Shown: positions 1-64,000, counted from the stretch's first letter. The stretch: DNA of 64,000 nucleotides from Nitrospirota bacterium (GCA_963796285.1 CAWCKW010000013.1:416001-480000), one strand, 5' to 3'. Notes: generated by a model not told the origin, from the sequence alone. Numbers and translations: made by a program.

Positions 1-2395
<2,395 letters not shown>

Positions 2396-2463
2396 GGCCG
2401 GTTTTCCGTAAAAGCATCCTGATTGAACCATTCGAGGACAAGTTTCCGTCGAGAAGAACGATA

Positions 2464-2495
2464 GGCCCCGCTTCACAGCGGGGCCTTCCCATTTT
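2464..2495 (+). terminator. Probable intrinsic terminator hairpin
   Basis: ggccccgct-tcac-agcggggcc (9-bp stem) followed by ttcccatttt, downstream of metB. Confidence 0.6.
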
Positions 2496-2577
2496 CACCT
2501 CCTGACAAGTTCGATTATCTGAACGGGCATGGTATCCAAAACAGACAAGATCTCGGCACACGCATTCCGATACAAAC

Positions 2578-2606
2578 TTGATTAAATTTCCCTGCGGGGG
2601 TATATT
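2578..2606 (+). promoter_or_regulatory. Putative sigma70 promoter
   Basis: TTGATT-N17-TATATT, 23 nt upstream of the ATG at 2630. Confidence 0.5.
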
Positions 2607-2629
2607 GTCCGCCACACACGCTGATTTCT

Positions 2630-4211
2630 ATGAACAATCATCTCAAGCATAAACCCTTCGACATCAAACCGACAAACCCCGGCGTCATCCCCCCCTGCCC
2701 GGTTGCCCCGAACGCGCTCATCGGCATTCCACGTCAGCAGACCAACCCCTCGTGCTGGGAGGGCGAAGGATGGCAGTCCTTTGTCTCCGACCTCGCGGCC
2801 AGGGGGATCGTCATCGACGAGCTGAGGTCCGCGCGCACACTGTACGTTACTGACGCGGGAGGTATGGCCTATGGCCTTCCGCGCGGAGTGCTGATCGCGC
2901 GCACGACCGGGATGGTGGCCGAGGTCATGGCTGCTGCGCAGAGGCATCGTGTCCCGGTGACCGTGCGCGGGGGCGGGCTCACGACCGAGGGAGAGACTGT
3001 CTCGTTCGGCGGACTGCAGCTGGACATGCGCGGCATGAGCCGGGTAATGGCGATCGACAAAGACCAGATGACGGTGCGCTGCGAAGCAGGGATCTACTGG
3101 CACTCTTTGGCGGAAGCCCTCAGGCGGCACGGACTGGATTACCTCTCGGCCCCCCTGAACATGACCGCCTCGGTCGGCGGCACGCTCGGCGTGGGCGGCA
3201 TCGACATCAACTCCCCGCGCCTTGGCTGCAGCGCGGACCAGGCCTTGGCGATCAAGATCGTCACGCCCACCGGCGAGGTCCTGGAATGTTCCGAGAAGGA
3301 GAACACCTGGTGGTTCAATCGCGTGCTGCTTGGCTACGGCCAGTTCGGAATTATTACCGAGGCCACGCTCCGCATCAGGCCCTTTACCCCGCTCTCGATG
3401 CGCTATTTCTATTACGGCGACCTGCTCACGGCCATGGAAGACCTGGTCATGCTGTGCGACGAGGATGCCGCGGACTACACCGGCATCCTGACCATGCTCG
3501 ACCGGGCAGTGAATCTGCTCGTGGCCTTTGATTCCGAAGAGCGGGAAAAGGCATTCTTCAAAAAATGGCGTTCGCGCCTCAGGGGATTCGGCGAACTGGG
3601 CTTCGCCGTCCGCACGGGCATGCATTACGCGCTCAGGCCCTGGAAGTTCCGGGAAGCGCTCTACCTTCTGGACCGGAAGCGCACCCTGCTGCCGGAGCTC
3701 CAGCCGTCCCATCATATGCAGAGCGGAAAGATCGTGGACCGGACGGTGGTATTCTCTCAGGCGGTCTGGAAATTCTGGGGCGGAAGACAGATGGTGATAC
3801 CGGACCTGGCAACGAGCCGTGAAAAATTCTTCGAAGCCATCCTGCGCGGCAACGAGGTGTGTAAAAAGTACTTTCCGCACTATACGCTCTACTGCGTCGG
3901 CATCAAGCTCATCGGGCCGCGCGAGCGCTACGAGCTCTCGTGCATCCCGCCTGACGCCGAGGGCATTGCCTACGGGTGCGAGTTCGAGCCCATGCTGGAA
4001 GGCAAGACCTACAGCCGCGATCATCTCCAGTCTTTCAAGAACGAGATCTACGACATCGGCGTGGACATGGGCACCAGCTATTACCGCTTCGGCGGCATGA
4101 TGAAAGGCTATATCCGCCGCGTCTTCGGTGACGGGCTCGTTGACAAACATCTGGCAATGAAGCGGGACAGTCGATCCTGCCATGATACTGAATCGGGACG
4201 TGATCTTTTGA
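2630..4211 (+). CDS. FAD-binding oxidoreductase, VAO/PCMH family; single-base frameshift near the C-terminus
   Basis: P..V.....T, RGGGLTTEGE, LDMRGMSRV, EAGIYW, SVGGTLGVGG and GYGQFGIITEATL. Removing one G at 4164-4166 gives the canonical end KRTVDPAMILNRDVIF* (stop 4209-4211). Confidence 0.85.
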
Positions 4212-4278
4212 TGAACCAAGAAAGACTTAAACCACAGAGGCCGCAGAGAAAAGCGGTAATGAATGACAATGAATATTG

Positions 4279-4336
4279 ACCCCTCACCCCAGCCCTCTCC
4301 CCGCAGCGGGTTTTACGAGAGATTAAGGTGAGGGGT
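4279..4336. repeat. Degenerate palindromic intergenic repeat (ccctcaccccagccctctccc...ggtgagggg type)
   Basis: cccctcacc pairs with ggtgagggg; recurrent intergenic hairpin type. Confidence 0.55.
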
Positions 4337-4397
4337 GGTTGCGTGTCAACTCACGAATATGACTCAAATCTAAGATGATAAGCTGTATCGGTTATTC

Positions 4398-5382
4398 ATG
4401 AAAAAGAAGACTCCTTACCACCAGCCGCAACCAGGCGCCACCGACCCTTCGCAGTGCAATGGCTGCGGCGTGTGCATGCTCTCCTGCCCGGTCTGGAACC
4501 AGCACCATACGAAGATGCTGACCTATTGCGGCCGGAACCGCGCCTTGATCGGCGGGGCAACGGAGGCAGACCTCGCTGCATCGGCCCGGGCATGCATCCT
4601 CTGCGGGTCCTGCGAGCCCCTCTGTCCCATGGGCATCCGCACGCAGCAGACCACGATCGCCTTGCGCCGGAGCCTTGCGGCACGCGGGCTCCTTCCGAAA
4701 CCAGATACTCGATCCGGCAAACAACGGTCCGAAACACCCGGAACGCCCCGGATCCTGCTGCCGGGAAAAAACTCAGGGAGGATGCGAAACTTGCCTCGTC
4801 CGTGCTCAAGCTTCTCGGACAACGTGTCGGCCTACTCTCCGACGATGGATACGACATTGCACTTGCGATCGAAGCAGGCCAGGCGATCGACGATGCCCGC
4901 ATCGAGGCATTCATATTACCCCTGATGAAAGCGACCGAGATCATCGTTGCTGACGGGCTTCTGTTCAACCTCCTGCGTTCCCTTCTTCCGCCATCGATCA
5001 CGGTCCTTCCCCTGGGACAGGCGTTGCTCGCGAATCCGAAGGTGCGGGCTGGCCTGAACGCTTCCGACTTTTACATGATCGAAACGCGGGCCTATAATGC
5101 CAATCGCCGGAACCTATATTGCATTCTATGACGAAGTGCGGCGCGAGACCGGCTGCTTCATGAACCTTGACCTTCAGCGTGTGGCAACACCCACGGGCGC
5201 GGCGAGCTATCAGCATCGGGAAGGACTGGAAAGCATAATCTCTATCGAAGCGCAGGTGAAGATGGCTGCTGGAAGGCCGGAATGCAGAACGCATCGTGGT
5301 AGAGCATCTTGATGACAGGGACGCCTTTGCCCAGTACACAAAGATCCCGGTCGTTCATCTGGCCGAGGTTGTGAAAACATGA
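4398..5382 (+). CDS. (Fe-S)-binding protein with a 2x[4Fe-4S] domain (GlpC/HdrD-like architecture); three frameshifts
   Basis: CNGCGVCMLSCP and CILCGSCEPLCP. Frames join at ~4768 (A-run), ~5110 and ~5259 and end ...IPVVHLAEVVKT*, with an ATGA overlap into the next gene. Confidence 0.75.
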
Positions 5383-6596
5383 CGAAACCGCGTACCACAG
5401 ACGTCATCATCGTCGGCGCAAGCCTCTCTGCCGCGGCTGCCGCAAAACGGCTTGTTGACGCGGGATACGAGACCATCGCCCTCGAGCGTTTCAGCCTGCC
5501 GCGCACGAAACCCTGCAGCGGCATCATCTCGCCGCGCGGCCACCGATTTCTGATCGAGAACTTCGGCCCCCTGCCGAAGGAAGTGCTGCATGAGCCCACG
5601 GCCTGCCGCGGAGTGACCTTTTACTTTCCCGGCGGCGTTGAACTGCCCATGGAGTTCGACGGCGGCACGACCCCGCACCTGAACCGCACCTATTCCGATT
5701 ATTGGGCGATCCAACGGAGCGGCGCCACGGTCCATGACAATATGCGCTTTCTGTCAGCTACAGATGAGGGGACGCATATCGATGTCGTCGCAAGCAACGG
5801 ACAGGAGGAATCGCACTACCGCGCGCGCTATGTGATCGGGGCCGACGGACCGAACTCCAGGGTGGTCACCACCCTGTATCCGGAATATCGCGAAAAGATC
5901 AAATGGTTCACGGTCAAGCAGCATCTGCACGAGATCATCGACTGCCCGCTGGACCCGGAATTCTTCCACTACTGGTTCCATCCCGAGCTCGGCTACTATA
6001 CCTGGAGCCATCTGCGGAACGGAAGACAGATCGTCGGTGTCGGCTACGAGGCGGATGATGATTTCGCGGTGCGCCACGACAAGGCCCTGCGTTATCTGGA
6101 GGAGCGGCACGGGGTGCGGCTGGGGCCGTGCGTCTCGCGTGAAGCGAGCGTGAACAACTTCGGGCTCTCGCTCATCAACCGCTACGTCTTCGGCCGCGGG
6201 AACATCATCGTGACCGGCCAGGCAGCAGGGTTCCTGAACATGATCGCCGAGGGCATGTCCGCAGCGCTCCATTCCGGGGCGATCGCGGGGGAGGCAACGG
6301 TGGATGCCTTCAGGCTGAACAAGCCCATCCAGGACATCTACCGGACGATGATCCAGAGCGAAGTGCGGCGCTGCTCGGACCAGTGGAACATCCTGAAGAT
6401 CCTCTTTGGCCGGCCGCACGAGGCCGACTTCATGGGCACGCTTGCCAAACGCGGTATGCGCGACAAGCTCATCGTGCTGAAGGACACGGCGAAGTTCCTC
6501 GCGCCCTGGGGAAAGTATAATTGGGGACGTCAGATGCTCTGGCAGGCGATCACGCGGCAGATAACGGGCGGATACAATCCCCGCCGATGGCTGTGA
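5379..6596 (+). CDS. Geranylgeranyl reductase-family NAD(P)/FAD-dependent oxidoreductase
   Basis: DVIIVGAS..AAA, LERFSLPRTKPCSG, VIGADGPNSRV and GQAAGFLNMIAEGMSAALHSG. Confidence 0.85.
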   Translation: MTKPRTTDVIIVGASLSAAAAAKRLVDAGYETIALERFSLPRTKPCSGIISPRGHRFLIENFGPLPKEVLHEPTACRGVTFYFPGGVELPMEFDGGTTPHLNRTYSDYWAIQRSGATVHDNMRFLSATDEGTHIDVVASNGQEESHYRARYVIGADGPNSRVVTTLYPEYREKIKWFTVKQHLHEIIDCPLDPEFFHYWFHPELGYYTWSHLRNGRQIVGVGYEADDDFAVRHDKALRYLEERHGVRLGPCVSREASVNNFGLSLINRYVFGRGNIIVTGQAAGFLNMIAEGMSAALHSGAIAGEATVDAFRLNKPIQDIYRTMIQSEVRRCSDQWNILKILFGRPHEADFMGTLAKRGMRDKLIVLKDTAKFLAPWGKYNWGRQMLWQAITRQITGGYNPRRWL

Positions 6597-6688
6597 GAAC
6601 GATGAGCTAAGGTGCGCGGGGCGACCAGGACGGGACTGAAAAAAGATAAACGGCTAATCCCGCGTCCCTCTTGAGCGATCAGTTATGT
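6594..6688 (-). mobile_element. Integron attC site (95 bp)
   Basis: Minus strand reads ACATAAC-TGATC-GCTCAAGAGGGACGCGGG...CCCGCGCACCTTAGC-TCATC-GTTCTCA. R'' overlaps the upstream gene's TAA. Three unpaired bases (G,T,T on the bottom strand), as in VCR-type attC. Confidence 0.8.
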
Positions 6689-7111
6689 GCCCTTCTTCGT
6701 AATTTTCTCTTTCATCTTTGAATTGAACTTATCTTTATTGATTATAAACCGCTCATGTCTTCCTTTTGAGATTAGATCTATGCCGTCATGTGCTTCGACT
6801 TCAAATAATAACCGTCGGCCATCAACCTCGATGAGTTTTAATTTTGCCGTCACTTCAAAGCCTGCCGGGGTTGCCGCAGTATGACTTACGTCAATATGAG
6901 TGCCGACAGTTTGTTCGCTCGGCCAATCTAGATGCGGATTTATTGCCTTTATACAAGCCCACTCAAGAAAACCTACCAAGAACCCCGTTGCAAATACTTC
7001 CGGCATCTCCTGAAATTCTGCCGACTCCGGATAGAGTGCCGGGACCATCTTTGATTCTGGAATGTAAAATTTAAACTCCGATTCAATTCCGGGTTTCAAG
7101 GTGTCTTTCAT
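6683..7111 (-). CDS. Hotdog-fold thioesterase, fluoroacetyl-CoA thioesterase (FlK)-like
   Basis: VFATGFLVGFLEWAC, TVGTHIDVSHTAATP (Thr/Glu/His triad) and GRHERFII. Confidence 0.85.
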   Translation of the reverse strand: MKDTLKPGIESEFKFYIPESKMVPALYPESAEFQEMPEVFATGFLVGFLEWACIKAINPHLDWPSEQTVGTHIDVSHTAATPAGFEVTAKLKLIEVDGRRLLFEVEAHDGIDLISKGRHERFIINKDKFNSKMKEKITKKGT

Positions 7112-7452
7112 ATTATCTCCTTTTTCACCGTGTATCTAGTTGGCTCCGCGAAAAAAGTAATATCAGCGTAACCACTGTATGCTTTCCCGGAATGTCTTGT
7201 GCCCTCAGGGATATAATATCTGTCACCTTTAGTGTACGCGTGATTCTTCTCTCCAATAACTAAATCAATTTTCCCTTCGAGGACGAAACCAACTTGAGCG
7301 GCATGCGAACGTTCTGGTAAGTCTACGTCCTCTGAAAATTGCATGAATAGCATTTGGTGACTATCTGATTTGGAAAGATACGCTTTGATTCCTCTCATAG
7401 GGATATTGGCCACTGGAAGGCTTCTGATAGGTTCGGGAAATATCGCGTTAAT
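7108..7452 (-). CDS. Cupin domain protein (possible ATT start at 7452; GTG start at 7413)
   Basis: PERSHAAQVGFVLEG and GDRYYIPEGTRH; the open frame extends to INAIFPEPIRSLP; ATGA-coupled to the thioesterase. Confidence 0.75.
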   Translation of the reverse strand: MNAIFPEPIRSLPVANIPMRGIKAYLSKSDSHQMLFMQFSEDVDLPERSHAAQVGFVLEGKIDLVIGEKNHAYTKGDRYYIPEGTRHSGKAYSGYADITFFAEPTRYTVKKEII

Positions 7453-7472
7453 GATGGCCTTCTTACCCTCCT

Positions 7473-7533
7473 ATATAATGGGGCGGTAAGTCGCTGCCTC
7501 GTAGGGGTGTCAATCTTCACTGCCTGGTTGTCT
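7473..7533 (-). mobile_element. Degenerate attC site (61 bp) marking the 5' boundary of the cassette
   Basis: Minus strand reads AGACAAC-CAGGC-AGTGAAG...CTTACC-GCCCC-ATTATAT; same 5-nt spacers, but GTT has become ATT. Confidence 0.5.
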
Positions 7534-7723
7534 CTGCGTTTTTTGCGGAGAAGGCAGTTCAGCGACTTACCGCCGCATTCTCTCCGCAATTTCGAAGCGC
7601 GGAGAGAACCCGTTATTATCTAAACGGACGCCCACTGACTTATTAAGACAATTTAATAAAAATAGAATTATGCCAACATAGTAATTGGCGGACGAATTCT
7701 GGTAAGCCTCTTCGCGGAATTAA

Positions 7724-8182
7724 CTACACCGCAACCTTGACCACTATCTTCATGACTGACACTGACGTATTGCTGGCCAGTTTGGGTGCATGCCCGTCTT
7801 CCGGCCAGAGCACTGCCAATTGACCTGCCTGCAAATGCACGGGCGTCCAGATTCCTTTTGCCACGGTGCCAAAACAGATGTCCTTTTTCGCGTCATAGGC
7901 TTCGGTGACCGTCATTCGCGCAGCCGACGCCCAGCCGATGACCTCCTCGCCGGACACGATGAACTGTACGTCAATATACTTCCGGTGGAATTCGAACTTC
8001 GGTGCGTCGGTCATCATGGTCTCATACCGCTGGACCAGGGCAAACACCCGGTCCCCGTCGATCTCGACCCTGCCGTCAGGCAGTTGGTGAATGCCGGGTG
8101 AACGCAAAAAAGCAAAGGCCTTCTGCAGGCCGGGAGAGCATGCGATCTGCTTATCAGAGTGTTCGAGGTCCGTGACTACCAT
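7724..8182 (-). CDS. YhcH/YjgK/YiaL (NanQ/TabA-like) family protein
   Basis: EFHRKYIDVQ, GEEVIG, YDAKKDICF, LWPEDGHAP and KIVVKV. Confidence 0.9.
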   Translation of the reverse strand: MVVTDLEHSDKQIACSPGLQKAFAFLRSPGIHQLPDGRVEIDGDRVFALVQRYETMMTDAPKFEFHRKYIDVQFIVSGEEVIGWASAARMTVTEAYDAKKDICFGTVAKGIWTPVHLQAGQLAVLWPEDGHAPKLASNTSVSVMKIVVKVAV

Positions 8183-8398
8183 GCTGAACTCCTAACAAGA
8201 GAGAACTTAAAAAAGACAAGTCAAAGAAGCTGACTTTTCCCGTCCACGTTGAAATAAATTCTACACGTTCGTAAGTGCGACGGAAGGGTTTTACATATGG
8301 CGGGACGCAAGGGCATTCAAAGCAATGAGCGGATCGCAGGCTACCAGCGCACACTGAACGGGATTGCTGGCGAGGTTGGCTCCAACCCCTGCGGTTGC

Positions 8399-8953
8399 TC
8401 ATTTCTTCTTAACAGGCGCTTTATCTTCCCTGCGCAAAATTAGGCCGATGTATTTGTTGATCGGGTTAGAACGGTCGAGGAACGGCACGACGGCTTTTTT
8501 CCTCATGCCTAGTGCGCGTAATTCATTCAGAATATCGCGGTGGCCACTGTTATATTTCAGTCCTTTTTTAAAGGCGTCCAGCGCGTCATCTTTTTTCCCC
8601 GCCGCAACGTAAGCCCTGCCGAGATTGAGATAAAATCCCGGGTAGAGCATCTCCTCACCGAACGACGACTCCCGTTGTATCAGGACCAGGGCCTTCTTGC
8701 ATTTTTCAACACCGGCTCGGTACTTTCTGTCCACCAAGGCCTGAAGACAACCGTAATAGGAGAGGATAAAAGGGTCGTCGGGATACTGCAGAGCGGCCTG
8801 CTGCAGTAGACCGAAAGCCTCCTTCTGATTCCCCTGCCGGAGACTGACCTTTACTGCCCGCAGATAATCACCTGGCTTTACGATTTCAGGAGATGCGTTC
8901 ATCACGGGGTCGCTTGCGTTCACTGATTTTTTTGTATCGTCCTGTTCACTCAT
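8399..8953 (-). CDS. Tetratricopeptide repeat protein
   Basis: YLNLGRAYVAAGKKDDALDAFKKGL TPR helices; C-terminal PFLDRSNPINKYIG. Confidence 0.8.
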   Translation of the reverse strand: MSEQDDTKKSVNASDPVMNASPEIVKPGDYLRAVKVSLRQGNQKEAFGLLQQAALQYPDDPFILSYYGCLQALVDRKYRAGVEKCKKALVLIQRESSFGEEMLYPGFYLNLGRAYVAAGKKDDALDAFKKGLKYNSGHRDILNELRALGMRKKAVVPFLDRSNPINKYIGLILRREDKAPVKKK

Positions 8954-9212
8954 GCATATATTTTATCATACTTTCGTACGAAGACAAGAAGAGAAAGCGG
9001 GAATTTCAACGAGGACGAATAGTTCTGGTTCGATACAGTATTTGTTTGGATGCAGGAACAATAGGACATGTTTAGCGGTATCCGGCTGAACAATCCGATC
9101 GTGGAGGTCGTTGCTGTGTGCGATGTCTATGATGCCCCTGTCCTGTCCAGGCGTTTCATAAAAAAGGTCTAGAGCTTGTCTATACGTCTCCACATATTCC
9201 TTGAAGAAGATC

Positions 9213-9965
9213 TCAAATCTTTCCAACAGGCGCCAGGTAGAGGGTGAACTCATTTTCACCATCAATGCCCAGAAGGTCGTCCATCAACTGCTGGTGATAG
9301 GCGGCGACAGCGCAGGTCCCCGCATTGATGGCAGCGCAGGCCAGGTAGAGGTTCTGACACACGTGTCCCGCGTCAAGCGCGATGACCTTGTGGGCCGCGA
9401 TACCGTAGCGCCATTCCATGCGATAGGGTATCGTTGTCCAGATGAAGGTCATCGGGGCCTTGCTCACAAAGGACTGGTTCAGGGCTGCCGCCGTGAGCTT
9501 CTTCGCCAGACCCGGCGCCCTCGACACGACGAGCAGCTGGTGTTCCACCGGCAGATAGCGGTAGATCCCCGGTTCCAGTCCCGCGACATGCAGCACGCAG
9601 AGATAAGTCTCGAGCGAATGACGGCAGCCGGCGGAAGGGACGGTCCGCTGAGCGGTTGCCTCGTTCGCTTGCTTGCGGATCCCCTGCGTGGCCCAGAGCA
9701 GGAACGATACTTCGTCCAGAGACAGCGGATCACCGGTGAACTGACGATGACTGCTGCGGTTCCGTATGGCGGAAATCAGGTCGATGGTCGAAATGCCCCG
9801 CCACTTCCCGATCGGGACCAGATCGATGCGTTCGCCATCCGCTGCATAGGGCTTTTCGATTGGAGGCGGGGCCACACCCCTGCTTTGATCTGTCTGGCTG
9901 AAATCGATGGTCAGCCGTACCGTGTCCTTTAAAAAATACCGGTATTGGTCCAGCAAGGTCGGCAT
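9213..9965 (-). CDS. SagB/ThcOx-family nitroreductase
   Basis: AIRNRSSHRQF, LLWATQG, RTVPSAGCRH, WRYG and LDAGHVCQNLYL. Confidence 0.9.
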   Translation of the reverse strand: MPTLLDQYRYFLKDTVRLTIDFSQTDQSRGVAPPPIEKPYAADGERIDLVPIGKWRGISTIDLISAIRNRSSHRQFTGDPLSLDEVSFLLWATQGIRKQANEATAQRTVPSAGCRHSLETYLCVLHVAGLEPGIYRYLPVEHQLLVVSRAPGLAKKLTAAALNQSFVSKAPMTFIWTTIPYRMEWRYGIAAHKVIALDAGHVCQNLYLACAAINAGTCAVAAYHQQLMDDLLGIDGENEFTLYLAPVGKI

Positions 9966-10204
9966 AGGAGTTTCCCTTTCTGCAATGTGGGAATAGAGAG
10001 CACAGAGAAGCGAACGAAGTTGTTGCGCCGCTGTTTCCTTGACTCAGAAATTTTCATTATGCATCATGCATCGCTCGTCGTATCGTTGATAACAGGCAGT
10101 GTGCCGGTTTACAATAGGGATGTTTCTACGTAAAACACTATTGACCTTCCCCGGAGATATTCCCGATCAAGTCTTCGAAAATGACATGCTTTCAGAAATT
10201 ACGA

Positions 10205-10588
10205 TTATTTATGCCAATATGCCTTTTCAAGGGCATCCTGCACCGCATTCATAATGACCCTGCTGCTGTTGGTTGCGCCGGTGACCGCATCGACGTTAGC
10301 TGACTGTTTTTCGATGATCCTGAGAGGAATGATCGGCTCGGCTTTTTTGCCGACCCATGACGCCCAGTGGCGGATGAGAACAACATCGGCAATCGTACCT
10401 TCTTTGACCGTTACCTTTACCCGGGCGCTGTTCGGCCAGCTGCTGTAACTGCCTTCGTAGACACCATCCTCAAGCCGTTCCGCCGTAATAGGCCCTCCGA
10501 TGAGGGGAGCTTTCGTACAGTCAGTGAACACTACGCTCATGATGATGAGACTCAGTATAGTCGCCGGCAATTTCCCGGGAGTGTTCAT
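10205..10588 (-). CDS. Extracytosolic FMN-binding (flavinylated) protein, probable lipoprotein
   Basis: DGVYEG, flavinylation motif VDAVTGATNSS, and a hydrophobic N-terminus followed by Cys. Confidence 0.85.
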   Translation of the reverse strand: MNTPGKLPATILSLIIMSVVFTDCTKAPLIGGPITAERLEDGVYEGSYSSWPNSARVKVTVKEGTIADVVLIRHWASWVGKKAEPIIPLRIIEKQSANVDAVTGATNSSRVIMNAVQDALEKAYWHK

Positions 10589-10876
10589 ACGCGGGTCCTT
10601 TATCAGCGCTCAGGCAACCGGCGCCATCTACTAGGCATAAATGATGTTCCCTTCAAGTATACACCAGGACAAGCGTGACGTGAGACCCACATGTGCCTGT
10701 TTCGAAGCAGGTACGAGGCAAACTCATGATCATCCGGCAGAACGGGCTGATTTTATTGTGTTACACAAGCAGACAGAAGGTTGGTTGGAACAATGATACG
10801 ATAGAGGCAATGTGCAGGATTGCGCTACGATGTCTTCGGTTGCATCCACGAGAATGGTCGGCGGAAGATCCGGTTC

Positions 10877-11908
10877 TTACAGCGTTGCGATCGGGCGGGA
10901 GCAGCCGATCGCGCAGGTGTGCTTCTGCTTCTTCGTCGCCATGAGCGCCCGGTCCGCGGACAGGACCAGGTCCGGGGTGTTTTTCCCGTCATGGGGGTAC
11001 GCGGCAATCCCGATCGAGACCGACAGCATATGTCCCGTGCCGGAGATCGCGGTAAAGCCCTCTTCGATCTCCTGCTTGATCCGGTTGGCGAACATATTGT
11101 ATGCCTTATCAAGTTTGGTCTCGGGCAGGATGATCGCGATCTCGTCGCCGCCATATCGTGCAGCAATATCGATGCTGCGGATGGCCTTTCTGATCGCTTC
11201 GCCGAGCGCGGACAGGGCATGGTCGCCGGCCTGGTGGCCGTAGGTGTCGTTGTACTTCTTGAAGTCGTTCACATCCACGAGGGCGAGCGAGAACTCCCTC
11301 TCATGCCGCTCCGCCCGCTGAAGCTCCCGGCTCATGAGGTCTTCAAAGCAGCGGCGGTTGAACAGACCGGTGATGCTGTCGGTGATGGCCTGCAGTCTGA
11401 TCGTTGAATGGGCCTGCGCATTGTGGATAGCGATCGACGCGAACGAGGCGAGGATCTCGAGGTTCTGGAGGTCTTCGGACGCGAAATTCCTTGGCGCAAA
11501 GTCATTGACATAGAGAATACCGACGACCTCGCCGGAATAGTTGAGCGGCATGCAAATAAGGGACTTGATGCCTTCCTGGATCGCGACGGGGCTGGTGAAG
11601 AAGTCCTTGTTCGCGGTGCCATTGATGACGGTTGCTGCCCGTGATTTGATGATCCGGTCCGTGAACCCACCCTGCCTCACCTGCCATTCGCGGCTGGCAA
11701 TGAATCTCCGGGTGAACCCCCGGTGCGCATGGATGCGCATGGTCTCGGTATCCGATGAGTAGAGAGCGATGCTGCCGGCACGGGTCTTGGTGATCTCCAT
11801 AGCCTTTTCAAGTATGATGGAAAGCACATTGTCGATGTCCAGGTGAGACACCACGGCTTTGGCAGTCTCCATGATATCGAGCATTCCTATGTTATTCTTC
11901 AAAGGCAC
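10877..11908 (-). CDS. GAF-sensor diguanylate cyclase
   Basis: GAF domain followed by TDSITGLFNRR, FKKYNDTYGHQAGD, RSID (I-site) and ARYGGDEI. Confidence 0.9.
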   Translation of the reverse strand: MPLKNNIGMLDIMETAKAVVSHLDIDNVLSIILEKAMEITKTRAGSIALYSSDTETMRIHAHRGFTRRFIASREWQVRQGGFTDRIIKSRAATVINGTANKDFFTSPVAIQEGIKSLICMPLNYSGEVVGILYVNDFAPRNFASEDLQNLEILASFASIAIHNAQAHSTIRLQAITDSITGLFNRRCFEDLMSRELQRAERHEREFSLALVDVNDFKKYNDTYGHQAGDHALSALGEAIRKAIRSIDIAARYGGDEIAIILPETKLDKAYNMFANRIKQEIEEGFTAISGTGHMLSVSIGIAAYPHDGKNTPDLVLSADRALMATKKQKHTCAIGCSRPIATL

Positions 11909-12277
11909 AGTGATCGTTCCTCCGCATATCGCCGCTTATACTGGACATTGGCCAGGGAACAGGATTGCCGCCGTTCCATTGTTCTTGTTATAGCATATTC
12001 TTTTTTATATTTAGGTCAATCACCCAGGGCGGGTATTTTAAGGGTATGTGTCAATAATACAGCGGCAACATATGAAGGACAAACTATGTAGTAACAACAA
12101 TGAAAATACAGATTTTTTCCTCGTCATGCAATGGATTCTCTTGACGTGAAGTTGCTGCTTTCATGAAAATATAACAACTATTTCATTGATCTTAGAGCAA
12201 GAGAGAATCTAGGCGCGGCGGGGTCACACTTCCGTGCCAGGAGGAATCGTAAAATGCGAACTAGATATGATGATGCG

Positions 12278-13262
12278 CTAGGATGCGCCCTCAAAGAAAA
12301 TTCCAGCCCTCTCCCGCGCTTCATCCACGCTCGCACTGGACTGGACCCTGGTTGCCAGGAGGTGTCCGAACTGATAGTTTTTAGCGAAATAATGGGTGAA
12401 TTCCTTGAGCCTGCCCAGACGTCGTTCAGGCCGGAAATGCTCGGTGATAAGTTCGAGAAAGGTGCCGTACACCTTTTGCAAGGACACGGCCGGCTCCGCG
12501 ACAGTGCAGCCGTACACGTCCCGTGCAATTTCAGCGAACAGCCAGGGTCGCGTCACTGCCCCTCGGCCGAGCATCAGACCGTCAGCCCTGGAGACGCGCA
12601 GACAATCTTCCGCGTCCTGCACAGAGAAGATCCCTCCATTGGCGACAACGGGGATCGTGAGCCAGTCCTTTACCCTGGCGACCCACTCCCATCGCGGCCT
12701 TCTGTCAAAGGACTCTTTCTTGAGCCGGGCATGGACCGAGAGCATATCGATGCCTTCGTCTTCGAGCATGGTGCAGAAGTCCCTTAATTTCCGCTCGTCC
12801 AGTTCAAGGCCGAGCCGGATCTTTGCGGAAAGGGGCAGCATAGTGCGCTTCCGCGCCTCTGCCACGAGTGCGCGGACATCCTCCGGCCGTTCCATCAGCG
12901 AGATGCCCGCGCCGGACCTGCCGACAGCCGGAGCGGGGCAGCCCAGGTTCAGATCAATGGCATCGGCTTTGAGTGTGTGCAGCACCTCGATGGCCGGTGC
13001 CATCTCTCTGGCCGAGGGAGATCAGGAGCTGATAGGAAAGCGGTTTTTCCAAGGCAGTCCTGATCAGGTACGGGGAGATCCTGGGATTTTCAGAGGGCAG
13101 CCTTTTTGCCGCGAGCATTTCCGTTGATAAAAGACCGACCCCGCCAAAGCCGAGCACGATCTGCCGGAGGGCGCTGTGGGTAAGGCCCGCCATCGGCGCA
13201 AGAATGAGCGGCGGACTGATCTGTAGATCGCGGATCCGAATGTGTTGGCAAGGTGTGTGCAT
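12278..13262 (-). CDS. tRNA-dihydrouridine synthase family protein; one frameshift at ~13015
   Basis: LAPMAGLT, IDLNLGCP, SVHAR, VANGGI and LMLGRGA; removing one C restores ISSAREMAPAI. Confidence 0.85.
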
Positions 13263-13403
13263 TCTGTTTTCAGCGCGTATTCATGCTGCGGGGATGGCCA
13301 ACGGCCTGACAACCGTGGAGGGACTATAACACCTGTGAGGCCGGATGGCAAGTACGCAGATCTGATCAGGACAGCGTTGAGAGGAATAACTCGCCTGTGC
13401 TAT

Positions 13404-13582
13404 GAATTGACTTATTCGTAAAAAGTCCAGGTCTACCGCTGAGACACAGGAGGCGCCGAGAGCATTCTTTAATATAAATCAATTTGTATTTCTCCGTGTC
13501 TCCGTTCTATGGCCGCAAGTTTTACGCGAGAGCAGGCTACGCCTCTGCGGTAAATTAATGACTTAATTATGAGAAATCATCA
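13404..13582. repeat. Composite non-autonomous hairpin element containing a micro-insert
   Basis: Outer arms tcgtaaaaagtc / gacttaattatgag; inner arms taccgctgag.. / ..ctctgcggta; insert at 13505-13539. Confidence 0.65.
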
Positions 13583-13640
13583 CTATTTTGACCCGTACCG
13601 TAGGAGCTATTGTTCTTTAGTGGAACAAAGGAGAGCCGCC

Positions 13641-14954
13641 ATGATGAGTACCTCATTGCACCCGGACCTGCCGTTGATCCAGGATGCCGATCTGGAGGGG
13701 AAGGTCGTCCTGGTCCGGTTCGACCATAACGTCGTGAAGGACGGAGCGATCCGGGACCCCTTCCGCATCGACCGCACCATCGGCACGCTCTTCCATATCG
13801 TCGAGCGGGGGGGCAGGCCCATCATGATGACCCATGTGGGCAGGCCCCGGGACAAGAAGTCCGATACCATTACCTGCAGGCCCGAAGAGTCCGTCGAGCC
13901 GATCGTGCGCTATCTCGAGCAGAAGCTTCATTCAAAACTGTATCTCCCCCGCTTCCCGGTTGATCCGAAGCAGGGGATAACCGGGATCGATACGTCCATC
14001 AACCTTGCGGTCAGGGACCTGCGGGAGCGGAAGATCGGAGGGATCTACCTTCCGAACACCCGGTGGTTCCAGGGAGAGGAGGCCGAGGGAGAGCTCCGGG
14101 AGCGCTTCGCGCTCCAGCTTGCCGGCCTGGCCGACATCTACGTGAACGACGCCTTCGGCTCGTGGCAGCCCCATGCCTCGACGGAGAACATCACCCGGCT
14201 CGTCCCCTCGTACGCGGGCTTCCTGCTCCAGCAGGAGATCATGCACCTCGAAGGCGTCATGAACCCGGACCGGCCCTTCCTCGCCGTGGTCGCAGGCGCA
14301 AAGTACGACACCAAGATAAAGCCCTTGAACGCCATCTACGACAAGGTGGACCGGCTGGTGCTCGGCGGGGTCATCTACAATACCTACCTCTGCGCAAAAT
14401 ACCAGGTCAGCATCAGCGGGGTGAGTAACGAGGACCGCGCGCTTGCGCAGGAACTGGTCCACAAGGACCGCGAGCGGAAGAAGATCGTCGAACTGCCCTT
14501 TATCGTGGAATCGGATGTCAGGGAGGGAAGGATCGAAGGCAGGTACCGGACCATCTCCGTCAAGGACTTCAAGCCCGGCAATTCCTACGGATACGTCATG
14601 GACATCGACCCGCGGTCCTTCGAGGAAAAGACCGTCGCCGAGGCCATTCAGACCGCAAAGACCATCTTCGTCAATGCCGTCATGGGATACACTCCCCACT
14701 TTTCCGCCGGGTCCCAGGCCCTCGACAACACCATCGACCTGAACCGGGACGCCATGAAGATGTACGGCGGCGGAGATACCCTCCAGGAGTTCAAGAACCT
14801 TCTGCCGGGCCTGTATCTGTCCGTCATGGACGACGCGAGCTACTACTTCTTCACCGGCGGCGGCACCGTGCTCACGGCGATCGAGCACGGAAGCCCCTAC
14901 AGCCTCAAGCCGGTGCAGGCGTTGATGGAGGCGAAAAGGAGACAAGGGGAATGA
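13641..14954 (+). CDS. pgk: Phosphoglycerate kinase-family protein (divergent)
   Basis: GKVVLVRFDHNV, THVGRP, DIYVNDAFG, AGAKYDTK, GGGDT and FTGGG; SD AGGAG before 13641. Confidence 0.8.
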   Translation: MMSTSLHPDLPLIQDADLEGKVVLVRFDHNVVKDGAIRDPFRIDRTIGTLFHIVERGGRPIMMTHVGRPRDKKSDTITCRPEESVEPIVRYLEQKLHSKLYLPRFPVDPKQGITGIDTSINLAVRDLRERKIGGIYLPNTRWFQGEEAEGELRERFALQLAGLADIYVNDAFGSWQPHASTENITRLVPSYAGFLLQQEIMHLEGVMNPDRPFLAVVAGAKYDTKIKPLNAIYDKVDRLVLGGVIYNTYLCAKYQVSISGVSNEDRALAQELVHKDRERKKIVELPFIVESDVREGRIEGRYRTISVKDFKPGNSYGYVMDIDPRSFEEKTVAEAIQTAKTIFVNAVMGYTPHFSAGSQALDNTIDLNRDAMKMYGGGDTLQEFKNLLPGLYLSVMDDASYYFFTGGGTVLTAIEHGSPYSLKPVQALMEAKRRQGE

Positions 14955-14965
14955 AACGACAAGAG

Positions 14966-15289
14966 ATCGCGTACGCTGCTCTTGCGATAACACGGGCACA
15001 GGCAGAGGCGCAAAGCTCGCAAAGAAAGGCTAAATTATTTCTAAAAGATACGACCGTACCAAATGCCAAACCTTTTCGCGCAAAGCCGTAGCCTGCTGTT
15101 GCCAAAACGCGGCCATAAACAAAGTCGCAAAGAACGTCAACTACATGGGAAACTTGATACGTTCGTAAGAAAACAATCAAGCCTGATTCAGAATGTACAC
15201 GAGACCTGCTTTCCTTTGCGACTTTGCGTCTTTGCGAGAGAACAATTTTCGGTTTTGATTTTTTTAGTTCCGGTTTGTCCGGGTTAGGG
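14966..15289. repeat. Composite cgcaaag-repeat hairpin element with two 31-nt micro-inserts
   Basis: Core closely similar to 61187-61389; inserts at 14972-15002 and 15089-15119. Confidence 0.8.
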
Positions 15290-15303
15290 TTTGAGGTGAG
15301 ACA

Positions 15304-16350
15304 ATGCGATATCGAAATCTTGGAAGAACGGGCCTGTATGTATCCGAGCTGTGTTTGGGCACCATGACCTTCGGAGGAAAAGGAGTCTGGGAAGCCATTG
15401 GACGGCTGACGGCTGACGACGCGGAGGCGCTCATCGGCACGGCCCTTGATGCCGGTGTGAACTTCATCGATACGGCTGATGTCTACTCGGAGGGTGTTTC
15501 GGAAACGTTCGTGGGCGCGGCGCTCGCCAGGCTCGGCAGGCCGCGCGAGCAAACGATCATCGCCACGAAGGTCCGCGGCCGCACAGGCCCCGGTCCGAAC
15601 CAAGCGGGCCTTTCGCGCAGCCACATCCTCGCCTCGATCGACGCGAGTCTGCGCCGCCTGAACCTGGACTTCATCGACCTTTACCAGATCCACGGCGCTG
15701 ACCTCCAGACACCGATCGAAGAGACTATGCAGGCTCTCGACGACGTGGTGCGGGCCGGCAAGGTCCGCTACGTAGGGTTCTGCAATCTTCCCGCGTGGAT
15801 GGCGATGAAGGCGCTTGCCTGCTCCGATGCCCATGGCTGGGCGCGCTTTGTCAGCGCGCAGATGCACTACTCGATCGCAAGCCGCGACATCGAGCGCGAG
15901 GTCGTGCCGCTTGCCCGGGACCAGGGTCTCGCGGTGCTCCCCTGGAGCCCCCTTGCAGGCGGCCTGCTTTCAGGCAAATTCGACATGGAGAATCCCGGGC
16001 CGGCGGGCGCGCGTCGTACGTCCTATGACTTCCCGCCGGTCGATCGCGAGCGCACGAAGACCGTGCTCAAGACGATGCGGGCTGTTTCAGCGGATACCGG
16101 CCTGTCTGTTGCCCGGGTCGCCCTTGCGTGGCTCTTGACGCGGCCCTTTGTCACCAGCGTCATCATTGGAGCAAAAACGCGGGACCAGCTCGCAGACAAC
16201 CTCGCCGCAAGCGATGTGCGACTTGCCCCCGGCCAGATTGCACAGCTCGATGCCGTAAGCGAGTTGCCGTCCGAGTATCCGGGCTGGATGGTCGCGAGAC
16301 AGAACAAAGACGGCCGGCCTCCGGCTGAGGGAAAGAGCGTGGCCGCGTAA
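15304..16350 (+). CDS. Aldo/keto reductase
   Basis: LGRTGLYVSELCLGTMTFG, DTADVYSEG, IATK, IDLYQIH and WSPLAGGLL. Confidence 0.95.
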   Translation: MRYRNLGRTGLYVSELCLGTMTFGGKGVWEAIGRLTADDAEALIGTALDAGVNFIDTADVYSEGVSETFVGAALARLGRPREQTIIATKVRGRTGPGPNQAGLSRSHILASIDASLRRLNLDFIDLYQIHGADLQTPIEETMQALDDVVRAGKVRYVGFCNLPAWMAMKALACSDAHGWARFVSAQMHYSIASRDIEREVVPLARDQGLAVLPWSPLAGGLLSGKFDMENPGPAGARRTSYDFPPVDRERTKTVLKTMRAVSADTGLSVARVALAWLLTRPFVTSVIIGAKTRDQLADNLAASDVRLAPGQIAQLDAVSELPSEYPGWMVARQNKDGRPPAEGKSVAA

Positions 16351-16404
16351 AGAGCGCAGGGCCTTCACGTTTTCTTTTTGTTGTCCGGCCCGCTTCACTC
16401 ACAC

Positions 16405-17061
16405 CTACTGCTTCTTGAAAACTACATCGGCAAAATAGCTCTCGGCAGAGGTACCGGTATGCTGTGAATTTATCTGGAGCCTGATCCCGTTCACTGCCGG
16501 CGGTTCGGAACCATAGAGCTTTTTGTAATCATCATACACGTTCCGGGTCTCTTCGATCCATTTCCCCAGTTCAGCCGGACCCGAACGCAGCACCACGATC
16601 TTGACCGTCATGAAGGGGACCGGGGACGTGTCTTCCATGAGCCCTGCGGGCGCCGTCGTGTCCCAGATGTAGACGATCGCCTTTGTCTTAGAGAACGCCA
16701 CGAAGAGCTGGGCCGCCTGGTCATCGGTCTTCGACTTCCTGAAGTCGCCGCCCGCCGGAAGTTTGGTCACCTTCCATTTCCAGGTGAGCCAAGGATATTG
16801 CTTGAGGTCCACCTTCACTTCCTTCTGGAGCGAGAAAGACGTGTTGGCGCTCCGGAACCTGCCCGCGGCGACATCTCCGTCCTTGACCACGGCAAAGTCC
16901 GCCTTGCCGGATTTTTCCTTGAGCTCCCAACCCGCAGGGGCCCCTGCCGCGCCGATGTGGGAAGGAAAGTCCGTGATCGCCATCCGGTCCTCAGCCTGGA
17001 CCAGTGGAGCAACAATGAGCACGAAAAACAGAATACTATTGAACACCATTGGGACAGACAT
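16405..17061 (-). CDS. Exported protein, DUF3047-like
   Basis: Signal peptide; YPWLTWKWKV, DDQAA, YIWD, WIEETRNVYDDY and NSQHTG. Confidence 0.75.
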   Translation of the reverse strand: MSVPMVFNSILFFVLIVAPLVQAEDRMAITDFPSHIGAAGAPAGWELKEKSGKADFAVVKDGDVAAGRFRSANTSFSLQKEVKVDLKQYPWLTWKWKVTKLPAGGDFRKSKTDDQAAQLFVAFSKTKAIVYIWDTTAPAGLMEDTSPVPFMTVKIVVLRSGPAELGKWIEETRNVYDDYKKLYGSEPPAVNGIRLQINSQHTGTSAESYFADVVFKKQ

Positions 17062-17199
17062 CGCACACCTCCTTGGATAAAATACCGCCAGCATCCTCCT
17101 TGCCGTGTACTCAACGATTATGCACTTCAACGCCTCGGGTAACGTCGGGGACCCCGCCCTACGATGTTCCCTCTCTGGTAATTGCACAGATCGTCAGGC

Positions 17200-18267
17200 T
17201 CAGATCTTGGCACGCAGATACTGCGACGGCCACGGTACGTCGACGCCCAGGACCCGCGCCGCCTCGAGCGGCCAATACGGTTTGCGCAGCATCTCGCGCG
17301 CGAGCAGCACCGCGTCGGCAAGACCCGTGGCAATGATCTGCTCGGCCTGGATGGGATCGGTGATGAAGCCGACCGTGCCGGTGGCGATATTTACTTGCTG
17401 CCGGATCGCGGTGGCAAACGGGGTCTGGAAACCGGGGCCCGTCGGGATGACGGCATGCGGCACGGTCCCGCCGCCGGAGCAGTCAATGAGATCGATGCCC
17501 GTATCCTTCAAGCGCCGGCAGAGTTCAATGGACTGCGCCAGGTCCCATCCGCCGTCCACCCAGTCGGTGGCGGAGATGCGCGCGAAGACCGGCAGCTCTT
17601 CGGGCCAGACCTCCCTCACCGCGCGGGCAATGCTCAGGGGAAAGCGCATGCGGTTCTCCAGGCTCCCGCCGTATTCGTCCGTTCTGTGGTTCGTGAGCGG
17701 TGACAGGAACTCGTGCAGCAAATAGCCGTGCGCCATATGGATCTCCAGGACCTGAAAACCGGCGGCTTGAGCACGCCGGGCCCCGTCGACGAACTGCCGG
17801 CGAATGGTCTCCAGGTCTTCCGCCGTAATTTCTCGGGGAACGGGATGGCCCGGAGCAAAGGGGATCGGGCTCGGCGCGATTGGCTGCCAGCCGCGATGCT
17901 CCGGTCCCAGCGGCCCTCCTCCCAGCCACGGGAGATCCGTGGAAGCCTTGCGTCCCGCATGGGCGAGTTGGATCCCGGCAACAGCGCCTTGTTCGCGGAT
18001 GAACCTTGCAATAGGAGCAAACGCCGCGGCATGGGCATCGCTCCAGATACCGCTGTCGTCGGGGCTGATCCTGCCTTGCGGGCTCACCGCAGTCGCCTCA
18101 ACATTGACCAGCCCGGCGCCTCCCACTGCGCGGCTTCCCAGATGGACAAGATGCCAGTCGGTAGGCAGGCCGTCGCGGCTCGAATACTGGCACATGGGAG
18201 AAACGAAGATCCTGTTCCGAAAGGTCAGGTCCCGTAATTTCAGGGGAGAGAACAGGCGATTTATCAC
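17200..18267 (-). CDS. NADH:flavin oxidoreductase (old yellow enzyme, YqjM/XenA type)
   Basis: [41 protein letters not shown] and QYLRA. Confidence 0.95.
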
Positions 18268-18385
18268 AACCTTCTCCTTGGCTGGATCGAACAGCCTCTT
18301 TTAGTATTTGAATTCGGATCAAGAGCAGCGACGAACAGTATCAGGCGATAGTTCTTTCTTTGTGAGAAAAGTATATCAGATACAT

Positions 18386-18415
18386 AAAAAAGGGGCTGCA
18401 TAAAGCACCCCTTTT
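18386..18415. terminator. Bidirectional intrinsic terminator
   Basis: aaaaaagggg-ctgcataaagca-cccctttt. Confidence 0.65.
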
Positions 18416-18485
18416 GGTCCCTTCCCGACACGACCCCGTTGGGAACGACCGTGCCTTGTTTCAGTTTTCCGCCGGCCTGTCCGGA

Positions 18486-18674
18486 TCAGGCGGCCATTTT
18501 CAGTTTTTCAAGAACGTTCTCCAGCGCGGCCTCGTCCTCTTTTTTCAGATCATCCCGGTCCGTCTTCCGCATTCGTATTTTTGATACGATTATTCCCCTC
18601 ACTTCCGGGATGATGCTTTTCTCCAGTTCGGTCACGAGCAGATCGCGTTCCTTCTTGTTCAGGTCGATGATCAT
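18486..18674 (-). CDS. Small hypothetical protein
   Basis: 62-aa helical ORF with SD GAGG, followed by a terminator. Confidence 0.6.
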   Translation of the reverse strand: MIIDLNKKERDLLVTELEKSIIPEVRGIIVSKIRMRKTDRDDLKKEDEAALENVLEKLKMAA

Positions 18675-18784
18675 ATCCGTTTACCTCTTATCCCTTGACG
18701 TTCTTCCCTGCCATCTATTTCAAAACAGGCAGCTTTGGGTCTTACGTCTTGCTGTTATCTATAGTCCGGCATAAGGTCATTGCA

Positions 18785-19685
18785 TCATCTCACGATCAGG
18801 ACGGAACACACTGCATGGTTCAGAATATTTCTTGATACGCTGCCCAGCGTTCCCGTCAATCCCCGGGATCCCCGACAGCCAACAGCGATAAGGTCTGCCT
18901 CCATGGCCTCCCCTGCTTTCAATATTTCCGTTGACGGGTCGCCGACCCGGGAGAGCACCTGTATCTGTTTGAACTTTCTGCCGAGATACGCCCGCGCCTT
19001 TTCGAAGATCTTCTCAGCTTCCGTAAATTCCCGGGTCCTGATACTGCTCACGGCGGCCTTGACCCGCTCATCAATTTCCAGAACGAACTGTTCAGGCACG
19101 TCGAGGAAGTTCGACGGGATCACATGCACGATCGTGATCTCGGTAGTCATCGGGAAAAGGAAGGGAAGTCAGGAACTCGGCGGTTGCGCGGGAATGGTCG
19201 GATCCGTCAGCGGCGAAAAGGACCCGCATCCTCTCCGCTGGCACGGGTGGCTGCTGTTTTACGATGAGGACCGGTTTCGGGGCATTGTTCGCGACCGCTC
19301 TCGATACGCTTCCGATAAAGACCGATGCAAGCCCTTTTGTTCCGCTCGCCCCCATCACAATGAGGTCCATGCCCGACGCTTCGGCCGCCTTGATGATGCA
19401 CTGCTCCGGCGTACACGGGTGCAGGGTACCTTCTTCGATCTCCACGCTGATGGCTGCCCGGACAGGCTTGAGGATCGCAACCGCTGAATCGAGGATCTTG
19501 GGTGCGCATTCCTTTTTTATCGACTGCAGGGTCGTCCAGTAGAATTTTTCGTCGTAATGAAAGGGGACCGCGTAAACAGAATGGAAGACCGTGATCGCAT
19601 CATCAGGTGACCATGCCATTCGGGTCAGGAACGATGCCGCACCCTCCGAGGAGAGAGAACCGTCTGTTGCCAGTAAAACTTTCAT
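18785..19685 (-). CDS. Tandem-domain universal stress protein; frameshift at ~19146
   Basis: MKVLLATDGS, DLIVMGASG..GSVS, then FAADGS / DLIAVGCRG..GSVS. Confidence 0.85.
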
Positions 19686-19958
19686 GGGTGCTCACCTTTT
19701 TTGGAACACCGAAGCGGAGTGCATATCCAGAAGTGTTGTCTCATAGCGCGGTTCAACCTCTCCCGTTAGCCGTCCGTTGACCCGGACAGTTAAATTATAG
19801 CATATCCGATGAACAGTATTTTTTGGGTAGAAGATACCCGTAAGCCTAAAGGCTCTCCCTGGACTCTCACAAAATCCATATGTCCCGCAGTTCGCCACCT
19901 GCAATGTCAGGAGAAAAACGTCTATAATTAGGAAATGAGCCGCCCATCAGGTCCTGAC

Positions 19959-20201
19959 ATGGTGCGCATCGACGGTTCCTTCGGCAAAGGCGGAGGCCAG
20001 CTCTTGCGTACGTCTCTCGCCCTGTCCTGCGTGCTCGGAAAACCAATGAAGATCACGAACATCCGCAGAGCCAGGAAGAACGCCGGACTCCAGACGCAGC
20101 ATCTCACAGCGGTCATGGCTGCCGCGTCCATTGCCGGCGCCGAGGTCCAGGGCGCGGAAGGCCGGGTCGTGATACGCCCCCTGTTCGTTCAGACCACGTG
20201 A
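19959..20201 (+). pseudogene. rtcA: RNA 3'-terminal phosphate cyclase remnant (large internal deletion)
   Basis: [33 protein letters not shown] joined directly to a C-terminus-like GRVVIRP. Confidence 0.8.
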
Positions 20202-20219
20202 CCAGAAGGGAGGGAGGCC

Positions 20220-20561
20220 ATGAAGATCGATTCCTATTCCTTCGGAAGGATCGTCATCAACAAGAAGACCTATACCTCGGACGTTATCATTTATCCCGGC
20301 AGGGTCGACGCGTCGTGGTGGCGAAAGGAGGGGCATCTGCTCCAGTTTGCTGATGTGGCGGAAGCGCTGCAGGCAAAGCCGGACGTGCTCGTCATCGGCA
20401 CGGGCTATGCCGGGGTCATGCGCGTTCCAAAGGAAACCGTTGACCGGATCGCTGCGCTGGGGATCGAGGTGAAGGTGGAACGGACATCATCAGCGGTGGC
20501 ACTGTTCAACGATCTGCAGGGCGCAAAGACCGTAATCGCGGCGCTTCACATTACGTGCTGA
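20220..20561 (+). CDS. Mth938-like domain protein
   Basis: IDSYSFGRIVI, WWRKEGH, VIGTG and ALHITC. Confidence 0.9.
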   Translation: MKIDSYSFGRIVINKKTYTSDVIIYPGRVDASWWRKEGHLLQFADVAEALQAKPDVLVIGTGYAGVMRVPKETVDRIAALGIEVKVERTSSAVALFNDLQGAKTVIAALHITC

Positions 20562-20606
20562 GCACCGTAAAAGGTTAAGCCCTGACAATCATATGAAGGC
20601 ATCCCA

Positions 20607-20680
20607 GGGCTGTTGAAAAATCTTTCTACTCAGGCTGAAGCCAGCGGCCTGAACAACGGGCAATCATTTTTCAATAAGGC
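20607..20680. mobile_element. Possible MITE remnant
   Basis: Imperfect terminal inverted repeats gctgttgaaaaa / tttttcaataag. Confidence 0.35.
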
Positions 20681-20799
20681 AGCCGCACCCTTGAATTGGG
20701 ATCTGGTGCATCTCTTGACTCAATTATTGAATTCTGCTACGGTAGGCTGGTAGCCGATCCCGGTCTTGCCATGAGATGCCGTACGCGAGGTTGAAGAAT

Positions 20800-21318
20800 A
20801 TGAGTGTATTAATCGGGAAAGAGATCGAGAAAGCCTTGAAAAAGGGATTGATAAAGATCGAGCCGCTCGAACAATCACAGATCGGACCAGGCTCGATCGA
20901 TCTTTCTCTCGGGAACGAATTCAGGATCTTCACAAAACGATCAAAAATCTACCACATAAAAAAAGATTCTCATTTTTATGATATTACCACGGCAGTTCAC
21001 GTTAAAGACGGCGGATATCTCGTCATAAAGCCGGGCGAGATGATCCTGGGAATCACGAAGGAAAAAATCACCCTTGCCGATACCATCTCCGGCCGGCTGG
21101 AAGGGAGAAGCCGATTTGCCCGTTTCGGGCTGGCAGTTCACGTGACTGCCGGGTTCATGCATCCGGGCATCTCCAACCATCAGGTCCTGGAAATCGTTAA
21201 TTTAGGAAATGCGCCGCTGGCCTTATACCCCGGCATCAGGATCTGCCAGTTCATATTTGAAAAATGCGAAGGACATGCCAGATATCAGGGGAGATTTGTC
21301 AAGCAGGTCAAACCATAA
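20800..21318 (+). CDS. dcd: dCTP deaminase
   Basis: GPGSIDLSLG, EGRSRFARFGL.VH.TAG, LEIVN and LYPGIRICQ. Confidence 0.92.
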   Translation: MSVLIGKEIEKALKKGLIKIEPLEQSQIGPGSIDLSLGNEFRIFTKRSKIYHIKKDSHFYDITTAVHVKDGGYLVIKPGEMILGITKEKITLADTISGRLEGRSRFARFGLAVHVTAGFMHPGISNHQVLEIVNLGNAPLALYPGIRICQFIFEKCEGHARYQGRFVKQVKP

Positions 21319-21467
21319 CGCCGCTCGTGGAAAGACATCGGGAAGAACTAACCCTGAGTTGTTTTACTCCGAACTCCGAACTTTGATTCCCTCATCCTCA
21401 GCTCCGCCAAAAACCTAATTTTTCACATAAACAACATTAGAGAACGGGAAGCAGGAAGAGCCCGTTC

Positions 21468-23024
21468 TTACCCGACTTTCCGGGGAGACCCCGCTGGCGT
21501 GCCGGAGCTTCCTGTACGGCCGGATTTCAGCGGATGCTCAGGAAGGAAGAGCACGAGCGCAAAGGCCAGGGCCGTGATAACGGCGCCGACGAGAAACGTG
21601 GTGCTGATCGCATGGCGGTAGGCCCCGAGCACGATCTCCCGCTGGGCAGCTGGCAGCGCGGCGATATCCTGGATCCCCTGTTCCATGAGAGAACGGCCGT
21701 TCTTTATCAGAGCGGTCCATTTTTCCATGTGCAAGCCCTGGAGCTGGGACGTCATAATGGCGCCGGACATGGCCACGCCGAAGGTGCCGCCGAGCTGTCT
21801 GAAGAACGCCGCTGTCGCCGTTGCCGCTCCCAGCTCACTGGTTCCCACCGCATTTTGCAGAGCGACGACGAGATTAGGCATGACGAGGCCGAAACCGCCG
21901 CCGAGGACAATGAGCGAGGCTTCGATCACGCCGATTCCCCCGTTTGACGCGGCCGCCCACATCACGACGATAAAGGAAAGCGAGGCGCAGCCCAGACCGA
22001 CGACAGGGAATATCTTGTACCTGCCGGTCCGCGAAACGATGCGGCCGCCGATAAATGACGACGCGATCAGGCCTCCGGTCATGGGCGCAAGCATGAGCCC
22101 GGCCTTCGCCGGTTCCATACCCATGACGAGCTGGAAGAAGAGGGGCAAGAATACGAAGGCGCCGAAAATCCCCATAAAGGCGAGCCCCATCACCGCGGAC
22201 GCGATCACCACGGTCTTGTTGTGGAAGATGTGCGGCGAGAGCACCGGCTCCGCAGAGCGCCGCTCCGTACGGATGAGGAGCACGGTGAGCACCACGGATG
22301 CCATGGCCAGCCCGATAATGAGCGGGGACGACCACGCGTATTGCACGCCGCCCCAGCTCAGGACAAGGAGCAGAGCCACAGTGGCCGAGCTCAGGAGCGC
22401 AACCGCGGCGTAATCGATGCGGTGCTGGACCTTGTGATGGGGCCTGCGGAACCCGAAAGCGATCATGGCCAGGGCCGGAATGCCCACGGGCACGTTCACG
22501 TAGAAGATCCACCGCCATGAAAACGCGCTCGTGATGAATCCTCCCAAAAGTGGTCCGGCCACGCTCGAGAACGCGAAGACCGCGCCGAAGAGCCCCTGAT
22601 AGCGGCCACGCTCGCGAGGGGCCACCAGGTCTGCGATCGTGGTCTGGGCAAGCACCATAAGGCCGCCCGCACCCATACCCTGGATGCCCCGGAAGACCAC
22701 GAGCTCGGTCATGGAGCGGGACAGGCCGCAGAGGCAGGAGCCGATAAGGAAGATGATGATCGCGATGATAAAGAGCGGCTTCCTGCCGTACATGTCGGAG
22801 AGTTTTCCGTAGAGGGGTGTCGTGGCCGTCGAGGTCACGAGAAAGGACGTGACGACCCACGAAAGATGATGAAGGTCGCCCAGCTCGCTCACGATCCGCG
22901 GCAATGCCACGCCCACGATGTTCTGGTCGAGCGCAGCCAGGGCAAGCGCCAGCATCAGTCCGGCGAACACGATCCGGACCTCACGGGTCGTCGGCGGAGT
23001 TGTTTCATGAAGTTCAGAAGACAT
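21468..23024 (-). CDS. DHA2/MDR-family MFS efflux transporter
   Basis: LAALDQNIV..ALP, YGKLSDMYGRK, RERGRYQG, WRWIFYVNVP; about 14 TM segments. Confidence 0.92.
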   Translation of the reverse strand: MSSELHETTPPTTREVRIVFAGLMLALALAALDQNIVGVALPRIVSELGDLHHLSWVVTSFLVTSTATTPLYGKLSDMYGRKPLFIIAIIIFLIGSCLCGLSRSMTELVVFRGIQGMGAGGLMVLAQTTIADLVAPRERGRYQGLFGAVFAFSSVAGPLLGGFITSAFSWRWIFYVNVPVGIPALAMIAFGFRRPHHKVQHRIDYAAVALLSSATVALLLVLSWGGVQYAWSSPLIIGLAMASVVLTVLLIRTERRSAEPVLSPHIFHNKTVVIASAVMGLAFMGIFGAFVFLPLFFQLVMGMEPAKAGLMLAPMTGGLIASSFIGGRIVSRTGRYKIFPVVGLGCASLSFIVVMWAAASNGGIGVIEASLIVLGGGFGLVMPNLVVALQNAVGTSELGAATATAAFFRQLGGTFGVAMSGAIMTSQLQGLHMEKWTALIKNGRSLMEQGIQDIAALPAAQREIVLGAYRHAISTTFLVGAVITALAFALVLFLPEHPLKSGRTGSSGTPAGSPRKVG

Positions 23025-23033
23025 GATCGTGGA

Positions 23034-23061
23034 ATTATAAGGGGTCACGTTCGTTTGTCAA
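23034..23061 (-). promoter_or_regulatory. Consensus sigma70 promoter of the MFS gene (near-leaderless)
   Basis: TTGACA-N16-TATAAT ending 9 nt before the ATG at 23024. Confidence 0.7.
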
Positions 23062-23217
23062 GGGGAGAGTTTTGAATTGTGGAACGGACCGGAAGTTCGA
23101 ACCGCGGAACGGACCGAGAGGGGAATACGGTGTGGACGAAGAACGCATTGATATCAGCTGAGCGTCTTAAGGATGTTTGATCTTTGAAAAAAAATCCGCC
23201 CTGCGGCCGGAGCTGTC

Positions 23218-24714
23218 TCACTCTATTTCGAAAAGCACCGCCGCATTGTCGCGGTATACTTCCCGGAAGGGCGCGCTGCGGAGTTCAGGATAACGACCCA
23301 CACGACTTGCCCGCAGGATGAGCCAGTGGGCTCGCAGCATGTCCGCCAGCACGCGGCCGTCCAGAAGCGTCAAATGGCGCCGGAAGTTCTCAAGCATGAC
23401 CGCTTTTTTCCGGTCATAACGGATCGTGTAGGTGGGATCGAGGCCCCAGATATACAGCTGACGCGGCGCAGCATAAAACAGATCAGGGAAATCGTCCCAG
23501 AACGATTGATAACGGTTTCACCCGGCGCCAGATGCTGCTCCATCCAGTGCGAAGCTCCCTGAAAAAAGGGCGGCGGGGCGGCCTTGGTCTGATAATACAG
23601 GTAGAATTTCATGGAGTATACATGAAAGGCCAGGATATGCCGATCGCCGCGGCGGCAAGAAACCAGCGCAGACGCTTACCGAGCGCGGGCAGACGAGAAA
23701 CAACGTCCTGCGCAGAGAGCGTGTCCCTTGCCACGAAAGCTGCCGCAATGGCCAGGAGCAGCACCGAATACTCGACAAAACGCGCCGAGGCCATCGTCAT
23801 CCCGAACCAGCAGAGCGCCGACAGGACAACGCCAAGCGTCTCCGGTGCCAGGCGCTTTCTGCGCACAAGCACGAACACCACGAGCAGCGGGATCAGGATC
23901 AGGATCAAGGGATAGATATCGAGAAACACGGGCAGGGGATACGGATAGATCTCATTGCCGAGTTCGAAACCGGATTTGCCTACCCCCTCCATCCCCATGC
24001 GGAATATTGCACATAGGTGAGGAAAGTCTCAAGGGTCATCGGCGAATACGGATGCACCGCGAGGCCCAGGACCGAGCCGAACCCCGCGGCCGCAACGGAC
24101 CGGTGATCGAACCCGCCCCTGCCAAGCCACTGCCCCACCGCAAATGATCCGACCGTGATAAGCAGGACAAAAGGGACCGTGTAGCTCCAGGCGAACACAA
24201 ATCCCAGAACGAACAAGGCCCGCCATCGTCGCTGCAGCATGAAGTGAACGCCGAACATGAGCAGCAGCATGCTCAGCACATGGGACCGGATCATGCCGAG
24301 CCGCGCGATGAACAACCCGCCCATGGCAAACGGCAGCGTTGTGAAGAACAGGGGCCAGCGGACCTTGTGCGCGCGAAGCACCAGGTAAAGCGCTCCGATG
24401 ACAGCTACCGAGAGGAGCGTGGCGAAGATCCGCGCGCCGAGGATCGGCTCGCTGCCAAGCTGGGCGAACGGCATCATCGCGACGTGATACAGAAACTCCT
24501 TGTCGCAATAGCGGTCCTTCCAGGTACTGAGCTGCGTCCAGGGAAAGCTTTGAGAGATCCCCCGCTCCGGCATCAGCTGGGAGAGACGAGCATGGTAGTA
24601 GCCGTCCCGCTCGAACAGCCCGTTTTGAAACAAGGCGGTTGCCGCAAATAAGCAAAATACGTAAACGAAAAACAGCCGCGTTACCAGGGAATCTATTGCC
24701 CAGCCTTTCTTCAT
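23218..24714 (-). CDS. Polytopic membrane protein, GT-C glycosyltransferase-like; three frameshifts
   Basis: DGYYHARL after TM1, many TM helices, C-terminal soluble part with WDDFPDLFY..GLDPTY; frames join at ~24007, ~23614 and ~23505. Confidence 0.65.
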
Positions 24715-24904
24715 AAGCTTTTCAGATCACCTTCCGGAGAACCTTGAGGATATCCCGCTAACGGGTATTGTGAGGGAGCACATGAGGGTGAGATCTTTTC
24801 TCCCGGCATCCCCTTCTGTAATTAAGATGAACAGTAAACATGCCGGCGATCGAGACCGAAAACGAAAAGCACTTTGTGGTTGTCCCTGCTGTCAGCATGG
24901 CGTA

Positions 24905-25249
24905 CTATCGCCCGAACAACGAAATGAACGAAACGCAGAGTGCGATCAATGACACAACGATCGCTCCAATACAAAGCGCAGCTGTCCGTTTGAACCTGGA
25001 TTCGGCGAGCGACGCTCCTTGCTCGAGAGCGGCTGTCATTTTTTGCAATTGCTCGGCCAGCTCTTTGATGTGCACTGCGTTTTGCGAGGCGGCAAATTGA
25101 AGCTCGGCGATCTGTTGCTGCAGGAGTTGCGCTTCAGCAGCAGTCGTCTCGGCGTTTTTTCGCATGGTAAAAACCGGCATCGCCGCTGCAACGATCGAGC
25201 TTAGGTAAGGCAGAATTACTTTTACCGCGGGAAGTAGCCACGCTGCCAT
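24905..25249 (-). CDS. Hypothetical membrane-anchored coiled-coil protein
   Basis: SD GGAGG; hydrophobic ends flank a Q-rich coiled coil. Confidence 0.65.
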   Translation of the reverse strand: MAAWLLPAVKVILPYLSSIVAAAMPVFTMRKNAETTAAEAQLLQQQIAELQFAASQNAVHIKELAEQLQKMTAALEQGASLAESRFKRTAALCIGAIVVSLIALCVSFISLFGR

Positions 25250-25499
25250 AGATCCTCCGTGTCAGTGCGTTAAGGGGCCGGCTGGATTCCGCCTTGAAAG
25301 AACCTCATTGGATCACGTCCCATTTGTTGCCATGCCACTATTTCCTTCTCCGAAGCGCGAAACAGGTAGACGTCGGAGAATGCACCCTGAATTTGCGGGT
25401 CACGCTCATTGCCTAATGCGGGAATCTTCGGGACCACCACAGGTTCATTCTGCTGCTTGACACATCTCGATGCGTAAGCGACTCAGAGCTTATATTCCC

Positions 25500-25859
25500 T
25501 CAACGTCTTCGTCTTCTTTGCCCTTCTTTTCCCTTCTTCTCCGGCAACGACAGCGAAAAACGCTTCCCCACTTCGATCCATTTCAACAGGCCGGCAGCAC
25601 TCTTCCACCCCGCTTCCTGCACCATGACCCAGCCGAACATCGGCCTGCCGGTGATATCGAACGGCTTTACATTCCGGTCTTTGAGGCTTTGCTCCCCCTG
25701 CTCTTTGTCCATGCGAACGATCAGGCTATCCTTATAGATGCCGAAGGCCATATTGCCCTTGAGCAGGTAGCAGACACCGCCGAACATCTTCTTCTTTTCC
25801 ACGTTCTGCCATCGCTGAGCAGCAGCGTCGATCTTTTCTTCGAGCTTTGTGTTATACAT
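25500..25859 (-). CDS. TfoX/Sxy N-terminal domain family protein
   Basis: KKMFGGVCYLLKGNM..GI and PFDITGRPMFGWVMV. Confidence 0.85.
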   Translation of the reverse strand: MYNTKLEEKIDAAAQRWQNVEKKKMFGGVCYLLKGNMAFGIYKDSLIVRMDKEQGEQSLKDRNVKPFDITGRPMFGWVMVQEAGWKSAAGLLKWIEVGKRFSLSLPEKKGKEGQRRRRR

Positions 25860-25872
25860 CCTGGATTCCCCG

Positions 25873-26016
25873 TTATTTGCTGTTTATCAACCAATCCAGC
25901 AGGAACCATGCTCCCACCAGCACCGCGATGAAGATGACCATTTTCAGGATGTTCTGATAGCCATGGCTCTCTTCAGAGTCCTGAGGATCGGATCGATTTT
26001 GGTTGTTCTTATCCAT
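25873..26016 (-). CDS. Small single-TM hypothetical protein
   Basis: SD GGAG; polar N-terminus plus one hydrophobic helix. Confidence 0.5.
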   Translation of the reverse strand: MDKNNQNRSDPQDSEESHGYQNILKMVIFIAVLVGAWFLLDWLINSK

Positions 26017-26041
26017 GTACGCTCCCGGCTGCGCCTCCCCC

Positions 26042-26725
26042 CTAACGGTCGTCCGATGTTCTGAACAGGAACTCAAGCGTGAGGGTGAACATTTTCTCCC
26101 TCACATCGTAATCCCTCTCGAAATAGGAGGTCGAGGCGCTGTTGGTCTCGTGGGAAAAGAAACCTTTGCCTTCTCCCACATAATCAAATACCTGGAATCC
26201 CAGTTTCACGACGGTCGTAAGCTTTTCCTTATCATTGAAATTAACGCCGAGCACCAGGCCCTTGCCGACACCGAACAGGTTTATTTTATAATTGGAGTAA
26301 TACTGAGGAGACCCCTGGACCCAGGTCACTTTGATCTCAGGGCCGAACCAGATACGTACCTTGGGAGTAACGAGGGTACCGAAGCCAAAGCTGTTGCTGA
26401 TGATCATCCCGTCCAGGTCGGCATTGCCCCAGGCGGCGTTGTTCATGTTCCTGAAGATGCCATAGCCGACGGTCAGATTGTAATTGTACAACTTGTCGCG
26501 GGCCGGGGCGGTATCCATCGCCAGGCCGAAATCCAGGTGGCCGGTGGTCTTCTTGAAGTTCGCTGTATTCTCCGGCGACCAGTCCGCCCTGCCCCCGGCT
26601 GCGGAGCCGTAGACACCCAGACCGGCCGCGTCCGCGTCATTCACGATGGCGGCGCACAGCAGGGCCAGCGAGAGGCAGACGACGACCATTCTCATATTCA
26701 ACCCTCCTGTATTATTTCTTTTCAA
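26042..26725 (-). CDS. Probable outer-membrane beta-barrel protein
   Basis: Signal peptide, amphipathic beta-strand pattern, C-terminal LTLEFLF. Confidence 0.6.
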   Translation of the reverse strand: MKRNNTGGLNMRMVVVCLSLALLCAAIVNDADAAGLGVYGSAAGGRADWSPENTANFKKTTGHLDFGLAMDTAPARDKLYNYNLTVGYGIFRNMNNAAWGNADLDGMIISNSFGFGTLVTPKVRIWFGPEIKVTWVQGSPQYYSNYKINLFGVGKGLVLGVNFNDKEKLTTVVKLGFQVFDYVGEGKGFFSHETNSASTSYFERDYDVREKMFTLTLEFLFRTSDDR

Positions 26726-26910
26726 CCGTTGATTTTTTTAGCGCCCCGACACCGGGGGCAGACGCTTTTTCCCGTACCATGACAACTTGAACACGATCGT
26801 TGCGCTGCATTCGTACTGGACCGTCTTCCCTGCCCATGACAGACAGGACACGTCATCGAACCTTTGCCGCTGCATTCCGGACAGGGAATCGTTGTTGTTT
26901 TATCTGCCAT
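26722..26910 (-). CDS. DnaJ-type Cys-rich zinc-finger microprotein
   Basis: Four CxxCxG repeats (CPECSGKG, CPVCHGQG, CSSCHGTG, CPRCRG). Confidence 0.7.
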   Translation of the reverse strand: MADKTTTIPCPECSGKGSMTCPVCHGQGRRSSTNAAQRSCSSCHGTGKSVCPRCRGAKKING

Positions 26911-27037
26911 TTGTTACCCCCCCTTGATATCAATTAAGAAATATCGCAGCATATGATGAAAGCGCGTGACCGATGACCCTCGATACCGTGCTGCCCATCA
27001 TGAGCCGCGTGGGTCCTGTGCGGCCGATGCGTGGCGG

Positions 27038-27388
27038 CTATTTCTTTGCGATATCCAAATGTAACTTATGCAAAAATCGATGATACACCGGCGCGAAGAG
27101 CACGCCGGCGAACGTGATGAACGATATGCCGCTGAACAATGCATAAAAAGCGGCAAACAGTTTCCCCGCGCTCGGCTCCAGGTGGTCTACCGGCCCCATG
27201 CCGGCCAGGATCATACACGCGTTCAGGAATGCATCGATCCACGGAAGATTGCCGAAGCCATGATAGCCCACGGTGCCGATCCCGACGGAGAACAGCAGGA
27301 TGATCAGGGCGAACTCGGCATAGCGGACTTGCCGCCGGATGAATTCTTTGCGGGACAGAAGCGGCTTTTTATGATGTTCGAAAGGCAT
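27038..27388 (-). CDS. Small two-TM ion-channel-like membrane protein
   Basis: WIDAFLNACMILAGMGP pore-like segment and GKLFAAFYALFSG. Confidence 0.75.
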   Translation of the reverse strand: MPFEHHKKPLLSRKEFIRRQVRYAEFALIILLFSVGIGTVGYHGFGNLPWIDAFLNACMILAGMGPVDHLEPSAGKLFAAFYALFSGISFITFAGVLFAPVYHRFLHKLHLDIAKK

Positions 27389-27556
27389 TCGTTATCCCTT
27401 AACAAGGCCTCGGGTCACGGGTACAGGGTTTAGGGCAACCTGGCGGGACATTGTTGCACCCATTGTGTGACGCTTTCCCTCAGTCGTAGACGAGCCATAG
27501 TCGCGATCAGATGACAGGTTAACCTTTCCTCTCCCGACACTCCCAACGGGTCGAGG

Positions 27557-28129
27557 TTACTTCCTTGTTTCCTTGAACTTCACGCCATCCTTCCACGCAT
27601 TCCCCACCTGCTCGCCCAGGGCCCAGAACCGGTTGTCAGGCATGGTGAGCAGGAAGGGACGCATCTTCTTCGGGTCTGGCTTCCCGTCAACCAGGTACTG
27701 TTCTTCCGAGTAGATGTTCCGGATCTCGGCAATGAAGAAGGTATTCGTCGGAAGATCCACTGTCTGGACCAGCTTGCATTCTATGGAAAGCGGACACGCC
27801 GAGATCATGGGCGCTTTTTTAAGCTCCCCGTAGAACACCTCGAACAGGCCCGACTTGTCCGTGTTCTTCCCGGAAACGACTCCGCAGTAATCCGTGATCG
27901 CCACCATGTCCGATGAGGGGACATTGACGCTGAACTCGCTGTTCGAGCGGATCGCCTCGTTCGTCGCATGCCCTTTGTTGACGCAGATGCCGAGCATGGC
28001 AGGCTGGTAATTCACCCTGGTCAACCAGTCCAGCGCCATGAAATTGACCTTGCCGTTCACATGGCTGCCCAGGAGGGTCTGGGTCCAGGGCAGGCAGAAC
28101 ATGTTTTTATCCACGATGATCTTTGCCAT
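27557..28129 (-). CDS. Flavin reductase family protein (flavoredoxin-like)
   Basis: EFSVNVPS, DYCGVVSG..DKS and APMISACPLSIECK. Confidence 0.9.
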   Translation of the reverse strand: MAKIIVDKNMFCLPWTQTLLGSHVNGKVNFMALDWLTRVNYQPAMLGICVNKGHATNEAIRSNSEFSVNVPSSDMVAITDYCGVVSGKNTDKSGLFEVFYGELKKAPMISACPLSIECKLVQTVDLPTNTFFIAEIRNIYSEEQYLVDGKPDPKKMRPFLLTMPDNRFWALGEQVGNAWKDGVKFKETRK

Positions 28130-28185
28130 TGAATGAGTCCTCCTTAGCAAGAGAATAGCATGATGGCGCATTTTTTGGTACTGGT

Positions 28186-29160
28186 TTACAGCGAACAAAT
28201 TTTCTTTAATTCTATCATACGAAGCCGAAGTCCGCGCCCCGCCTCTGGGTCAAGCATGTTCATTTGCTGTCCATTCGCAAACTCAATGACCATGAAATTA
28301 TCTGCAAATTGCATCTCCCGCTGTTTTTCCCTGAGCTGGTCAATAAAGTCCTGCCATGTTTCATCGATGCTCATGCCGTATGTCGCCCGGAACGACTTGT
28401 CAAAATCCCCGCCATCCGCGATCTTGAGCATGAGCAGACCAAATTTGAATTCAGACGTCCTCTTAAGGTACCTGACAAACAGCTCTGCCTGCCGGTAGAA
28501 CATATGCGGCTCCAGGCCGTATGAGCTGCCTGACTTATGCCGGAAAAAGCTGCCGTGCGCCTCCGGGGTAAAGTGCTTGCCTTCCACAATGGCCTTCACA
28601 GCGGCCGCCTCACTGACCTTTTCCGCCCCTCCGCCGTTCGAGACCATGACAGCAAGACCTTCCTGAAACCATGCGGGGATATTGGCGTTGTAGTGATAGA
28701 CCCCGAGCTGCTGCTGAAGATGCAGGTGCGATAACTCATGGGTCAGAATGGCCTTGAGCGTTTCATTGAACTCCGGGTCCTTCAGACGCCCTGAGAGAAA
28801 CACCTTGGTGGTAAGCGCGCCTCGAACATGCTTCGACAAACCCGTATGGCCTGCAAAGCTGTCCTCTGAAGCACACACATACACGGTCACCGGTTTTGTG
28901 AAATCCCGGTACTGCTCTTTTTCAATAGTGCGGATCGCTTCCGGCAGGTATCCTGCAACCTGCCTGGCCAGGTCCTCTGCCCCTGATTCTGCGAGGACCC
29001 GGCTGTCGGTCTCAAGGGGATGGAAATCCGACGTGGATTTCAGGGACGCCATTCCGGTCCTCAGCAGACCGCAACCCGTGAGATTGACCGTGAGGAAGAG
29101 CAGGATCCCCAGTACACGGATATGGGCGGAATCAATCGTATTTTTCGTTGCATTAACCAT
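28186..29160 (-). CDS. Peptidase MA-like metalloprotease lipoprotein
   Basis: Lipobox LTGC, HELSH (HExxH) and PAWFQEGLA. Confidence 0.8.
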   Translation of the reverse strand: MVNATKNTIDSAHIRVLGILLFLTVNLTGCGLLRTGMASLKSTSDFHPLETDSRVLAESGAEDLARQVAGYLPEAIRTIEKEQYRDFTKPVTVYVCASEDSFAGHTGLSKHVRGALTTKVFLSGRLKDPEFNETLKAILTHELSHLHLQQQLGVYHYNANIPAWFQEGLAVMVSNGGGAEKVSEAAAVKAIVEGKHFTPEAHGSFFRHKSGSSYGLEPHMFYRQAELFVRYLKRTSEFKFGLLMLKIADGGDFDKSFRATYGMSIDETWQDFIDQLREKQREMQFADNFMVIEFANGQQMNMLDPEAGRGLRLRMIELKKICSL

Positions 29161-29170
29161 CGCGCCAGCC

Positions 29171-29914
29171 TCAGCATAACATCTGACAGGGCATCCCGGC
29201 CTTTTCGAACGCGGCCCTCAACTCCTCGCCCTTTTGCAGGAAGAAGCCGTCGTCCATGGCCCATTGCATCCCGTGCTTTTTATACACCCAGTCCGCATAG
29301 TGATAATTCATCCGGTCAATGAGTACGGTGTCCGCCTTGCCTTTCAGCAGGTCAACCAGCCCCTCGGCGCCAGGAAGCATCGGTGCTACCATGACAAAGG
29401 TTTTGATCCCTTCTGCGTGAAGACTGGCCAGGGCCTCGACCCGTTTTGGCGTGGGCGGGGCATGCGGCTCAAAGATGCGCCTCACCTTCTCATCGGCAGT
29501 GGTCATCGTGAACCCGACCTCGCAATCGGCCGCCCGCTTCAACAGATCGATGTCGCGTACGACCAACGGCGATCTGGTCTGGATCGTTACGGGCCATCCC
29601 CGTTCCACGAGGATCTCAAGGCACTTTCTCGTGAGCTGGTATTTATTTTCCAGCGGCTGATACGCATCGCACACGCCGCTAATCCAGACCCGTCCCATTT
29701 TCTTTTTCAATACTTCCCTGGCCAGCAGCTCCGGGGCATTGATCTTCACATCGACAAAGTCCCCCCACGGTTCACGGTGTCCGGTGAATCTCTTCATGAA
29801 CTTGGCGTAGCAATAGACGCAGCCATGCTGGCATCCGACATACGCATTCAATGCGTAATCGTACACTTGGGACTTGGACAGGATGCCTTTTGCTGTTATT
29901 TCTTTTATTACCAT
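29171..29914 (-). CDS. Radical SAM protein, spore photoproduct lyase-like
   Basis: NAYVGCQHGCVYCYA, WGDFVDVKINAPELL and CDAYQPLE. Confidence 0.9.
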   Translation of the reverse strand: MVIKEITAKGILSKSQVYDYALNAYVGCQHGCVYCYAKFMKRFTGHREPWGDFVDVKINAPELLAREVLKKKMGRVWISGVCDAYQPLENKYQLTRKCLEILVERGWPVTIQTRSPLVVRDIDLLKRAADCEVGFTMTTADEKVRRIFEPHAPPTPKRVEALASLHAEGIKTFVMVAPMLPGAEGLVDLLKGKADTVLIDRMNYHYADWVYKKHGMQWAMDDGFFLQKGEELRAAFEKAGMPCQMLC

Positions 29915-30088
29915 GATGGTGATCTTGTGACAAGTGATTAAGGGCAATGTACCGTTAGAATAGGATTGCCATGACTCTGTGGCCAGGCGACATAATGGTG
30001 GAGCGCACGATTTTGCCCCAAATGCAATTTCTCACCTGTGCACACCGTACTATAAACGGGACGATTTGGCAAGGCATCAGGATTACAG

Positions 30089-31485
30089 TGTCAAGGCAAA
30101 GTAGAAATGTCCGGTTTTAGGATGCAAAGGACAATCGCTCCTTGCTCTTCGAATTGTTTTATAAGATCTTCTCCAGGGGTGATCTGGCAGTTGAGTCCGT
30201 ACTTTATTTCCCTGAATTAGTTTGGGTGTTTTTAGGTTTTCTTTAGCGGTCGTGTCGTGATTTCACTGTATTTTAAATCGAGGCCCTTGTTGGTTATGTG
30301 AAGAGATCCATCGGTTCGTTCTTCCACGACAACCTTCTGAGATTTTACAAAGTCCTTGATCTGATAGAGTTTACCGTTGTAAGAGATCGTAAAATCGTTT
30401 CGTATGTGTGCGGCCATCTCGGATGCAGAGAATCTTGTGGAGTTCTCTCATGGACAGCGCAGGTCGGTGTAAATCAACTTCAGAAACAGGCTTTACCTTG
30501 AATTTCATGTTGTGTATTGGAAGATATTTTATCAGAAATTCGTTTGCCTGATCGACGCTTTTAACCCCGGCAAGTCTCATCTCTTTAACCAGACGATCCT
30601 GGAGCGTTCGAAAACTTCTTTCTACCCTGCCTTTTGCTTGGGGTGAATTCGCATGGATGACTGTTACCACGAGTTCGGCAAGACTCCTTTCGAACTGGCT
30701 CATGGGTTTTTCATCTTCCAACTCATCCTCGATGCTCTGCTTGGCCGTGGATTTATACGTTGAGTGCTTGTCCAAATAGACGCTCTGTGGAATGCCGTAG
30801 CGCTTGATATACCGCTTGAAGCTGTCCATGGCTGGCATGGTCCCCTCATAGTCGTAAAAACGCCCGTACACTGTTCCTGTGGCATCGTCGATATATCCCA
30901 TTAATACACATTTAGGACCTCGGCCTTCGAACCAGTCATGATGGGAACCGTCCATCTGCACCATCTCACCAAAATGATGCTTTCTCTCGCGCCATTGCCG
31001 ATGCTTTCTAGCCTTGCGCTTCTCATAAGGGATGCTTTCCTCGTTCAGCCATAGACGTAGAGTCTCTTTGCTTATTTTGATCGCATGAACATCAAGAAGC
31101 TTCTCGCTGGCAAAGGTAGGGCCGAAATCATTGTACTTCTCACGATACAGCTTAAGTGCTTTCTCTTTGATCTTATTGGGGACACGACGATTCGAGGTCT
31201 TGCCGCGGGATCGGTGGCTAATGCCTTCGTCTCCTTCCTCCCGTACCCGTTTGAGCATCCGCCGAAGCTGCCTGCTGCTCAAACCTACAAGCTCCGCAGC
31301 CTTCTCCTGGGTGATCCTCTTATCCAATGCCTGGTGGATAATGTGCAGCCTTTTTGTCTCTCTCCTGCTCATAGTGATGATGTCCATTTCTGTCACAATA
31401 CCCTCCAATTACATCAGGAGTATTGTAACTTAAAATAGGACATTTCTACTTTGCCAGAATAGGACATTATCATTTTGCCATTACA
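30089..31485 (-). mobile_element. IS1202-family (ISNCY) insertion sequence, 1397 bp
   Basis: Ends TGT..GGCAAA.T...AATGTCC with a second internal copy at the right end; flanking DR ggcatcaggattacag (30073-30088) and ggcatcaggatacag (31486-31500). Confidence 0.9.
30160..31408 (-). pseudogene. IS1202-family DDE transposase, frameshifted near the C-terminus
   Basis: HTH, GEMVQMDGSHHDWFEGR, YIDDATG, YLDKHS and SPQAKGRVER; continues in other frames as IRNDFTISYNG.. and ..PDHPWRR. Confidence 0.85.
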
Positions 31486-31772
31486 GGCATCAGGATACAG
31501 GCTTCATTCATCAGTTCGGGATTCAAAGCAGGAGCAGGCCGGCCCGAACATCTCTCTTTCAATAAAAAATAGTGCGCAACAATCTTGCCCTGGTCCGTAC
31601 GAGCAAAGTATTAGGTTTGCGCGATGAACACCTTGCACTATAATTTTTTTCAGCTATATTATTCATATAGACACATCTGCATCTCACTATTTCGCTCGTC
31701 GCCAAATGGTTTCTCATTAATTTCTGAGTTTGGTTTTGATCACATGCTTCATTACTTTGAGGGAGGTGTTCC

Positions 31773-32225
31773 ATGATACGTCTTGATATCAATGGCAAGG
31801 GCTATACCGTGGACGTCGCACCGGATGTTCCCCTGCTCTGGGTGATCCGCGAGCGGCTTCAGCTTACGGGAACGAAATTCGGCTGCGGCATCGGCGAGTG
31901 CGGCTCCTGCACCGTGCATATCGACGGTCAGGCGCAGCGTTCCTGCCAGACAACGGTCGGCAGCGTGCAGGGCAAAAAGATCACGACCATCGAGGGACTT
32001 CCGGAAAACCATCCCGTGAAGAAGGCCTGGGTGCAGGAGCAGGTCCCCCAGTGCGGCTACTGTCAGCCGGGCCAGATCATGCAGGCCGCCGCGCTGCTTG
32101 CCAAGGAACCGCACCCGTCGGACGCGAAGATCATCGAACACATGAACGGCAACCTGTGCCGCTGCGGCACCTACCCGAAGATCAAGAGCGCCATCCGACT
32201 CGCATCGGCAGGAGGTAAAAAATGA
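31773..32225 (+). CDS. iorA: (2Fe-2S) small subunit, isoquinoline/aldehyde oxidoreductase type
   Basis: GTKFGCGIGECGSCTV, QCGYCQPGQIM and NLCRCGTY. Confidence 0.9.
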   Translation: MIRLDINGKGYTVDVAPDVPLLWVIRERLQLTGTKFGCGIGECGSCTVHIDGQAQRSCQTTVGSVQGKKITTIEGLPENHPVKKAWVQEQVPQCGYCQPGQIMQAAALLAKEPHPSDAKIIEHMNGNLCRCGTYPKIKSAIRLASAGGKK

Positions 32226-34387
32226 AGACCGACCTCACCCGAAGACAGTTCCTGAAAATGACCGGCACCGGCCTTGCCATTGCAGTTGCCGCGACGGGGT
32301 CCGGCTTCCAGCTGGTCTCGGCAGCGGAGCTGGAGAAGGCGGGACCCGGCTTCCGGCCGAGCGTCTGGCTGGAGGTGCGGCCTGACGACCTCGTCATCGT
32401 TACCGTGAGCAAGTCCGAGATGGGACAGGGTATCTATACTTCCTTGCCGATGATCGTCGCGGATGAACTGGACGCGGACTGGAAGAACGTGCGCATGGAG
32501 GCCGCTCCGGCAGGCGACGCCTACAAGGACCCGGTATGGAAAACCCAGGCCACGGGCGGCAGCTCGAGCATCCGCCACATGTATGAACCGCTCAGGAAGG
32601 CCGGGGCCGCGGCGCGGGAGATGCTCTTGACGGCGGCAGCGCGCGAATGGGGCGTGCCGCCCAAGGAATGCGCTGTCGCGAAAGGCACGGTGAAGCATAT
32701 CAAGAGCGATCGATCGCTCACCTACGGAAGGCTCACGCAGGGGGCCGCGAAGCTCGTGGTGCCGCAGAATCCCGAGCTCAAGAAGGAGAACCAGTTCCGG
32801 TATATCGGCAAGGACATTCCGAGGCTCGACATCCAGGAGAAAGTGAACGGCACGGCACTCTTCGGCATCGACACCTTTACGCCGGGCATGGTCTATGCCG
32901 CGATAGCGAGGCCGCCCGCTTATGGGGCCGTTCTCGCCGGAGCCGACAACGAGGCAGCGCAGAAGGTGGCCGGGGTGCGGCACATCGTACCCGTCTCCGA
33001 CGGGGTCGCCGTTTGTGCGGACACGCTCGATGCTGCATGGAAGGGCCGGGAGGCCTTGCATGCATCGTGGAAGGACCCCCGCTATCCCCTGCTGAGCACC
33101 GCGTCGCTTGAAAAGGAGTTCGTCGATCAGCTGGGCTCGCCGGGTATTCTGGCGAGGAACGACGGCGATGTAAAGACCGCGCTCAGCCAGGCGTCCCGCA
33201 AGGTCGAGGCGCTCTACCAGCTGCCCTTCCTCGCCCATGCGACTATGGAGCCCATGAACTGTACGGCCCACGTTCGCTCCGACGCCTGCGATATCTGGGT
33301 GCCGACTCAGAACCAGTCAGGCGTGCTGGCAATGGCCGAGAAGGTTACCAAGCTGAAGCCGGAGCAGATCCATGTGCACACCACGTTCCTGGGAGGAGGA
33401 TTCGGCAGGCGCTTTGAGCGCGACTTCGTGGAAGAGACCCTGCTGCTCTCCCAGGCAACGGGCAAACCCGTGAAGCTGGTCTGGAGCCGGGAAGAGGACA
33501 CGCAGAACGATTATTACCGTCCCATGAATGCAAGCAGGATCGAGGCGTGTCTTGATGCGCACGGCGGTGTTATGGCCTGGTCGCACAAGATCGTCTGTCC
33601 GTCCATCTTTGCCCGCGTTTTCCCAGATTCCATGAAGAAGGGCATTGACAATGCTGCGGTCGAAGGACTTGAGAACATGGAATATGATATCCCGAACGTG
33701 GCCGTCGAATACGTACGGCACGACACGCCGGTGCCCGTGGGATTCTGGCGGTCCGTGGGCAGCTCGCATAATGCCTTTGTGGTAGAGAGTTTTGTAGACG
33801 AACTCGCCCATGCTGCAAAGAAGGACCCGCTCGCCTTCAGGCTCGGCCTGCTCAAGAAGCATCCGCGGGCACAGCGGGTGCTGGAGGTCGCGGCGGAAAA
33901 GAGCGGTTGGAACAAACCGCCCGCCCGGGGACAGTCGCGCGGGATCGCCTACAGCCTGTCCTTCGGAAGCTACGTCGCCCAGGTGGCCGAGGTCTCCGTT
34001 GACAAGGGCACCGGGACGATCGTTGTGCACAAGGTGACCTGCGCCGTGGACTGCGGGCCCATCGTCAACCCGGCGATCGTGTCAGCCCAGATGATGGGCG
34101 CGGTCATCATGGGCCTGAGCGCGGCAATGAGGGAAAAGATCGAGATCGCGAAAGGCGGCGTTCTGTCCGCGAATTTTGCCGACTATGAGCTCCTTCGCAT
34201 GAGCGAGGCGCCCGACGTGGAGGTGCACATTGTAAAAAGCAGTGACGCGCTCGGGGGCATCGGCGAGCCCGGTCTGCCACCCCTGGCGCCCGCGGTGGCG
34301 AATGCCGTATTCGCCGCAACCGGTGCGCGGGTGCGAAGACTGCCCATGACACCGGAGGCCGTACTTGAGGCGCTGAAGACTCTGTAG
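32222..34387 (+). CDS. iorB: Molybdopterin-binding large subunit (IorB type) with Tat signal
   Basis: TRRQFLK, SEMGQG, QATGGSSS, LAHATMEPMNC, LGGGFGRR, GFWRSVG and GGIGEPG. Confidence 0.9.
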   Translation: MKTDLTRRQFLKMTGTGLAIAVAATGSGFQLVSAAELEKAGPGFRPSVWLEVRPDDLVIVTVSKSEMGQGIYTSLPMIVADELDADWKNVRMEAAPAGDAYKDPVWKTQATGGSSSIRHMYEPLRKAGAAAREMLLTAAAREWGVPPKECAVAKGTVKHIKSDRSLTYGRLTQGAAKLVVPQNPELKKENQFRYIGKDIPRLDIQEKVNGTALFGIDTFTPGMVYAAIARPPAYGAVLAGADNEAAQKVAGVRHIVPVSDGVAVCADTLDAAWKGREALHASWKDPRYPLLSTASLEKEFVDQLGSPGILARNDGDVKTALSQASRKVEALYQLPFLAHATMEPMNCTAHVRSDACDIWVPTQNQSGVLAMAEKVTKLKPEQIHVHTTFLGGGFGRRFERDFVEETLLLSQATGKPVKLVWSREEDTQNDYYRPMNASRIEACLDAHGGVMAWSHKIVCPSIFARVFPDSMKKGIDNAAVEGLENMEYDIPNVAVEYVRHDTPVPVGFWRSVGSSHNAFVVESFVDELAHAAKKDPLAFRLGLLKKHPRAQRVLEVAAEKSGWNKPPARGQSRGIAYSLSFGSYVAQVAEVSVDKGTGTIVVHKVTCAVDCGPIVNPAIVSAQMMGAVIMGLSAAMREKIEIAKGGVLSANFADYELLRMSEAPDVEVHIVKSSDALGGIGEPGLPPLAPAVANAVFAATGARVRRLPMTPEAVLEALKTL

Positions 34388-34405
34388 GATGATAATTGTA
34401 TGAAG

Positions 34406-34600
34406 GTATGTACTCAGGCGCGACCACACCAAATGCCCGACCTTTTCGCGCAAAGCAGCAAAGTCGCCAAGGAAAGCGGGGCTCGTATAAAGGCTGATTC
34501 AGGTGTAGTCATATGCTTTCGAACTTATTAATTTTCCCCTGTTGTTGATGTTCTTTGCGGCTTTGCGCGAGACGCCTTGGCTTTTGACCTGAATAGTTAC
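34406..34600. mobile_element. MITE with 8-bp target duplication; core inverted relative to the 61187 copy
   Basis: TIR gtatgtactcagg / cctgaatagttac; perfect TSD gtatgaag at 34398-34405 and 34601-34608. Confidence 0.85.
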
Positions 34601-34702
34601 GTATGAAGTATCCTTCTTTATTCATAGATTCTATCCGCCGTTATCAGTATCAAAGATTATGACGTGGCTTCTCTGATTCCGGCTCATCATGGGGGGGCGA
34701 AC

Positions 34703-35548
34703 ATGCAGATATTCGAAGAAGCATTGAGGCTTAAACGTCTCGGCAGGTCCTCGGCTATCGCGACGATCGTCGAGTGCCGGGGCTCGTCGCCCCAAAAACA
34801 GGGCGCAAAAATGCTTGTGCGGGACGATGGCTCTCTCCTGGGCACGCTCGGCGGCGGGTGTCTCGAGGCGGATGTGGTCCAGGCCGCGCTCATGACCATG
34901 AAGGACGGCAATCCACTCACCCTGCCCTTCGAACTTACGGAGCGGGCAGGCGGTCTTGTGTGCGGCGGCACGGTCCTTGTGTATATCGAGCCTGTTCTGC
35001 TCGAACCGCACCTGGTAATCCTCGGCGCGGGCCACGTAGGGAAGATGCTGACAAAGCTGGCGCGGTTCACCGGATTCCGCGTGACCGTGATCGATGACCG
35101 GAAGGAATTCGCTAATCACGAGAACCTGCCTGACGCGAACGAGCTTATGGTAACGGACTTCGAGCGTGCCTTTGAAGGGCTTGCTGTCGGAAAGAACACC
35201 TTCGTCGTCGTTGCGACACGCGGACATAACCACGACCTCGATGCCGTCAAGGCAGCGCTCGGGACGGACGCCGGGTATATCGGCCTCCTGGGAAGCAGAC
35301 GCAAGAAGGGCCTGCTGTTCCGGTCACTGGCGGAAAGCGGATTCGCTCAAGAGGACATCGGAAGGGTCGTGATCCCGGTGGGCATCGAAATCGGGTCCGT
35401 GACGCCTGAAGAGATCGCCGTGAGCATCATGGCGCAGATCATTCACCGAAGGAGAGAACATGGTGCTGCACGTAGCTGCCCTGATCCTTGCGGCGGGATC
35501 ATCCAGCAGAATGGGGACATCGAAGCAGCTTCTTCCGCTGGGAGATAG
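34703..35548 (+). CDS. xdhC: XdhC/CoxI molybdoenzyme maturation protein
   Basis: GSSPQKQGAKM, GTLGGGCLE, CGG, GAGHV, YIGLLGSRRK and TPEEIAVSI. Confidence 0.9.
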   Translation: MQIFEEALRLKRLGRSSAIATIVECRGSSPQKQGAKMLVRDDGSLLGTLGGGCLEADVVQAALMTMKDGNPLTLPFELTERAGGLVCGGTVLVYIEPVLLEPHLVILGAGHVGKMLTKLARFTGFRVTVIDDRKEFANHENLPDANELMVTDFERAFEGLAVGKNTFVVVATRGHNHDLDAVKAALGTDAGYIGLLGSRRKKGLLFRSLAESGFAQEDIGRVVIPVGIEIGSVTPEEIAVSIMAQIIHRRREHGAARSCPDPCGGIIQQNGDIEAASSAGR

Positions 35549-36056
35549 GCCGGTCATCAGGCATTGCTACGACACGATTGCCGCCGCAGGCATCCAACAG
35601 GTGATCGTTGTCATCGGCGCCAACGGCAACGGCATCCCTGAAGCACTTCACGGCACCCCGGCGACGATCGTGCGGAACACGATCCCGGACAGTCAGATGG
35701 CCGATTCCGTCAGAACAGGCCTCGGCGCGATCGATGATCGATGTTCGGGCGTCCTCATCTGTTTGTCCGACCATCCGCTCATAGGAATTGGAACGTATGA
35801 GGCGATCATTAACGCGCACCAGGAGGCGCCTGACAGGATCGTCATTCCGGTCTACGGCGGCAGGCGCGGACATCCCACCCTCTTTCCCCCGGGGGTCATG
35901 CAGGAGATCGCGTCAGGCGCCTCCCTGCGTGACGTCATCAGAAAGGACGCATCCCGGCTGTCCCTGCTCGATGTCGCTGACGAAGGCGTTGTGCTTGACA
36001 TGGATACGGACGATGAGTATCGCAGGATCCTCGAGAAATTCAATGCAGGGCAATAG
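35460..36056 (+). CDS. mocA: Molybdenum cofactor cytidylyltransferase (MocA-like)
   Basis: LILAAGSSSRMG..KQLL, DHP, GHPTLF and DMDT. Confidence 0.8.
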   Translation: MVLHVAALILAAGSSSRMGTSKQLLPLGDRPVIRHCYDTIAAAGIQQVIVVIGANGNGIPEALHGTPATIVRNTIPDSQMADSVRTGLGAIDDRCSGVLICLSDHPLIGIGTYEAIINAHQEAPDRIVIPVYGGRRGHPTLFPPGVMQEIASGASLRDVIRKDASRLSLLDVADEGVVLDMDTDDEYRRILEKFNAGQ

Positions 36057-36251
36057 GTTCATCGGGCCGGGGTCAAGGGACAAGGTTATTACGGTTCAAA
36101 GTTCGGCGTTCAGAGTTCGGAGTATATAACTTCTGGATCAGGGTCAAGGTGCATCACTCGCAGAGTGCGAAGTTCATCGGGGTGGTCACAATGTGTGGCC
36201 GCCTCCTGCCTCTCCTGCGGATCCAACTGAACCATAAAATCTTCACCGCCC

Positions 36252-37208
36252 TTACCAGCTCCCCGAAGCGCCTCCGCCGCCCGAGGACCCGCCGCCTCCG
36301 GAAAATCCGCCGCCGGAACTGCCCGAACTCCAGCCCCCGCCCGAGCCACTGGATGAAAACGTGAACCCGCCGATGGAAGCGTGGCCCTTGGTGCGGAGGT
36401 CCTCCCCGGCTTTTTTATACCATGCGGTGTTCTTGAGCATCAACTTGGCAATGGGAAATCCGATCAGGTACGTTATGAGCAGCGTAAGAGCACCGGTGGT
36501 GCCGACGATGATGATGGGGAACATGGCCCAGAAGGGGATGAGAAAGAAGTAGAGGAACCATCCGGCACCGGGGGTTATGATTCCCATTGCGGTGAACAGG
36601 CCGATGATGCCGAAGACGAACGCGCCGATGAGGATCCGCTCAATGATCGGCATGTCCGGCATGTCGATATGAAAACCTGATGAGGTCCGCGTTGTTTGTC
36701 CTGCGCTGCTTTCGCCAACAGGCTTCTCGCCTTTCTCCAGCAGGTTAAGAATGGCCTTCACGCCCGCATCGACGCCGCTGTTGTAGTCCCCCTCTTTGAA
36801 CCGGGGCGTCATGACATTGCGGATGATGCTGCCGGCCAGGGAATCGGTGAGTGTGCCTTCGAGACCGTAGCCCACCTCGATGCGCATGCGCCGGTCGTTC
36901 GGAGCGACGACGACCAGAACGCCATTGTCCTTGCCTTTCTGGCCGAGCTTCCATGCCTCGAATACCCGAAGGGCATATTCCTCGATGCCCTCCCCGTCCA
37001 GCGTGGGGACCGTGAGCACGGCGATCTGGTTCCCGGTGCTTTCCTCATGCGCCTTGAGCAGCAAGGTCAGCGATCGGCGCGTGCCCTCGTTCAGGACCTC
37101 GGCGTTGTCGGTCACGCGGCCCGTCAGGAAGGGGACCTCAACTGCCGCGGCAATGGCCGTGATCAGAAGCAGCGCGACCAGAAGCGCGTATCGAAGCGCT
37201 GTTCTCAT
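36252..37208 (-). CDS. TPM-domain (YgcG-like) protein with Gly-rich tail
   Basis: GRVTDNA, GQKGKDNGVL, RIEVGYGLEG and GGGGSSGGGGASGSW. Confidence 0.9.
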   Translation of the reverse strand: MRTALRYALLVALLLITAIAAAVEVPFLTGRVTDNAEVLNEGTRRSLTLLLKAHEESTGNQIAVLTVPTLDGEGIEEYALRVFEAWKLGQKGKDNGVLVVVAPNDRRMRIEVGYGLEGTLTDSLAGSIIRNVMTPRFKEGDYNSGVDAGVKAILNLLEKGEKPVGESSAGQTTRTSSGFHIDMPDMPIIERILIGAFVFGIIGLFTAMGIITPGAGWFLYFFLIPFWAMFPIIIVGTTGALTLLITYLIGFPIAKLMLKNTAWYKKAGEDLRTKGHASIGGFTFSSSGSGGGWSSGSSGGGFSGGGGSSGGGGASGSW

Positions 37209-37855
37209 GGGCCGTCCTCCTCTACGATCGCGTTGGGAAGTTCATCCACTCCTGAAGCGGCCGTTGCGCCGGCCCCCAGGACCTCCTCCAGGCCGGCCAG
37301 CCCTGCTTCGAGCGCGCGGCCGACCTGGCCGGCCGCAAGGGGCGCTGTCATGCGGCTGATGATCCCCTGCAAGGCGTCCGCGTTCAGGCGCCGGCGAAGT
37401 CCCGTGTCGGGAAGCACAACGACACGCTGCTCGAAGAGACTGACGAGCAGCAGGATGCCCGTTCGCCTGCGTGTGGCGAAGAGCTCGCGGGAGAGGAAGA
37501 GGGACTCGGCGTATTGCCGCGTCTCTACTTCGGCGCGGTGCGCGTCGAGAAAGAGGCGGGCGAAGCCCGGCAGGGCGACACACAGCAGGGCGCATACGGC
37601 GCCTCCGATGAGCGTCATCGCCACGGCGAAGAGCATTGTAAAGAACGGGAACCAGCGGGGCTGCAGAACATCCAGCATGGCAGCCGCGAGTCCGGCGCCC
37701 GCTGCTCCCAGCGCGAACGCCTTCCAGGGGAGTTCAACATAGCTGTCGCTTTTCTCGATGACCGCGAGGACTACCTGGACGCCGGTCCGCTTCTCCGTGG
37801 AAGCGACCCGCTGGTCAAGGTGCCGTCGTTCCTGCTCGCTCAAGTTCTGTTTCAT
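37205..37855 (-). CDS. TPM-domain membrane protein
   Basis: RTGILLLVSLFEQRVVVLPDTG and DELPN; translationally coupled to the previous gene. Confidence 0.85.
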   Translation of the reverse strand: MKQNLSEQERRHLDQRVASTEKRTGVQVVLAVIEKSDSYVELPWKAFALGAAGAGLAAAMLDVLQPRWFPFFTMLFAVAMTLIGGAVCALLCVALPGFARLFLDAHRAEVETRQYAESLFLSRELFATRRRTGILLLVSLFEQRVVVLPDTGLRRRLNADALQGIISRMTAPLAAGQVGRALEAGLAGLEEVLGAGATAASGVDELPNAIVEEDGP

Positions 37856-37910
37856 GATAACAACCTCGTGGTCAGGTTTGCTCAGCTTGTAAAAAAATAC
37901 GATTTTTTAC

Positions 37911-37934
37911 CTTCGACAGACTCAGGGTGAACGG
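37911..37934. repeat. Half REP-like repeat (cttcgacagactcagggtgaacgg)
   Basis: Resembles the widespread cttcgacaagctcag intergenic repeat type. Confidence 0.45.
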
Positions 37935-37995
37935 AGCGGGTATTGTACGCGCGGACGGGGCATGACAACTGCAAATACGAACCCGGCCCGTGTCT

Positions 37996-38310
37996 TTACC
38001 AGGTCCCGGCCCCCTGCATAAAGACGAACAGGTCATGGCATCTCCGGAGACGTTTCAAGTAGATTTTCGCGGCGGCCTCATCGATTTTTTCAATGCGCGG
38101 CTTCAATGCATCACATCGCTCGATAAGGCTCTTGATTTCCGCCTGGGTGAGCTTCGTAGCGACATCGGTCTTTGAACAAATATCATCAAACTCCGATTTC
38201 CAGTCATCATGCGCGTAAACAACGGAGAACGGGGGCTGATGGAATAGTCCTGCCCCGATCAACAGGGAACACACCGCCACGGTCCAGACAACGGTTCTAA
38301 TCATGCTCAC
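37996..38310 (-). CDS. Exported Cys-containing hypothetical protein
   Basis: Signal peptide; WKSEFDDICSKT..C..KIYLKRLRRC. Confidence 0.7.
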   Translation of the reverse strand: MSMIRTVVWTVAVCSLLIGAGLFHQPPFSVVYAHDDWKSEFDDICSKTDVATKLTQAEIKSLIERCDALKPRIEKIDEAAAKIYLKRLRRCHDLFVFMQGAGTW

Positions 38311-38424
38311 TCCAGTATACTCGATTGGTTGGTATGGCAGCGTTTGCAGTCATTCATAGGTTTTCATGCATCTGCTTCCAAGTGGGGAGGAGTCTGGCGA
38401 TGCCCCCTCTCTAGATTGCAATGG

Positions 38425-38453
38425 ATTGTATCTACGACGTGATTTATTGTCAA
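38425..38453 (-). promoter_or_regulatory. Sigma70 promoter
   Basis: TTGACA-N17-TACAAT on the minus strand. Confidence 0.65.
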
Positions 38454-38534
38454 GAACAGATGTGGGGTCGGCCAACGGGGACGTTGTGGACCCGTCGCGT
38501 CGGTCCACTGGAATGCCGTTGCAGCGTAACGCGC

Positions 38535-41063
38535 TCACGTCCCCCGCGGCTTTGTCCGCTTTGTCGGCACGGCATTCCAGGGATCATCGGGCCAGGGGTG
38601 TCTGGGATAGCGGCCCTTCAGGTCCTTTTTCACGAGCGGATACCCCGTGTTCCAGAACCCCTTCAGGTCCTGCGTGATCTGGACCGGGCGGCGCGCGGGA
38701 GAGAGGAGATGGAGCAGGACCCTGACCCGTCCGTGCGCGATCGTCGGCGTGTCGGCAAGCCCGAACAGCTCCTGGAGCTTGACCGCAAGCACGGGCTGAG
38801 CACCGGAAGAATAATCCAGCGCCACACGGCTGCCGCTCGGCACCTCAATCGACAGGGGCGCGCGTTCGTCAAGGAGCCGCGCCTGTTCCCGGGAAAGCAT
38901 CGCCTTGAGCGCCGGCAGGACATGCAATCCGCCCAGGCCCTGAATACTGCGAATGCTGCCGAGCCAGGGAAGGAGCCATTCTTCCGGATTGGCGAACAAG
39001 TGTTCATCTGAAAGGTCGGGCCAGGCCTCTTCAGGAAAGGCCTTCTTCATGAGCCCTGTTCGGGCCTGAAGCTGCCTCGCCTCGTTACTGAAGGTCAGGA
39101 CCCCCGGAGTGGCGCGTATCACGTCGCACAGGATTGGCGCTGCCTCTTCATTCGTGGGAGTGAAGGACCGCGCTGAAAGGATCAGTGCCCCAAGCCGCTC
39201 TTCCACGACCGCCGCGATCCTGCCTTCTTTCCGCTCCCATTCCACCCGCCTGATTGTCTCGATCCGGCCCGCGCATTCGCTCCGGATCAGCTCTGGGGTG
39301 ACGGGAGCGGCGATATGGATAATCCCCTCGGTCTGCCCGCCGGCATCGACGGCAACGGCGATGAGGTACAGGCTGTTCACGAGATGGCTGTCCAGGGAAA
39401 GACGCACCCCCCGTCCCTGGGCAAGAACGTAACTGCGGCTGCCTTCCTCCCGGCGTTTGCAGATCCTGTCCGGATAGGCAACGAGCAGGAGCCGGGAGAT
39501 CGCGTCGTGATCAATGTCCTTGCTTGAGACGTTCGCTGTCGTCCCATCAATCGAACGAAGAAGTTGATGGGATGTCCGCTCCACTGCCCTGAACGCCGAC
39601 GGGTCGATCGACCCGCCCGCTTCCGTCCCCTTCCGCCCCCTCCAGAGCGCGTCAACCCTCTCCGAAATATCCGGTTCGTTGATCATGCGGTCACCTGCGC
39701 TATGCCGGAAGAGATCCCTCTCCGTCAGGATGGCGGCAAGGTCCGCGCCAAGGCGCATGCACCCCAGCTCCTGCGCCCTTATCATGAGTCGTGAGAGCCG
39801 GGGGTGAAGCGGAAAGCGGGCCATTGCCCTGCCCGGGGATGTGATGGAGCCAGAGGGATCGAGCGCGCCGAGGTCCTTCAGCAGTTGCACGCCGCTGTCC
39901 CAAGCCGCAACAGGCGGCGCGTCAAGCCACGCAAGCGTATGCGGGTCTTTCACCCCCCATGCCGCGAGTTCGAGCGCCAGGGGCGAAAGATCGGACACGA
40001 GGATCTCCGCCTGCGTAAAGGCCGGCATGCCGTGAAGGTCCTGTTTACTATAGAGACGGTAGCACACTCCCGGTCCGAGCCGTCCTGCCCTGCCCTTGCG
40101 CTGTTCTGCCGATGCCTGCGAGACCGGGACGGTCACGAGCCGGTTCATGCCCGAGGCGGGATCGTATCGGAGCGTCCGCGTCAAGCCGCTATCGATCACC
40201 ACATGAACTCCCTCGATGGTGAGGCTCGTCTCGGCGATGTTCGTGGCGAGCACGATCTTGCGTCGGTCCCTTGACGGGAGAATGGCGCGTTCCTGTTCCT
40301 CGAACGGCAGGTCGCCGTAGAGCGGGTGCAGCGCAATGCGGTCGTCGTCCATGCTCAGTGAATCGCGAAGCTGCCGTTCGCATGCACGGATCTCGCCGGA
40401 GCCGGGAAGGAACAAGAGGATGTCGCCATGGGTCTCTCGAAGGGCGGTTTTGACAACGCTGGAGATGCGAGCGGGAAGCAGCCCCATGCTGTCGCCGACA
40501 TACCGTTCCTCGACGGGAAAGGCCTTCCCGGTGGACGTGATCACCGGAGCGTTGTCGAGCATGGCCGCGATGGGGCCGCACTCCATGGTGGCGGACATGA
40601 CGAGGAGCTTCAGGTCCCCGCGAAGCTGTTTCCGGATATCGAGGCAGAGCGCAAGGGCAAGGTCCGCATGGATGCTCCGCTCATGGAATTCGTCGAAGAT
40701 GACCATTGCCACGCCTTCTAGGCCCGGGTCGGACTGGATGCGGCGCGTGAGAATGCCTTCGGTCACGACCTCGATCCGGGTCTTTTCCGACCTCTTCACG
40801 TCGAAGCGTATGGCATAACCAACGGTCCCGCCCACCTGGTCGCCGAGCGTTTTAGACATCCAGCGCGCGGCCGAGACAGCGGCGATCCTCCTCGGTTCGA
40901 GCATGATGATCCGGCCGTGTTGGGGAGGCAGCACCTCGAGCAGCGCCAGCGGGACACGGGTGGTTTTGCCGGCTCCGGGCGGCGCGCGCAGAACAACCGA
41001 GGAGTTCTTGAGGACCGCTTCTTTGAGCGTGGACAGGATGTTGTCGATGGGATAGGAAATCAC
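38535..41063 (-). CDS. hrpB: ATP-dependent RNA helicase HrpB
   Basis: APPGAGKTT, EPRRIAA, DEFHERS, MSAT, ATNIAETSLTI, QRKGRAGR and GRYPRHPWP. Confidence 0.95.
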   Translation of the reverse strand: MISYPIDNILSTLKEAVLKNSSVVLRAPPGAGKTTRVPLALLEVLPPQHGRIIMLEPRRIAAVSAARWMSKTLGDQVGGTVGYAIRFDVKRSEKTRIEVVTEGILTRRIQSDPGLEGVAMVIFDEFHERSIHADLALALCLDIRKQLRGDLKLLVMSATMECGPIAAMLDNAPVITSTGKAFPVEERYVGDSMGLLPARISSVVKTALRETHGDILLFLPGSGEIRACERQLRDSLSMDDDRIALHPLYGDLPFEEQERAILPSRDRRKIVLATNIAETSLTIEGVHVVIDSGLTRTLRYDPASGMNRLVTVPVSQASAEQRKGRAGRLGPGVCYRLYSKQDLHGMPAFTQAEILVSDLSPLALELAAWGVKDPHTLAWLDAPPVAAWDSGVQLLKDLGALDPSGSITSPGRAMARFPLHPRLSRLMIRAQELGCMRLGADLAAILTERDLFRHSAGDRMINEPDISERVDALWRGRKGTEAGGSIDPSAFRAVERTSHQLLRSIDGTTANVSSKDIDHDAISRLLLVAYPDRICKRREEGSRSYVLAQGRGVRLSLDSHLVNSLYLIAVAVDAGGQTEGIIHIAAPVTPELIRSECAGRIETIRRVEWERKEGRIAAVVEERLGALILSARSFTPTNEEAAPILCDVIRATPGVLTFSNEARQLQARTGLMKKAFPEEAWPDLSDEHLFANPEEWLLPWLGSIRSIQGLGGLHVLPALKAMLSREQARLLDERAPLSIEVPSGSRVALDYSSGAQPVLAVKLQELFGLADTPTIAHGRVRVLLHLLSPARRPVQITQDLKGFWNTGYPLVKKDLKGRYPRHPWPDDPWNAVPTKRTKPRGT

Positions 41064-41290
41064 GGCGAACCTTCTGTCCTTGGAGAGGCGATAAATAAAT
41101 GAAGAAAACCAAACGGATTGATTATTGTCCTGTCGTAACGACTCAGGACCTTTCAACCTTTCAGGAGAAAGGGGGATAAATTGGAGAAATGGAGATAACA
41201 ACATTCTTTTGTTTATGCCATTGATCCCCTTTCCGCCTCTTAATTCTCCATTGCTCCTGATCGTTTTCTTCTGTACGTGAGCAGTGACGT

Positions 41291-42136
41291 CTATCGTTGA
41301 ATCACGAGGTTGTCGATCAGTCTTGTGCGTCCGATGCGGACCGCGATCAGCAGAACCATGCCGTCTTGTGCTGACGCGAGGGGCGCGAGGCTCTCGGGAT
41401 CAGCGATCTCCAGGTAATCGATCTCGATGCCTTTCTCTTCCCGCACAACAGCCTGTATTTTGTTCTTCAGGGCCTCCGGCTGCCTGGTCCCGGTTTTTGC
41501 CAGCTGCTCCGCCGCGTACAGGGCGCGATAGATCGCTGCGGCCGTGCGCCGCTCATCAGCGCTCAGATAGCTGTTTCGTGAGCTCATGGCGAGGCCGTCC
41601 CGCTCGCGCACCGTGGGAAGCACTACGACGTCCACGCCCGTGTCCAGGCCTTTTGCCATCCGCTTGATGACCGCGCACTGCTGATAATCCTTCTGGCCGA
41701 AAAAGGCCTTGTGCGGCTTCACCAGGTGAAAGAGCTTGGTCACCACGGTGGCAACGCCGCAGTAGTGTCCGGGCCGGACCGCGCCTTCCAGAATATCAGA
41801 GATCCCCTCCACAATGACGAAGACGGACGGTGTATCAGGATACATCGCAGAGGCCGTGGGCATGAACAGAACATCGACGCCCGCGGCTTTGCACGTTGCG
41901 CGATCCCCTGCCTCGTCGCGCGGATAGCGGTCGAAGTCTTCGTTCGGACCGAACTGGGTCGGGTTCACAAAGATGCTCGCGACCACGACATCGCACTCCT
42001 GCCGCGCTCGTTGCATGAGCGATATATGGCCTGCATGCAGGAAACCCATCGTCGGTACGAAACCGATGGTCTTGCCCTCTCTGCGAAAGGTGTCGGCAAA
42101 GGACCGCATCTCGGATATGGCGGTGATGATCTTCAT
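41291..42136 (-). CDS. panC: Pantoate--beta-alanine ligase
   Basis: VPTMGFLHAGH, FVNPTQF, FGQKDYQQ, GLAMSSRN and TRLIDN. Confidence 0.97.
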   Translation of the reverse strand: MKIITAISEMRSFADTFRREGKTIGFVPTMGFLHAGHISLMQRARQECDVVVASIFVNPTQFGPNEDFDRYPRDEAGDRATCKAAGVDVLFMPTASAMYPDTPSVFVIVEGISDILEGAVRPGHYCGVATVVTKLFHLVKPHKAFFGQKDYQQCAVIKRMAKGLDTGVDVVVLPTVRERDGLAMSSRNSYLSADERRTAAAIYRALYAAEQLAKTGTRQPEALKNKIQAVVREEKGIEIDYLEIADPESLAPLASAQDGMVLLIAVRIGRTRLIDNLVIQR

Positions 42137-42233
42137 AGATTGCGAATAGTTAAAAAGGCCCGCGCCGTCACGGTCCGTTGATTAAACGAACAATGAGCGA
42201 AACGCGGGCGCTGATGATAGGGCTCAGGGCAGG

Positions 42234-42659
42234 CTACTTCCCGAGTAACGTCGTGAACGTATCGTGGTGGCCTTCCTCGTCCGTGAGGATCTGCTCGAAG
42301 AGCAGGCGGGTCGTCGTATCACCGTCTGATGCGGCCTGTTTGATGATCTTCTTATAGAGGTCGATGGCTTCTTCCTCGGCCTTCGCGTCATGTTCGATCA
42401 TCTCCTTGAGCGTGCCGCCCATCTTGATGGGGTCCGGCTTGGTCGTGGGGGTGATGTCGAAATAGAAGATCCTCTCCGCGATCTTCTCAGCGTGCTTCAT
42501 CTCCGCGATCGCGACCTCCTCGAACACGTCAGCGAGTTCGGCCGACTCCAGTCCCTTTGCCATGACGTGCTGCCACATGTATTGCACGCTCACCTGGATC
42601 TCGCGAGCGATCGCCTGCTGCATCATATCGGTCAACTTGCTGCTTGCCTTCTGTACCAT
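42234..42659 (-). CDS. Ferritin/bacterioferritin-like di-iron protein
   Basis: REIQVSVQY, EMKHAE, EEEAI and DEEGH ligands. Confidence 0.85.
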   Translation of the reverse strand: MVQKASSKLTDMMQQAIAREIQVSVQYMWQHVMAKGLESAELADVFEEVAIAEMKHAEKIAERIFYFDITPTTKPDPIKMGGTLKEMIEHDAKAEEEAIDLYKKIIKQAASDGDTTTRLLFEQILTDEEGHHDTFTTLLGK

Positions 42660-42823
42660 AGTCTGTTCTCCTTTTGTGATGTGGACCAGCAGAGTTTTGC
42701 GCACTATTATGAAAATACTATCAGAAAAATCCGAAAAAGGAAAGGGCTGAACAATAAAAAGAATATACTGATGGCCGGTCTCAGTGTCGCTCCTGCATCC
42801 AGCCCGCAAACCTCTGGTTTTAT

Positions 42824-42852
42824 TTGACATCCCCCCGGCTTTCTGGTAAAAG
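42824..42852 (+). promoter_or_regulatory. Putative sigma70 promoter of the PPIase gene
   Basis: TTGACA-N17-TAAAAG. Confidence 0.5.
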
Positions 42853-42916
42853 AATATAGCTTAAAAGTTTTTAGGCAACACCATGCACCATCTCATATGA
42901 GGGAGGAAAGCAGACA

Positions 42917-43528
42917 ATGAGGAGAACCAGGATTTTTTTTATAGCGATTATCGCTGTTTTCATGAGTGTCGCTGCTTCCGCGCAGTCCACAATGCCTGCG
43001 CTAAAAACAATAACGGTCACGAAAGAGGAGGTCAAAAAAATGTCAGGCACAAAGGCTATCATTGAGACCAAGTTCGGGAATATCACCCTGAAATTCTTCC
43101 CCGAAGTCGCCCCCGGCCACGTGAAAAATTTCATCGATCTGGCCAAAAAAGGCTTCTATGACGGGACCACCTTCCACCGCGTCATCCCCGGCTTCATGAT
43201 CCAGGGAGGCGACCCGAACTCAAAGGATGCGAACAAGAGCAAACACGGCCAGGGAGGTCCCGGATACACCATCAAGGCCGAGTTCAACGACAAGCCGCAC
43301 AAGCGCGGCACCCTCTCCATGGCGCGGGCAGGCCATCCCGACAGCGCGGGTTCGCAGTTCTTCATCTGCGTAAAGGACTCCTCCTTCCTCGACAAGCAGT
43401 ATACCGTGTTCGGCGAGGTTGAGAGCGGCATCGAGGTGGTGGACAAGATCGTGTCCCAGCCGCGGGACGCGAATGACAACCCGAACGACCGGATCGAGAT
43501 GAAGGTGAAGATCGTAGAAGGAAAATAA
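42917..43528 (+). CDS. Cyclophilin-type peptidyl-prolyl isomerase with signal peptide
   Basis: FYDGTTFHRVIPGFMIQGGDP, LSMARAG and SAGSQFFI. Confidence 0.95.
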   Translation: MRRTRIFFIAIIAVFMSVAASAQSTMPALKTITVTKEEVKKMSGTKAIIETKFGNITLKFFPEVAPGHVKNFIDLAKKGFYDGTTFHRVIPGFMIQGGDPNSKDANKSKHGQGGPGYTIKAEFNDKPHKRGTLSMARAGHPDSAGSQFFICVKDSSFLDKQYTVFGEVESGIEVVDKIVSQPRDANDNPNDRIEMKVKIVEGK

Positions 43529-43534
43529 AGAGAT

Positions 43535-43608
43535 AGGGACAAGGGTCATGGGGCAAGGGTCAAAAAGTTTTTGACGTTCCCTGACTCATGACCCTTGCCC
43601 CCTGACCC
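43535..43608. repeat. Heptamer-repeat hairpin (gggNcaa / tgaccc type)
   Basis: caagggtcatg pairs with catgacccttg. Confidence 0.7.
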
Positions 43609-43627
43609 GCATTTAGGAGCTTATTCT

Positions 43628-44833
43628 TTGAAGCAGGACATAAAAAAAATCGTCGTCGCCTATTCCGGCGGGCTCGACACATCGGTCATCATCACCTGGC
43701 TCCGGGAGACCTACGGCTGCGAGGTGATCGCATTTACCGCCGACATCGGCCAGGGCGAGGAGCTCGAACCGCTTCGCGAGAAGGCGATCAAGACCGGTGC
43801 GAGCAAGATCTACATCGACGATCTGCGCGAGGAGTTTGTCAGGGATTTCGTGTTCCCCCTGCTGCGCGCGAATGCGGTCTATGAGGGCCGCTATCTCCTC
43901 GGCACGTCCATTGCGCGGCCTCTCATTGCCAAGCGCCAGATCGAGATCGCCGGGATGGAAGGGGCGGACGCCGTCTGCCACGGGGCGACCGGCAAGGGCA
44001 ATGACCAGGTCAGGTTCGAGCTCACCTATTTCGCGCTCAAGCCTGAGGTGAAGATCGTCGCTCCCTGGCGCGAGTGGACCATGAAGGGCCGGGAGGAGTT
44101 GATCTCCTATGCGGAAAAACACAGGATCCCGGTGACGGCGACCAAGTCCAAACCCTATTCCACGGACCGGAACCTGCTGCATATCAGCTATGAAGGCGGC
44201 ATTCTCGAGGACCCCTGGAAAGAATCGACCGGCGACATGTACACCATGGCCGTGCCGGTGGAAAAGGCGCCGGACAAGCCCGAGTATGTCGAGGTGGCGT
44301 ATGAGGCGGGAAACCCGGTGTCCATCAACAACAGGAAGCTGTCGCCTGCCGCGCTCCTTGCCGAGGCGAACCGGATCGCGGGCAGCCACGGCATCGGCAG
44401 GATCGATCTCGTCGAGAACCGCTACGTGGGCATGAAGTCCCGGGGCGTGTACGAGACCCCGGGCGGTACGCTGCTGCATGCCGCGCACCGGGCCGTAGAG
44501 TCCATCACCATGGACCGCGAGGTCATGCATCTGCGGGACGGCCTGGTCCCCCGGTACGCGGAGCTGGTATACTATGGATACTGGTTCGCGCCCGAACGCT
44601 CCATGCTCCAGGCCGCGATCGACGAATCGCAAAAGAACGTGACCGGCACTGCGCGGATCAAGCTCTATAAAGGGAACTGCGATACCGTGGGCAGAAAGTC
44701 CCCGGTATCGCTCTATAACCCCGAGCTCGCGACCTTCGAGGCGGACCGGGTCTATAACCAGAAGGATGCCGAAGGATTCATCCGGTTGAACGCGCTGAGA
44801 CTGCGCGTAGGAACAACAGTAAGCTCCAAATAA
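43628..44833 (+). CDS. argG: Argininosuccinate synthase
   Basis: [23 protein letters not shown] and [12 protein letters not shown]; TTG start after AGGAG. Confidence 0.97.
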
Positions 44834-44934
44834 CAAATTTCAAATCTCAAATAAATTTCAATAACCAAATTCGAAACGTTTAATAATTGGTGCTCGGAGC
44901 TTATTTGAGATTTGGTGCTTGAATTTTGGAATTT
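44822..44934. repeat. Heptamer-repeat hairpin (caaat.. / ..ttgag type)
   Basis: caaatctcaaataa pairs with ttatttgagatttg. Confidence 0.75.
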
Positions 44935-44945
44935 GCTAAACAGAT

Positions 44946-46376
44946 ATGGCCATGAAAACAAAAATAACAAAAAAATCAAAGTCGCCAAAGAAAGCACCGA
45001 AGAAGACAAAGCCCTGGGGCGGCCGATTCACCGAAGCCACGAACGAGCTCGTGGAGGAGTTCACGGCCTCGGTGCCCTACGACTGGCGCCTCTATCCCTA
45101 CGACATCGCCGGCAGTATCGCCCATGCGACCATGCTCGCCAGGACCGGCATCATCACGAAGAATGATTCTCGCAGGATCATCAAGGGACTCCAGGAGATA
45201 CTGAGGGAGATCGCCTCGGGCGCCTTCGAGTTCAGTATTGAGCTCGAAGACATCCATATGAACATCGAGGACCGGCTGATCCGGAAAATCGGCCCGGTGG
45301 GCGGCAAGCTCCATACGGCGCGGAGCAGAAACGATCAGGTCGCGCTCGACATCCGCATGTATCTGCGCGATGAGATCACCGGGATCCATGAGCTCCTTGG
45401 CTCGCTGCAGAAGGTCATCGTGCAACTCGCGGAGCAGCACAGCGATACGGTCATGCCGGGGTATACCCATCTCCAGCGGGCCCAGCCCGTGCTCTTCGGC
45501 CACCACCTGCTGGCGTACTACGAGATGTTCGACCGCGACCGCGGCCGGCTCGAGGACTGTTTCCGGCGCGTGAACGTCATGCCCCTCGGCGCGGGGGCGC
45601 TGGCGGGGACCGTGCTGCCCATCGACAGAACGTTCATCGCAAAACTGCTGGCCTTCGAAACGGTGTGCGAGAACAGCATCGACGCGGTCTCGGACCGGGA
45701 CTTCTCCATCGAGTTCACGGCGGCCTGCGCCCAGATCATGATGCACCTCTCACGCTTCGCCGAGGAACTCGTCATCTGGTCGTCGTCTGAGTTCGGCTTC
45801 ATCACAATCGGCGATGCGTTCACTACCGGCTCGTCGATCATGCCGCAGAAGAAGAACCCCGACGTGGCCGAACTCACGCGCGGCAAGACCGGCAGGGTCT
45901 ACGGAGACCTGACCGCCCTCCTTACGATCATGAAAGGCCTGCCGCTCGCCTATAACCGCGATATGCAGGAGGACAAGGAGCCGGTCTTCGACGCCTCGGA
46001 CACGGTCATGCTCACCCTCTCAGTGTTCATCGACATGCTTAAAAGCCTCATGGTGCATAAGGATGCGATGCGCAGAGCGGCCGAGGACGGCTTCATCACG
46101 GCCACCGACCTGGCGGACTACCTGGTACGGAAGGGCATGCCTTTCCGCCGGGCGCACGAGATTGTCGGCAGGGCCGTCCTGCTCGCCACCAAGCAAGGTT
46201 GCGGTCTCGGGACCTTGCCGCTCGGCGAGTACCGGAAACTATCTTCACTGATCCGCAAGGACGTGTACGACGCGCTCTCCCTTGAAGCTTCGGTCAACAG
46301 GCGCACCTCGTATGGAGGAACGGCACCGTCGAACCTGAAAAAGCGTCTCCAGGCGCTCAAGAAAAAGATGCAATGA
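44946..46376 (+). CDS. argH: Argininosuccinate lyase
   Basis: [26 protein letters not shown] and [11 protein letters not shown]. Confidence 0.97.
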
Positions 46377-47443
46377 ATAACCGTGTACCATGGTTCTTTG
46401 CGGCCTGTCTTCTCCTGGTTCTGACGACCGCTGTTGCCTGCGGCAGAAAAACGCTGCCCCTGGTCCCCGACAGTCCCAGGCCTGAGGTGATACAAGGGAT
46501 CAAGGTCATGACCCGGGACACTGACGCGTTCCTTTCCTGGCCGATACCGGCCAAGAATGTTGAAGGCAGGGACATCCCCTCAACTGATATCCAGCAATTC
46601 CGCATCTACCGCGCTGAAATCGGACGGGACGGAAAAAAAGGCCGGTACAAGCTTTACGCTGAGATCAACATGGCGGACCCGTCGCCTGCGGAGGTCCGGA
46701 ACAACCGGATCTTCTGGAGCGACCGGAATTTGAAATACGGGCAGGTGTACAGCTACCGGGTCCGGGCAGTGAGCGTCCGGGGAGGAGTAAGCCCGGTGTC
46801 TGACGACGTGCGGGCCGCGCCGCTGTTATCGCTTGCGGTTCCCCAGGGGCTCGCGGCAAAGGCCAACGACAGCTCCATCCAGCTTTCCTGGTCTCCCGTG
46901 ACGACACGCATGGACGGCAGCCGGTACGAAGGCTTTGTTGGATACAACCTGTACCGCGGATCTGAGAAAAACCGCTCTGACGAACTGCCGCTGAACAAGG
47001 AGCCGCTCAGGACGAATTCGTTCAAAGACATCACGGTGTCGAACAATACGACATATTACTATATGGTCCGTGCCGTGGACAGCCCGGCGTTGCCCTGGAG
47101 GGAAAGCCCAGATTCAGAAGAGGTGTCGGCCACGCCCCGGGACACGACACCGCCGGCCAGGCCCAAGGGGCTCGCGGTCGTGCCGGGCGTTGGCAGGGCA
47201 TTCCTCACCTGGAACGAGAACAAGGAGCGGGACCTTGCCGGATACAACGTGTACCGCTCGACCAGACACGGCAGGAACTATCATAAGCTTACGAACAAGG
47301 CCATCACCCTTACGACGTTCTCGGACGAAACGGCGAAGCAGGATGTCGTGTATTATTATATGGTCACCGCCGTGGACAAGGCTGGAAATGAAAGCGCCGG
47401 ATCGGTGGAAAAGAAAGCCTTGATCGAGAAGTTGCAGCAATAG
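46373..47443 (+). CDS. Lipoprotein with about three fibronectin type III repeats
   Basis: Lipobox AVAC then GRKTLPLVP; repeated [18 protein letters not shown] units. Confidence 0.85.
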
Positions 47444-47519
47444 GTCGCAGGCCGAATGGTTCGTCTCCTTAAAGAATTTAAAAGAAAACGGCAACATGGT
47501 TGCCCTGGTCCAATAATCC

Positions 47520-48779
47520 ATGCATGATTTTCACTACAAGAACGGCGAGCTGTACTGTGAAGGAGTCCCGGTAAGGACCGTGGCCCAGCGGGTCGGCACG
47601 CCTTTCTACCTGTACAGCAGCAACACGCTTGCGAACCATTTCAGGGCCTTCGACAGCGCCTTTGCCGGCGTGCCGCACCTTATCTGCTTCGCGCTTAAGT
47701 CCAATTCGAACGGCGCCGTGCTGCGCCTGCTCGGCAGGGAAGGCGCCGGGGCGGACATCGTCTCCGGCGGCGAGCTGTTCCGCGCGCTCCGCGCCGGCAT
47801 CGACCCGAATAAGATCGTCTATGCCGGGGTCGGCAAGCGCAGGGATGAGATCGAGTACGCCCTGAAAATCGGCGTCCTCATGTTCAACGTCGAATCCGGG
47901 GAGGAGTTGCTCGCCCTTGACCAGGCCGCGAAGGAGATGCACGTGGTCGCCAGGATCGCCCTCCGGGTGAACCCGAATATCGACCCCAAAACCCACGCTT
48001 ACATCTCCACCGGGCTCAAGGAGAACAAGTTCGGCATACCCATCGAGCGGGCACTCGAATTTTACCAGATCGCGAAAAGCTTGAAAAACGTGGAAGTGGT
48101 CGGCGTGCACCAGCACATCGGCTCGCAGATCACCGAGGTCCAGCCCTTTGTGGACGCCCTTGAGAAGCTCGTCGGATTCGTTAATGAGCTCAAGTCCGCC
48201 GGCATCGATATTCAATACGTCAATATCGGAGGCGGTCTGGGCATTACCTACAAGGATGAAACGCCCCCTTTGCCGAAGGACGTGGCGCAGGCTGTCCGGC
48301 CCCTGCTTGAGAACAGCGGGTGCACCATCGTGATGGAGCCTGGACGGGCGATCATCGGCAATGCGGGCATCCTCGTAACAAGCGTTCTCTATCACAAGAA
48401 GAGCGGCGAAAAACGCTTCCTCATCGTGGACGCGGGTATGAACGACCTGATCCGGCCGAGCCTCTACGAGGCCTATCACGATATCCGTCCGGTGGTGGAG
48501 TCCGGTGCGGTGGAGGCTGTGTTCGATGTGGTCGGACCGATCTGCGAATCCGGTGATTTCCTTGCCAAGGACCGGAAGATGCCCGAGTTAAAACAGGGCG
48601 CTCTCCTCGCGGTCATGAGCGCGGGGGCCTACGGGTTTTCCATGTCCTCGAACTACAACTCCCGGCCTCGCGCGGCCGAAGTGATCGTCAAGGGAAATGA
48701 TTATTACATCGTTCGGGAACGCGAGACCTACGAAGACCTTGTCAGGGGCGAGAAGGTCCCGCGGCAGCTGGAGGGATGA
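47520..48779 (+). CDS. lysA: Diaminopimelate decarboxylase
   Basis: FALKSN, RVNP, HIGSQ, GGGLG, EPGR, GPICESGD and AGAYGFSMSSNYN. Confidence 0.97.
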   Translation: MHDFHYKNGELYCEGVPVRTVAQRVGTPFYLYSSNTLANHFRAFDSAFAGVPHLICFALKSNSNGAVLRLLGREGAGADIVSGGELFRALRAGIDPNKIVYAGVGKRRDEIEYALKIGVLMFNVESGEELLALDQAAKEMHVVARIALRVNPNIDPKTHAYISTGLKENKFGIPIERALEFYQIAKSLKNVEVVGVHQHIGSQITEVQPFVDALEKLVGFVNELKSAGIDIQYVNIGGGLGITYKDETPPLPKDVAQAVRPLLENSGCTIVMEPGRAIIGNAGILVTSVLYHKKSGEKRFLIVDAGMNDLIRPSLYEAYHDIRPVVESGAVEAVFDVVGPICESGDFLAKDRKMPELKQGALLAVMSAGAYGFSMSSNYNSRPRAAEVIVKGNDYYIVRERETYEDLVRGEKVPRQLEG

Positions 48780-48786
48780 GAGGATC

Positions 48787-48869
48787 CACCACGAAGTCAC
48801 CAAGAGACGAAGGGAATCATGGTGATCCCTTATTCGTGAAATGTCTTTGTGTCTTCAGGTCTTGGTGGT
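48787..48869. repeat. Tandem-repeat hairpin (caccacgaag / cttggtggt type)
   Basis: Imperfect inverted arms between lysA and dapF. Confidence 0.65.
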
Positions 48870-48883
48870 AAACAGGTTTCATT

Positions 48884-49696
48884 ATGAAAAAAATACCTTT
48901 TTATAAGTTGCAGGGAACGGGGAACGATTTCATCCTGATCGACAACCGGAGGGCTGTCCTGAAGGGGATGAACCTGAAGGGCCTGGCGGTGCGCGTCTGC
49001 GACCGGCACTACTCTGTCGGCGCCGACGGCCTGATCGTGATCGTGCCGTCGAAGAAGGCGGACTTTAAATGGCGGTTCTTCAACGCCGACGGGAGCGAAG
49101 CCGAGATGTGCGGGAACGGTTCGCGGTGCGCGGCACGGTTTGCGCACCTGAAAAAGATCGCGAAGAAGGACATGGCCTTCGAGACGCTCGCCGGGACCAT
49201 CCATGCGCAGGTGAAGAAGGACACGGTCAGGGTACAGCTCGCCGCTGCCGCCGGCCTGCGCATGAATATCTCCGTCCCGCTCGAAAGCGGACTGCGTATG
49301 GGCCACTTCATCAACACCGGAGTGCCGCACCTCGTCTATCTCTCCAAGGACCTGGACAACGAGGACGTTGACCGGATCGGAAGGACCACGCGGTATCACG
49401 AACTTTTCAAGCCCGCCGGCACAAATGTGGATTTCATCGAGATCCAGGGCAGGCACAAGCTCAGGATCAGGACCTTCGAACGCGGCGTAGAAGGCGAGAC
49501 CCTGGCCTGCGGCACCGGTTCGGTCGCAGCGGCGCTCATCGCCGGTTCGCTCGGCGCGGCCTCATCGCCGGTCGAGGTCTTGACCAGGGGCGGGGAAAAA
49601 CTGATCATCTCGTTCGAGCGCTCGGGGATAGAGTTCAACACCATTCACCTCGAGGGTAACGCAGAGGTGATCTGCGAGGGGAATCTGTATCTGTGA
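48884..49696 (+). CDS. dapF: Diaminopimelate epimerase
   Basis: GTGNDF, NADGSEAEMCGNG, TGVPH and ERGVEGETLACGTG. Confidence 0.97.
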   Translation: MKKIPFYKLQGTGNDFILIDNRRAVLKGMNLKGLAVRVCDRHYSVGADGLIVIVPSKKADFKWRFFNADGSEAEMCGNGSRCAARFAHLKKIAKKDMAFETLAGTIHAQVKKDTVRVQLAAAAGLRMNISVPLESGLRMGHFINTGVPHLVYLSKDLDNEDVDRIGRTTRYHELFKPAGTNVDFIEIQGRHKLRIRTFERGVEGETLACGTGSVAAALIAGSLGAASSPVEVLTRGGEKLIISFERSGIEFNTIHLEGNAEVICEGNLYL

Positions 49697-49711
49697 TGAA
49701 ATAACAAAAGC

Positions 49712-49921
49712 AATCACAGAGAGCACAGAGAAGTACTCCTGTTCTCAAATTACTCAACATAAGGCCATTCTTGATGATATAAAGAATGAGGAAGATGAAA
49801 TAATTGCGGTTATAAGAGCGAACTGAGGGGGAGGCTGGTAAAAAGCCAGGCCAATTTGAGATCTACAGATTTCTCCGTGTGCTCTGCCTGCACCCGCGTT
49901 TCGCAAGAGCAGGGTGTGGTT
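49712..49921. repeat. cacagag-repeat hairpin element with a micro-insert
   Basis: aatcacagagagcacagag ... ctccgtgtgctctg[insert 49887-49916]tggtt. Confidence 0.7.
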
Positions 49922-49960
49922 CATTTTTGACATTGCGTGTTGCAGAAGAAGGAGGCTGTC

Positions 49961-50833
49961 ATGTTTAAAGGCTCAATGGTTGCGATTGTAACGCCGTTCA
50001 GGAACGGGAAGGTGGACGAGAAGGCGCTTGGCGATCTGATCGAGTTCCATATTAAAAGCGGCACGGACGTGATCGTCCCCTGCGGCACCACGGGCGAGTC
50101 CGCCACCCTCTCCCATGAGGAGCACCACCACGTGGTCGAGTTCACCGTGCAGACGGTGAACAAGCGTGTGCCGGTGGTCGCGGGCGCGGGATCGAACTCG
50201 ACCTCTGAAACGCTGGAGCTCACGAAGTACGCTCAGAAAGCGGGCGCAAACGGCGTGCTGCTCATCACTCCCTATTACAACAAGCCGACGCAGGAAGGGC
50301 TTTACCAGCATTTCAAGAAGGTGACCGACTCGGTCGACATCCCCGTTATCCTGTACAACGTTCCAGGCAGGACCAGCGTGAACATGCTGCCAGCCACCGT
50401 GGCGCGCCTCAGGGAGATCAAAAACATCGTCGGCATCAAGGAAGCGACCGGCGACCTGAAGCAGGTCAGCGAGCTCATCCGTCTCTGCGGCAGGGACTTT
50501 GACGTTATTTCGGGCGACGACTTCACCACGCTCCCGCTCCTCGCCATCGGCGGGGTGGGCGCCATCTCGGTGACCGCGAATATCGTCCCGGCCGATGCCG
50601 CGGGAATGTTCGACGCGTTCTTCGCAGGAAAGATGGAGGAGGCGCTCAAGCTCCACTACAAGATGGAACCGCTCCACAGCTTCATGTTCATCGAGACGAA
50701 CCCGATCCCGGTGAAGACCGCGCTCGCGCTCATGGGCAGGATCAACGAGGAGTTCCGCCTGCCTCTTTGCGCAATGAGCGACGCGAACAAGGACAAACTC
50801 AAGAAAGCGCTGAAGGATTACGGATTGATGTAG
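49961..50833 (+). CDS. dapA: 4-hydroxy-tetrahydrodipicolinate synthase
   Basis: GTTGES, PYYNKP, YNVPGRT, GIKEA and ETNPIPVK. Confidence 0.97.
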   Translation: MFKGSMVAIVTPFRNGKVDEKALGDLIEFHIKSGTDVIVPCGTTGESATLSHEEHHHVVEFTVQTVNKRVPVVAGAGSNSTSETLELTKYAQKAGANGVLLITPYYNKPTQEGLYQHFKKVTDSVDIPVILYNVPGRTSVNMLPATVARLREIKNIVGIKEATGDLKQVSELIRLCGRDFDVISGDDFTTLPLLAIGGVGAISVTANIVPADAAGMFDAFFAGKMEEALKLHYKMEPLHSFMFIETNPIPVKTALALMGRINEEFRLPLCAMSDANKDKLKKALKDYGLM

Positions 50834-50842
50834 ATCAATCCT

Positions 50843-50958
50843 TTCACCGCAGAGAACGCAGAGCGCGCAGAGAAAAAAAGGGTAACTCTTTTCGTTTTTC
50901 TCCGTGTCTCCGTTTATGGCCGCGTTTTGGCAACAGCAGGCTACGCCTCCGCGGTAAA
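50843..50958. repeat. cgcagag-repeat hairpin element with a 31-nt micro-insert
   Basis: accgcagagaacgcagag ... ctccg[insert 50913-50943]cgcctccgcggt. Confidence 0.8.
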
Positions 50959-50975
50959 TTTCAAGAGGTGAAACC

Positions 50976-51785
50976 ATGATTAAGGCAGTCGTCACCGGCG
51001 CGGCCGGCAGAATGGGCTCGCGAATCATCAATGTGCTGTCAACTTCCGAAGATATCCGTCTTTCAGGGGCCGTCGAGCGTAAAGGTCATCCGCTCGTGGG
51101 CCAGGATTCATGCGGCCCGGCCGGGCTTCCCGCAGGCGGGGTCCTGACCGTGATCACCGACGATCTCGCCGCGGCGCTCAAGGCCGGCGATGCGCTCATT
51201 GACTTCACCTTTCCGGAAGCAAGTCTTGGGCATATCAAGGCTTGCGCGGAATTGGGCAAACCCGCCGTCATAGGTTCCACCGGGTTTTCAAAAGAGCAGC
51301 TCGGGGAGATCAAGAACTACGTTCAGAAAATCCCCTGCGTTCTTTCGCCGAATATGAGCGTTGGCGTGAATGTCTGTTTCAAGGCCCTTGCCGATCTCGC
51401 GAAAACGCTGGGGAGCGATTTCGACGTTGAGATCGTCGAAGCGCACCACCGATTAAAGAAGGACGCTCCCTCCGGCACCGCCGTTCGCATGGGAGAAGTG
51501 GTGGCCGCCGCCCTCGGCCGCGACTATCGCCAGGTGGCCAGGTGCCACCGTGAGGGGATCACGGGAGAACGGACAAAAGAGGAAATCGGCATGCAGACCA
51601 TACGCGGCGGCGATATTGTTGGAGAGCACACGGTCTACTTCATCGGCATGGGAGAGCGGATCGAGCTCACCCATCGTGCGCACACGCGCGACATGTTCGC
51701 GCGCGGGGCCGTGCGCGCGGCGAAATGGGTCGTCGGCAAAAAGCCGGGACTCTACGATATGCAGGATGTGCTGGGGCTGAAATAA
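50976..51785 (+). CDS. dapB: 4-hydroxy-tetrahydrodipicolinate reductase
   Basis: GAAGRMG, IDFT and EAHHRLKKDAPSGTA. Confidence 0.97.
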   Translation: MIKAVVTGAAGRMGSRIINVLSTSEDIRLSGAVERKGHPLVGQDSCGPAGLPAGGVLTVITDDLAAALKAGDALIDFTFPEASLGHIKACAELGKPAVIGSTGFSKEQLGEIKNYVQKIPCVLSPNMSVGVNVCFKALADLAKTLGSDFDVEIVEAHHRLKKDAPSGTAVRMGEVVAAALGRDYRQVARCHREGITGERTKEEIGMQTIRGGDIVGEHTVYFIGMGERIELTHRAHTRDMFARGAVRAAKWVVGKKPGLYDMQDVLGLK

Positions 51786-51839
51786 CCGTCTCAGAAGTCT
51801 GTTGAAACCAACGATTATTCATTATAAAAGGAGAATTAC

Positions 51840-52610
51840 ATGAAAAAGAGCATTGTAGTGATGGTCGCTTGTCTTCTGATCTCTGTACCGTTGAGCGCTC
51901 ATGCCTTTCCGACCAAGAAGGGCGACAAGGCCTGTACAGAATGCCACAAGCTGAGCAAGCAGGAAGCGGAAACGATCGTGAAAAAGATCGCGCCGAACGG
52001 AACGGTCACCGATATCAAGGTGGCGCCGCTCAAAAGCATGTGGCAGATCCAAGTGGACGCGGGCGAAGGAAAACACGGCACGCTCTATCTCGACTTTTCA
52101 AAACAATATGTCGTCTTTGGACAGATCGCTCCGGTCGAGTCCCTTGGCAAGCAGCCGCCAGCTCGCAAAGTCGATGTATCCAAGATTCCGCTCGTTGACG
52201 CGATCGTTCTGGGTTCGGCAACGGCCACGAAGAAGGTTATCGTGTTCACCGACCCGGATTGCCCCTATTGCCGTCAGCTCCATGAGATCATGAAGCAGGT
52301 GGTGGCAAAGCACACCGATGTTTCCTTTGCCCTGATCATGAACCCGCTGCCCATGCATAAGGATTCTCCGAAAAAGGCGCAGACGATCCTCTGCACCAAG
52401 TCCGTCGCCATCCTCGATGACGCCTTCAGCGGCAAACCAGTGCCTGAACCGGCGGCAACCTGCACCGCCGCCGCGGTGGAGAGAAGCACGGCCCTTGCCC
52501 GATCGCTCGAATTCAACGGCACCCCGACCCTTGTCCGCGATGACGGCATGGTGCTTTCCGGTTTTCTGCCGGAAGAACAGCTTCTAAAGTGGATCGATAA
52601 AAAGCAGTAA
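51840..52610 (+). CDS. dsbC: DsbC-family disulfide isomerase with an N-terminal CxxCH
   Basis: Signal peptide, CTECH, FTDPDCPYC and GTPT. Confidence 0.85.
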   Translation: MKKSIVVMVACLLISVPLSAHAFPTKKGDKACTECHKLSKQEAETIVKKIAPNGTVTDIKVAPLKSMWQIQVDAGEGKHGTLYLDFSKQYVVFGQIAPVESLGKQPPARKVDVSKIPLVDAIVLGSATATKKVIVFTDPDCPYCRQLHEIMKQVVAKHTDVSFALIMNPLPMHKDSPKKAQTILCTKSVAILDDAFSGKPVPEPAATCTAAAVERSTALARSLEFNGTPTLVRDDGMVLSGFLPEEQLLKWIDKKQ

Positions 52611-52624
52611 GAGCGGGGCGCTGG

Positions 52625-53383
52625 ATGAAGCTCGTGCGATATCAGGTTCACAGCAGGACGGCGTATGGCATTCTGAACAATGACCGTGTTGCGGAGCTTG
52701 ACGGAAGCTATCTTAGCGGCCTTGCAACGCCCGCGGCCGACTATGCGCTTTCCGGGGTGAAATTGCTTGCCCCGTGCAATCCCTCGAAGATAGTCGCTGT
52801 GGGGCTCAACTACCGTGACCATGCAAACGAGCTTCGCATGGCAACGTCTGAGACCCCCATCGTCTTTCTGAAGCCACCCACGACCATCGTCGGCCCCGGC
52901 GAAGCGATCGTTTATCCCGGGATGAGCTCACAGGTGGACTACGAGGCGGAACTCGGCGTGGTGATCAAGGACCGGGTGAGGAACGTCAGTCCTGATGAGG
53001 CGCTCGGCCATGTTCTCGGATACACATGCGCGAATGATGTGACGGCGCGCGATCTCCAGACAAAGGACGGACAGTGGACTCGCGCTAAGTCCTTTGACAC
53101 CTTCTGTCCTGTGGGGCCGTGGATCGAGACCGACCTCAACCCCGACGATCTCCTCATCGAATCCTATCTCAACGGAGAGCGGCGGCAGTCGTCGCGAACA
53201 AAGCAGTTTATTTTCAAGGTGAACGCTCTCGTAAGCTTCATCTCGAAGATCATGACGCTTGAACCCGGGGACCTCATCATAACCGGCACCCCGGAGGGTG
53301 TAGGGCCGATGAAGCCCGGCGACGAGATCGAAGTGAGGATCGAAGGGATCGGGAGTTTGAAGAATACCGTCATTGCAAATTGA
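52625..53383 (+). CDS. Fumarylacetoacetate hydrolase family protein
   Basis: GLNYRDHA, DYEAELG, NDVTARD, KSFDTF and TGTPEG. Confidence 0.92.
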   Translation: MKLVRYQVHSRTAYGILNNDRVAELDGSYLSGLATPAADYALSGVKLLAPCNPSKIVAVGLNYRDHANELRMATSETPIVFLKPPTTIVGPGEAIVYPGMSSQVDYEAELGVVIKDRVRNVSPDEALGHVLGYTCANDVTARDLQTKDGQWTRAKSFDTFCPVGPWIETDLNPDDLLIESYLNGERRQSSRTKQFIFKVNALVSFISKIMTLEPGDLIITGTPEGVGPMKPGDEIEVRIEGIGSLKNTVIAN

Positions 53384-53399
53384 TTAATAAATAAAAATC

Positions 53400-53581
53400 A
53401 AAGGCATTTTCGCGCAATGGCCAAGAAGAGGGCCACACTGAGGCGCAAAGACGCAAAGAAAGCGATGAAACTATAATCTGTTATTCTTGTAGTTCTTTGC
53501 GAGCTTAGTTTATGCCCGCGTTATGGCAACAGCAGGGTACGTCTTTGCGCGAGACGCCTTGCCTTTGACCTGAATAATTAC
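53400..53581. repeat. cgcaaag hairpin/MITE copy carrying two different micro-inserts
   Basis: Right end gacgcctt..tttgacctgaataattac, as in the 34406 and 61187 copies; inserts at ~53415-53439 and 53509-53539. Confidence 0.75.
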
Positions 53582-53621
53582 GGATTTGCCTTTTCATATT
53601 GTTTCATCGGGAGGATCGCCT

Positions 53622-54866
53622 TTGAGTAACACAAGTGACCCTTATATACAATCCCTGTTTGCCGAACGGATCGGCGGCGCGATGTTCGGCAAGGAACAGA
53701 AGATCTACAAGTTCGAGAAGATCAAGCGCGCAAAACGCGCGGCCCTCGCGGCCCATCCCGGCGCCGAGCTCATTGATTTCGGCGTAGGGGAGCCTGACGA
53801 GATGGCCTTCCCCGGCGTGGTCCGGACGCTCCAGCAGGAAACGGAAAAGCCCGAGAACCGCGGCTATGCCGACAACGGCATTCAGGAGTTCAAGGACGCT
53901 GCTGCCCGTTACCTTCGGACGATCTACGGGGTGGACCAAATCAACCCCGAGACCGAGGTGCTGCACGGCATCGGGAGCAAGCCCGTGCTCGCCATGTTCC
54001 CGGCGATCTTCATCAACCCCGGCGACGTAACGCTCATGACCGTGCCCGGCTATCCCATCATGGGCACGCACACCCGCTGGTACGGCGGAGAGGTCGTGAA
54101 TCTGCCGCTCCGCGAGGAGAACGGTTTTTTGCCGGACCTCGACTCCGTGCCGGCGGACGCGAGGAAACGCGCCAAGCTCCTGTATCTTAATTATCCGAAC
54201 AACCCGACGGGAGCAGGCGCGACCGGGGCGTTCTTCGAAAAGGTCGTGAAGTTCGCGAAGCAGAATAATATCATTGTAGTCCAGGACGCGGCGTATGCAG
54301 CGCTCATGTACGGCTCCCGGCCGCTTTCCTTCCTGTCGGTGCCGGGTGCGAAGGACGTCGGCGTTGAGATCCACTCGCTCTCAAAGGCATTCAACATGAC
54401 GGGCTGGCGTCTTGCCTTCGTGGCGGGTAACGAGCGCGTGATCGCGGGCTATGGGAATGTGAAGGACAATTATGACTCCGGCCAGTTCAAGGCGATCCAG
54501 AAGGCCGGCGTTTATGCCCTGGACCACCCCGATATCTCCATCGAGATCACGGCCAAGTACGAACGCAGGCTCCGGGCCATGTCCGGCGTACTGGCGGAGC
54601 TGGGGTTCAACGCAAAGATGCCGGCCGGCACGTTCTACCTGTACGTGAAAATGCCGAAGGGCGTCAAGGGCGGCAGGCGTTTCACAAACGCGGAAGAGTT
54701 CTCCGAGTTCCTCATCACCGAGAAGCTCATCAGCACCGTGCCCTGGGACGACGCGGGTTCCTATATCCGCTTCTCGGCGACCTTCGAGTCCAAAGGCAGG
54801 GCGGACGAGCAGCGGGTGCTCGACGAGTTCAAAAAACGGATGGGCGGTCTGCAGTTCGAGTTTTAA
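53622..54866 (+). CDS. dapL: LL-diaminopimelate aminotransferase
   Basis: Class I aminotransferase motifs (NYPNNPTG, QDAAY, HSLSKAFNMTGWR) in the lysine cluster; FAERIGG..YKFEKIKRAK. Confidence 0.85.
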   Translation: MSNTSDPYIQSLFAERIGGAMFGKEQKIYKFEKIKRAKRAALAAHPGAELIDFGVGEPDEMAFPGVVRTLQQETEKPENRGYADNGIQEFKDAAARYLRTIYGVDQINPETEVLHGIGSKPVLAMFPAIFINPGDVTLMTVPGYPIMGTHTRWYGGEVVNLPLREENGFLPDLDSVPADARKRAKLLYLNYPNNPTGAGATGAFFEKVVKFAKQNNIIVVQDAAYAALMYGSRPLSFLSVPGAKDVGVEIHSLSKAFNMTGWRLAFVAGNERVIAGYGNVKDNYDSGQFKAIQKAGVYALDHPDISIEITAKYERRLRAMSGVLAELGFNAKMPAGTFYLYVKMPKGVKGGRRFTNAEEFSEFLITEKLISTVPWDDAGSYIRFSATFESKGRADEQRVLDEFKKRMGGLQFEF

Positions 54867-54956
54867 ACCGGGGATCTCTTTTCTCTACGGCACCAAGAAT
54901 GCTAATGTAGTCAACCATTGTGTCATTGTGTCTTCGTCGCTGTATTTGGTATTATT

Positions 54957-55457
54957 ATGCCTGTCATTGCATACATCGGAATAGGCTCGAACGTGGGAGA
55001 CAAGGCGGCCAATTGCCTGCGGGCCATCGAGTCCCTGGCTGAAGCGGGCCGGATCATCGACGTTTCCTCGCTCTACTACACCGAGCCCGTCGGCTTCAAA
55101 GCACAGGAGGATTTCATCAATGCCGTGGCCGCGCTTGAGACCGATCGACCGCCGGCTGAGCTCCTGGCAGTCTGCCATGCTATTGAAGAACGAATGGGGC
55201 GCCGGCGCACCGTGCGCTGGGGACCGCGTATCATTGACCTCGACATCCTGCTGTATGGCGACCTGGTGATGAACCGGCCGGACCTTGACATTCCCCACCC
55301 GTTGATGGCCGCGAGAAAGTTCGTGCTCGCTCCGCTCGTTGAGATCGCCCCCGACGCGGTGCATCCGGTATTGAACAAAACAACGGCGCAACTTCTCAGC
55401 GAGCTGCGGGATGCGCACACGGTCCTGAAGTATAAATCCGCCCAAAAAAAACAATGA
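54957..55457 (+). CDS. folK: Dihydropterin pyrophosphokinase
   Basis: IGIGSNVG, FINAV, RWGPRIIDLDIL and PHP..FVLAPL. Confidence 0.95.
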   Translation: MPVIAYIGIGSNVGDKAANCLRAIESLAEAGRIIDVSSLYYTEPVGFKAQEDFINAVAALETDRPPAELLAVCHAIEERMGRRRTVRWGPRIIDLDILLYGDLVMNRPDLDIPHPLMAARKFVLAPLVEIAPDAVHPVLNKTTAQLLSELRDAHTVLKYKSAQKKQ

Positions 55458-56116
55458 CTCAAAAACAGGACGTACACCATACCCGCTACATTGTGACCGA
55501 CGGCCCCCTCGGTGTCGGCAAGACGAGCCTCACGACCCTGCTCGCCCAGGAGCTCGGCGCCAGCCTTATCCTCGAGCAGGCGGAGGAAAACCCTTTTCTC
55601 ACCGATTTCTACAGGGACCCTGCGCGCTACCGGTTCCAGACGCAGATGTTCTTCCTCCTGAGCAGGTTCAGCCAGCAGCAGGAAATGGCGCAGCCGGACC
55701 TCTTTACGCGGATCACGATCAGCGACTACCTCTTTGACAAGGACCGGATCTTCGCGTACCTGAATCTGGACGATAATGAACTGGCGCTCTATGAGCAGGT
55801 CTACAAGATCCTTGAACCGAAGATCGTCCGGCCCGACCTGGTGATCTTTCTCCAGGCGGACACCGACACGCTGCTCCGCCGCATCAAACAGCGCGGGAGG
55901 TCCTTCGAGAAAGAGATCAGCCTCGATTACATCGCCGCTGTGAACGAGGCCTACAACCAGTTTTTCTTCCGCTATTCCGACACCCCGCTCCTCGTCATCA
56001 ACACCTCGGACATCGACTTTGTCCATCGCCGGGAAGACCTCGACGACCTGCTCAAACAGATCCTGGGCATGAAACAGGGCACGCAATATTATGTGCCGAG
56101 GTCAAGGGCAAAATAA
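55454..56116 (+). CDS. Deoxynucleoside kinase
   Basis: DGPLGVGKT, NPFL.DFY, SDYLFDKD and RGRSFE; follows folK. Confidence 0.9.
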   Translation: MTQKQDVHHTRYIVTDGPLGVGKTSLTTLLAQELGASLILEQAEENPFLTDFYRDPARYRFQTQMFFLLSRFSQQQEMAQPDLFTRITISDYLFDKDRIFAYLNLDDNELALYEQVYKILEPKIVRPDLVIFLQADTDTLLRRIKQRGRSFEKEISLDYIAAVNEAYNQFFFRYSDTPLLVINTSDIDFVHRREDLDDLLKQILGMKQGTQYYVPRSRAK

Positions 56117-56228
56117 TTCGCACAAAGTTAATGGCATCGCGTACTCAGTGCGCACGGGAAGGAAGCAGACAGGTTGTGTTTTTTCTGATTGCGGTTTATC
56201 TTCTTTTTGTGTAGGATTGACCCCATCC

Positions 56229-57164
56229 ATGGCGCTCTATATTTTGAAAAGGCTTTTGCTCTTCATCCCCACCCTTCTCGGCATCACCCTTATCACCTTC
56301 ATCCTGATGCAATACCTGCCCGGGGACCCGGTAACGGCCATGGTTGGCGAACGAGCCTCTCCCGAGACCATCGCACGGATCCGAACTGAACTCGGCTTGG
56401 ACAAATCGCTCACCTATCAGTATTTCATGTATCTTAAACGACTCGCTGCCGGCGAGCTCGGCCGCTCCTACTACACGAACCGGAAGATCAGTGAAGACCT
56501 GCTCCAAAAATTCCCGAACACGGCGAGGCTCGCGCTCGCTGCGATGCTCTTCGCGTCGGTCATCGGCATCGGCTTGGGTGTGTTCGCGGCTTCTAAGCGC
56601 GGCACGAACTGGGACAGAGTTGTGACCCTCCTGTCCGTGGGAGGCATCTCCATCCCGGTCTTCTGGCTCGGCCTTGCGCTCATGCTTCTGTTCGCCTTCT
56701 ATCTTCGATGGCTCCCGCCCTCGGGCATGGGCAATGGCAGCCTCATCAACATCATTCTCCCGGCGGTCACGCTCGGGACCTTCTCGCTCTCCTACATCGT
56801 GCGCGTAACGCGATCCACCATGCTTGAGACGCTCTCCCAGCCTTACGTTGCCGCTGCCCGGGCCAAGGGCTTGTCGGAATCCAACGTGGTGTTCAAACAC
56901 GCGCTCAAGAACGCGCTCATCCCCGTGGTAACGCTCATCGGCCTGGATCTCGGTTCGTATTTGAACGGCGCGGTATTGACCGAGACGATCTTCGGATGGG
57001 ACGGCCTGGGACGCTATGCGCTCGACGGGATCCTAAAACGGGACTACCCCGTCATCATGGGGGTTGTGCTCTTCGGCGCAGTGATCTTCGTGGGCATGAA
57101 CCTTCTGGTCGATATCTCATACCACTTCCTGGATCCGCGGGTAAGAGTGAAGAGTGAACAGTAA
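56229..57164 (+). CDS. Peptide/nickel ABC transporter permease (DppB/OppB type)
   Basis: PGDP, LGLDK, ARAKGL, HALKNA and ETIFGWDGLG. Confidence 0.92.
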   Translation: MALYILKRLLLFIPTLLGITLITFILMQYLPGDPVTAMVGERASPETIARIRTELGLDKSLTYQYFMYLKRLAAGELGRSYYTNRKISEDLLQKFPNTARLALAAMLFASVIGIGLGVFAASKRGTNWDRVVTLLSVGGISIPVFWLGLALMLLFAFYLRWLPPSGMGNGSLINIILPAVTLGTFSLSYIVRVTRSTMLETLSQPYVAAARAKGLSESNVVFKHALKNALIPVVTLIGLDLGSYLNGAVLTETIFGWDGLGRYALDGILKRDYPVIMGVVLFGAVIFVGMNLLVDISYHFLDPRVRVKSEQ

Positions 57165-57200
57165 GAATTTGGGAGTTCGGAGTGATTAAACTACCAGTCC

Positions 57201-58037
57201 ATGCTCGATAACCTTTCGATAAAAGATCTGACGTCAAGCACCCCTGCCCTGATCGCGGCGGTCCTGCTCATCATGCTCGTGCTCACGGCTGTTGTCGGGC
57301 CTTTTCTTGTTTCCTACGATCCTCTCGCCATGGACCTCGACAGTCTGAAGCAGCCGCCGGACAGAGCGCATCTCTTCGGCACGGACAGCAAGGGCAGGGA
57401 CATCCTCTCTCGCGTTGTCTACGGGTCTCGCATCTCTCTCAGCGTGGGGATCATCGCAGCCGCTCTCTCGCTCTGCATCGGTATCTTCTTCGGATTGATC
57501 GCGGGTTACTTCGGCAGGACCGTGGATGCCTTCTTCTCACAGGTCTTCGACATCTTTCTGGCCTTCCCCAGTCTGCTGCTCGCCATCGGCATCAGCGCGG
57601 TCATGCCCCCGGGGCTGACCTCCGCCATGCTCGCGATCACGCTCGTTGGTTGGGCCGGGTTCGCCCGCCTCGTTCGCGGGATCACCCTGTCTCTGAAGGA
57701 ACAGACGTATGTTGAGGCGTCACGGGCCCTCGGCGCTTCACCGGCAAGGATCTTGTACCGGCACATCCTCCCGAACGCGCTTCCATTGATCCTCGTGGCC
57801 GGCAGTCTGCGGGTGGGCGGGTTCATCCTGCTCGAAGCAGCGCTCTCGTTCCTCGGCCTCGGTGTGCAGCCGCCCACGCCCACCTGGGGCTCGATGATCA
57901 GCCTGAACCGCGCCTATATAAACTCCGCGCCCTGGATGGTGATCTTTCCCGGCCTCGCCATCAGCATCACCGTGATATGCTTCAACATCCTCGGCGATTT
58001 TTTGCGGGACAAGCTCGACCCTAGGATGCAGGTGTAG
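57201..58037 (+). CDS. Peptide/nickel ABC transporter permease (DppC/OppC type)
   Basis: GTDSKGRDILSR, EASRALGAS, RHILPN and GDFLRDKLDPR. Confidence 0.92.
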   Translation: MLDNLSIKDLTSSTPALIAAVLLIMLVLTAVVGPFLVSYDPLAMDLDSLKQPPDRAHLFGTDSKGRDILSRVVYGSRISLSVGIIAAALSLCIGIFFGLIAGYFGRTVDAFFSQVFDIFLAFPSLLLAIGISAVMPPGLTSAMLAITLVGWAGFARLVRGITLSLKEQTYVEASRALGASPARILYRHILPNALPLILVAGSLRVGGFILLEAALSFLGLGVQPPTPTWGSMISLNRAYINSAPWMVIFPGLAISITVICFNILGDFLRDKLDPRMQV

Positions 58038-58241
58038 CACGCAGTATAAAGGAAGGCTTGGCGAACGAAGTGGAACACGATCTGCCTGCCCGAAAAGTAC
58101 CGGGGGCAATAGTTGACTTTACAAATTAGTTAGTGCGTATAACGTACTTCCCGTATCTGTAGCTGTTTCCATTCTTTGAAGCTCAGAAGGTTCCATCCCG
58201 AATTCTGCAACGTCTACCAATAAAATATGCATCCGATAGTG

Positions 58242-58270
58242 TTGACAAAGTGCCAAGTCAGGCATATATT
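58242..58270 (+). promoter_or_regulatory. Sigma70 promoter
   Basis: TTGACA-N17-TATATT upstream of 58306. Confidence 0.65.
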
Positions 58271-58305
58271 CATTTCGAACACCAGACTCCCGCGGAGAAG
58301 GCCCT

Positions 58306-58650
58306 ATGCCGGTGATACTGCATAATGACCTCAAGATAACTGTTGACGAAGACGGGTTCCTGGCCGAGCTTGAAGACTGGTCTGAAACGGTCGCGCGCGT
58401 TCTCGCTGCACAGGAAGGAATCACAGAACTGGCGGAAGACCAGCTCGACATCCTGAAGTTCATGAGGGAGTATTATAAAAAACATAAATTCTTCCCGATC
58501 GTGCGCTACGTGTGCAAGAATGTCCACCAGCCCCGCAACTGTGTCACGGACAAATTCATTGACCCGGTCAAGGCCTGGAAGATCGCCGGTTTGCCGAACC
58601 CCGGCGTGGAAGTGATCAATTTCAAAACCTGGGACCCGCTCGGGTATTAA
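58306..58650 (+). CDS. DsrC/TusE-family protein lacking the C-terminal cysteines
   Basis: VDEDGFL..W....A, FMREYY and AWKIAGLPNP; no terminal Cys. Confidence 0.85.
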   Translation: MPVILHNDLKITVDEDGFLAELEDWSETVARVLAAQEGITELAEDQLDILKFMREYYKKHKFFPIVRYVCKNVHQPRNCVTDKFIDPVKAWKIAGLPNPGVEVINFKTWDPLGY

Positions 58651-58800
58651 AGATGGAATATAAGATGGTGATATCTTTTCAAGTCGTCATGGTCCAATCC
58701 CATAAGTTGAACAGGGGAAATCCTGTCTACAAACAGGATCTGGCCCATTTCAAATACCTGGAGATGTCCAACCCCGGAAGTCCCTTAAGGAGGCCATTCC

Positions 58801-59250
58801 ATGCATAAGCAGTCTGGAATCGTACCGTTCGTCTTCGGATTAGTACTGGGCATTCTGTGCGTGATCTACCTGCCCAAATACGTGCGGCCTTACCTGCCCG
58901 AATCACTGGTTGGTAAAGAAATCGTGGTCAAGGGGACCGTTGCGGCAAAGGAGAAAAAGGGGGTTGCTCTTCTTCTGACCGTGAATACGCCCGAAGGCGC
59001 TCTGCTGGCAACCTTCGAGAAGAAGGCAGACGAGGTCAATCTCCTGATCAACGAAAAAGACGAGGTCTACTTTATCCTGCCGAAGTACATGCCTTTTATC
59101 GACGACCCGAAAATCATACGAGTTGTAAAAGAACAACCGGCAGTTCCTCCGCCGGCCGCTGTTCCGGCCCCCGGCCGCAGGATGGAAGTGAAACCACCGG
59201 ACCGGGGTAGCAGCGCGCCGCCCATCGGAGATAAGAAGACCGGGCGGTGA
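58801..59250 (+). CDS. Hypothetical membrane-anchored protein with Pro-rich tail
   Basis: SD AAGGAGG; N-terminal TM helix. Confidence 0.7.
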   Translation: MHKQSGIVPFVFGLVLGILCVIYLPKYVRPYLPESLVGKEIVVKGTVAAKEKKGVALLLTVNTPEGALLATFEKKADEVNLLINEKDEVYFILPKYMPFIDDPKIIRVVKEQPAVPPPAAVPAPGRRMEVKPPDRGSSAPPIGDKKTGR

Positions 59251-59453
59251 ATAGCTACGCATTTCGCACTTGGATGGCCCGTTGTAGTATTAGAGGGACG
59301 GGATCAATGCCCCGGGTGAATGCTGCGTGAACCTGCGCATCCAAGGGCTCACTTCAGTTGCGTTTTATGTACATCCTATACTTCACATCACAATTAATAT
59401 TAATAAACGGATACAGATAGAAAGACATCATCACGAATATCTCTGGAGGTTGT

Positions 59454-59747
59454 ATGAATGGAGATGTATGTTTACCCGATAAGTCACAAATTGCGCGTGA
59501 GATCCTGACGTATTTAGCTAAGCACCCGGATGCACAGGATACGTTGGATAGCATTATTCGAAGCTGGCTGCCTGACCAAGAGGACAAGTATAAACTAGCA
59601 ATTGTACGCGAAGTAGTAAAGGACCTTGTTTTAGAAGGAACGATTCTGGAGAGTAAAACACCAGGTTCAGACACAGTATATAGGCTTAATGTTGCTAAAC
59701 GGAATAGAATGAAAGAATTGTTGAAGAAAATGGGCGGAAAAGAATAG
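59454..59747 (+). CDS. Small winged-helix-like hypothetical protein
   Basis: SD GGAGG; EILTYLAKHPDAQDTLDSI..W and VYRLN; AT-richer than its neighbours. Confidence 0.7.
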   Translation: MNGDVCLPDKSQIAREILTYLAKHPDAQDTLDSIIRSWLPDQEDKYKLAIVREVVKDLVLEGTILESKTPGSDTVYRLNVAKRNRMKELLKKMGGKE

Positions 59748-59811
59748 TGCTGCCTGTCTCCGTTGCCGTTTCCATTTGTTTAAACGCATAAATTAATAAC
59801 CAGGAGTGGCT

Positions 59812-60120
59812 ATGTCTGTTGTCAGGATTTCGCGCGCATTTTTCAGGCCTGACGAATACGACAGGATTGCAAAGCGTCTCGAAGACGCCCAGCAAACGCT
59901 TGTTCCGGGGATTCTTCAGCTTAACGGGTGCCTGCATTATTGGGCAGGCATTGATCATCAATCAAACACAATGGTGAATGTGAGTGTGTGGCGATCATTG
60001 ACCGATGCTCAACAGATGGAAACTCTGGCGCCGATGTTGGCGCTCGCGGAGGAATTCAGCCAACTTGGTGTCAACTTTGAGCGCCCAATCGTAAATTATG
60101 AAGTACTATGGGAGATCTGA
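59812..60120 (+). CDS. ABM-like (dimeric alpha+beta barrel) hypothetical protein
   Basis: SD AGGAG; LNGCLHYWAGID and NVSVWRS pattern. Confidence 0.65.
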   Translation: MSVVRISRAFFRPDEYDRIAKRLEDAQQTLVPGILQLNGCLHYWAGIDHQSNTMVNVSVWRSLTDAQQMETLAPMLALAEEFSQLGVNFERPIVNYEVLWEI

Positions 60121-60365
60121 CGCACGCTTTCCTTGTGCGGATTGTAAGGAATTCCTCCTGTAAGTGTTCTAAATAGCATTCTACCCTTCGACTACCACAT
60201 GTCATGTTATGAAATCTGTATCTAAATAGCAGGTTCCATGCTTTCCAAGGTTAGCATGCTTCGCCAATTATCCAATTGACTTGCCGTTTTCTGCTTCCCC
60301 GTGCATCCATGAACGCTTGACAAAATCAGCTTGTAAACTATTGTGTTCGTGTTAGTATAACCGTC

Positions 60366-61157
60366 ATGAACGACATCATTCGCGCAAAAAAATCCCTGGG
60401 ACAGAACTTCCTGCGGGACCCGCACTATCTCAACAGGATCGCCGATGCAGCGCAGGTCGGCCCGGGAGACCAGGTGCTGGAGATCGGACCGGGGCTCGGC
60501 CATCTCACGACGGTCCTTGCACACAGGGCGCATAAGGTTTTGGCCATCGAAGTGGATGACCGGCTGATCCCGCATTTGCAGGACGAGTTCGGCTCAGTAC
60601 CGAATTTCGAGCTCCTTCATGCCGATGCGCTTGAGTATGACTATGCGTCGCTCAACGGCCGGTGGAAGGTCGTCGCGAACCTTCCTTATTATATTTCCAC
60701 GCCGATCATTCAAAAACTTATCGTACACCGAGAGAAGTTCATCAGCCTTACGCTCATGCTCCAAAAGGAAGTTGCTGAACGCATCGCGTCTCCTCCCGGG
60801 GGAAAGGAATACGGTTATCTATCGGTGCTCGTGCAATTTTATACCGTGCCGAGGATAGAGTTCAAAGTGCCGCCGGGCTCCTTTACACCCAGGCCCGAGG
60901 TGGACTCGATCGTGATCACCCTCACCTTGCGCGACCGGCCCGCGGTCTTGGTCAAGGATGAGGCCTTCTTCTTTCGCGTGATCAAGGCGGCGTTCTCCCA
61001 GCGCAGGAAGACGCTCCGAAATGCCCTGAAGCAGCTTGAGGCCCCTCAAGACAGGATGGCAGCGGTTTTGAACGGCACCGGCATCGACCTCGGACGAAGG
61101 GCCGAAACCCTCACGGTCGAGGAGTTCGGCAAACTGGCGGATTTTTTACTTTCCTGA
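60366..61157 (+). CDS. rsmA: 16S rRNA m6,2A dimethyltransferase RsmA/KsgA
   Basis: KKSLGQNFL, LEIGPGLG, ANLPYYIS, MLQKEVA and QRRKTLRN. Confidence 0.97.
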   Translation: MNDIIRAKKSLGQNFLRDPHYLNRIADAAQVGPGDQVLEIGPGLGHLTTVLAHRAHKVLAIEVDDRLIPHLQDEFGSVPNFELLHADALEYDYASLNGRWKVVANLPYYISTPIIQKLIVHREKFISLTLMLQKEVAERIASPPGGKEYGYLSVLVQFYTVPRIEFKVPPGSFTPRPEVDSIVITLTLRDRPAVLVKDEAFFFRVIKAAFSQRRKTLRNALKQLEAPQDRMAAVLNGTGIDLGRRAETLTVEEFGKLADFLLS

Positions 61158-61186
61158 TCTCGACAACGTATTAAATAATTAATTTT

Positions 61187-61389
61187 GTATCTACTCAGGT
61201 ACGACCGCACCAAATGCCGAACCTTTTCGCGCAAAGCCGCAAAGTCGCAAAGAACGTCAACAACGTGGGAAACTTGATTAGTTCGTAAGAAAACAATAAC
61301 GCCTGATTCTTCCTGTATACGAGACCTGCTTTCCTTTGCGACTTTGCGGCTTTGCGCGAGACGCCTTTGTTTTTGACCTGAATAGTTAC
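61187..61389. mobile_element. MITE (203 bp) with cgcaaag inner inverted repeats
   Basis: TIR gtatctactcaggt / acctgaatagttac; flanks ttaatttt / ttaattat (7/8 TSD). Confidence 0.85.
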
Positions 61390-61454
61390 TTAATTATTAT
61401 CAAGGTAGAATGACCTTGGACCACGTTGCAGAGCCTTTGCACTTTCTTTTCGCC

Positions 61455-61482
61455 TTGACATTTAATCATCTTGCCATATAAT
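61455..61482 (+). promoter_or_regulatory. Consensus sigma70 promoter of gmhA
   Basis: TTGACA-N16-TATAAT. Confidence 0.75.
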
Positions 61483-61519
61483 AAACGCCTGTTCATTCTT
61501 GCCAATTCAGGAGCGGTTC

Positions 61520-62101
61520 ATGAAAGACGCGATCATCAAGGCATTCGAAGAGAGTGCCCGGATAAAGGTCAAGTTCGTCAGGGAAAATGTCGACAAGATC
61601 ATGGAAGTGGTCCAACTGATCGCGCAGGCGTTCCGCGAAGGTAAGAAGGTCCTTCTCTTCGGCAACGGCGGGAGCTCTACTGATGCCTCTCATATTGCCG
61701 CCGAGTTTGTGAACCGCTTTATCATTGAACGGCCGCCCCTGCCCGCGATCGCGCTGAACACCGACGTTGCGGTGCTCACGAGCATCAGCAACGATTACGA
61801 CTTTTCGCAGGTATTTGCAAAGCAGATCGCCGCCCTCGGCAATGAAGGCGACGTGGTGATCGGCCTCAGCACGAGCGGCAACTCACCGAATGTGGTCAAG
61901 GCGATCGACGTGGCGAAGAAGAACGGTATGAGGACCATCGTCCTGACCGGCGGCAACGGCGGCAAGCTCGCGAACAAGGCTGACCATACGTTCATTGTCC
62001 AATCAAAGGTTACGGCGCGCATCCAGGAAACGCACATCACGCTCGGCCATACCATCTGCCAGATGGTGGATGAAGAGCTGTTCGGAAACCACGGGAAATA
62101 G
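61520..62101 (+). CDS. gmhA: D-sedoheptulose 7-phosphate isomerase
   Basis: FGNGGS, HIAAEF, SNDY, STSGNSPN and ARIQETH. Confidence 0.95.
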   Translation: MKDAIIKAFEESARIKVKFVRENVDKIMEVVQLIAQAFREGKKVLLFGNGGSSTDASHIAAEFVNRFIIERPPLPAIALNTDVAVLTSISNDYDFSQVFAKQIAALGNEGDVVIGLSTSGNSPNVVKAIDVAKKNGMRTIVLTGGNGGKLANKADHTFIVQSKVTARIQETHITLGHTICQMVDEELFGNHGK

Positions 62102-62106
62102 ACCGC

Positions 62107-63036
62107 ATGAAAAACTTCGACACCTCAGGCATAAAAACCTATTCAATCAAGGGCCGCGAAAGCAAGGTCCGGACCAGCGATTTCGCCAGGCCGCACAGGA
62201 AGGGCGCGAGCTTCAAGGATTTTTTCTTCTCACTGCCGAACATCCTCGCGTCCCGGCATTTCAAGGACGTCGTGGCCGCGATCGTCCAGGCGCGAAAGGA
62301 CAAGCGTCCCGTCATGCTCGGCATGGGCGCCCACGCGATCAAGGTCGGATTGAATCCCGTGATCATCGACCTGATGGAGCGTGGGATCATCACGAGCCTC
62401 TCGCTCAATGGCGCGGGCATCATCCACGACTTCGAACTTGCCCTGGTCGGCCGGACCTCGGAAGATGTTGATAAGGAGATCCTCACCGGCGCCTTCGGCA
62501 TGGCCGAGGAGACCGGCAATATGCTGAACAAGGCGATCAATGCGGCAGGCGCTGAGGAGGGTATCGGCGCTGCGATCGGCAGGATGATCCAGGACGGCGA
62601 TTTCCCGTACAAGGACATCAGCCTGCTCGCTGCAGGCCGCCGCCTGGGTGTCCCGGTGACGGTCCACGTTGCCATCGGGACCGACATCATCCACATGCAC
62701 CCGTCTTTTGACGGCAGGGCGACCGGCGAAGCCGCTCACCGCGACTTTCTGGCCTTCTGTTCAATCGTTTCCGGCATAGAGGGCGGTGTGTACGTCAATC
62801 TCGGCTCCGCTGTGCTGCTGCCTGAGATCTTCCTGAAGGCCGTGACCCTTTGCAGGAACCTCGGGCATTCGCTCCATCACTTCACCACCGTGAACATGGA
62901 CTTTGTCCAGCACTACCGCCCGAACACCAACGTGGTGCGCCGTCCAACCCAGGACGGCGGCAGGGGCTTCGCGCTTACCGGCCATCACGAGATCATGCTC
63001 CCCCTCCTTGCCGCGGCCATAATCGAAGAGTTATAG
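62107..63036 (+). CDS. Uncharacterised protein with deoxyhypusine-synthase-like motifs
   Basis: MGAHAIKVG, NGAGIIHDFE, VTVHVAIGTDIIH, GSAVLLPEIFLKA and GHHEIMLPLL. Confidence 0.75.
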   Translation: MKNFDTSGIKTYSIKGRESKVRTSDFARPHRKGASFKDFFFSLPNILASRHFKDVVAAIVQARKDKRPVMLGMGAHAIKVGLNPVIIDLMERGIITSLSLNGAGIIHDFELALVGRTSEDVDKEILTGAFGMAEETGNMLNKAINAAGAEEGIGAAIGRMIQDGDFPYKDISLLAAGRRLGVPVTVHVAIGTDIIHMHPSFDGRATGEAAHRDFLAFCSIVSGIEGGVYVNLGSAVLLPEIFLKAVTLCRNLGHSLHHFTTVNMDFVQHYRPNTNVVRRPTQDGGRGFALTGHHEIMLPLLAAAIIEEL

Positions 63037-63310
63037 CACAAACACCGACCTCGCCTTCATTGTTCCTTAGTATCCTTTTCCCATCATAAAGCAACCCACG
63101 TACCCATTTCACCTAATCAAGTAAAATTATTATGATCTCGTAAAAGACTGAACTAAAGAACTGCGGAGCACTGGGGGCAGGTCGGGAAAACGCATTCATT
63201 ACAAATGTTTTTCTCCGTCTATCAATATTGGCGTGGCGAACGTTGACACCCTGCCAATGCATTATATATATGATTATTAGGAAATTTTATGGTGTTTTCC
63301 GGGTTTTTTC

Positions 63311-63339
63311 TTGACAAAAAACAGGGGTTCCTGTAAATT
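63311..63339 (+). promoter_or_regulatory. Sigma70 promoter of atpB
   Basis: TTGACA-N17-TAAATT. Confidence 0.6.
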
Positions 63340-63374
63340 TTTTGTGTATTTTAGCGATTATCAAGGAGCGTGCG

Positions 63375-64000
63375 ATGAAAGAAGGACCACTTTTACTAAA
63401 CATACATACTCACCTTCCTGGTGTAACTAATCCTGAAACCTTAGAATCATGCCGGGCTGCTATTGCCTACTCGTGGCTCGCTATGGCGATAATTATAGGA
63501 CTTTCTTTAATTGCCCGCTTCTCGCTCAAGAAGACCGCTCCCAAAGGCGTCCAGAACCTTCTGGAAACCATTGTGGGCGGCCTGGAAAACTTCGTTGTGG
63601 ATATTATGGGGCCGGAAGGCAAACACTACCTGTCGCTCATTGGCTCCCTCTTCCTGTTCATCCTGGTGTGCAACCTCATGGGCCTTTTCCCAGGATTCGA
63701 TTCCCCGACCGCCAACATCAACACGACGCTCGCGCTCGCGCTTGTGGCTTTCACCGCAACCCATTATATCGGCCTCAAGAGACATGGCTTCGCGTATATC
63801 AAGCATTTCATGGGACCAATGTGGGCACTTGCGCCGCTCATGCTGCCCATCGAGCTGATCAGCCATTTCGCGCGCGTCATGTCGCTGACCTTCCGTCTCT
63901 TCGGCAACATGGTTGCGAAGCACAAGCTGCTGCTGGTGCTGGCCCTTCTGGCCCCGTACATCGCGCCAGTGCCGATCCTCGGCCTGGGCCTTTTGGTGGC
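63375..64000 (+). CDS. atpB: F0F1 ATP synthase subunit a (runs off the window end; absent from the ORF track)
   Basis: Manual translation: SD AAGGAG, PKGVQNLLE, NLMGLFPG..SPTANINTTLALA and PIELISHFARVMSLTFRLFGNM. Confidence 0.95.
   Translation, partial: MKEGPLLLNIHTHLPGVTNPETLESCRAAIAYSWLAMAIIIGLSLIARFSLKKTAPKGVQNLLETIVGGLENFVVDIMGPEGKHYLSLIGSLFLFILVCNLMGLFPGFDSPTANINTTLALALVAFTATHYIGLKRHGFAYIKHFMGPMWALAPLMLPIELISHFARVMSLTFRLFGNMVAKHKLLLVLALLAPYIAPVPILGLGLLV

Follow-up and report, generated by a model that had tools for sequence, protein, structure and literature searches.

A hairpin repeat of 31 nt, here called H, is probably a miniature, non-coding and non-autonomous mobile DNA element of the REP or small-dispersed-repeat kind. 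The window analyzed, a stretch of 64,000 nucleotides from a Nitrospirota bacterium, had been predicted to contain six copies of a minimal non-autonomous mobile unit served by an HUH/Y1 enzyme. Our results support H as a discrete, non-coding, oriented and seamlessly inserted unit, with sites that are polymorphic between genomes; the mobile unit of the original prediction is thus supported, and the enzyme proposed along with it is unsupported by the tests run here.

The consensus of H is TA[G/C]CCTGCT[G/C]TTGC[C/G]A-NNN-CGCGG[C/G]CA[T/C]A[A/G][A/G]. The canonical copy (15089-15119, plus strand; the exact 31-mer, target gccg|caaag) lies in a palindromic repeat of ~190 nt, in its left arm of CAAAG heptads. 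Its expected exact reverse complement was found at 50913-50943 (minus strand; target ggcg|cggag on the H strand), in the right arm of a heptad-arm hairpin in the dapA-dapB spacer, as was a copy of the C3:G25 subtype with the three expected differences at 53509-53539 (minus strand; target gacg|ctaag). The remaining three copies are diverged. One is at 14972-15002 (plus strand; target cgcg|cagag); another, of 30 nt, is upstream of dapA at 49887-49916 (minus strand; target acca|cagag), with CA in place of TA at its 5' end and a 3' tail TGCAGG; the third, upstream of pgk on the minus strand, has an inner part longer by 3 nt and is present where predicted, except that the model sets its limits at 13506-13539 and not at 13505-13539. 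All six targets read as had been given, and no target duplication was seen at any of these copies.

Searching for exact or near matches to the 31-mer gave hits in none of 100 shuffles. From 79 copies we built a covariance model which, run with filters off on the window and two loci (69,212 bases), returned exactly the six predicted copies in the window at E ≤ 3e-5, the next best match having E 0.096. Scores were 53 bits for the canonical copy (E 1.8e-16), 32.2 bits for 14972-15002 (E 6.4e-9), 26.8 bits for 49887-49916 (E 5.7e-7) and 22.1 bits for 13506-13539 (E 3e-5). The genome from which the window comes (G000) had 74 model matches. Setting aside spurious ORF calls, H was intergenic in 56 of 56 units in G000 (seven were flagged within ORFs, and all seven calls were judged spurious). 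Its orientation to the flanking genes was unbiased, the same in 22 cases and opposite in 15.

Contexts from G000 (52) and from metagenome contigs (105) defined the target as NCG|CRRR, without target duplication. C was found at -2 in 52/52 and 100/105 contexts, respectively, G at -1 in 48/52 and 94/105, and C at +1 in 51/52 and 104/105. H has a single fixed orientation relative to this motif, with NCG directly 5' of the unit. The junction reads (C)G|TA[G/C], where the G is part of the target and the fourth base, G or C, pairs with base 25. The two ends of H, TA[G/C]CC and CA[T/C]A[A/G][A/G], are not inverted repeats of each other.

The host of the canonical copy (15050-15243) is a palindrome of ~190 nt with arms of tandem CGCAAAG units and has paralogues at C13:289552, C6:67328, C1:13312 and, in the window, 61197-61361. 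The filled element reads ..cgcgcaaagccg[31 nt]caaagtcgcaaag.. at 15077-15132, and its paralogue carries an empty target site (61230-61249, plus strand), ..cgcgcaaagccg|caaagtcgcaaag.., with the junction between 61239 and 61240, the filled and empty pair being just as described in the original prediction. Joining in silico the flanks of the outermost units in G000, we found another place in the genome that matched ungapped, with at least 12 nt required on each side of the junction, for 37 of 53. The host of the 50913 copy (50846-50955) has arms of three tandem units, the left arm being of the CGCAGAG type and the right arm of the CTCCGNG type, and the host of the 53509 copy (53440-53558) has CGCAAAG-type arms.

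Across its copies, H was found in several unrelated hosts: heptad arms of at least six unit types, the loops of its own copies, and a small element X of 42-43 nt, which is related to H. The target motif recurs in the tandem heptads CGCAAAG, CGCAGAG, CGCGGAG, CGCAGAT, GCGGAAT and similar, units which form the arms of intergenic hairpins in this lineage; it is also present in the H loop, on the opposite strand (TTCG|CAAGAG), and in X (CG|CGAGTG). Consequently, H builds up both in other repeats and within its own copies. The resulting nested composites, of 61-62 nt, were read twelve times, with differing flanks, and spread as units. At one matching site (L206), a simple unit in a related genome, G004, corresponds to a nested unit in G000.

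Tabulating filled and empty sites, as the original prediction had proposed, showed that matching sites in related genomes differ by exactly the unit. In the dapA-dapB spacer, G000 and G004 carry the unit in a three-unit hairpin that lacks it in G006, G003, G002 and G005, and empty and filled arms have the same number of units. Downstream of pgk, G000 is filled (the 14972-15002 copy) and G004 is empty, ttcacg|caaaggcgcaaagctcgcaaag, while G004 is filled in the opposite arm, where G000 has no unit. We compared 30 G004 sites with G000. By the pattern, 9 are filled in both genomes; inspection by eye showed that at 4 further sites the G000 copy is variant, nested or degenerate and that 5 are clean empties with an alignable host arm (both arms of L202, L225, L229 and the second L207 copy). 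At ~10 sites the two genomes differ in the entire host repeat, and for 2 there is no orthologue. One G000/G004 site has different composites in the two genomes. Weaker cases come from single metagenome contigs, one skipping exactly 50913-50943 (shorter side 30 letters), and one with CGG in place of 53509-53542, the unit being absent (shorter side 26 letters). H is thus shown to come and go as one precise block at NCG|CRRR; either gain or precise loss may underlie these differences, since the single-gene tree does not decide the relevant fork.

H was found only in one family of Nitrospirota, in 33 of its 64 genomes, and in none of 123 genomes elsewhere in the phylum. Its distribution within the family is patchy: genomes have from 0 to 70 model matches, those of a single genus from 0 to 35, and complete genomes of the same genera are without any H.

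The stem of H pairs bases 3-5 with 23-25 and 7-8 with 21-22, with T6 bulged. Inside it, an inner stem of two base pairs (9-10:15-16) closes a TTGC loop, and the four bases 17-20 are unpaired. Among 77 distinct sequences, 37 have CG at pair 3:25, 33 have GC and 7 have some other combination; at 10:15, CG occurs in 45 and GC in 30 sequences, and at 9:16, UA occurs in 71 and AU in 3. These three pairs show changes on both sides and covary. The G3:C25 to C3:G25 swap pointed out in the 53509 copy is real, and recurs across the family. Of the fold first proposed, the covarying pair 3:25 holds, and the inner stem G10-C20, T11-A19, T12-A18 is wrong: 10:20 is unpaired in 47 of the 77 sequences, and 9:16 and 10:15 covary instead. 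In the covariation alignment, which was gathered with a pattern fixing most stem columns and consists of related sequences, 97.0% of cells are paired, and the score of 0.287, against 0.079 in shuffles, was reached by 0 of 500 shuffles. Covariation thus supports structural constraint, with an inner stem other than the one proposed. The lone hairpin is thermodynamically weak, at ~ -5 kcal/mol as DNA, and is no more stable than shuffled sequence, the z-scores of the three best copies lying between -1.0 and +0.1. The 50846-50955 host with H in place is predicted to form a three-way junction; in this predicted structure H would sit as a side branch and leave the host stem intact because it folds on its own, and the intact stem may account for the persistence of H insertions.

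A mobile element with these properties would move through single-stranded DNA, and a trans-acting strand-transferase would recognise the foot of the hairpin, (G)TA[G/C]. The best known analogue of such an enzyme would be a Y1 HUH protein of the RAYT or IS200 type. It is possible, if doubtful, that H is strictly a substrate of such a protein, as in REP/RAYT or IS200/IS605 systems, with a RAYT missing from the assemblies or decayed. The bulged imperfect stem and the oriented insertion without duplication agree with this, and activity confined to the G000 lineage could account for all the differences between G000 and G004. IS200/IS605 elements are expected to show replication-strand bias; however, we found no bias of H orientation in G000. 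On contig C12, where GC skew switches near 780 kb, a hand count gave 7 plus and 2 minus copies before the switch and 9 plus and 9 minus after it. Moreover, H has one hairpin and not two different ends. Its left target, NNCG, is unlike its 3' end (TAAA, CAAG or CAGG), so that there is no evident single guide in the style of IS608. The junction (C)G|TA[G/C], on the other hand, may correspond to a GTAG/GTAC-like tag at the foot of the hairpin, as described for REPs in PMC3733652.

PF01797 had two matches in G000, an IS200-type TnpA and a RAYT-like gene. The latter is at the very end of contig C12, with only ~70 bases beyond it, a place at which a repeated gene would interrupt the assembly; one flank is unassembled, the gene is apparently frameshifted, and it scores only 50 bits against REP_Tyr_transpos, for which the cut-off is 80. 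The IS200 (C13:80663) has end hairpins of the CCCAGCAGCTCTGCTGCTGGG type, unrelated to H, and the covariance model had no match in L001. None of the Y1 genes examined is flanked by H: the model found none in the assembled flanks of the two G000 places, and in G013 and G020 a comparison of coordinates placed no H pattern closer than 2 kb to any Y1 gene. We looked for the co-occurring TnpA or RAYT that had been suggested, and PF01797 did not track H copy number in 41 genomes, which are MAGs, where a gene missing from the assembly need not be absent: G004 (89% complete) has 31 pattern copies and G009 has 7, both with 0 PF01797 matches, and G003 and G014 have 0 copies with 2 and 10 matches, respectively. 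Neither did we find any multi-copy transposase in G000, nor any transposase-like family recurring next to H in 105 relative loci and the G000 neighbourhoods. With no cognate gene, no co-occurrence, no strand bias and unrelated IS200 ends, the predicted HUH/Y1 link is unsupported.

We regard it as rather unlikely, and put it forward tentatively, that an enzyme or mechanism other than Y1 HUH moves H, its relative X and the nested composites. Such an activity, as yet unrecognised, would be specific to one Nitrospirota family, cutting at NCG|CRRR and pasting in a folded single strand of 31 nt. The rapid change of the tandem heptad arms of the intergenic hairpins may be its work too, and it could be the mechanism of the cyanobacterial small dispersed repeats as well. 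If true, DNA would here be moved in a novel manner, with about the smallest unit known.

An improbable alternative dispenses with a dedicated enzyme and takes H for an optional module of heptad-arm repeats, spread and lost through gene conversion or homologous recombination between dispersed host repeats. Many of the host hairpins belong to a repeat family of their own (arms with at least two tandem units number 333, against 71 for the reversed motif), and H is nearly always two units from the loop in a three-unit arm; because of this near-fixed place and the multi-copy hosts, some copies may have multiplied along with their host. The whole host repeat, and not H alone, is replaced in several G000/G004 comparisons (L204, L219 and ~10 others), and at L202 each arm of the filled form exceeds that of the empty form by one heptad unit. 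However, five identical H copies have three different flank types, the flanks of identical copies agreeing at only ~5-7 of 9 bases on each side. H is also found in H loops and in X, which have only NCG|CRRR in common with heptad arms, and the same H subtypes are in different heptad types in different genera (e.g., CGCAGAT, GCGGAAT, CACGGAT). Clean 31-nt differences in otherwise conserved arms likewise speak against this alternative. That H is kept by selection as a protein binding site or RNA structural module of intergenic hairpins, with its spread secondary, is very improbable: strong conservation across genera (identical 24-nt cores in the four genomes G000, G004, G013 and G020), stem covariation, the strictly intergenic placement, and the gyrase binding and effects on mRNA stability of REPs (PMC3733652) would suit a function, but copy number varies from 0 to 70 among close relatives with none in complete genomes of the same genera, both orientations to transcription occur, sites are filled or empty between genomes ~95% identical in flanking genes, and nesting in its own loop would break a simple binding site.

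For the question of how very short hairpin repeats spread, be they REP singletons or the cyanobacterial repeats of 21-27 nt, the H family is an unusually clean case, with exact boundaries, a short asymmetric target, self-nesting and propagating composites, to which the polymorphic matching sites between closely related genomes add. Its spread, from 0 to ~70 copies among the 64 genomes of the family, is suited to a gene search by phyletic profile. H hairpins and heptad-arm hosts make up much of the repeated intergenic DNA of the lineage, and in annotation they should not be taken for small RNA genes or terminators.

Among known systems, IS200/IS605 elements insert seamlessly and in one orientation at a short specific sequence, without duplication, and have bulged imperfect hairpins. 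H shares the oriented, seamless insertion 3' of a short motif, the lack of duplication and the bulged hairpin; unlike these elements and their non-autonomous derivatives, the PATEs (cf. the available part of PMC6006769), it has one hairpin in place of two distinct ends, and no replication-strand bias. Like MITEs, H is non-coding, multi-copy and intergenic, but it lacks the usual terminal inverted repeats and target-site duplication and is only a fraction of the length of MITEs, for which PMC3733652 gives 70-300 bp.

The same source (Di Nocera et al. 2013, PMC3733652) describes GTAG-tagged REPs as imperfect extragenic palindromes of 20-40 bp in many copies, with an unpaired GTAG, or GYAG/GTRG/GTMG, at one end as the tag of the super-family. 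H is alike in being a small imperfect palindrome, extragenic and multi-copy, with subfamilies distinguished by complementary stem changes; the G|TA[G/C] at one end may correspond to the tag. Some REPs in that account lie within palindromic targets, as H does (GTAG-15 of A. variabilis, GTAG-23 of T. roseum and CGTC-1 of H. neapolitanus), and CGTC REPs apparently have no dedicated transposase, which again resembles H. In H, by contrast, the fourth base of the tag is paired and covaries with base 25, the G of the tag comes from the target, and two features stand out, a defined target (NCG|CRRR) and nesting in itself. The phylum name Nitrospirota is absent from PMC3733652. Compared with REPINs and RAYTs (Bertels & Rainey 2011, PMC3116915), H copies are mostly singletons and not inverted doublets, no RAYT flanked by H was found, and RAYT presence does not track H. 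Two inverted H pairs in G000 lie in opposite arms of one host (C12:901986/902111 and C13:24769/24886), and the partners of the G004 pair at L202 are of different subtypes.

The repeats SDR4, SDR5 and SDR6 of Nostoc punctiforme, which Elhai et al. are said to have described in 2008, are reportedly 21-27 nt long and share a common hairpin with compensatory changes. They reportedly often lie within tandem heptamers or mini-transposons, and also inside their own copies. H resembles them as a very short hairpin repeat with compensatory changes, present in tandem heptamers, self-nested and precisely inserted; it differs in phylum, in its 31 nt and in its target, which is NCG|CRRR and not HIP1. We know of no mechanism of movement for SDR4/5/6 or for H. 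The defining features of SDRs are in part given in PMC4390886. Rfam had no match in the whole window at gathering score; the single match at E ≤ 1 in 14900-15300, a sub-threshold SAM-II (18.3 versus 44 bits), overlaps the 3' end of the 14972-15002 copy and extends into the spacer. The suggestion that H is not a described element thus holds for the sequence family, which is absent from the libraries searched, and not for its kind: H is a new family of a kind already known from GTAG-type REPs and cyanobacterial small dispersed repeats.

In the window, the original prediction had placed six copies of a 31-nt bulged hairpin unit, here called H, in the arms of other repeats. The 31-mer occurs exactly at 15089-15119 (+) and 50913-50943 (-), with a copy differing at three positions at 53509-53539 (-), and it had matches in none of 100 dinucleotide-preserving shuffles. 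A covariance model of H (R1), built from 79 copies and run on the window with filters off, returned exactly the six predicted places (E 1.8e-16 to 3e-5), the next match having E 0.096, and the flanks listed for the copies agree with the sequence as read. The repeat at ~15050-15243 is co-linear with its paralogue at ~61197-61361 apart from exactly 31 extra bases, which sit between ...gcaaagccg and caaagtcgc...; neither terminal base of the insert equals its counterpart across the junction, so the boundary of this insert is unambiguous.

The source genome, G000, is assembled into 13 contigs (3.58 Mb), the window corresponding to C13:416001-480000. R1 gave 74 matches in it at E <= 0.01, a figure that counts both the inner and the outer readings of nested copies. 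The exact 5' half of H, TA[GC]CCTGC[TA][GC]T, occurs 75 times in G000, versus 8 for the reversed control. Of the 75, 44 are simple and measure 30-34 nt (41 have 31 nt exactly), 13 have their first 3' end 43-62 nt downstream and are nested composites, and 18 have no 3' end within 120 nt; inspected by eye, four of these 18 belong to a related family, X, three are degenerate H and the remainder resemble chance matches in genes. A census based on half-sites with one mismatch was dropped as noise, the 3' half giving 1865 matches versus 2139 for the reversed control. All 56 defined units of G000 are intergenic, the seven that were flagged inside an ORF being spurious calls of a crude gene finder (e.g., the copy in the dapA-dapB spacer). 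Five identical copies all lie within 289-467 kb of contig C13. In another genome, G023, three H copies spaced 187 nt apart belong to a tandemly arrayed larger repeat (C13:10867-11271; L176/L178/L180).

The target of H is NCG^CRRR (the caret marks the insertion point). Across 52 distinct flank contexts of G000, position -2 was always C, position -1 was G in 48 and A in four, position +1 was C in 51, and purines occupied +2, +3 and +4 in 47, 52 and 52, respectively. In the 105 distinct metagenome contexts, from at least 121 loci among the matches listed, position -2 was C in 100, position -1 was G in 94 and position +1 was C in 104, with purines occupying +2, +3 and +4 in 98, 103 and 104. Because many hosts are themselves repeats, not all contexts in these sets are independent, but several unrelated classes are represented. 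One class consists of arms built from at least six types of tandem unit (CGCAAAG, CGCAGAG, CGCGGAG, CGCGAAG, CGCAGAT and GCGGAAT/GCGGATT). H also occurs within loops of other H copies, either read on the opposite strand (TTCG^CAAGAG) or in matching orientation, and within element X (CG^CGAGTG). Heptad arms, in which tandem ~7-nt units form the arms of intergenic hairpins, are abundant in G000, with 333 arms having at least two tandem C[GA]C[AG][AG]A[GT] units versus 71 for the reversed motif.

Several of these hosts have features of their own. The dapA-dapB spacer (window 50846-50955; L120-L127) holds, in every genome of the genus examined, a long hairpin with three tandem units of 7-9 nt in each arm, of the CGCAGAG/CTCYGYG type in G000, G004, G006, G003, G002 and G005 and of the GGGAAGG/CCYTCCC type in G001 and G007; its structure is kept, both arms changing together between genomes. 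The repeat at 15050-15243 and 61197-61361 is a ~190-nt palindromic intergenic element with CAAAG-heptad arms and a conserved ~100-nt core, with further copies in G000 at C13:289552, C6:67328 and C1:13312 and matching pieces in G003 and G004. This host repeat, as a 221-nt sequence, had no match in a plasmid collection. An over-represented module, CCCTAACCCGGACAAGCCGGAAMC, is present at window 15255-15285 and genome-wide, often adjoining heptad arms, and its core GGACAAGCCGG occurs 37 times; CGGATTG/CGGAATG and CAGGAGT are other over-represented tandem heptads.

Tabulating filled and empty sites supported the view of H as a discrete insert: matching sites differ by the exact unit, both among G000 paralogues and between related genomes. 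Joining the two 30-nt flanks of each of the 53 outermost units in silico gave, for 37 units, an ungapped match elsewhere in G000 that covers 12 nt or more of each flank. Nested H copies have simple H copies as their empty partners, and the empty partner of H nested inside X is a bare X at C6:21518-21569 (96% over 52 nt). The heptad-arm hairpin of the dapA-dapB spacer is common to G000, G004, G006, G003, G002 and G005, and the 31 nt are present only in G000 and G004, which are sisters on the dapA tree (98/99 support). G006, G003 and G002 have the same three units in this arm and no H at exactly that junction; G005 also lacks H, its arm being about one unit shorter. The difference may be one gain or one precise loss, the deeper fork of the dapA tree allowing either. 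In the spacer downstream of pgk, G000 is filled at 14972-15002, where G004 reads ttcacg^caaagg; the right arm has a copy in G004 and none in G000.

Of thirty G004 sites compared with G000, nine were filled in both genomes, nineteen had no pattern match in G000 and two had no orthologue. Among the nineteen, judged by eye, four hold a nested, different or degenerate copy in G000 (L204, L206, L221 and the first copy of L207), five have an alignable arm that is cleanly empty (both arms of L202, L225, L229 and the second copy of L207), and in about ten the whole host repeat is missing or replaced. At L206, a simple unit in G004 corresponds to a 62-nt nested composite in G000. In the host hairpin of L202 (compared with G000 C12:1637711-1637753), the two arms of the G004 form carry H copies of unlike subtypes and the G000 form has no H, each filled arm being one heptad unit longer than the empty arm. 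For the 49887 copy (upstream of dapA) and the 13506 copy (upstream of pgk), the spacers differ too much between genomes for the sites to be classed as filled or empty. One metagenome contig of run X1 skips exactly 50913-50943, and one of run X6 has CGG for 53509-53542, so that the unit is missing; this is weak evidence, with one contig each, shorter sides of 30 and 26 letters, and repeated DNA. The metagenome runs consist of contigs, not reads, and carry no information on starts, ends, expression or empty-allele frequency.

Element X, of 42-43 nt, was found in G000 at C6:21527, C12:165244, C12:1149144 and C12:1440210, and at many metagenome loci (L261-L362). X shares its ends (TACCCTGC...GGGCACAGG) and its target with H, and CACTCG is directly repeated within it. 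Among the matches listed, metagenome H copies lie most often in the H-in-X composite. In G000, nested composites were found in different flanks and thus spread as units. Two 237-nt inverted repeats (93% complementary), each with H-in-X, surround a 5.7-kb segment at C12:1108523-1114683 (L143 924-7084) that encodes a PolX-PHP polymerase, an MscS channel, a YggU-like protein and a cupredoxin-domain protein. We rejected a composite transposon, as there is no transposase among these genes; the segment is possibly invertible.

The fold of H was examined in an alignment of 77 distinct sequences from several genomes (A1). The originally predicted fold pairs 87.0% of the cells, with its pair 10:20 unpaired in 47/77 sequences; an alternative, ..(((.((((....))....)))))......., pairs 97.0%. 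The covariation score of the alternative was 0.287, versus 0.079 in shuffles (0/500 reached 0.287) and at most 0.064 in slid controls, in an alignment of mutually related sequences whose collection pattern fixes columns 4-9, 11-14, 21-24 and 26-27 with one mismatch allowed, only columns 3, 10, 15-20 and 25 being free to vary. Two-sided changes were seen at three pairs: 3:25 (CG 37, GC 33), 10:15 (CG 45, GC 30) and 9:16 (UA 71, AU 3, UG 3); the 3:25 and 10:15 states are found in all four combinations. The hairpin alone is weak, at ~-5 kcal/mol as DNA, and no better than shuffles. The predicted fold of the dapA-dapB spacer is a three-way junction with H as a side branch, the basal and distal host stem remaining intact.

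Across genomes, R1 had matches in 33 of the 64 members of the GTDB family of G000, with counts from 0 to 70. Genus g12 had counts of 35, 10 and four zeros; in genus g32, 9 of 15 genomes had matches, and those scored 99-100% complete had none. G000, G004, G013, G074, G020, G061, G023 and G066 are rich in H, and complete genomes lacking it include G063, G069, G075, G019, G014 and G054. In a phylum-wide sample of 151 genomes, matches were confined to the family of G000 (10/27 besides G000), with 0/123 in genomes of 21 other families of the phylum. A scan of a genome collection gave at least 116 loci, of which ~15 were true copies, seen only in Nitrospirota/Nitrospirae MAG records among the matches listed, and the rest chance matches in coding DNA; its pattern was too loose to give a distribution. 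One exact H copy was found in IMG/VR, in a CGGAG-type context on one 26-kb contig (L250), which may derive from a prophage or be misfiled chromosomal DNA; a single copy does not suffice as an argument for phage carriage.

The original prediction had related H to HUH/Y1 enzymes, and this link found no support when a cognate TnpA/RAYT was sought. The Y1 domain PF01797 is present at two places in G000, neither of them with H by R1. One, at C13:80663-81028, encodes a 140-aa IS200/IS605 TnpA (NF033573, 163 bits) flanked by CCCAGCAGCTCTGCTGCTGGG-type hairpins unrelated to H. The other is a RAYT-like gene at C12:2055289-2055564 (L002; REP_Tyr_transpos, 50 bits versus a cut-off of 80), in two frames of 134 and 164 aa and ~70 bases from the end of C12, the largest contig; it may be broken or an assembly artefact. 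Intact RAYT-like forms of ~300 aa, such as those of G006, G008, G020 and G023, are widespread both in the family and in the phylum. PF01797 did not track H across 41 genomes: G004 and G009 have H copies and no PF01797 match, and G003 and G014 have PF01797 matches and no copies of the H pattern. In G013 and G020, a comparison of coordinates placed no H copy closer than 2 kb to a Y1 gene. A Y1 enzyme acting in trans may nevertheless move H: the genomes compared are MAGs, in which repeated genes break assemblies, and activity confined to the G000 lineage could account for every G000/G004 difference.

We found no multi-copy transposase in G000, the search for multi-copy genes yielding only strain-variant contigs. 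When C1 is compared with C8, C9 and C4, blocks of genes on small contigs recur in two or three copies with >= 80% protein identity; these contigs look like strain variants binned together, which fits the 5% contamination figure. No transposase-like family recurs beside H copies, only large paralogous families (e.g., response regulators and ABC-F-like ATPases), and H orientation has no bias relative to the replication strand or to transcription (22 vs 15). Insertion of the integron attC, serine-recombinase or tyrosine-recombinase type was set aside because there is no shared core or dinucleotide at both junctions. Arm-to-arm copying of H was rejected since the two copies in the L202 arms are of different subtypes, and target-site duplication followed by excision, as the origin of heptad arrays, was rejected for dapA-dapB, where empty and filled arms both have three units.

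The original prediction had not recognised H as a described element. An Rfam search gave nothing, and the literature searched had nothing on the motif or on REP-like elements of this lineage; the kind, that of REPs and small dispersed repeats, is already described. A genome table in one paper (PMC12306157) has three cultured Nitrospirota, with nothing further on the lineage there. GTAG-tagged REPs have been defined, with complementary stem subfamilies (Di Nocera et al. 2013, PMC3733652); in the same account, some REP families are "inserted within" palindromic targets, and CGTC REPs appear to lack a transposase of their own. A second paper (PMC3116915) presents REPINs as doublets that RAYTs mobilise.

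Compared with a REPtron, H lacks the flanked RAYT, the doublet unit and the co-occurrence; compared with IS200/IS605 elements, it lacks the two ends, the strand bias and the cognate TnpA. The small dispersed repeats of Nostoc, as Elhai and colleagues are said to have described in 2008, are reportedly embedded in tandem heptamers and nested in their own copies, with compensatory changes. One of them, SDR5, is described as entering HIP1 at one exact point, between bases 3 and 4 (PMC4390886). As far as these descriptions go, the Nostoc repeats are the closest parallel to H in behaviour. H works like a REP or a small dispersed repeat, and we file it as a new family of this already known kind.
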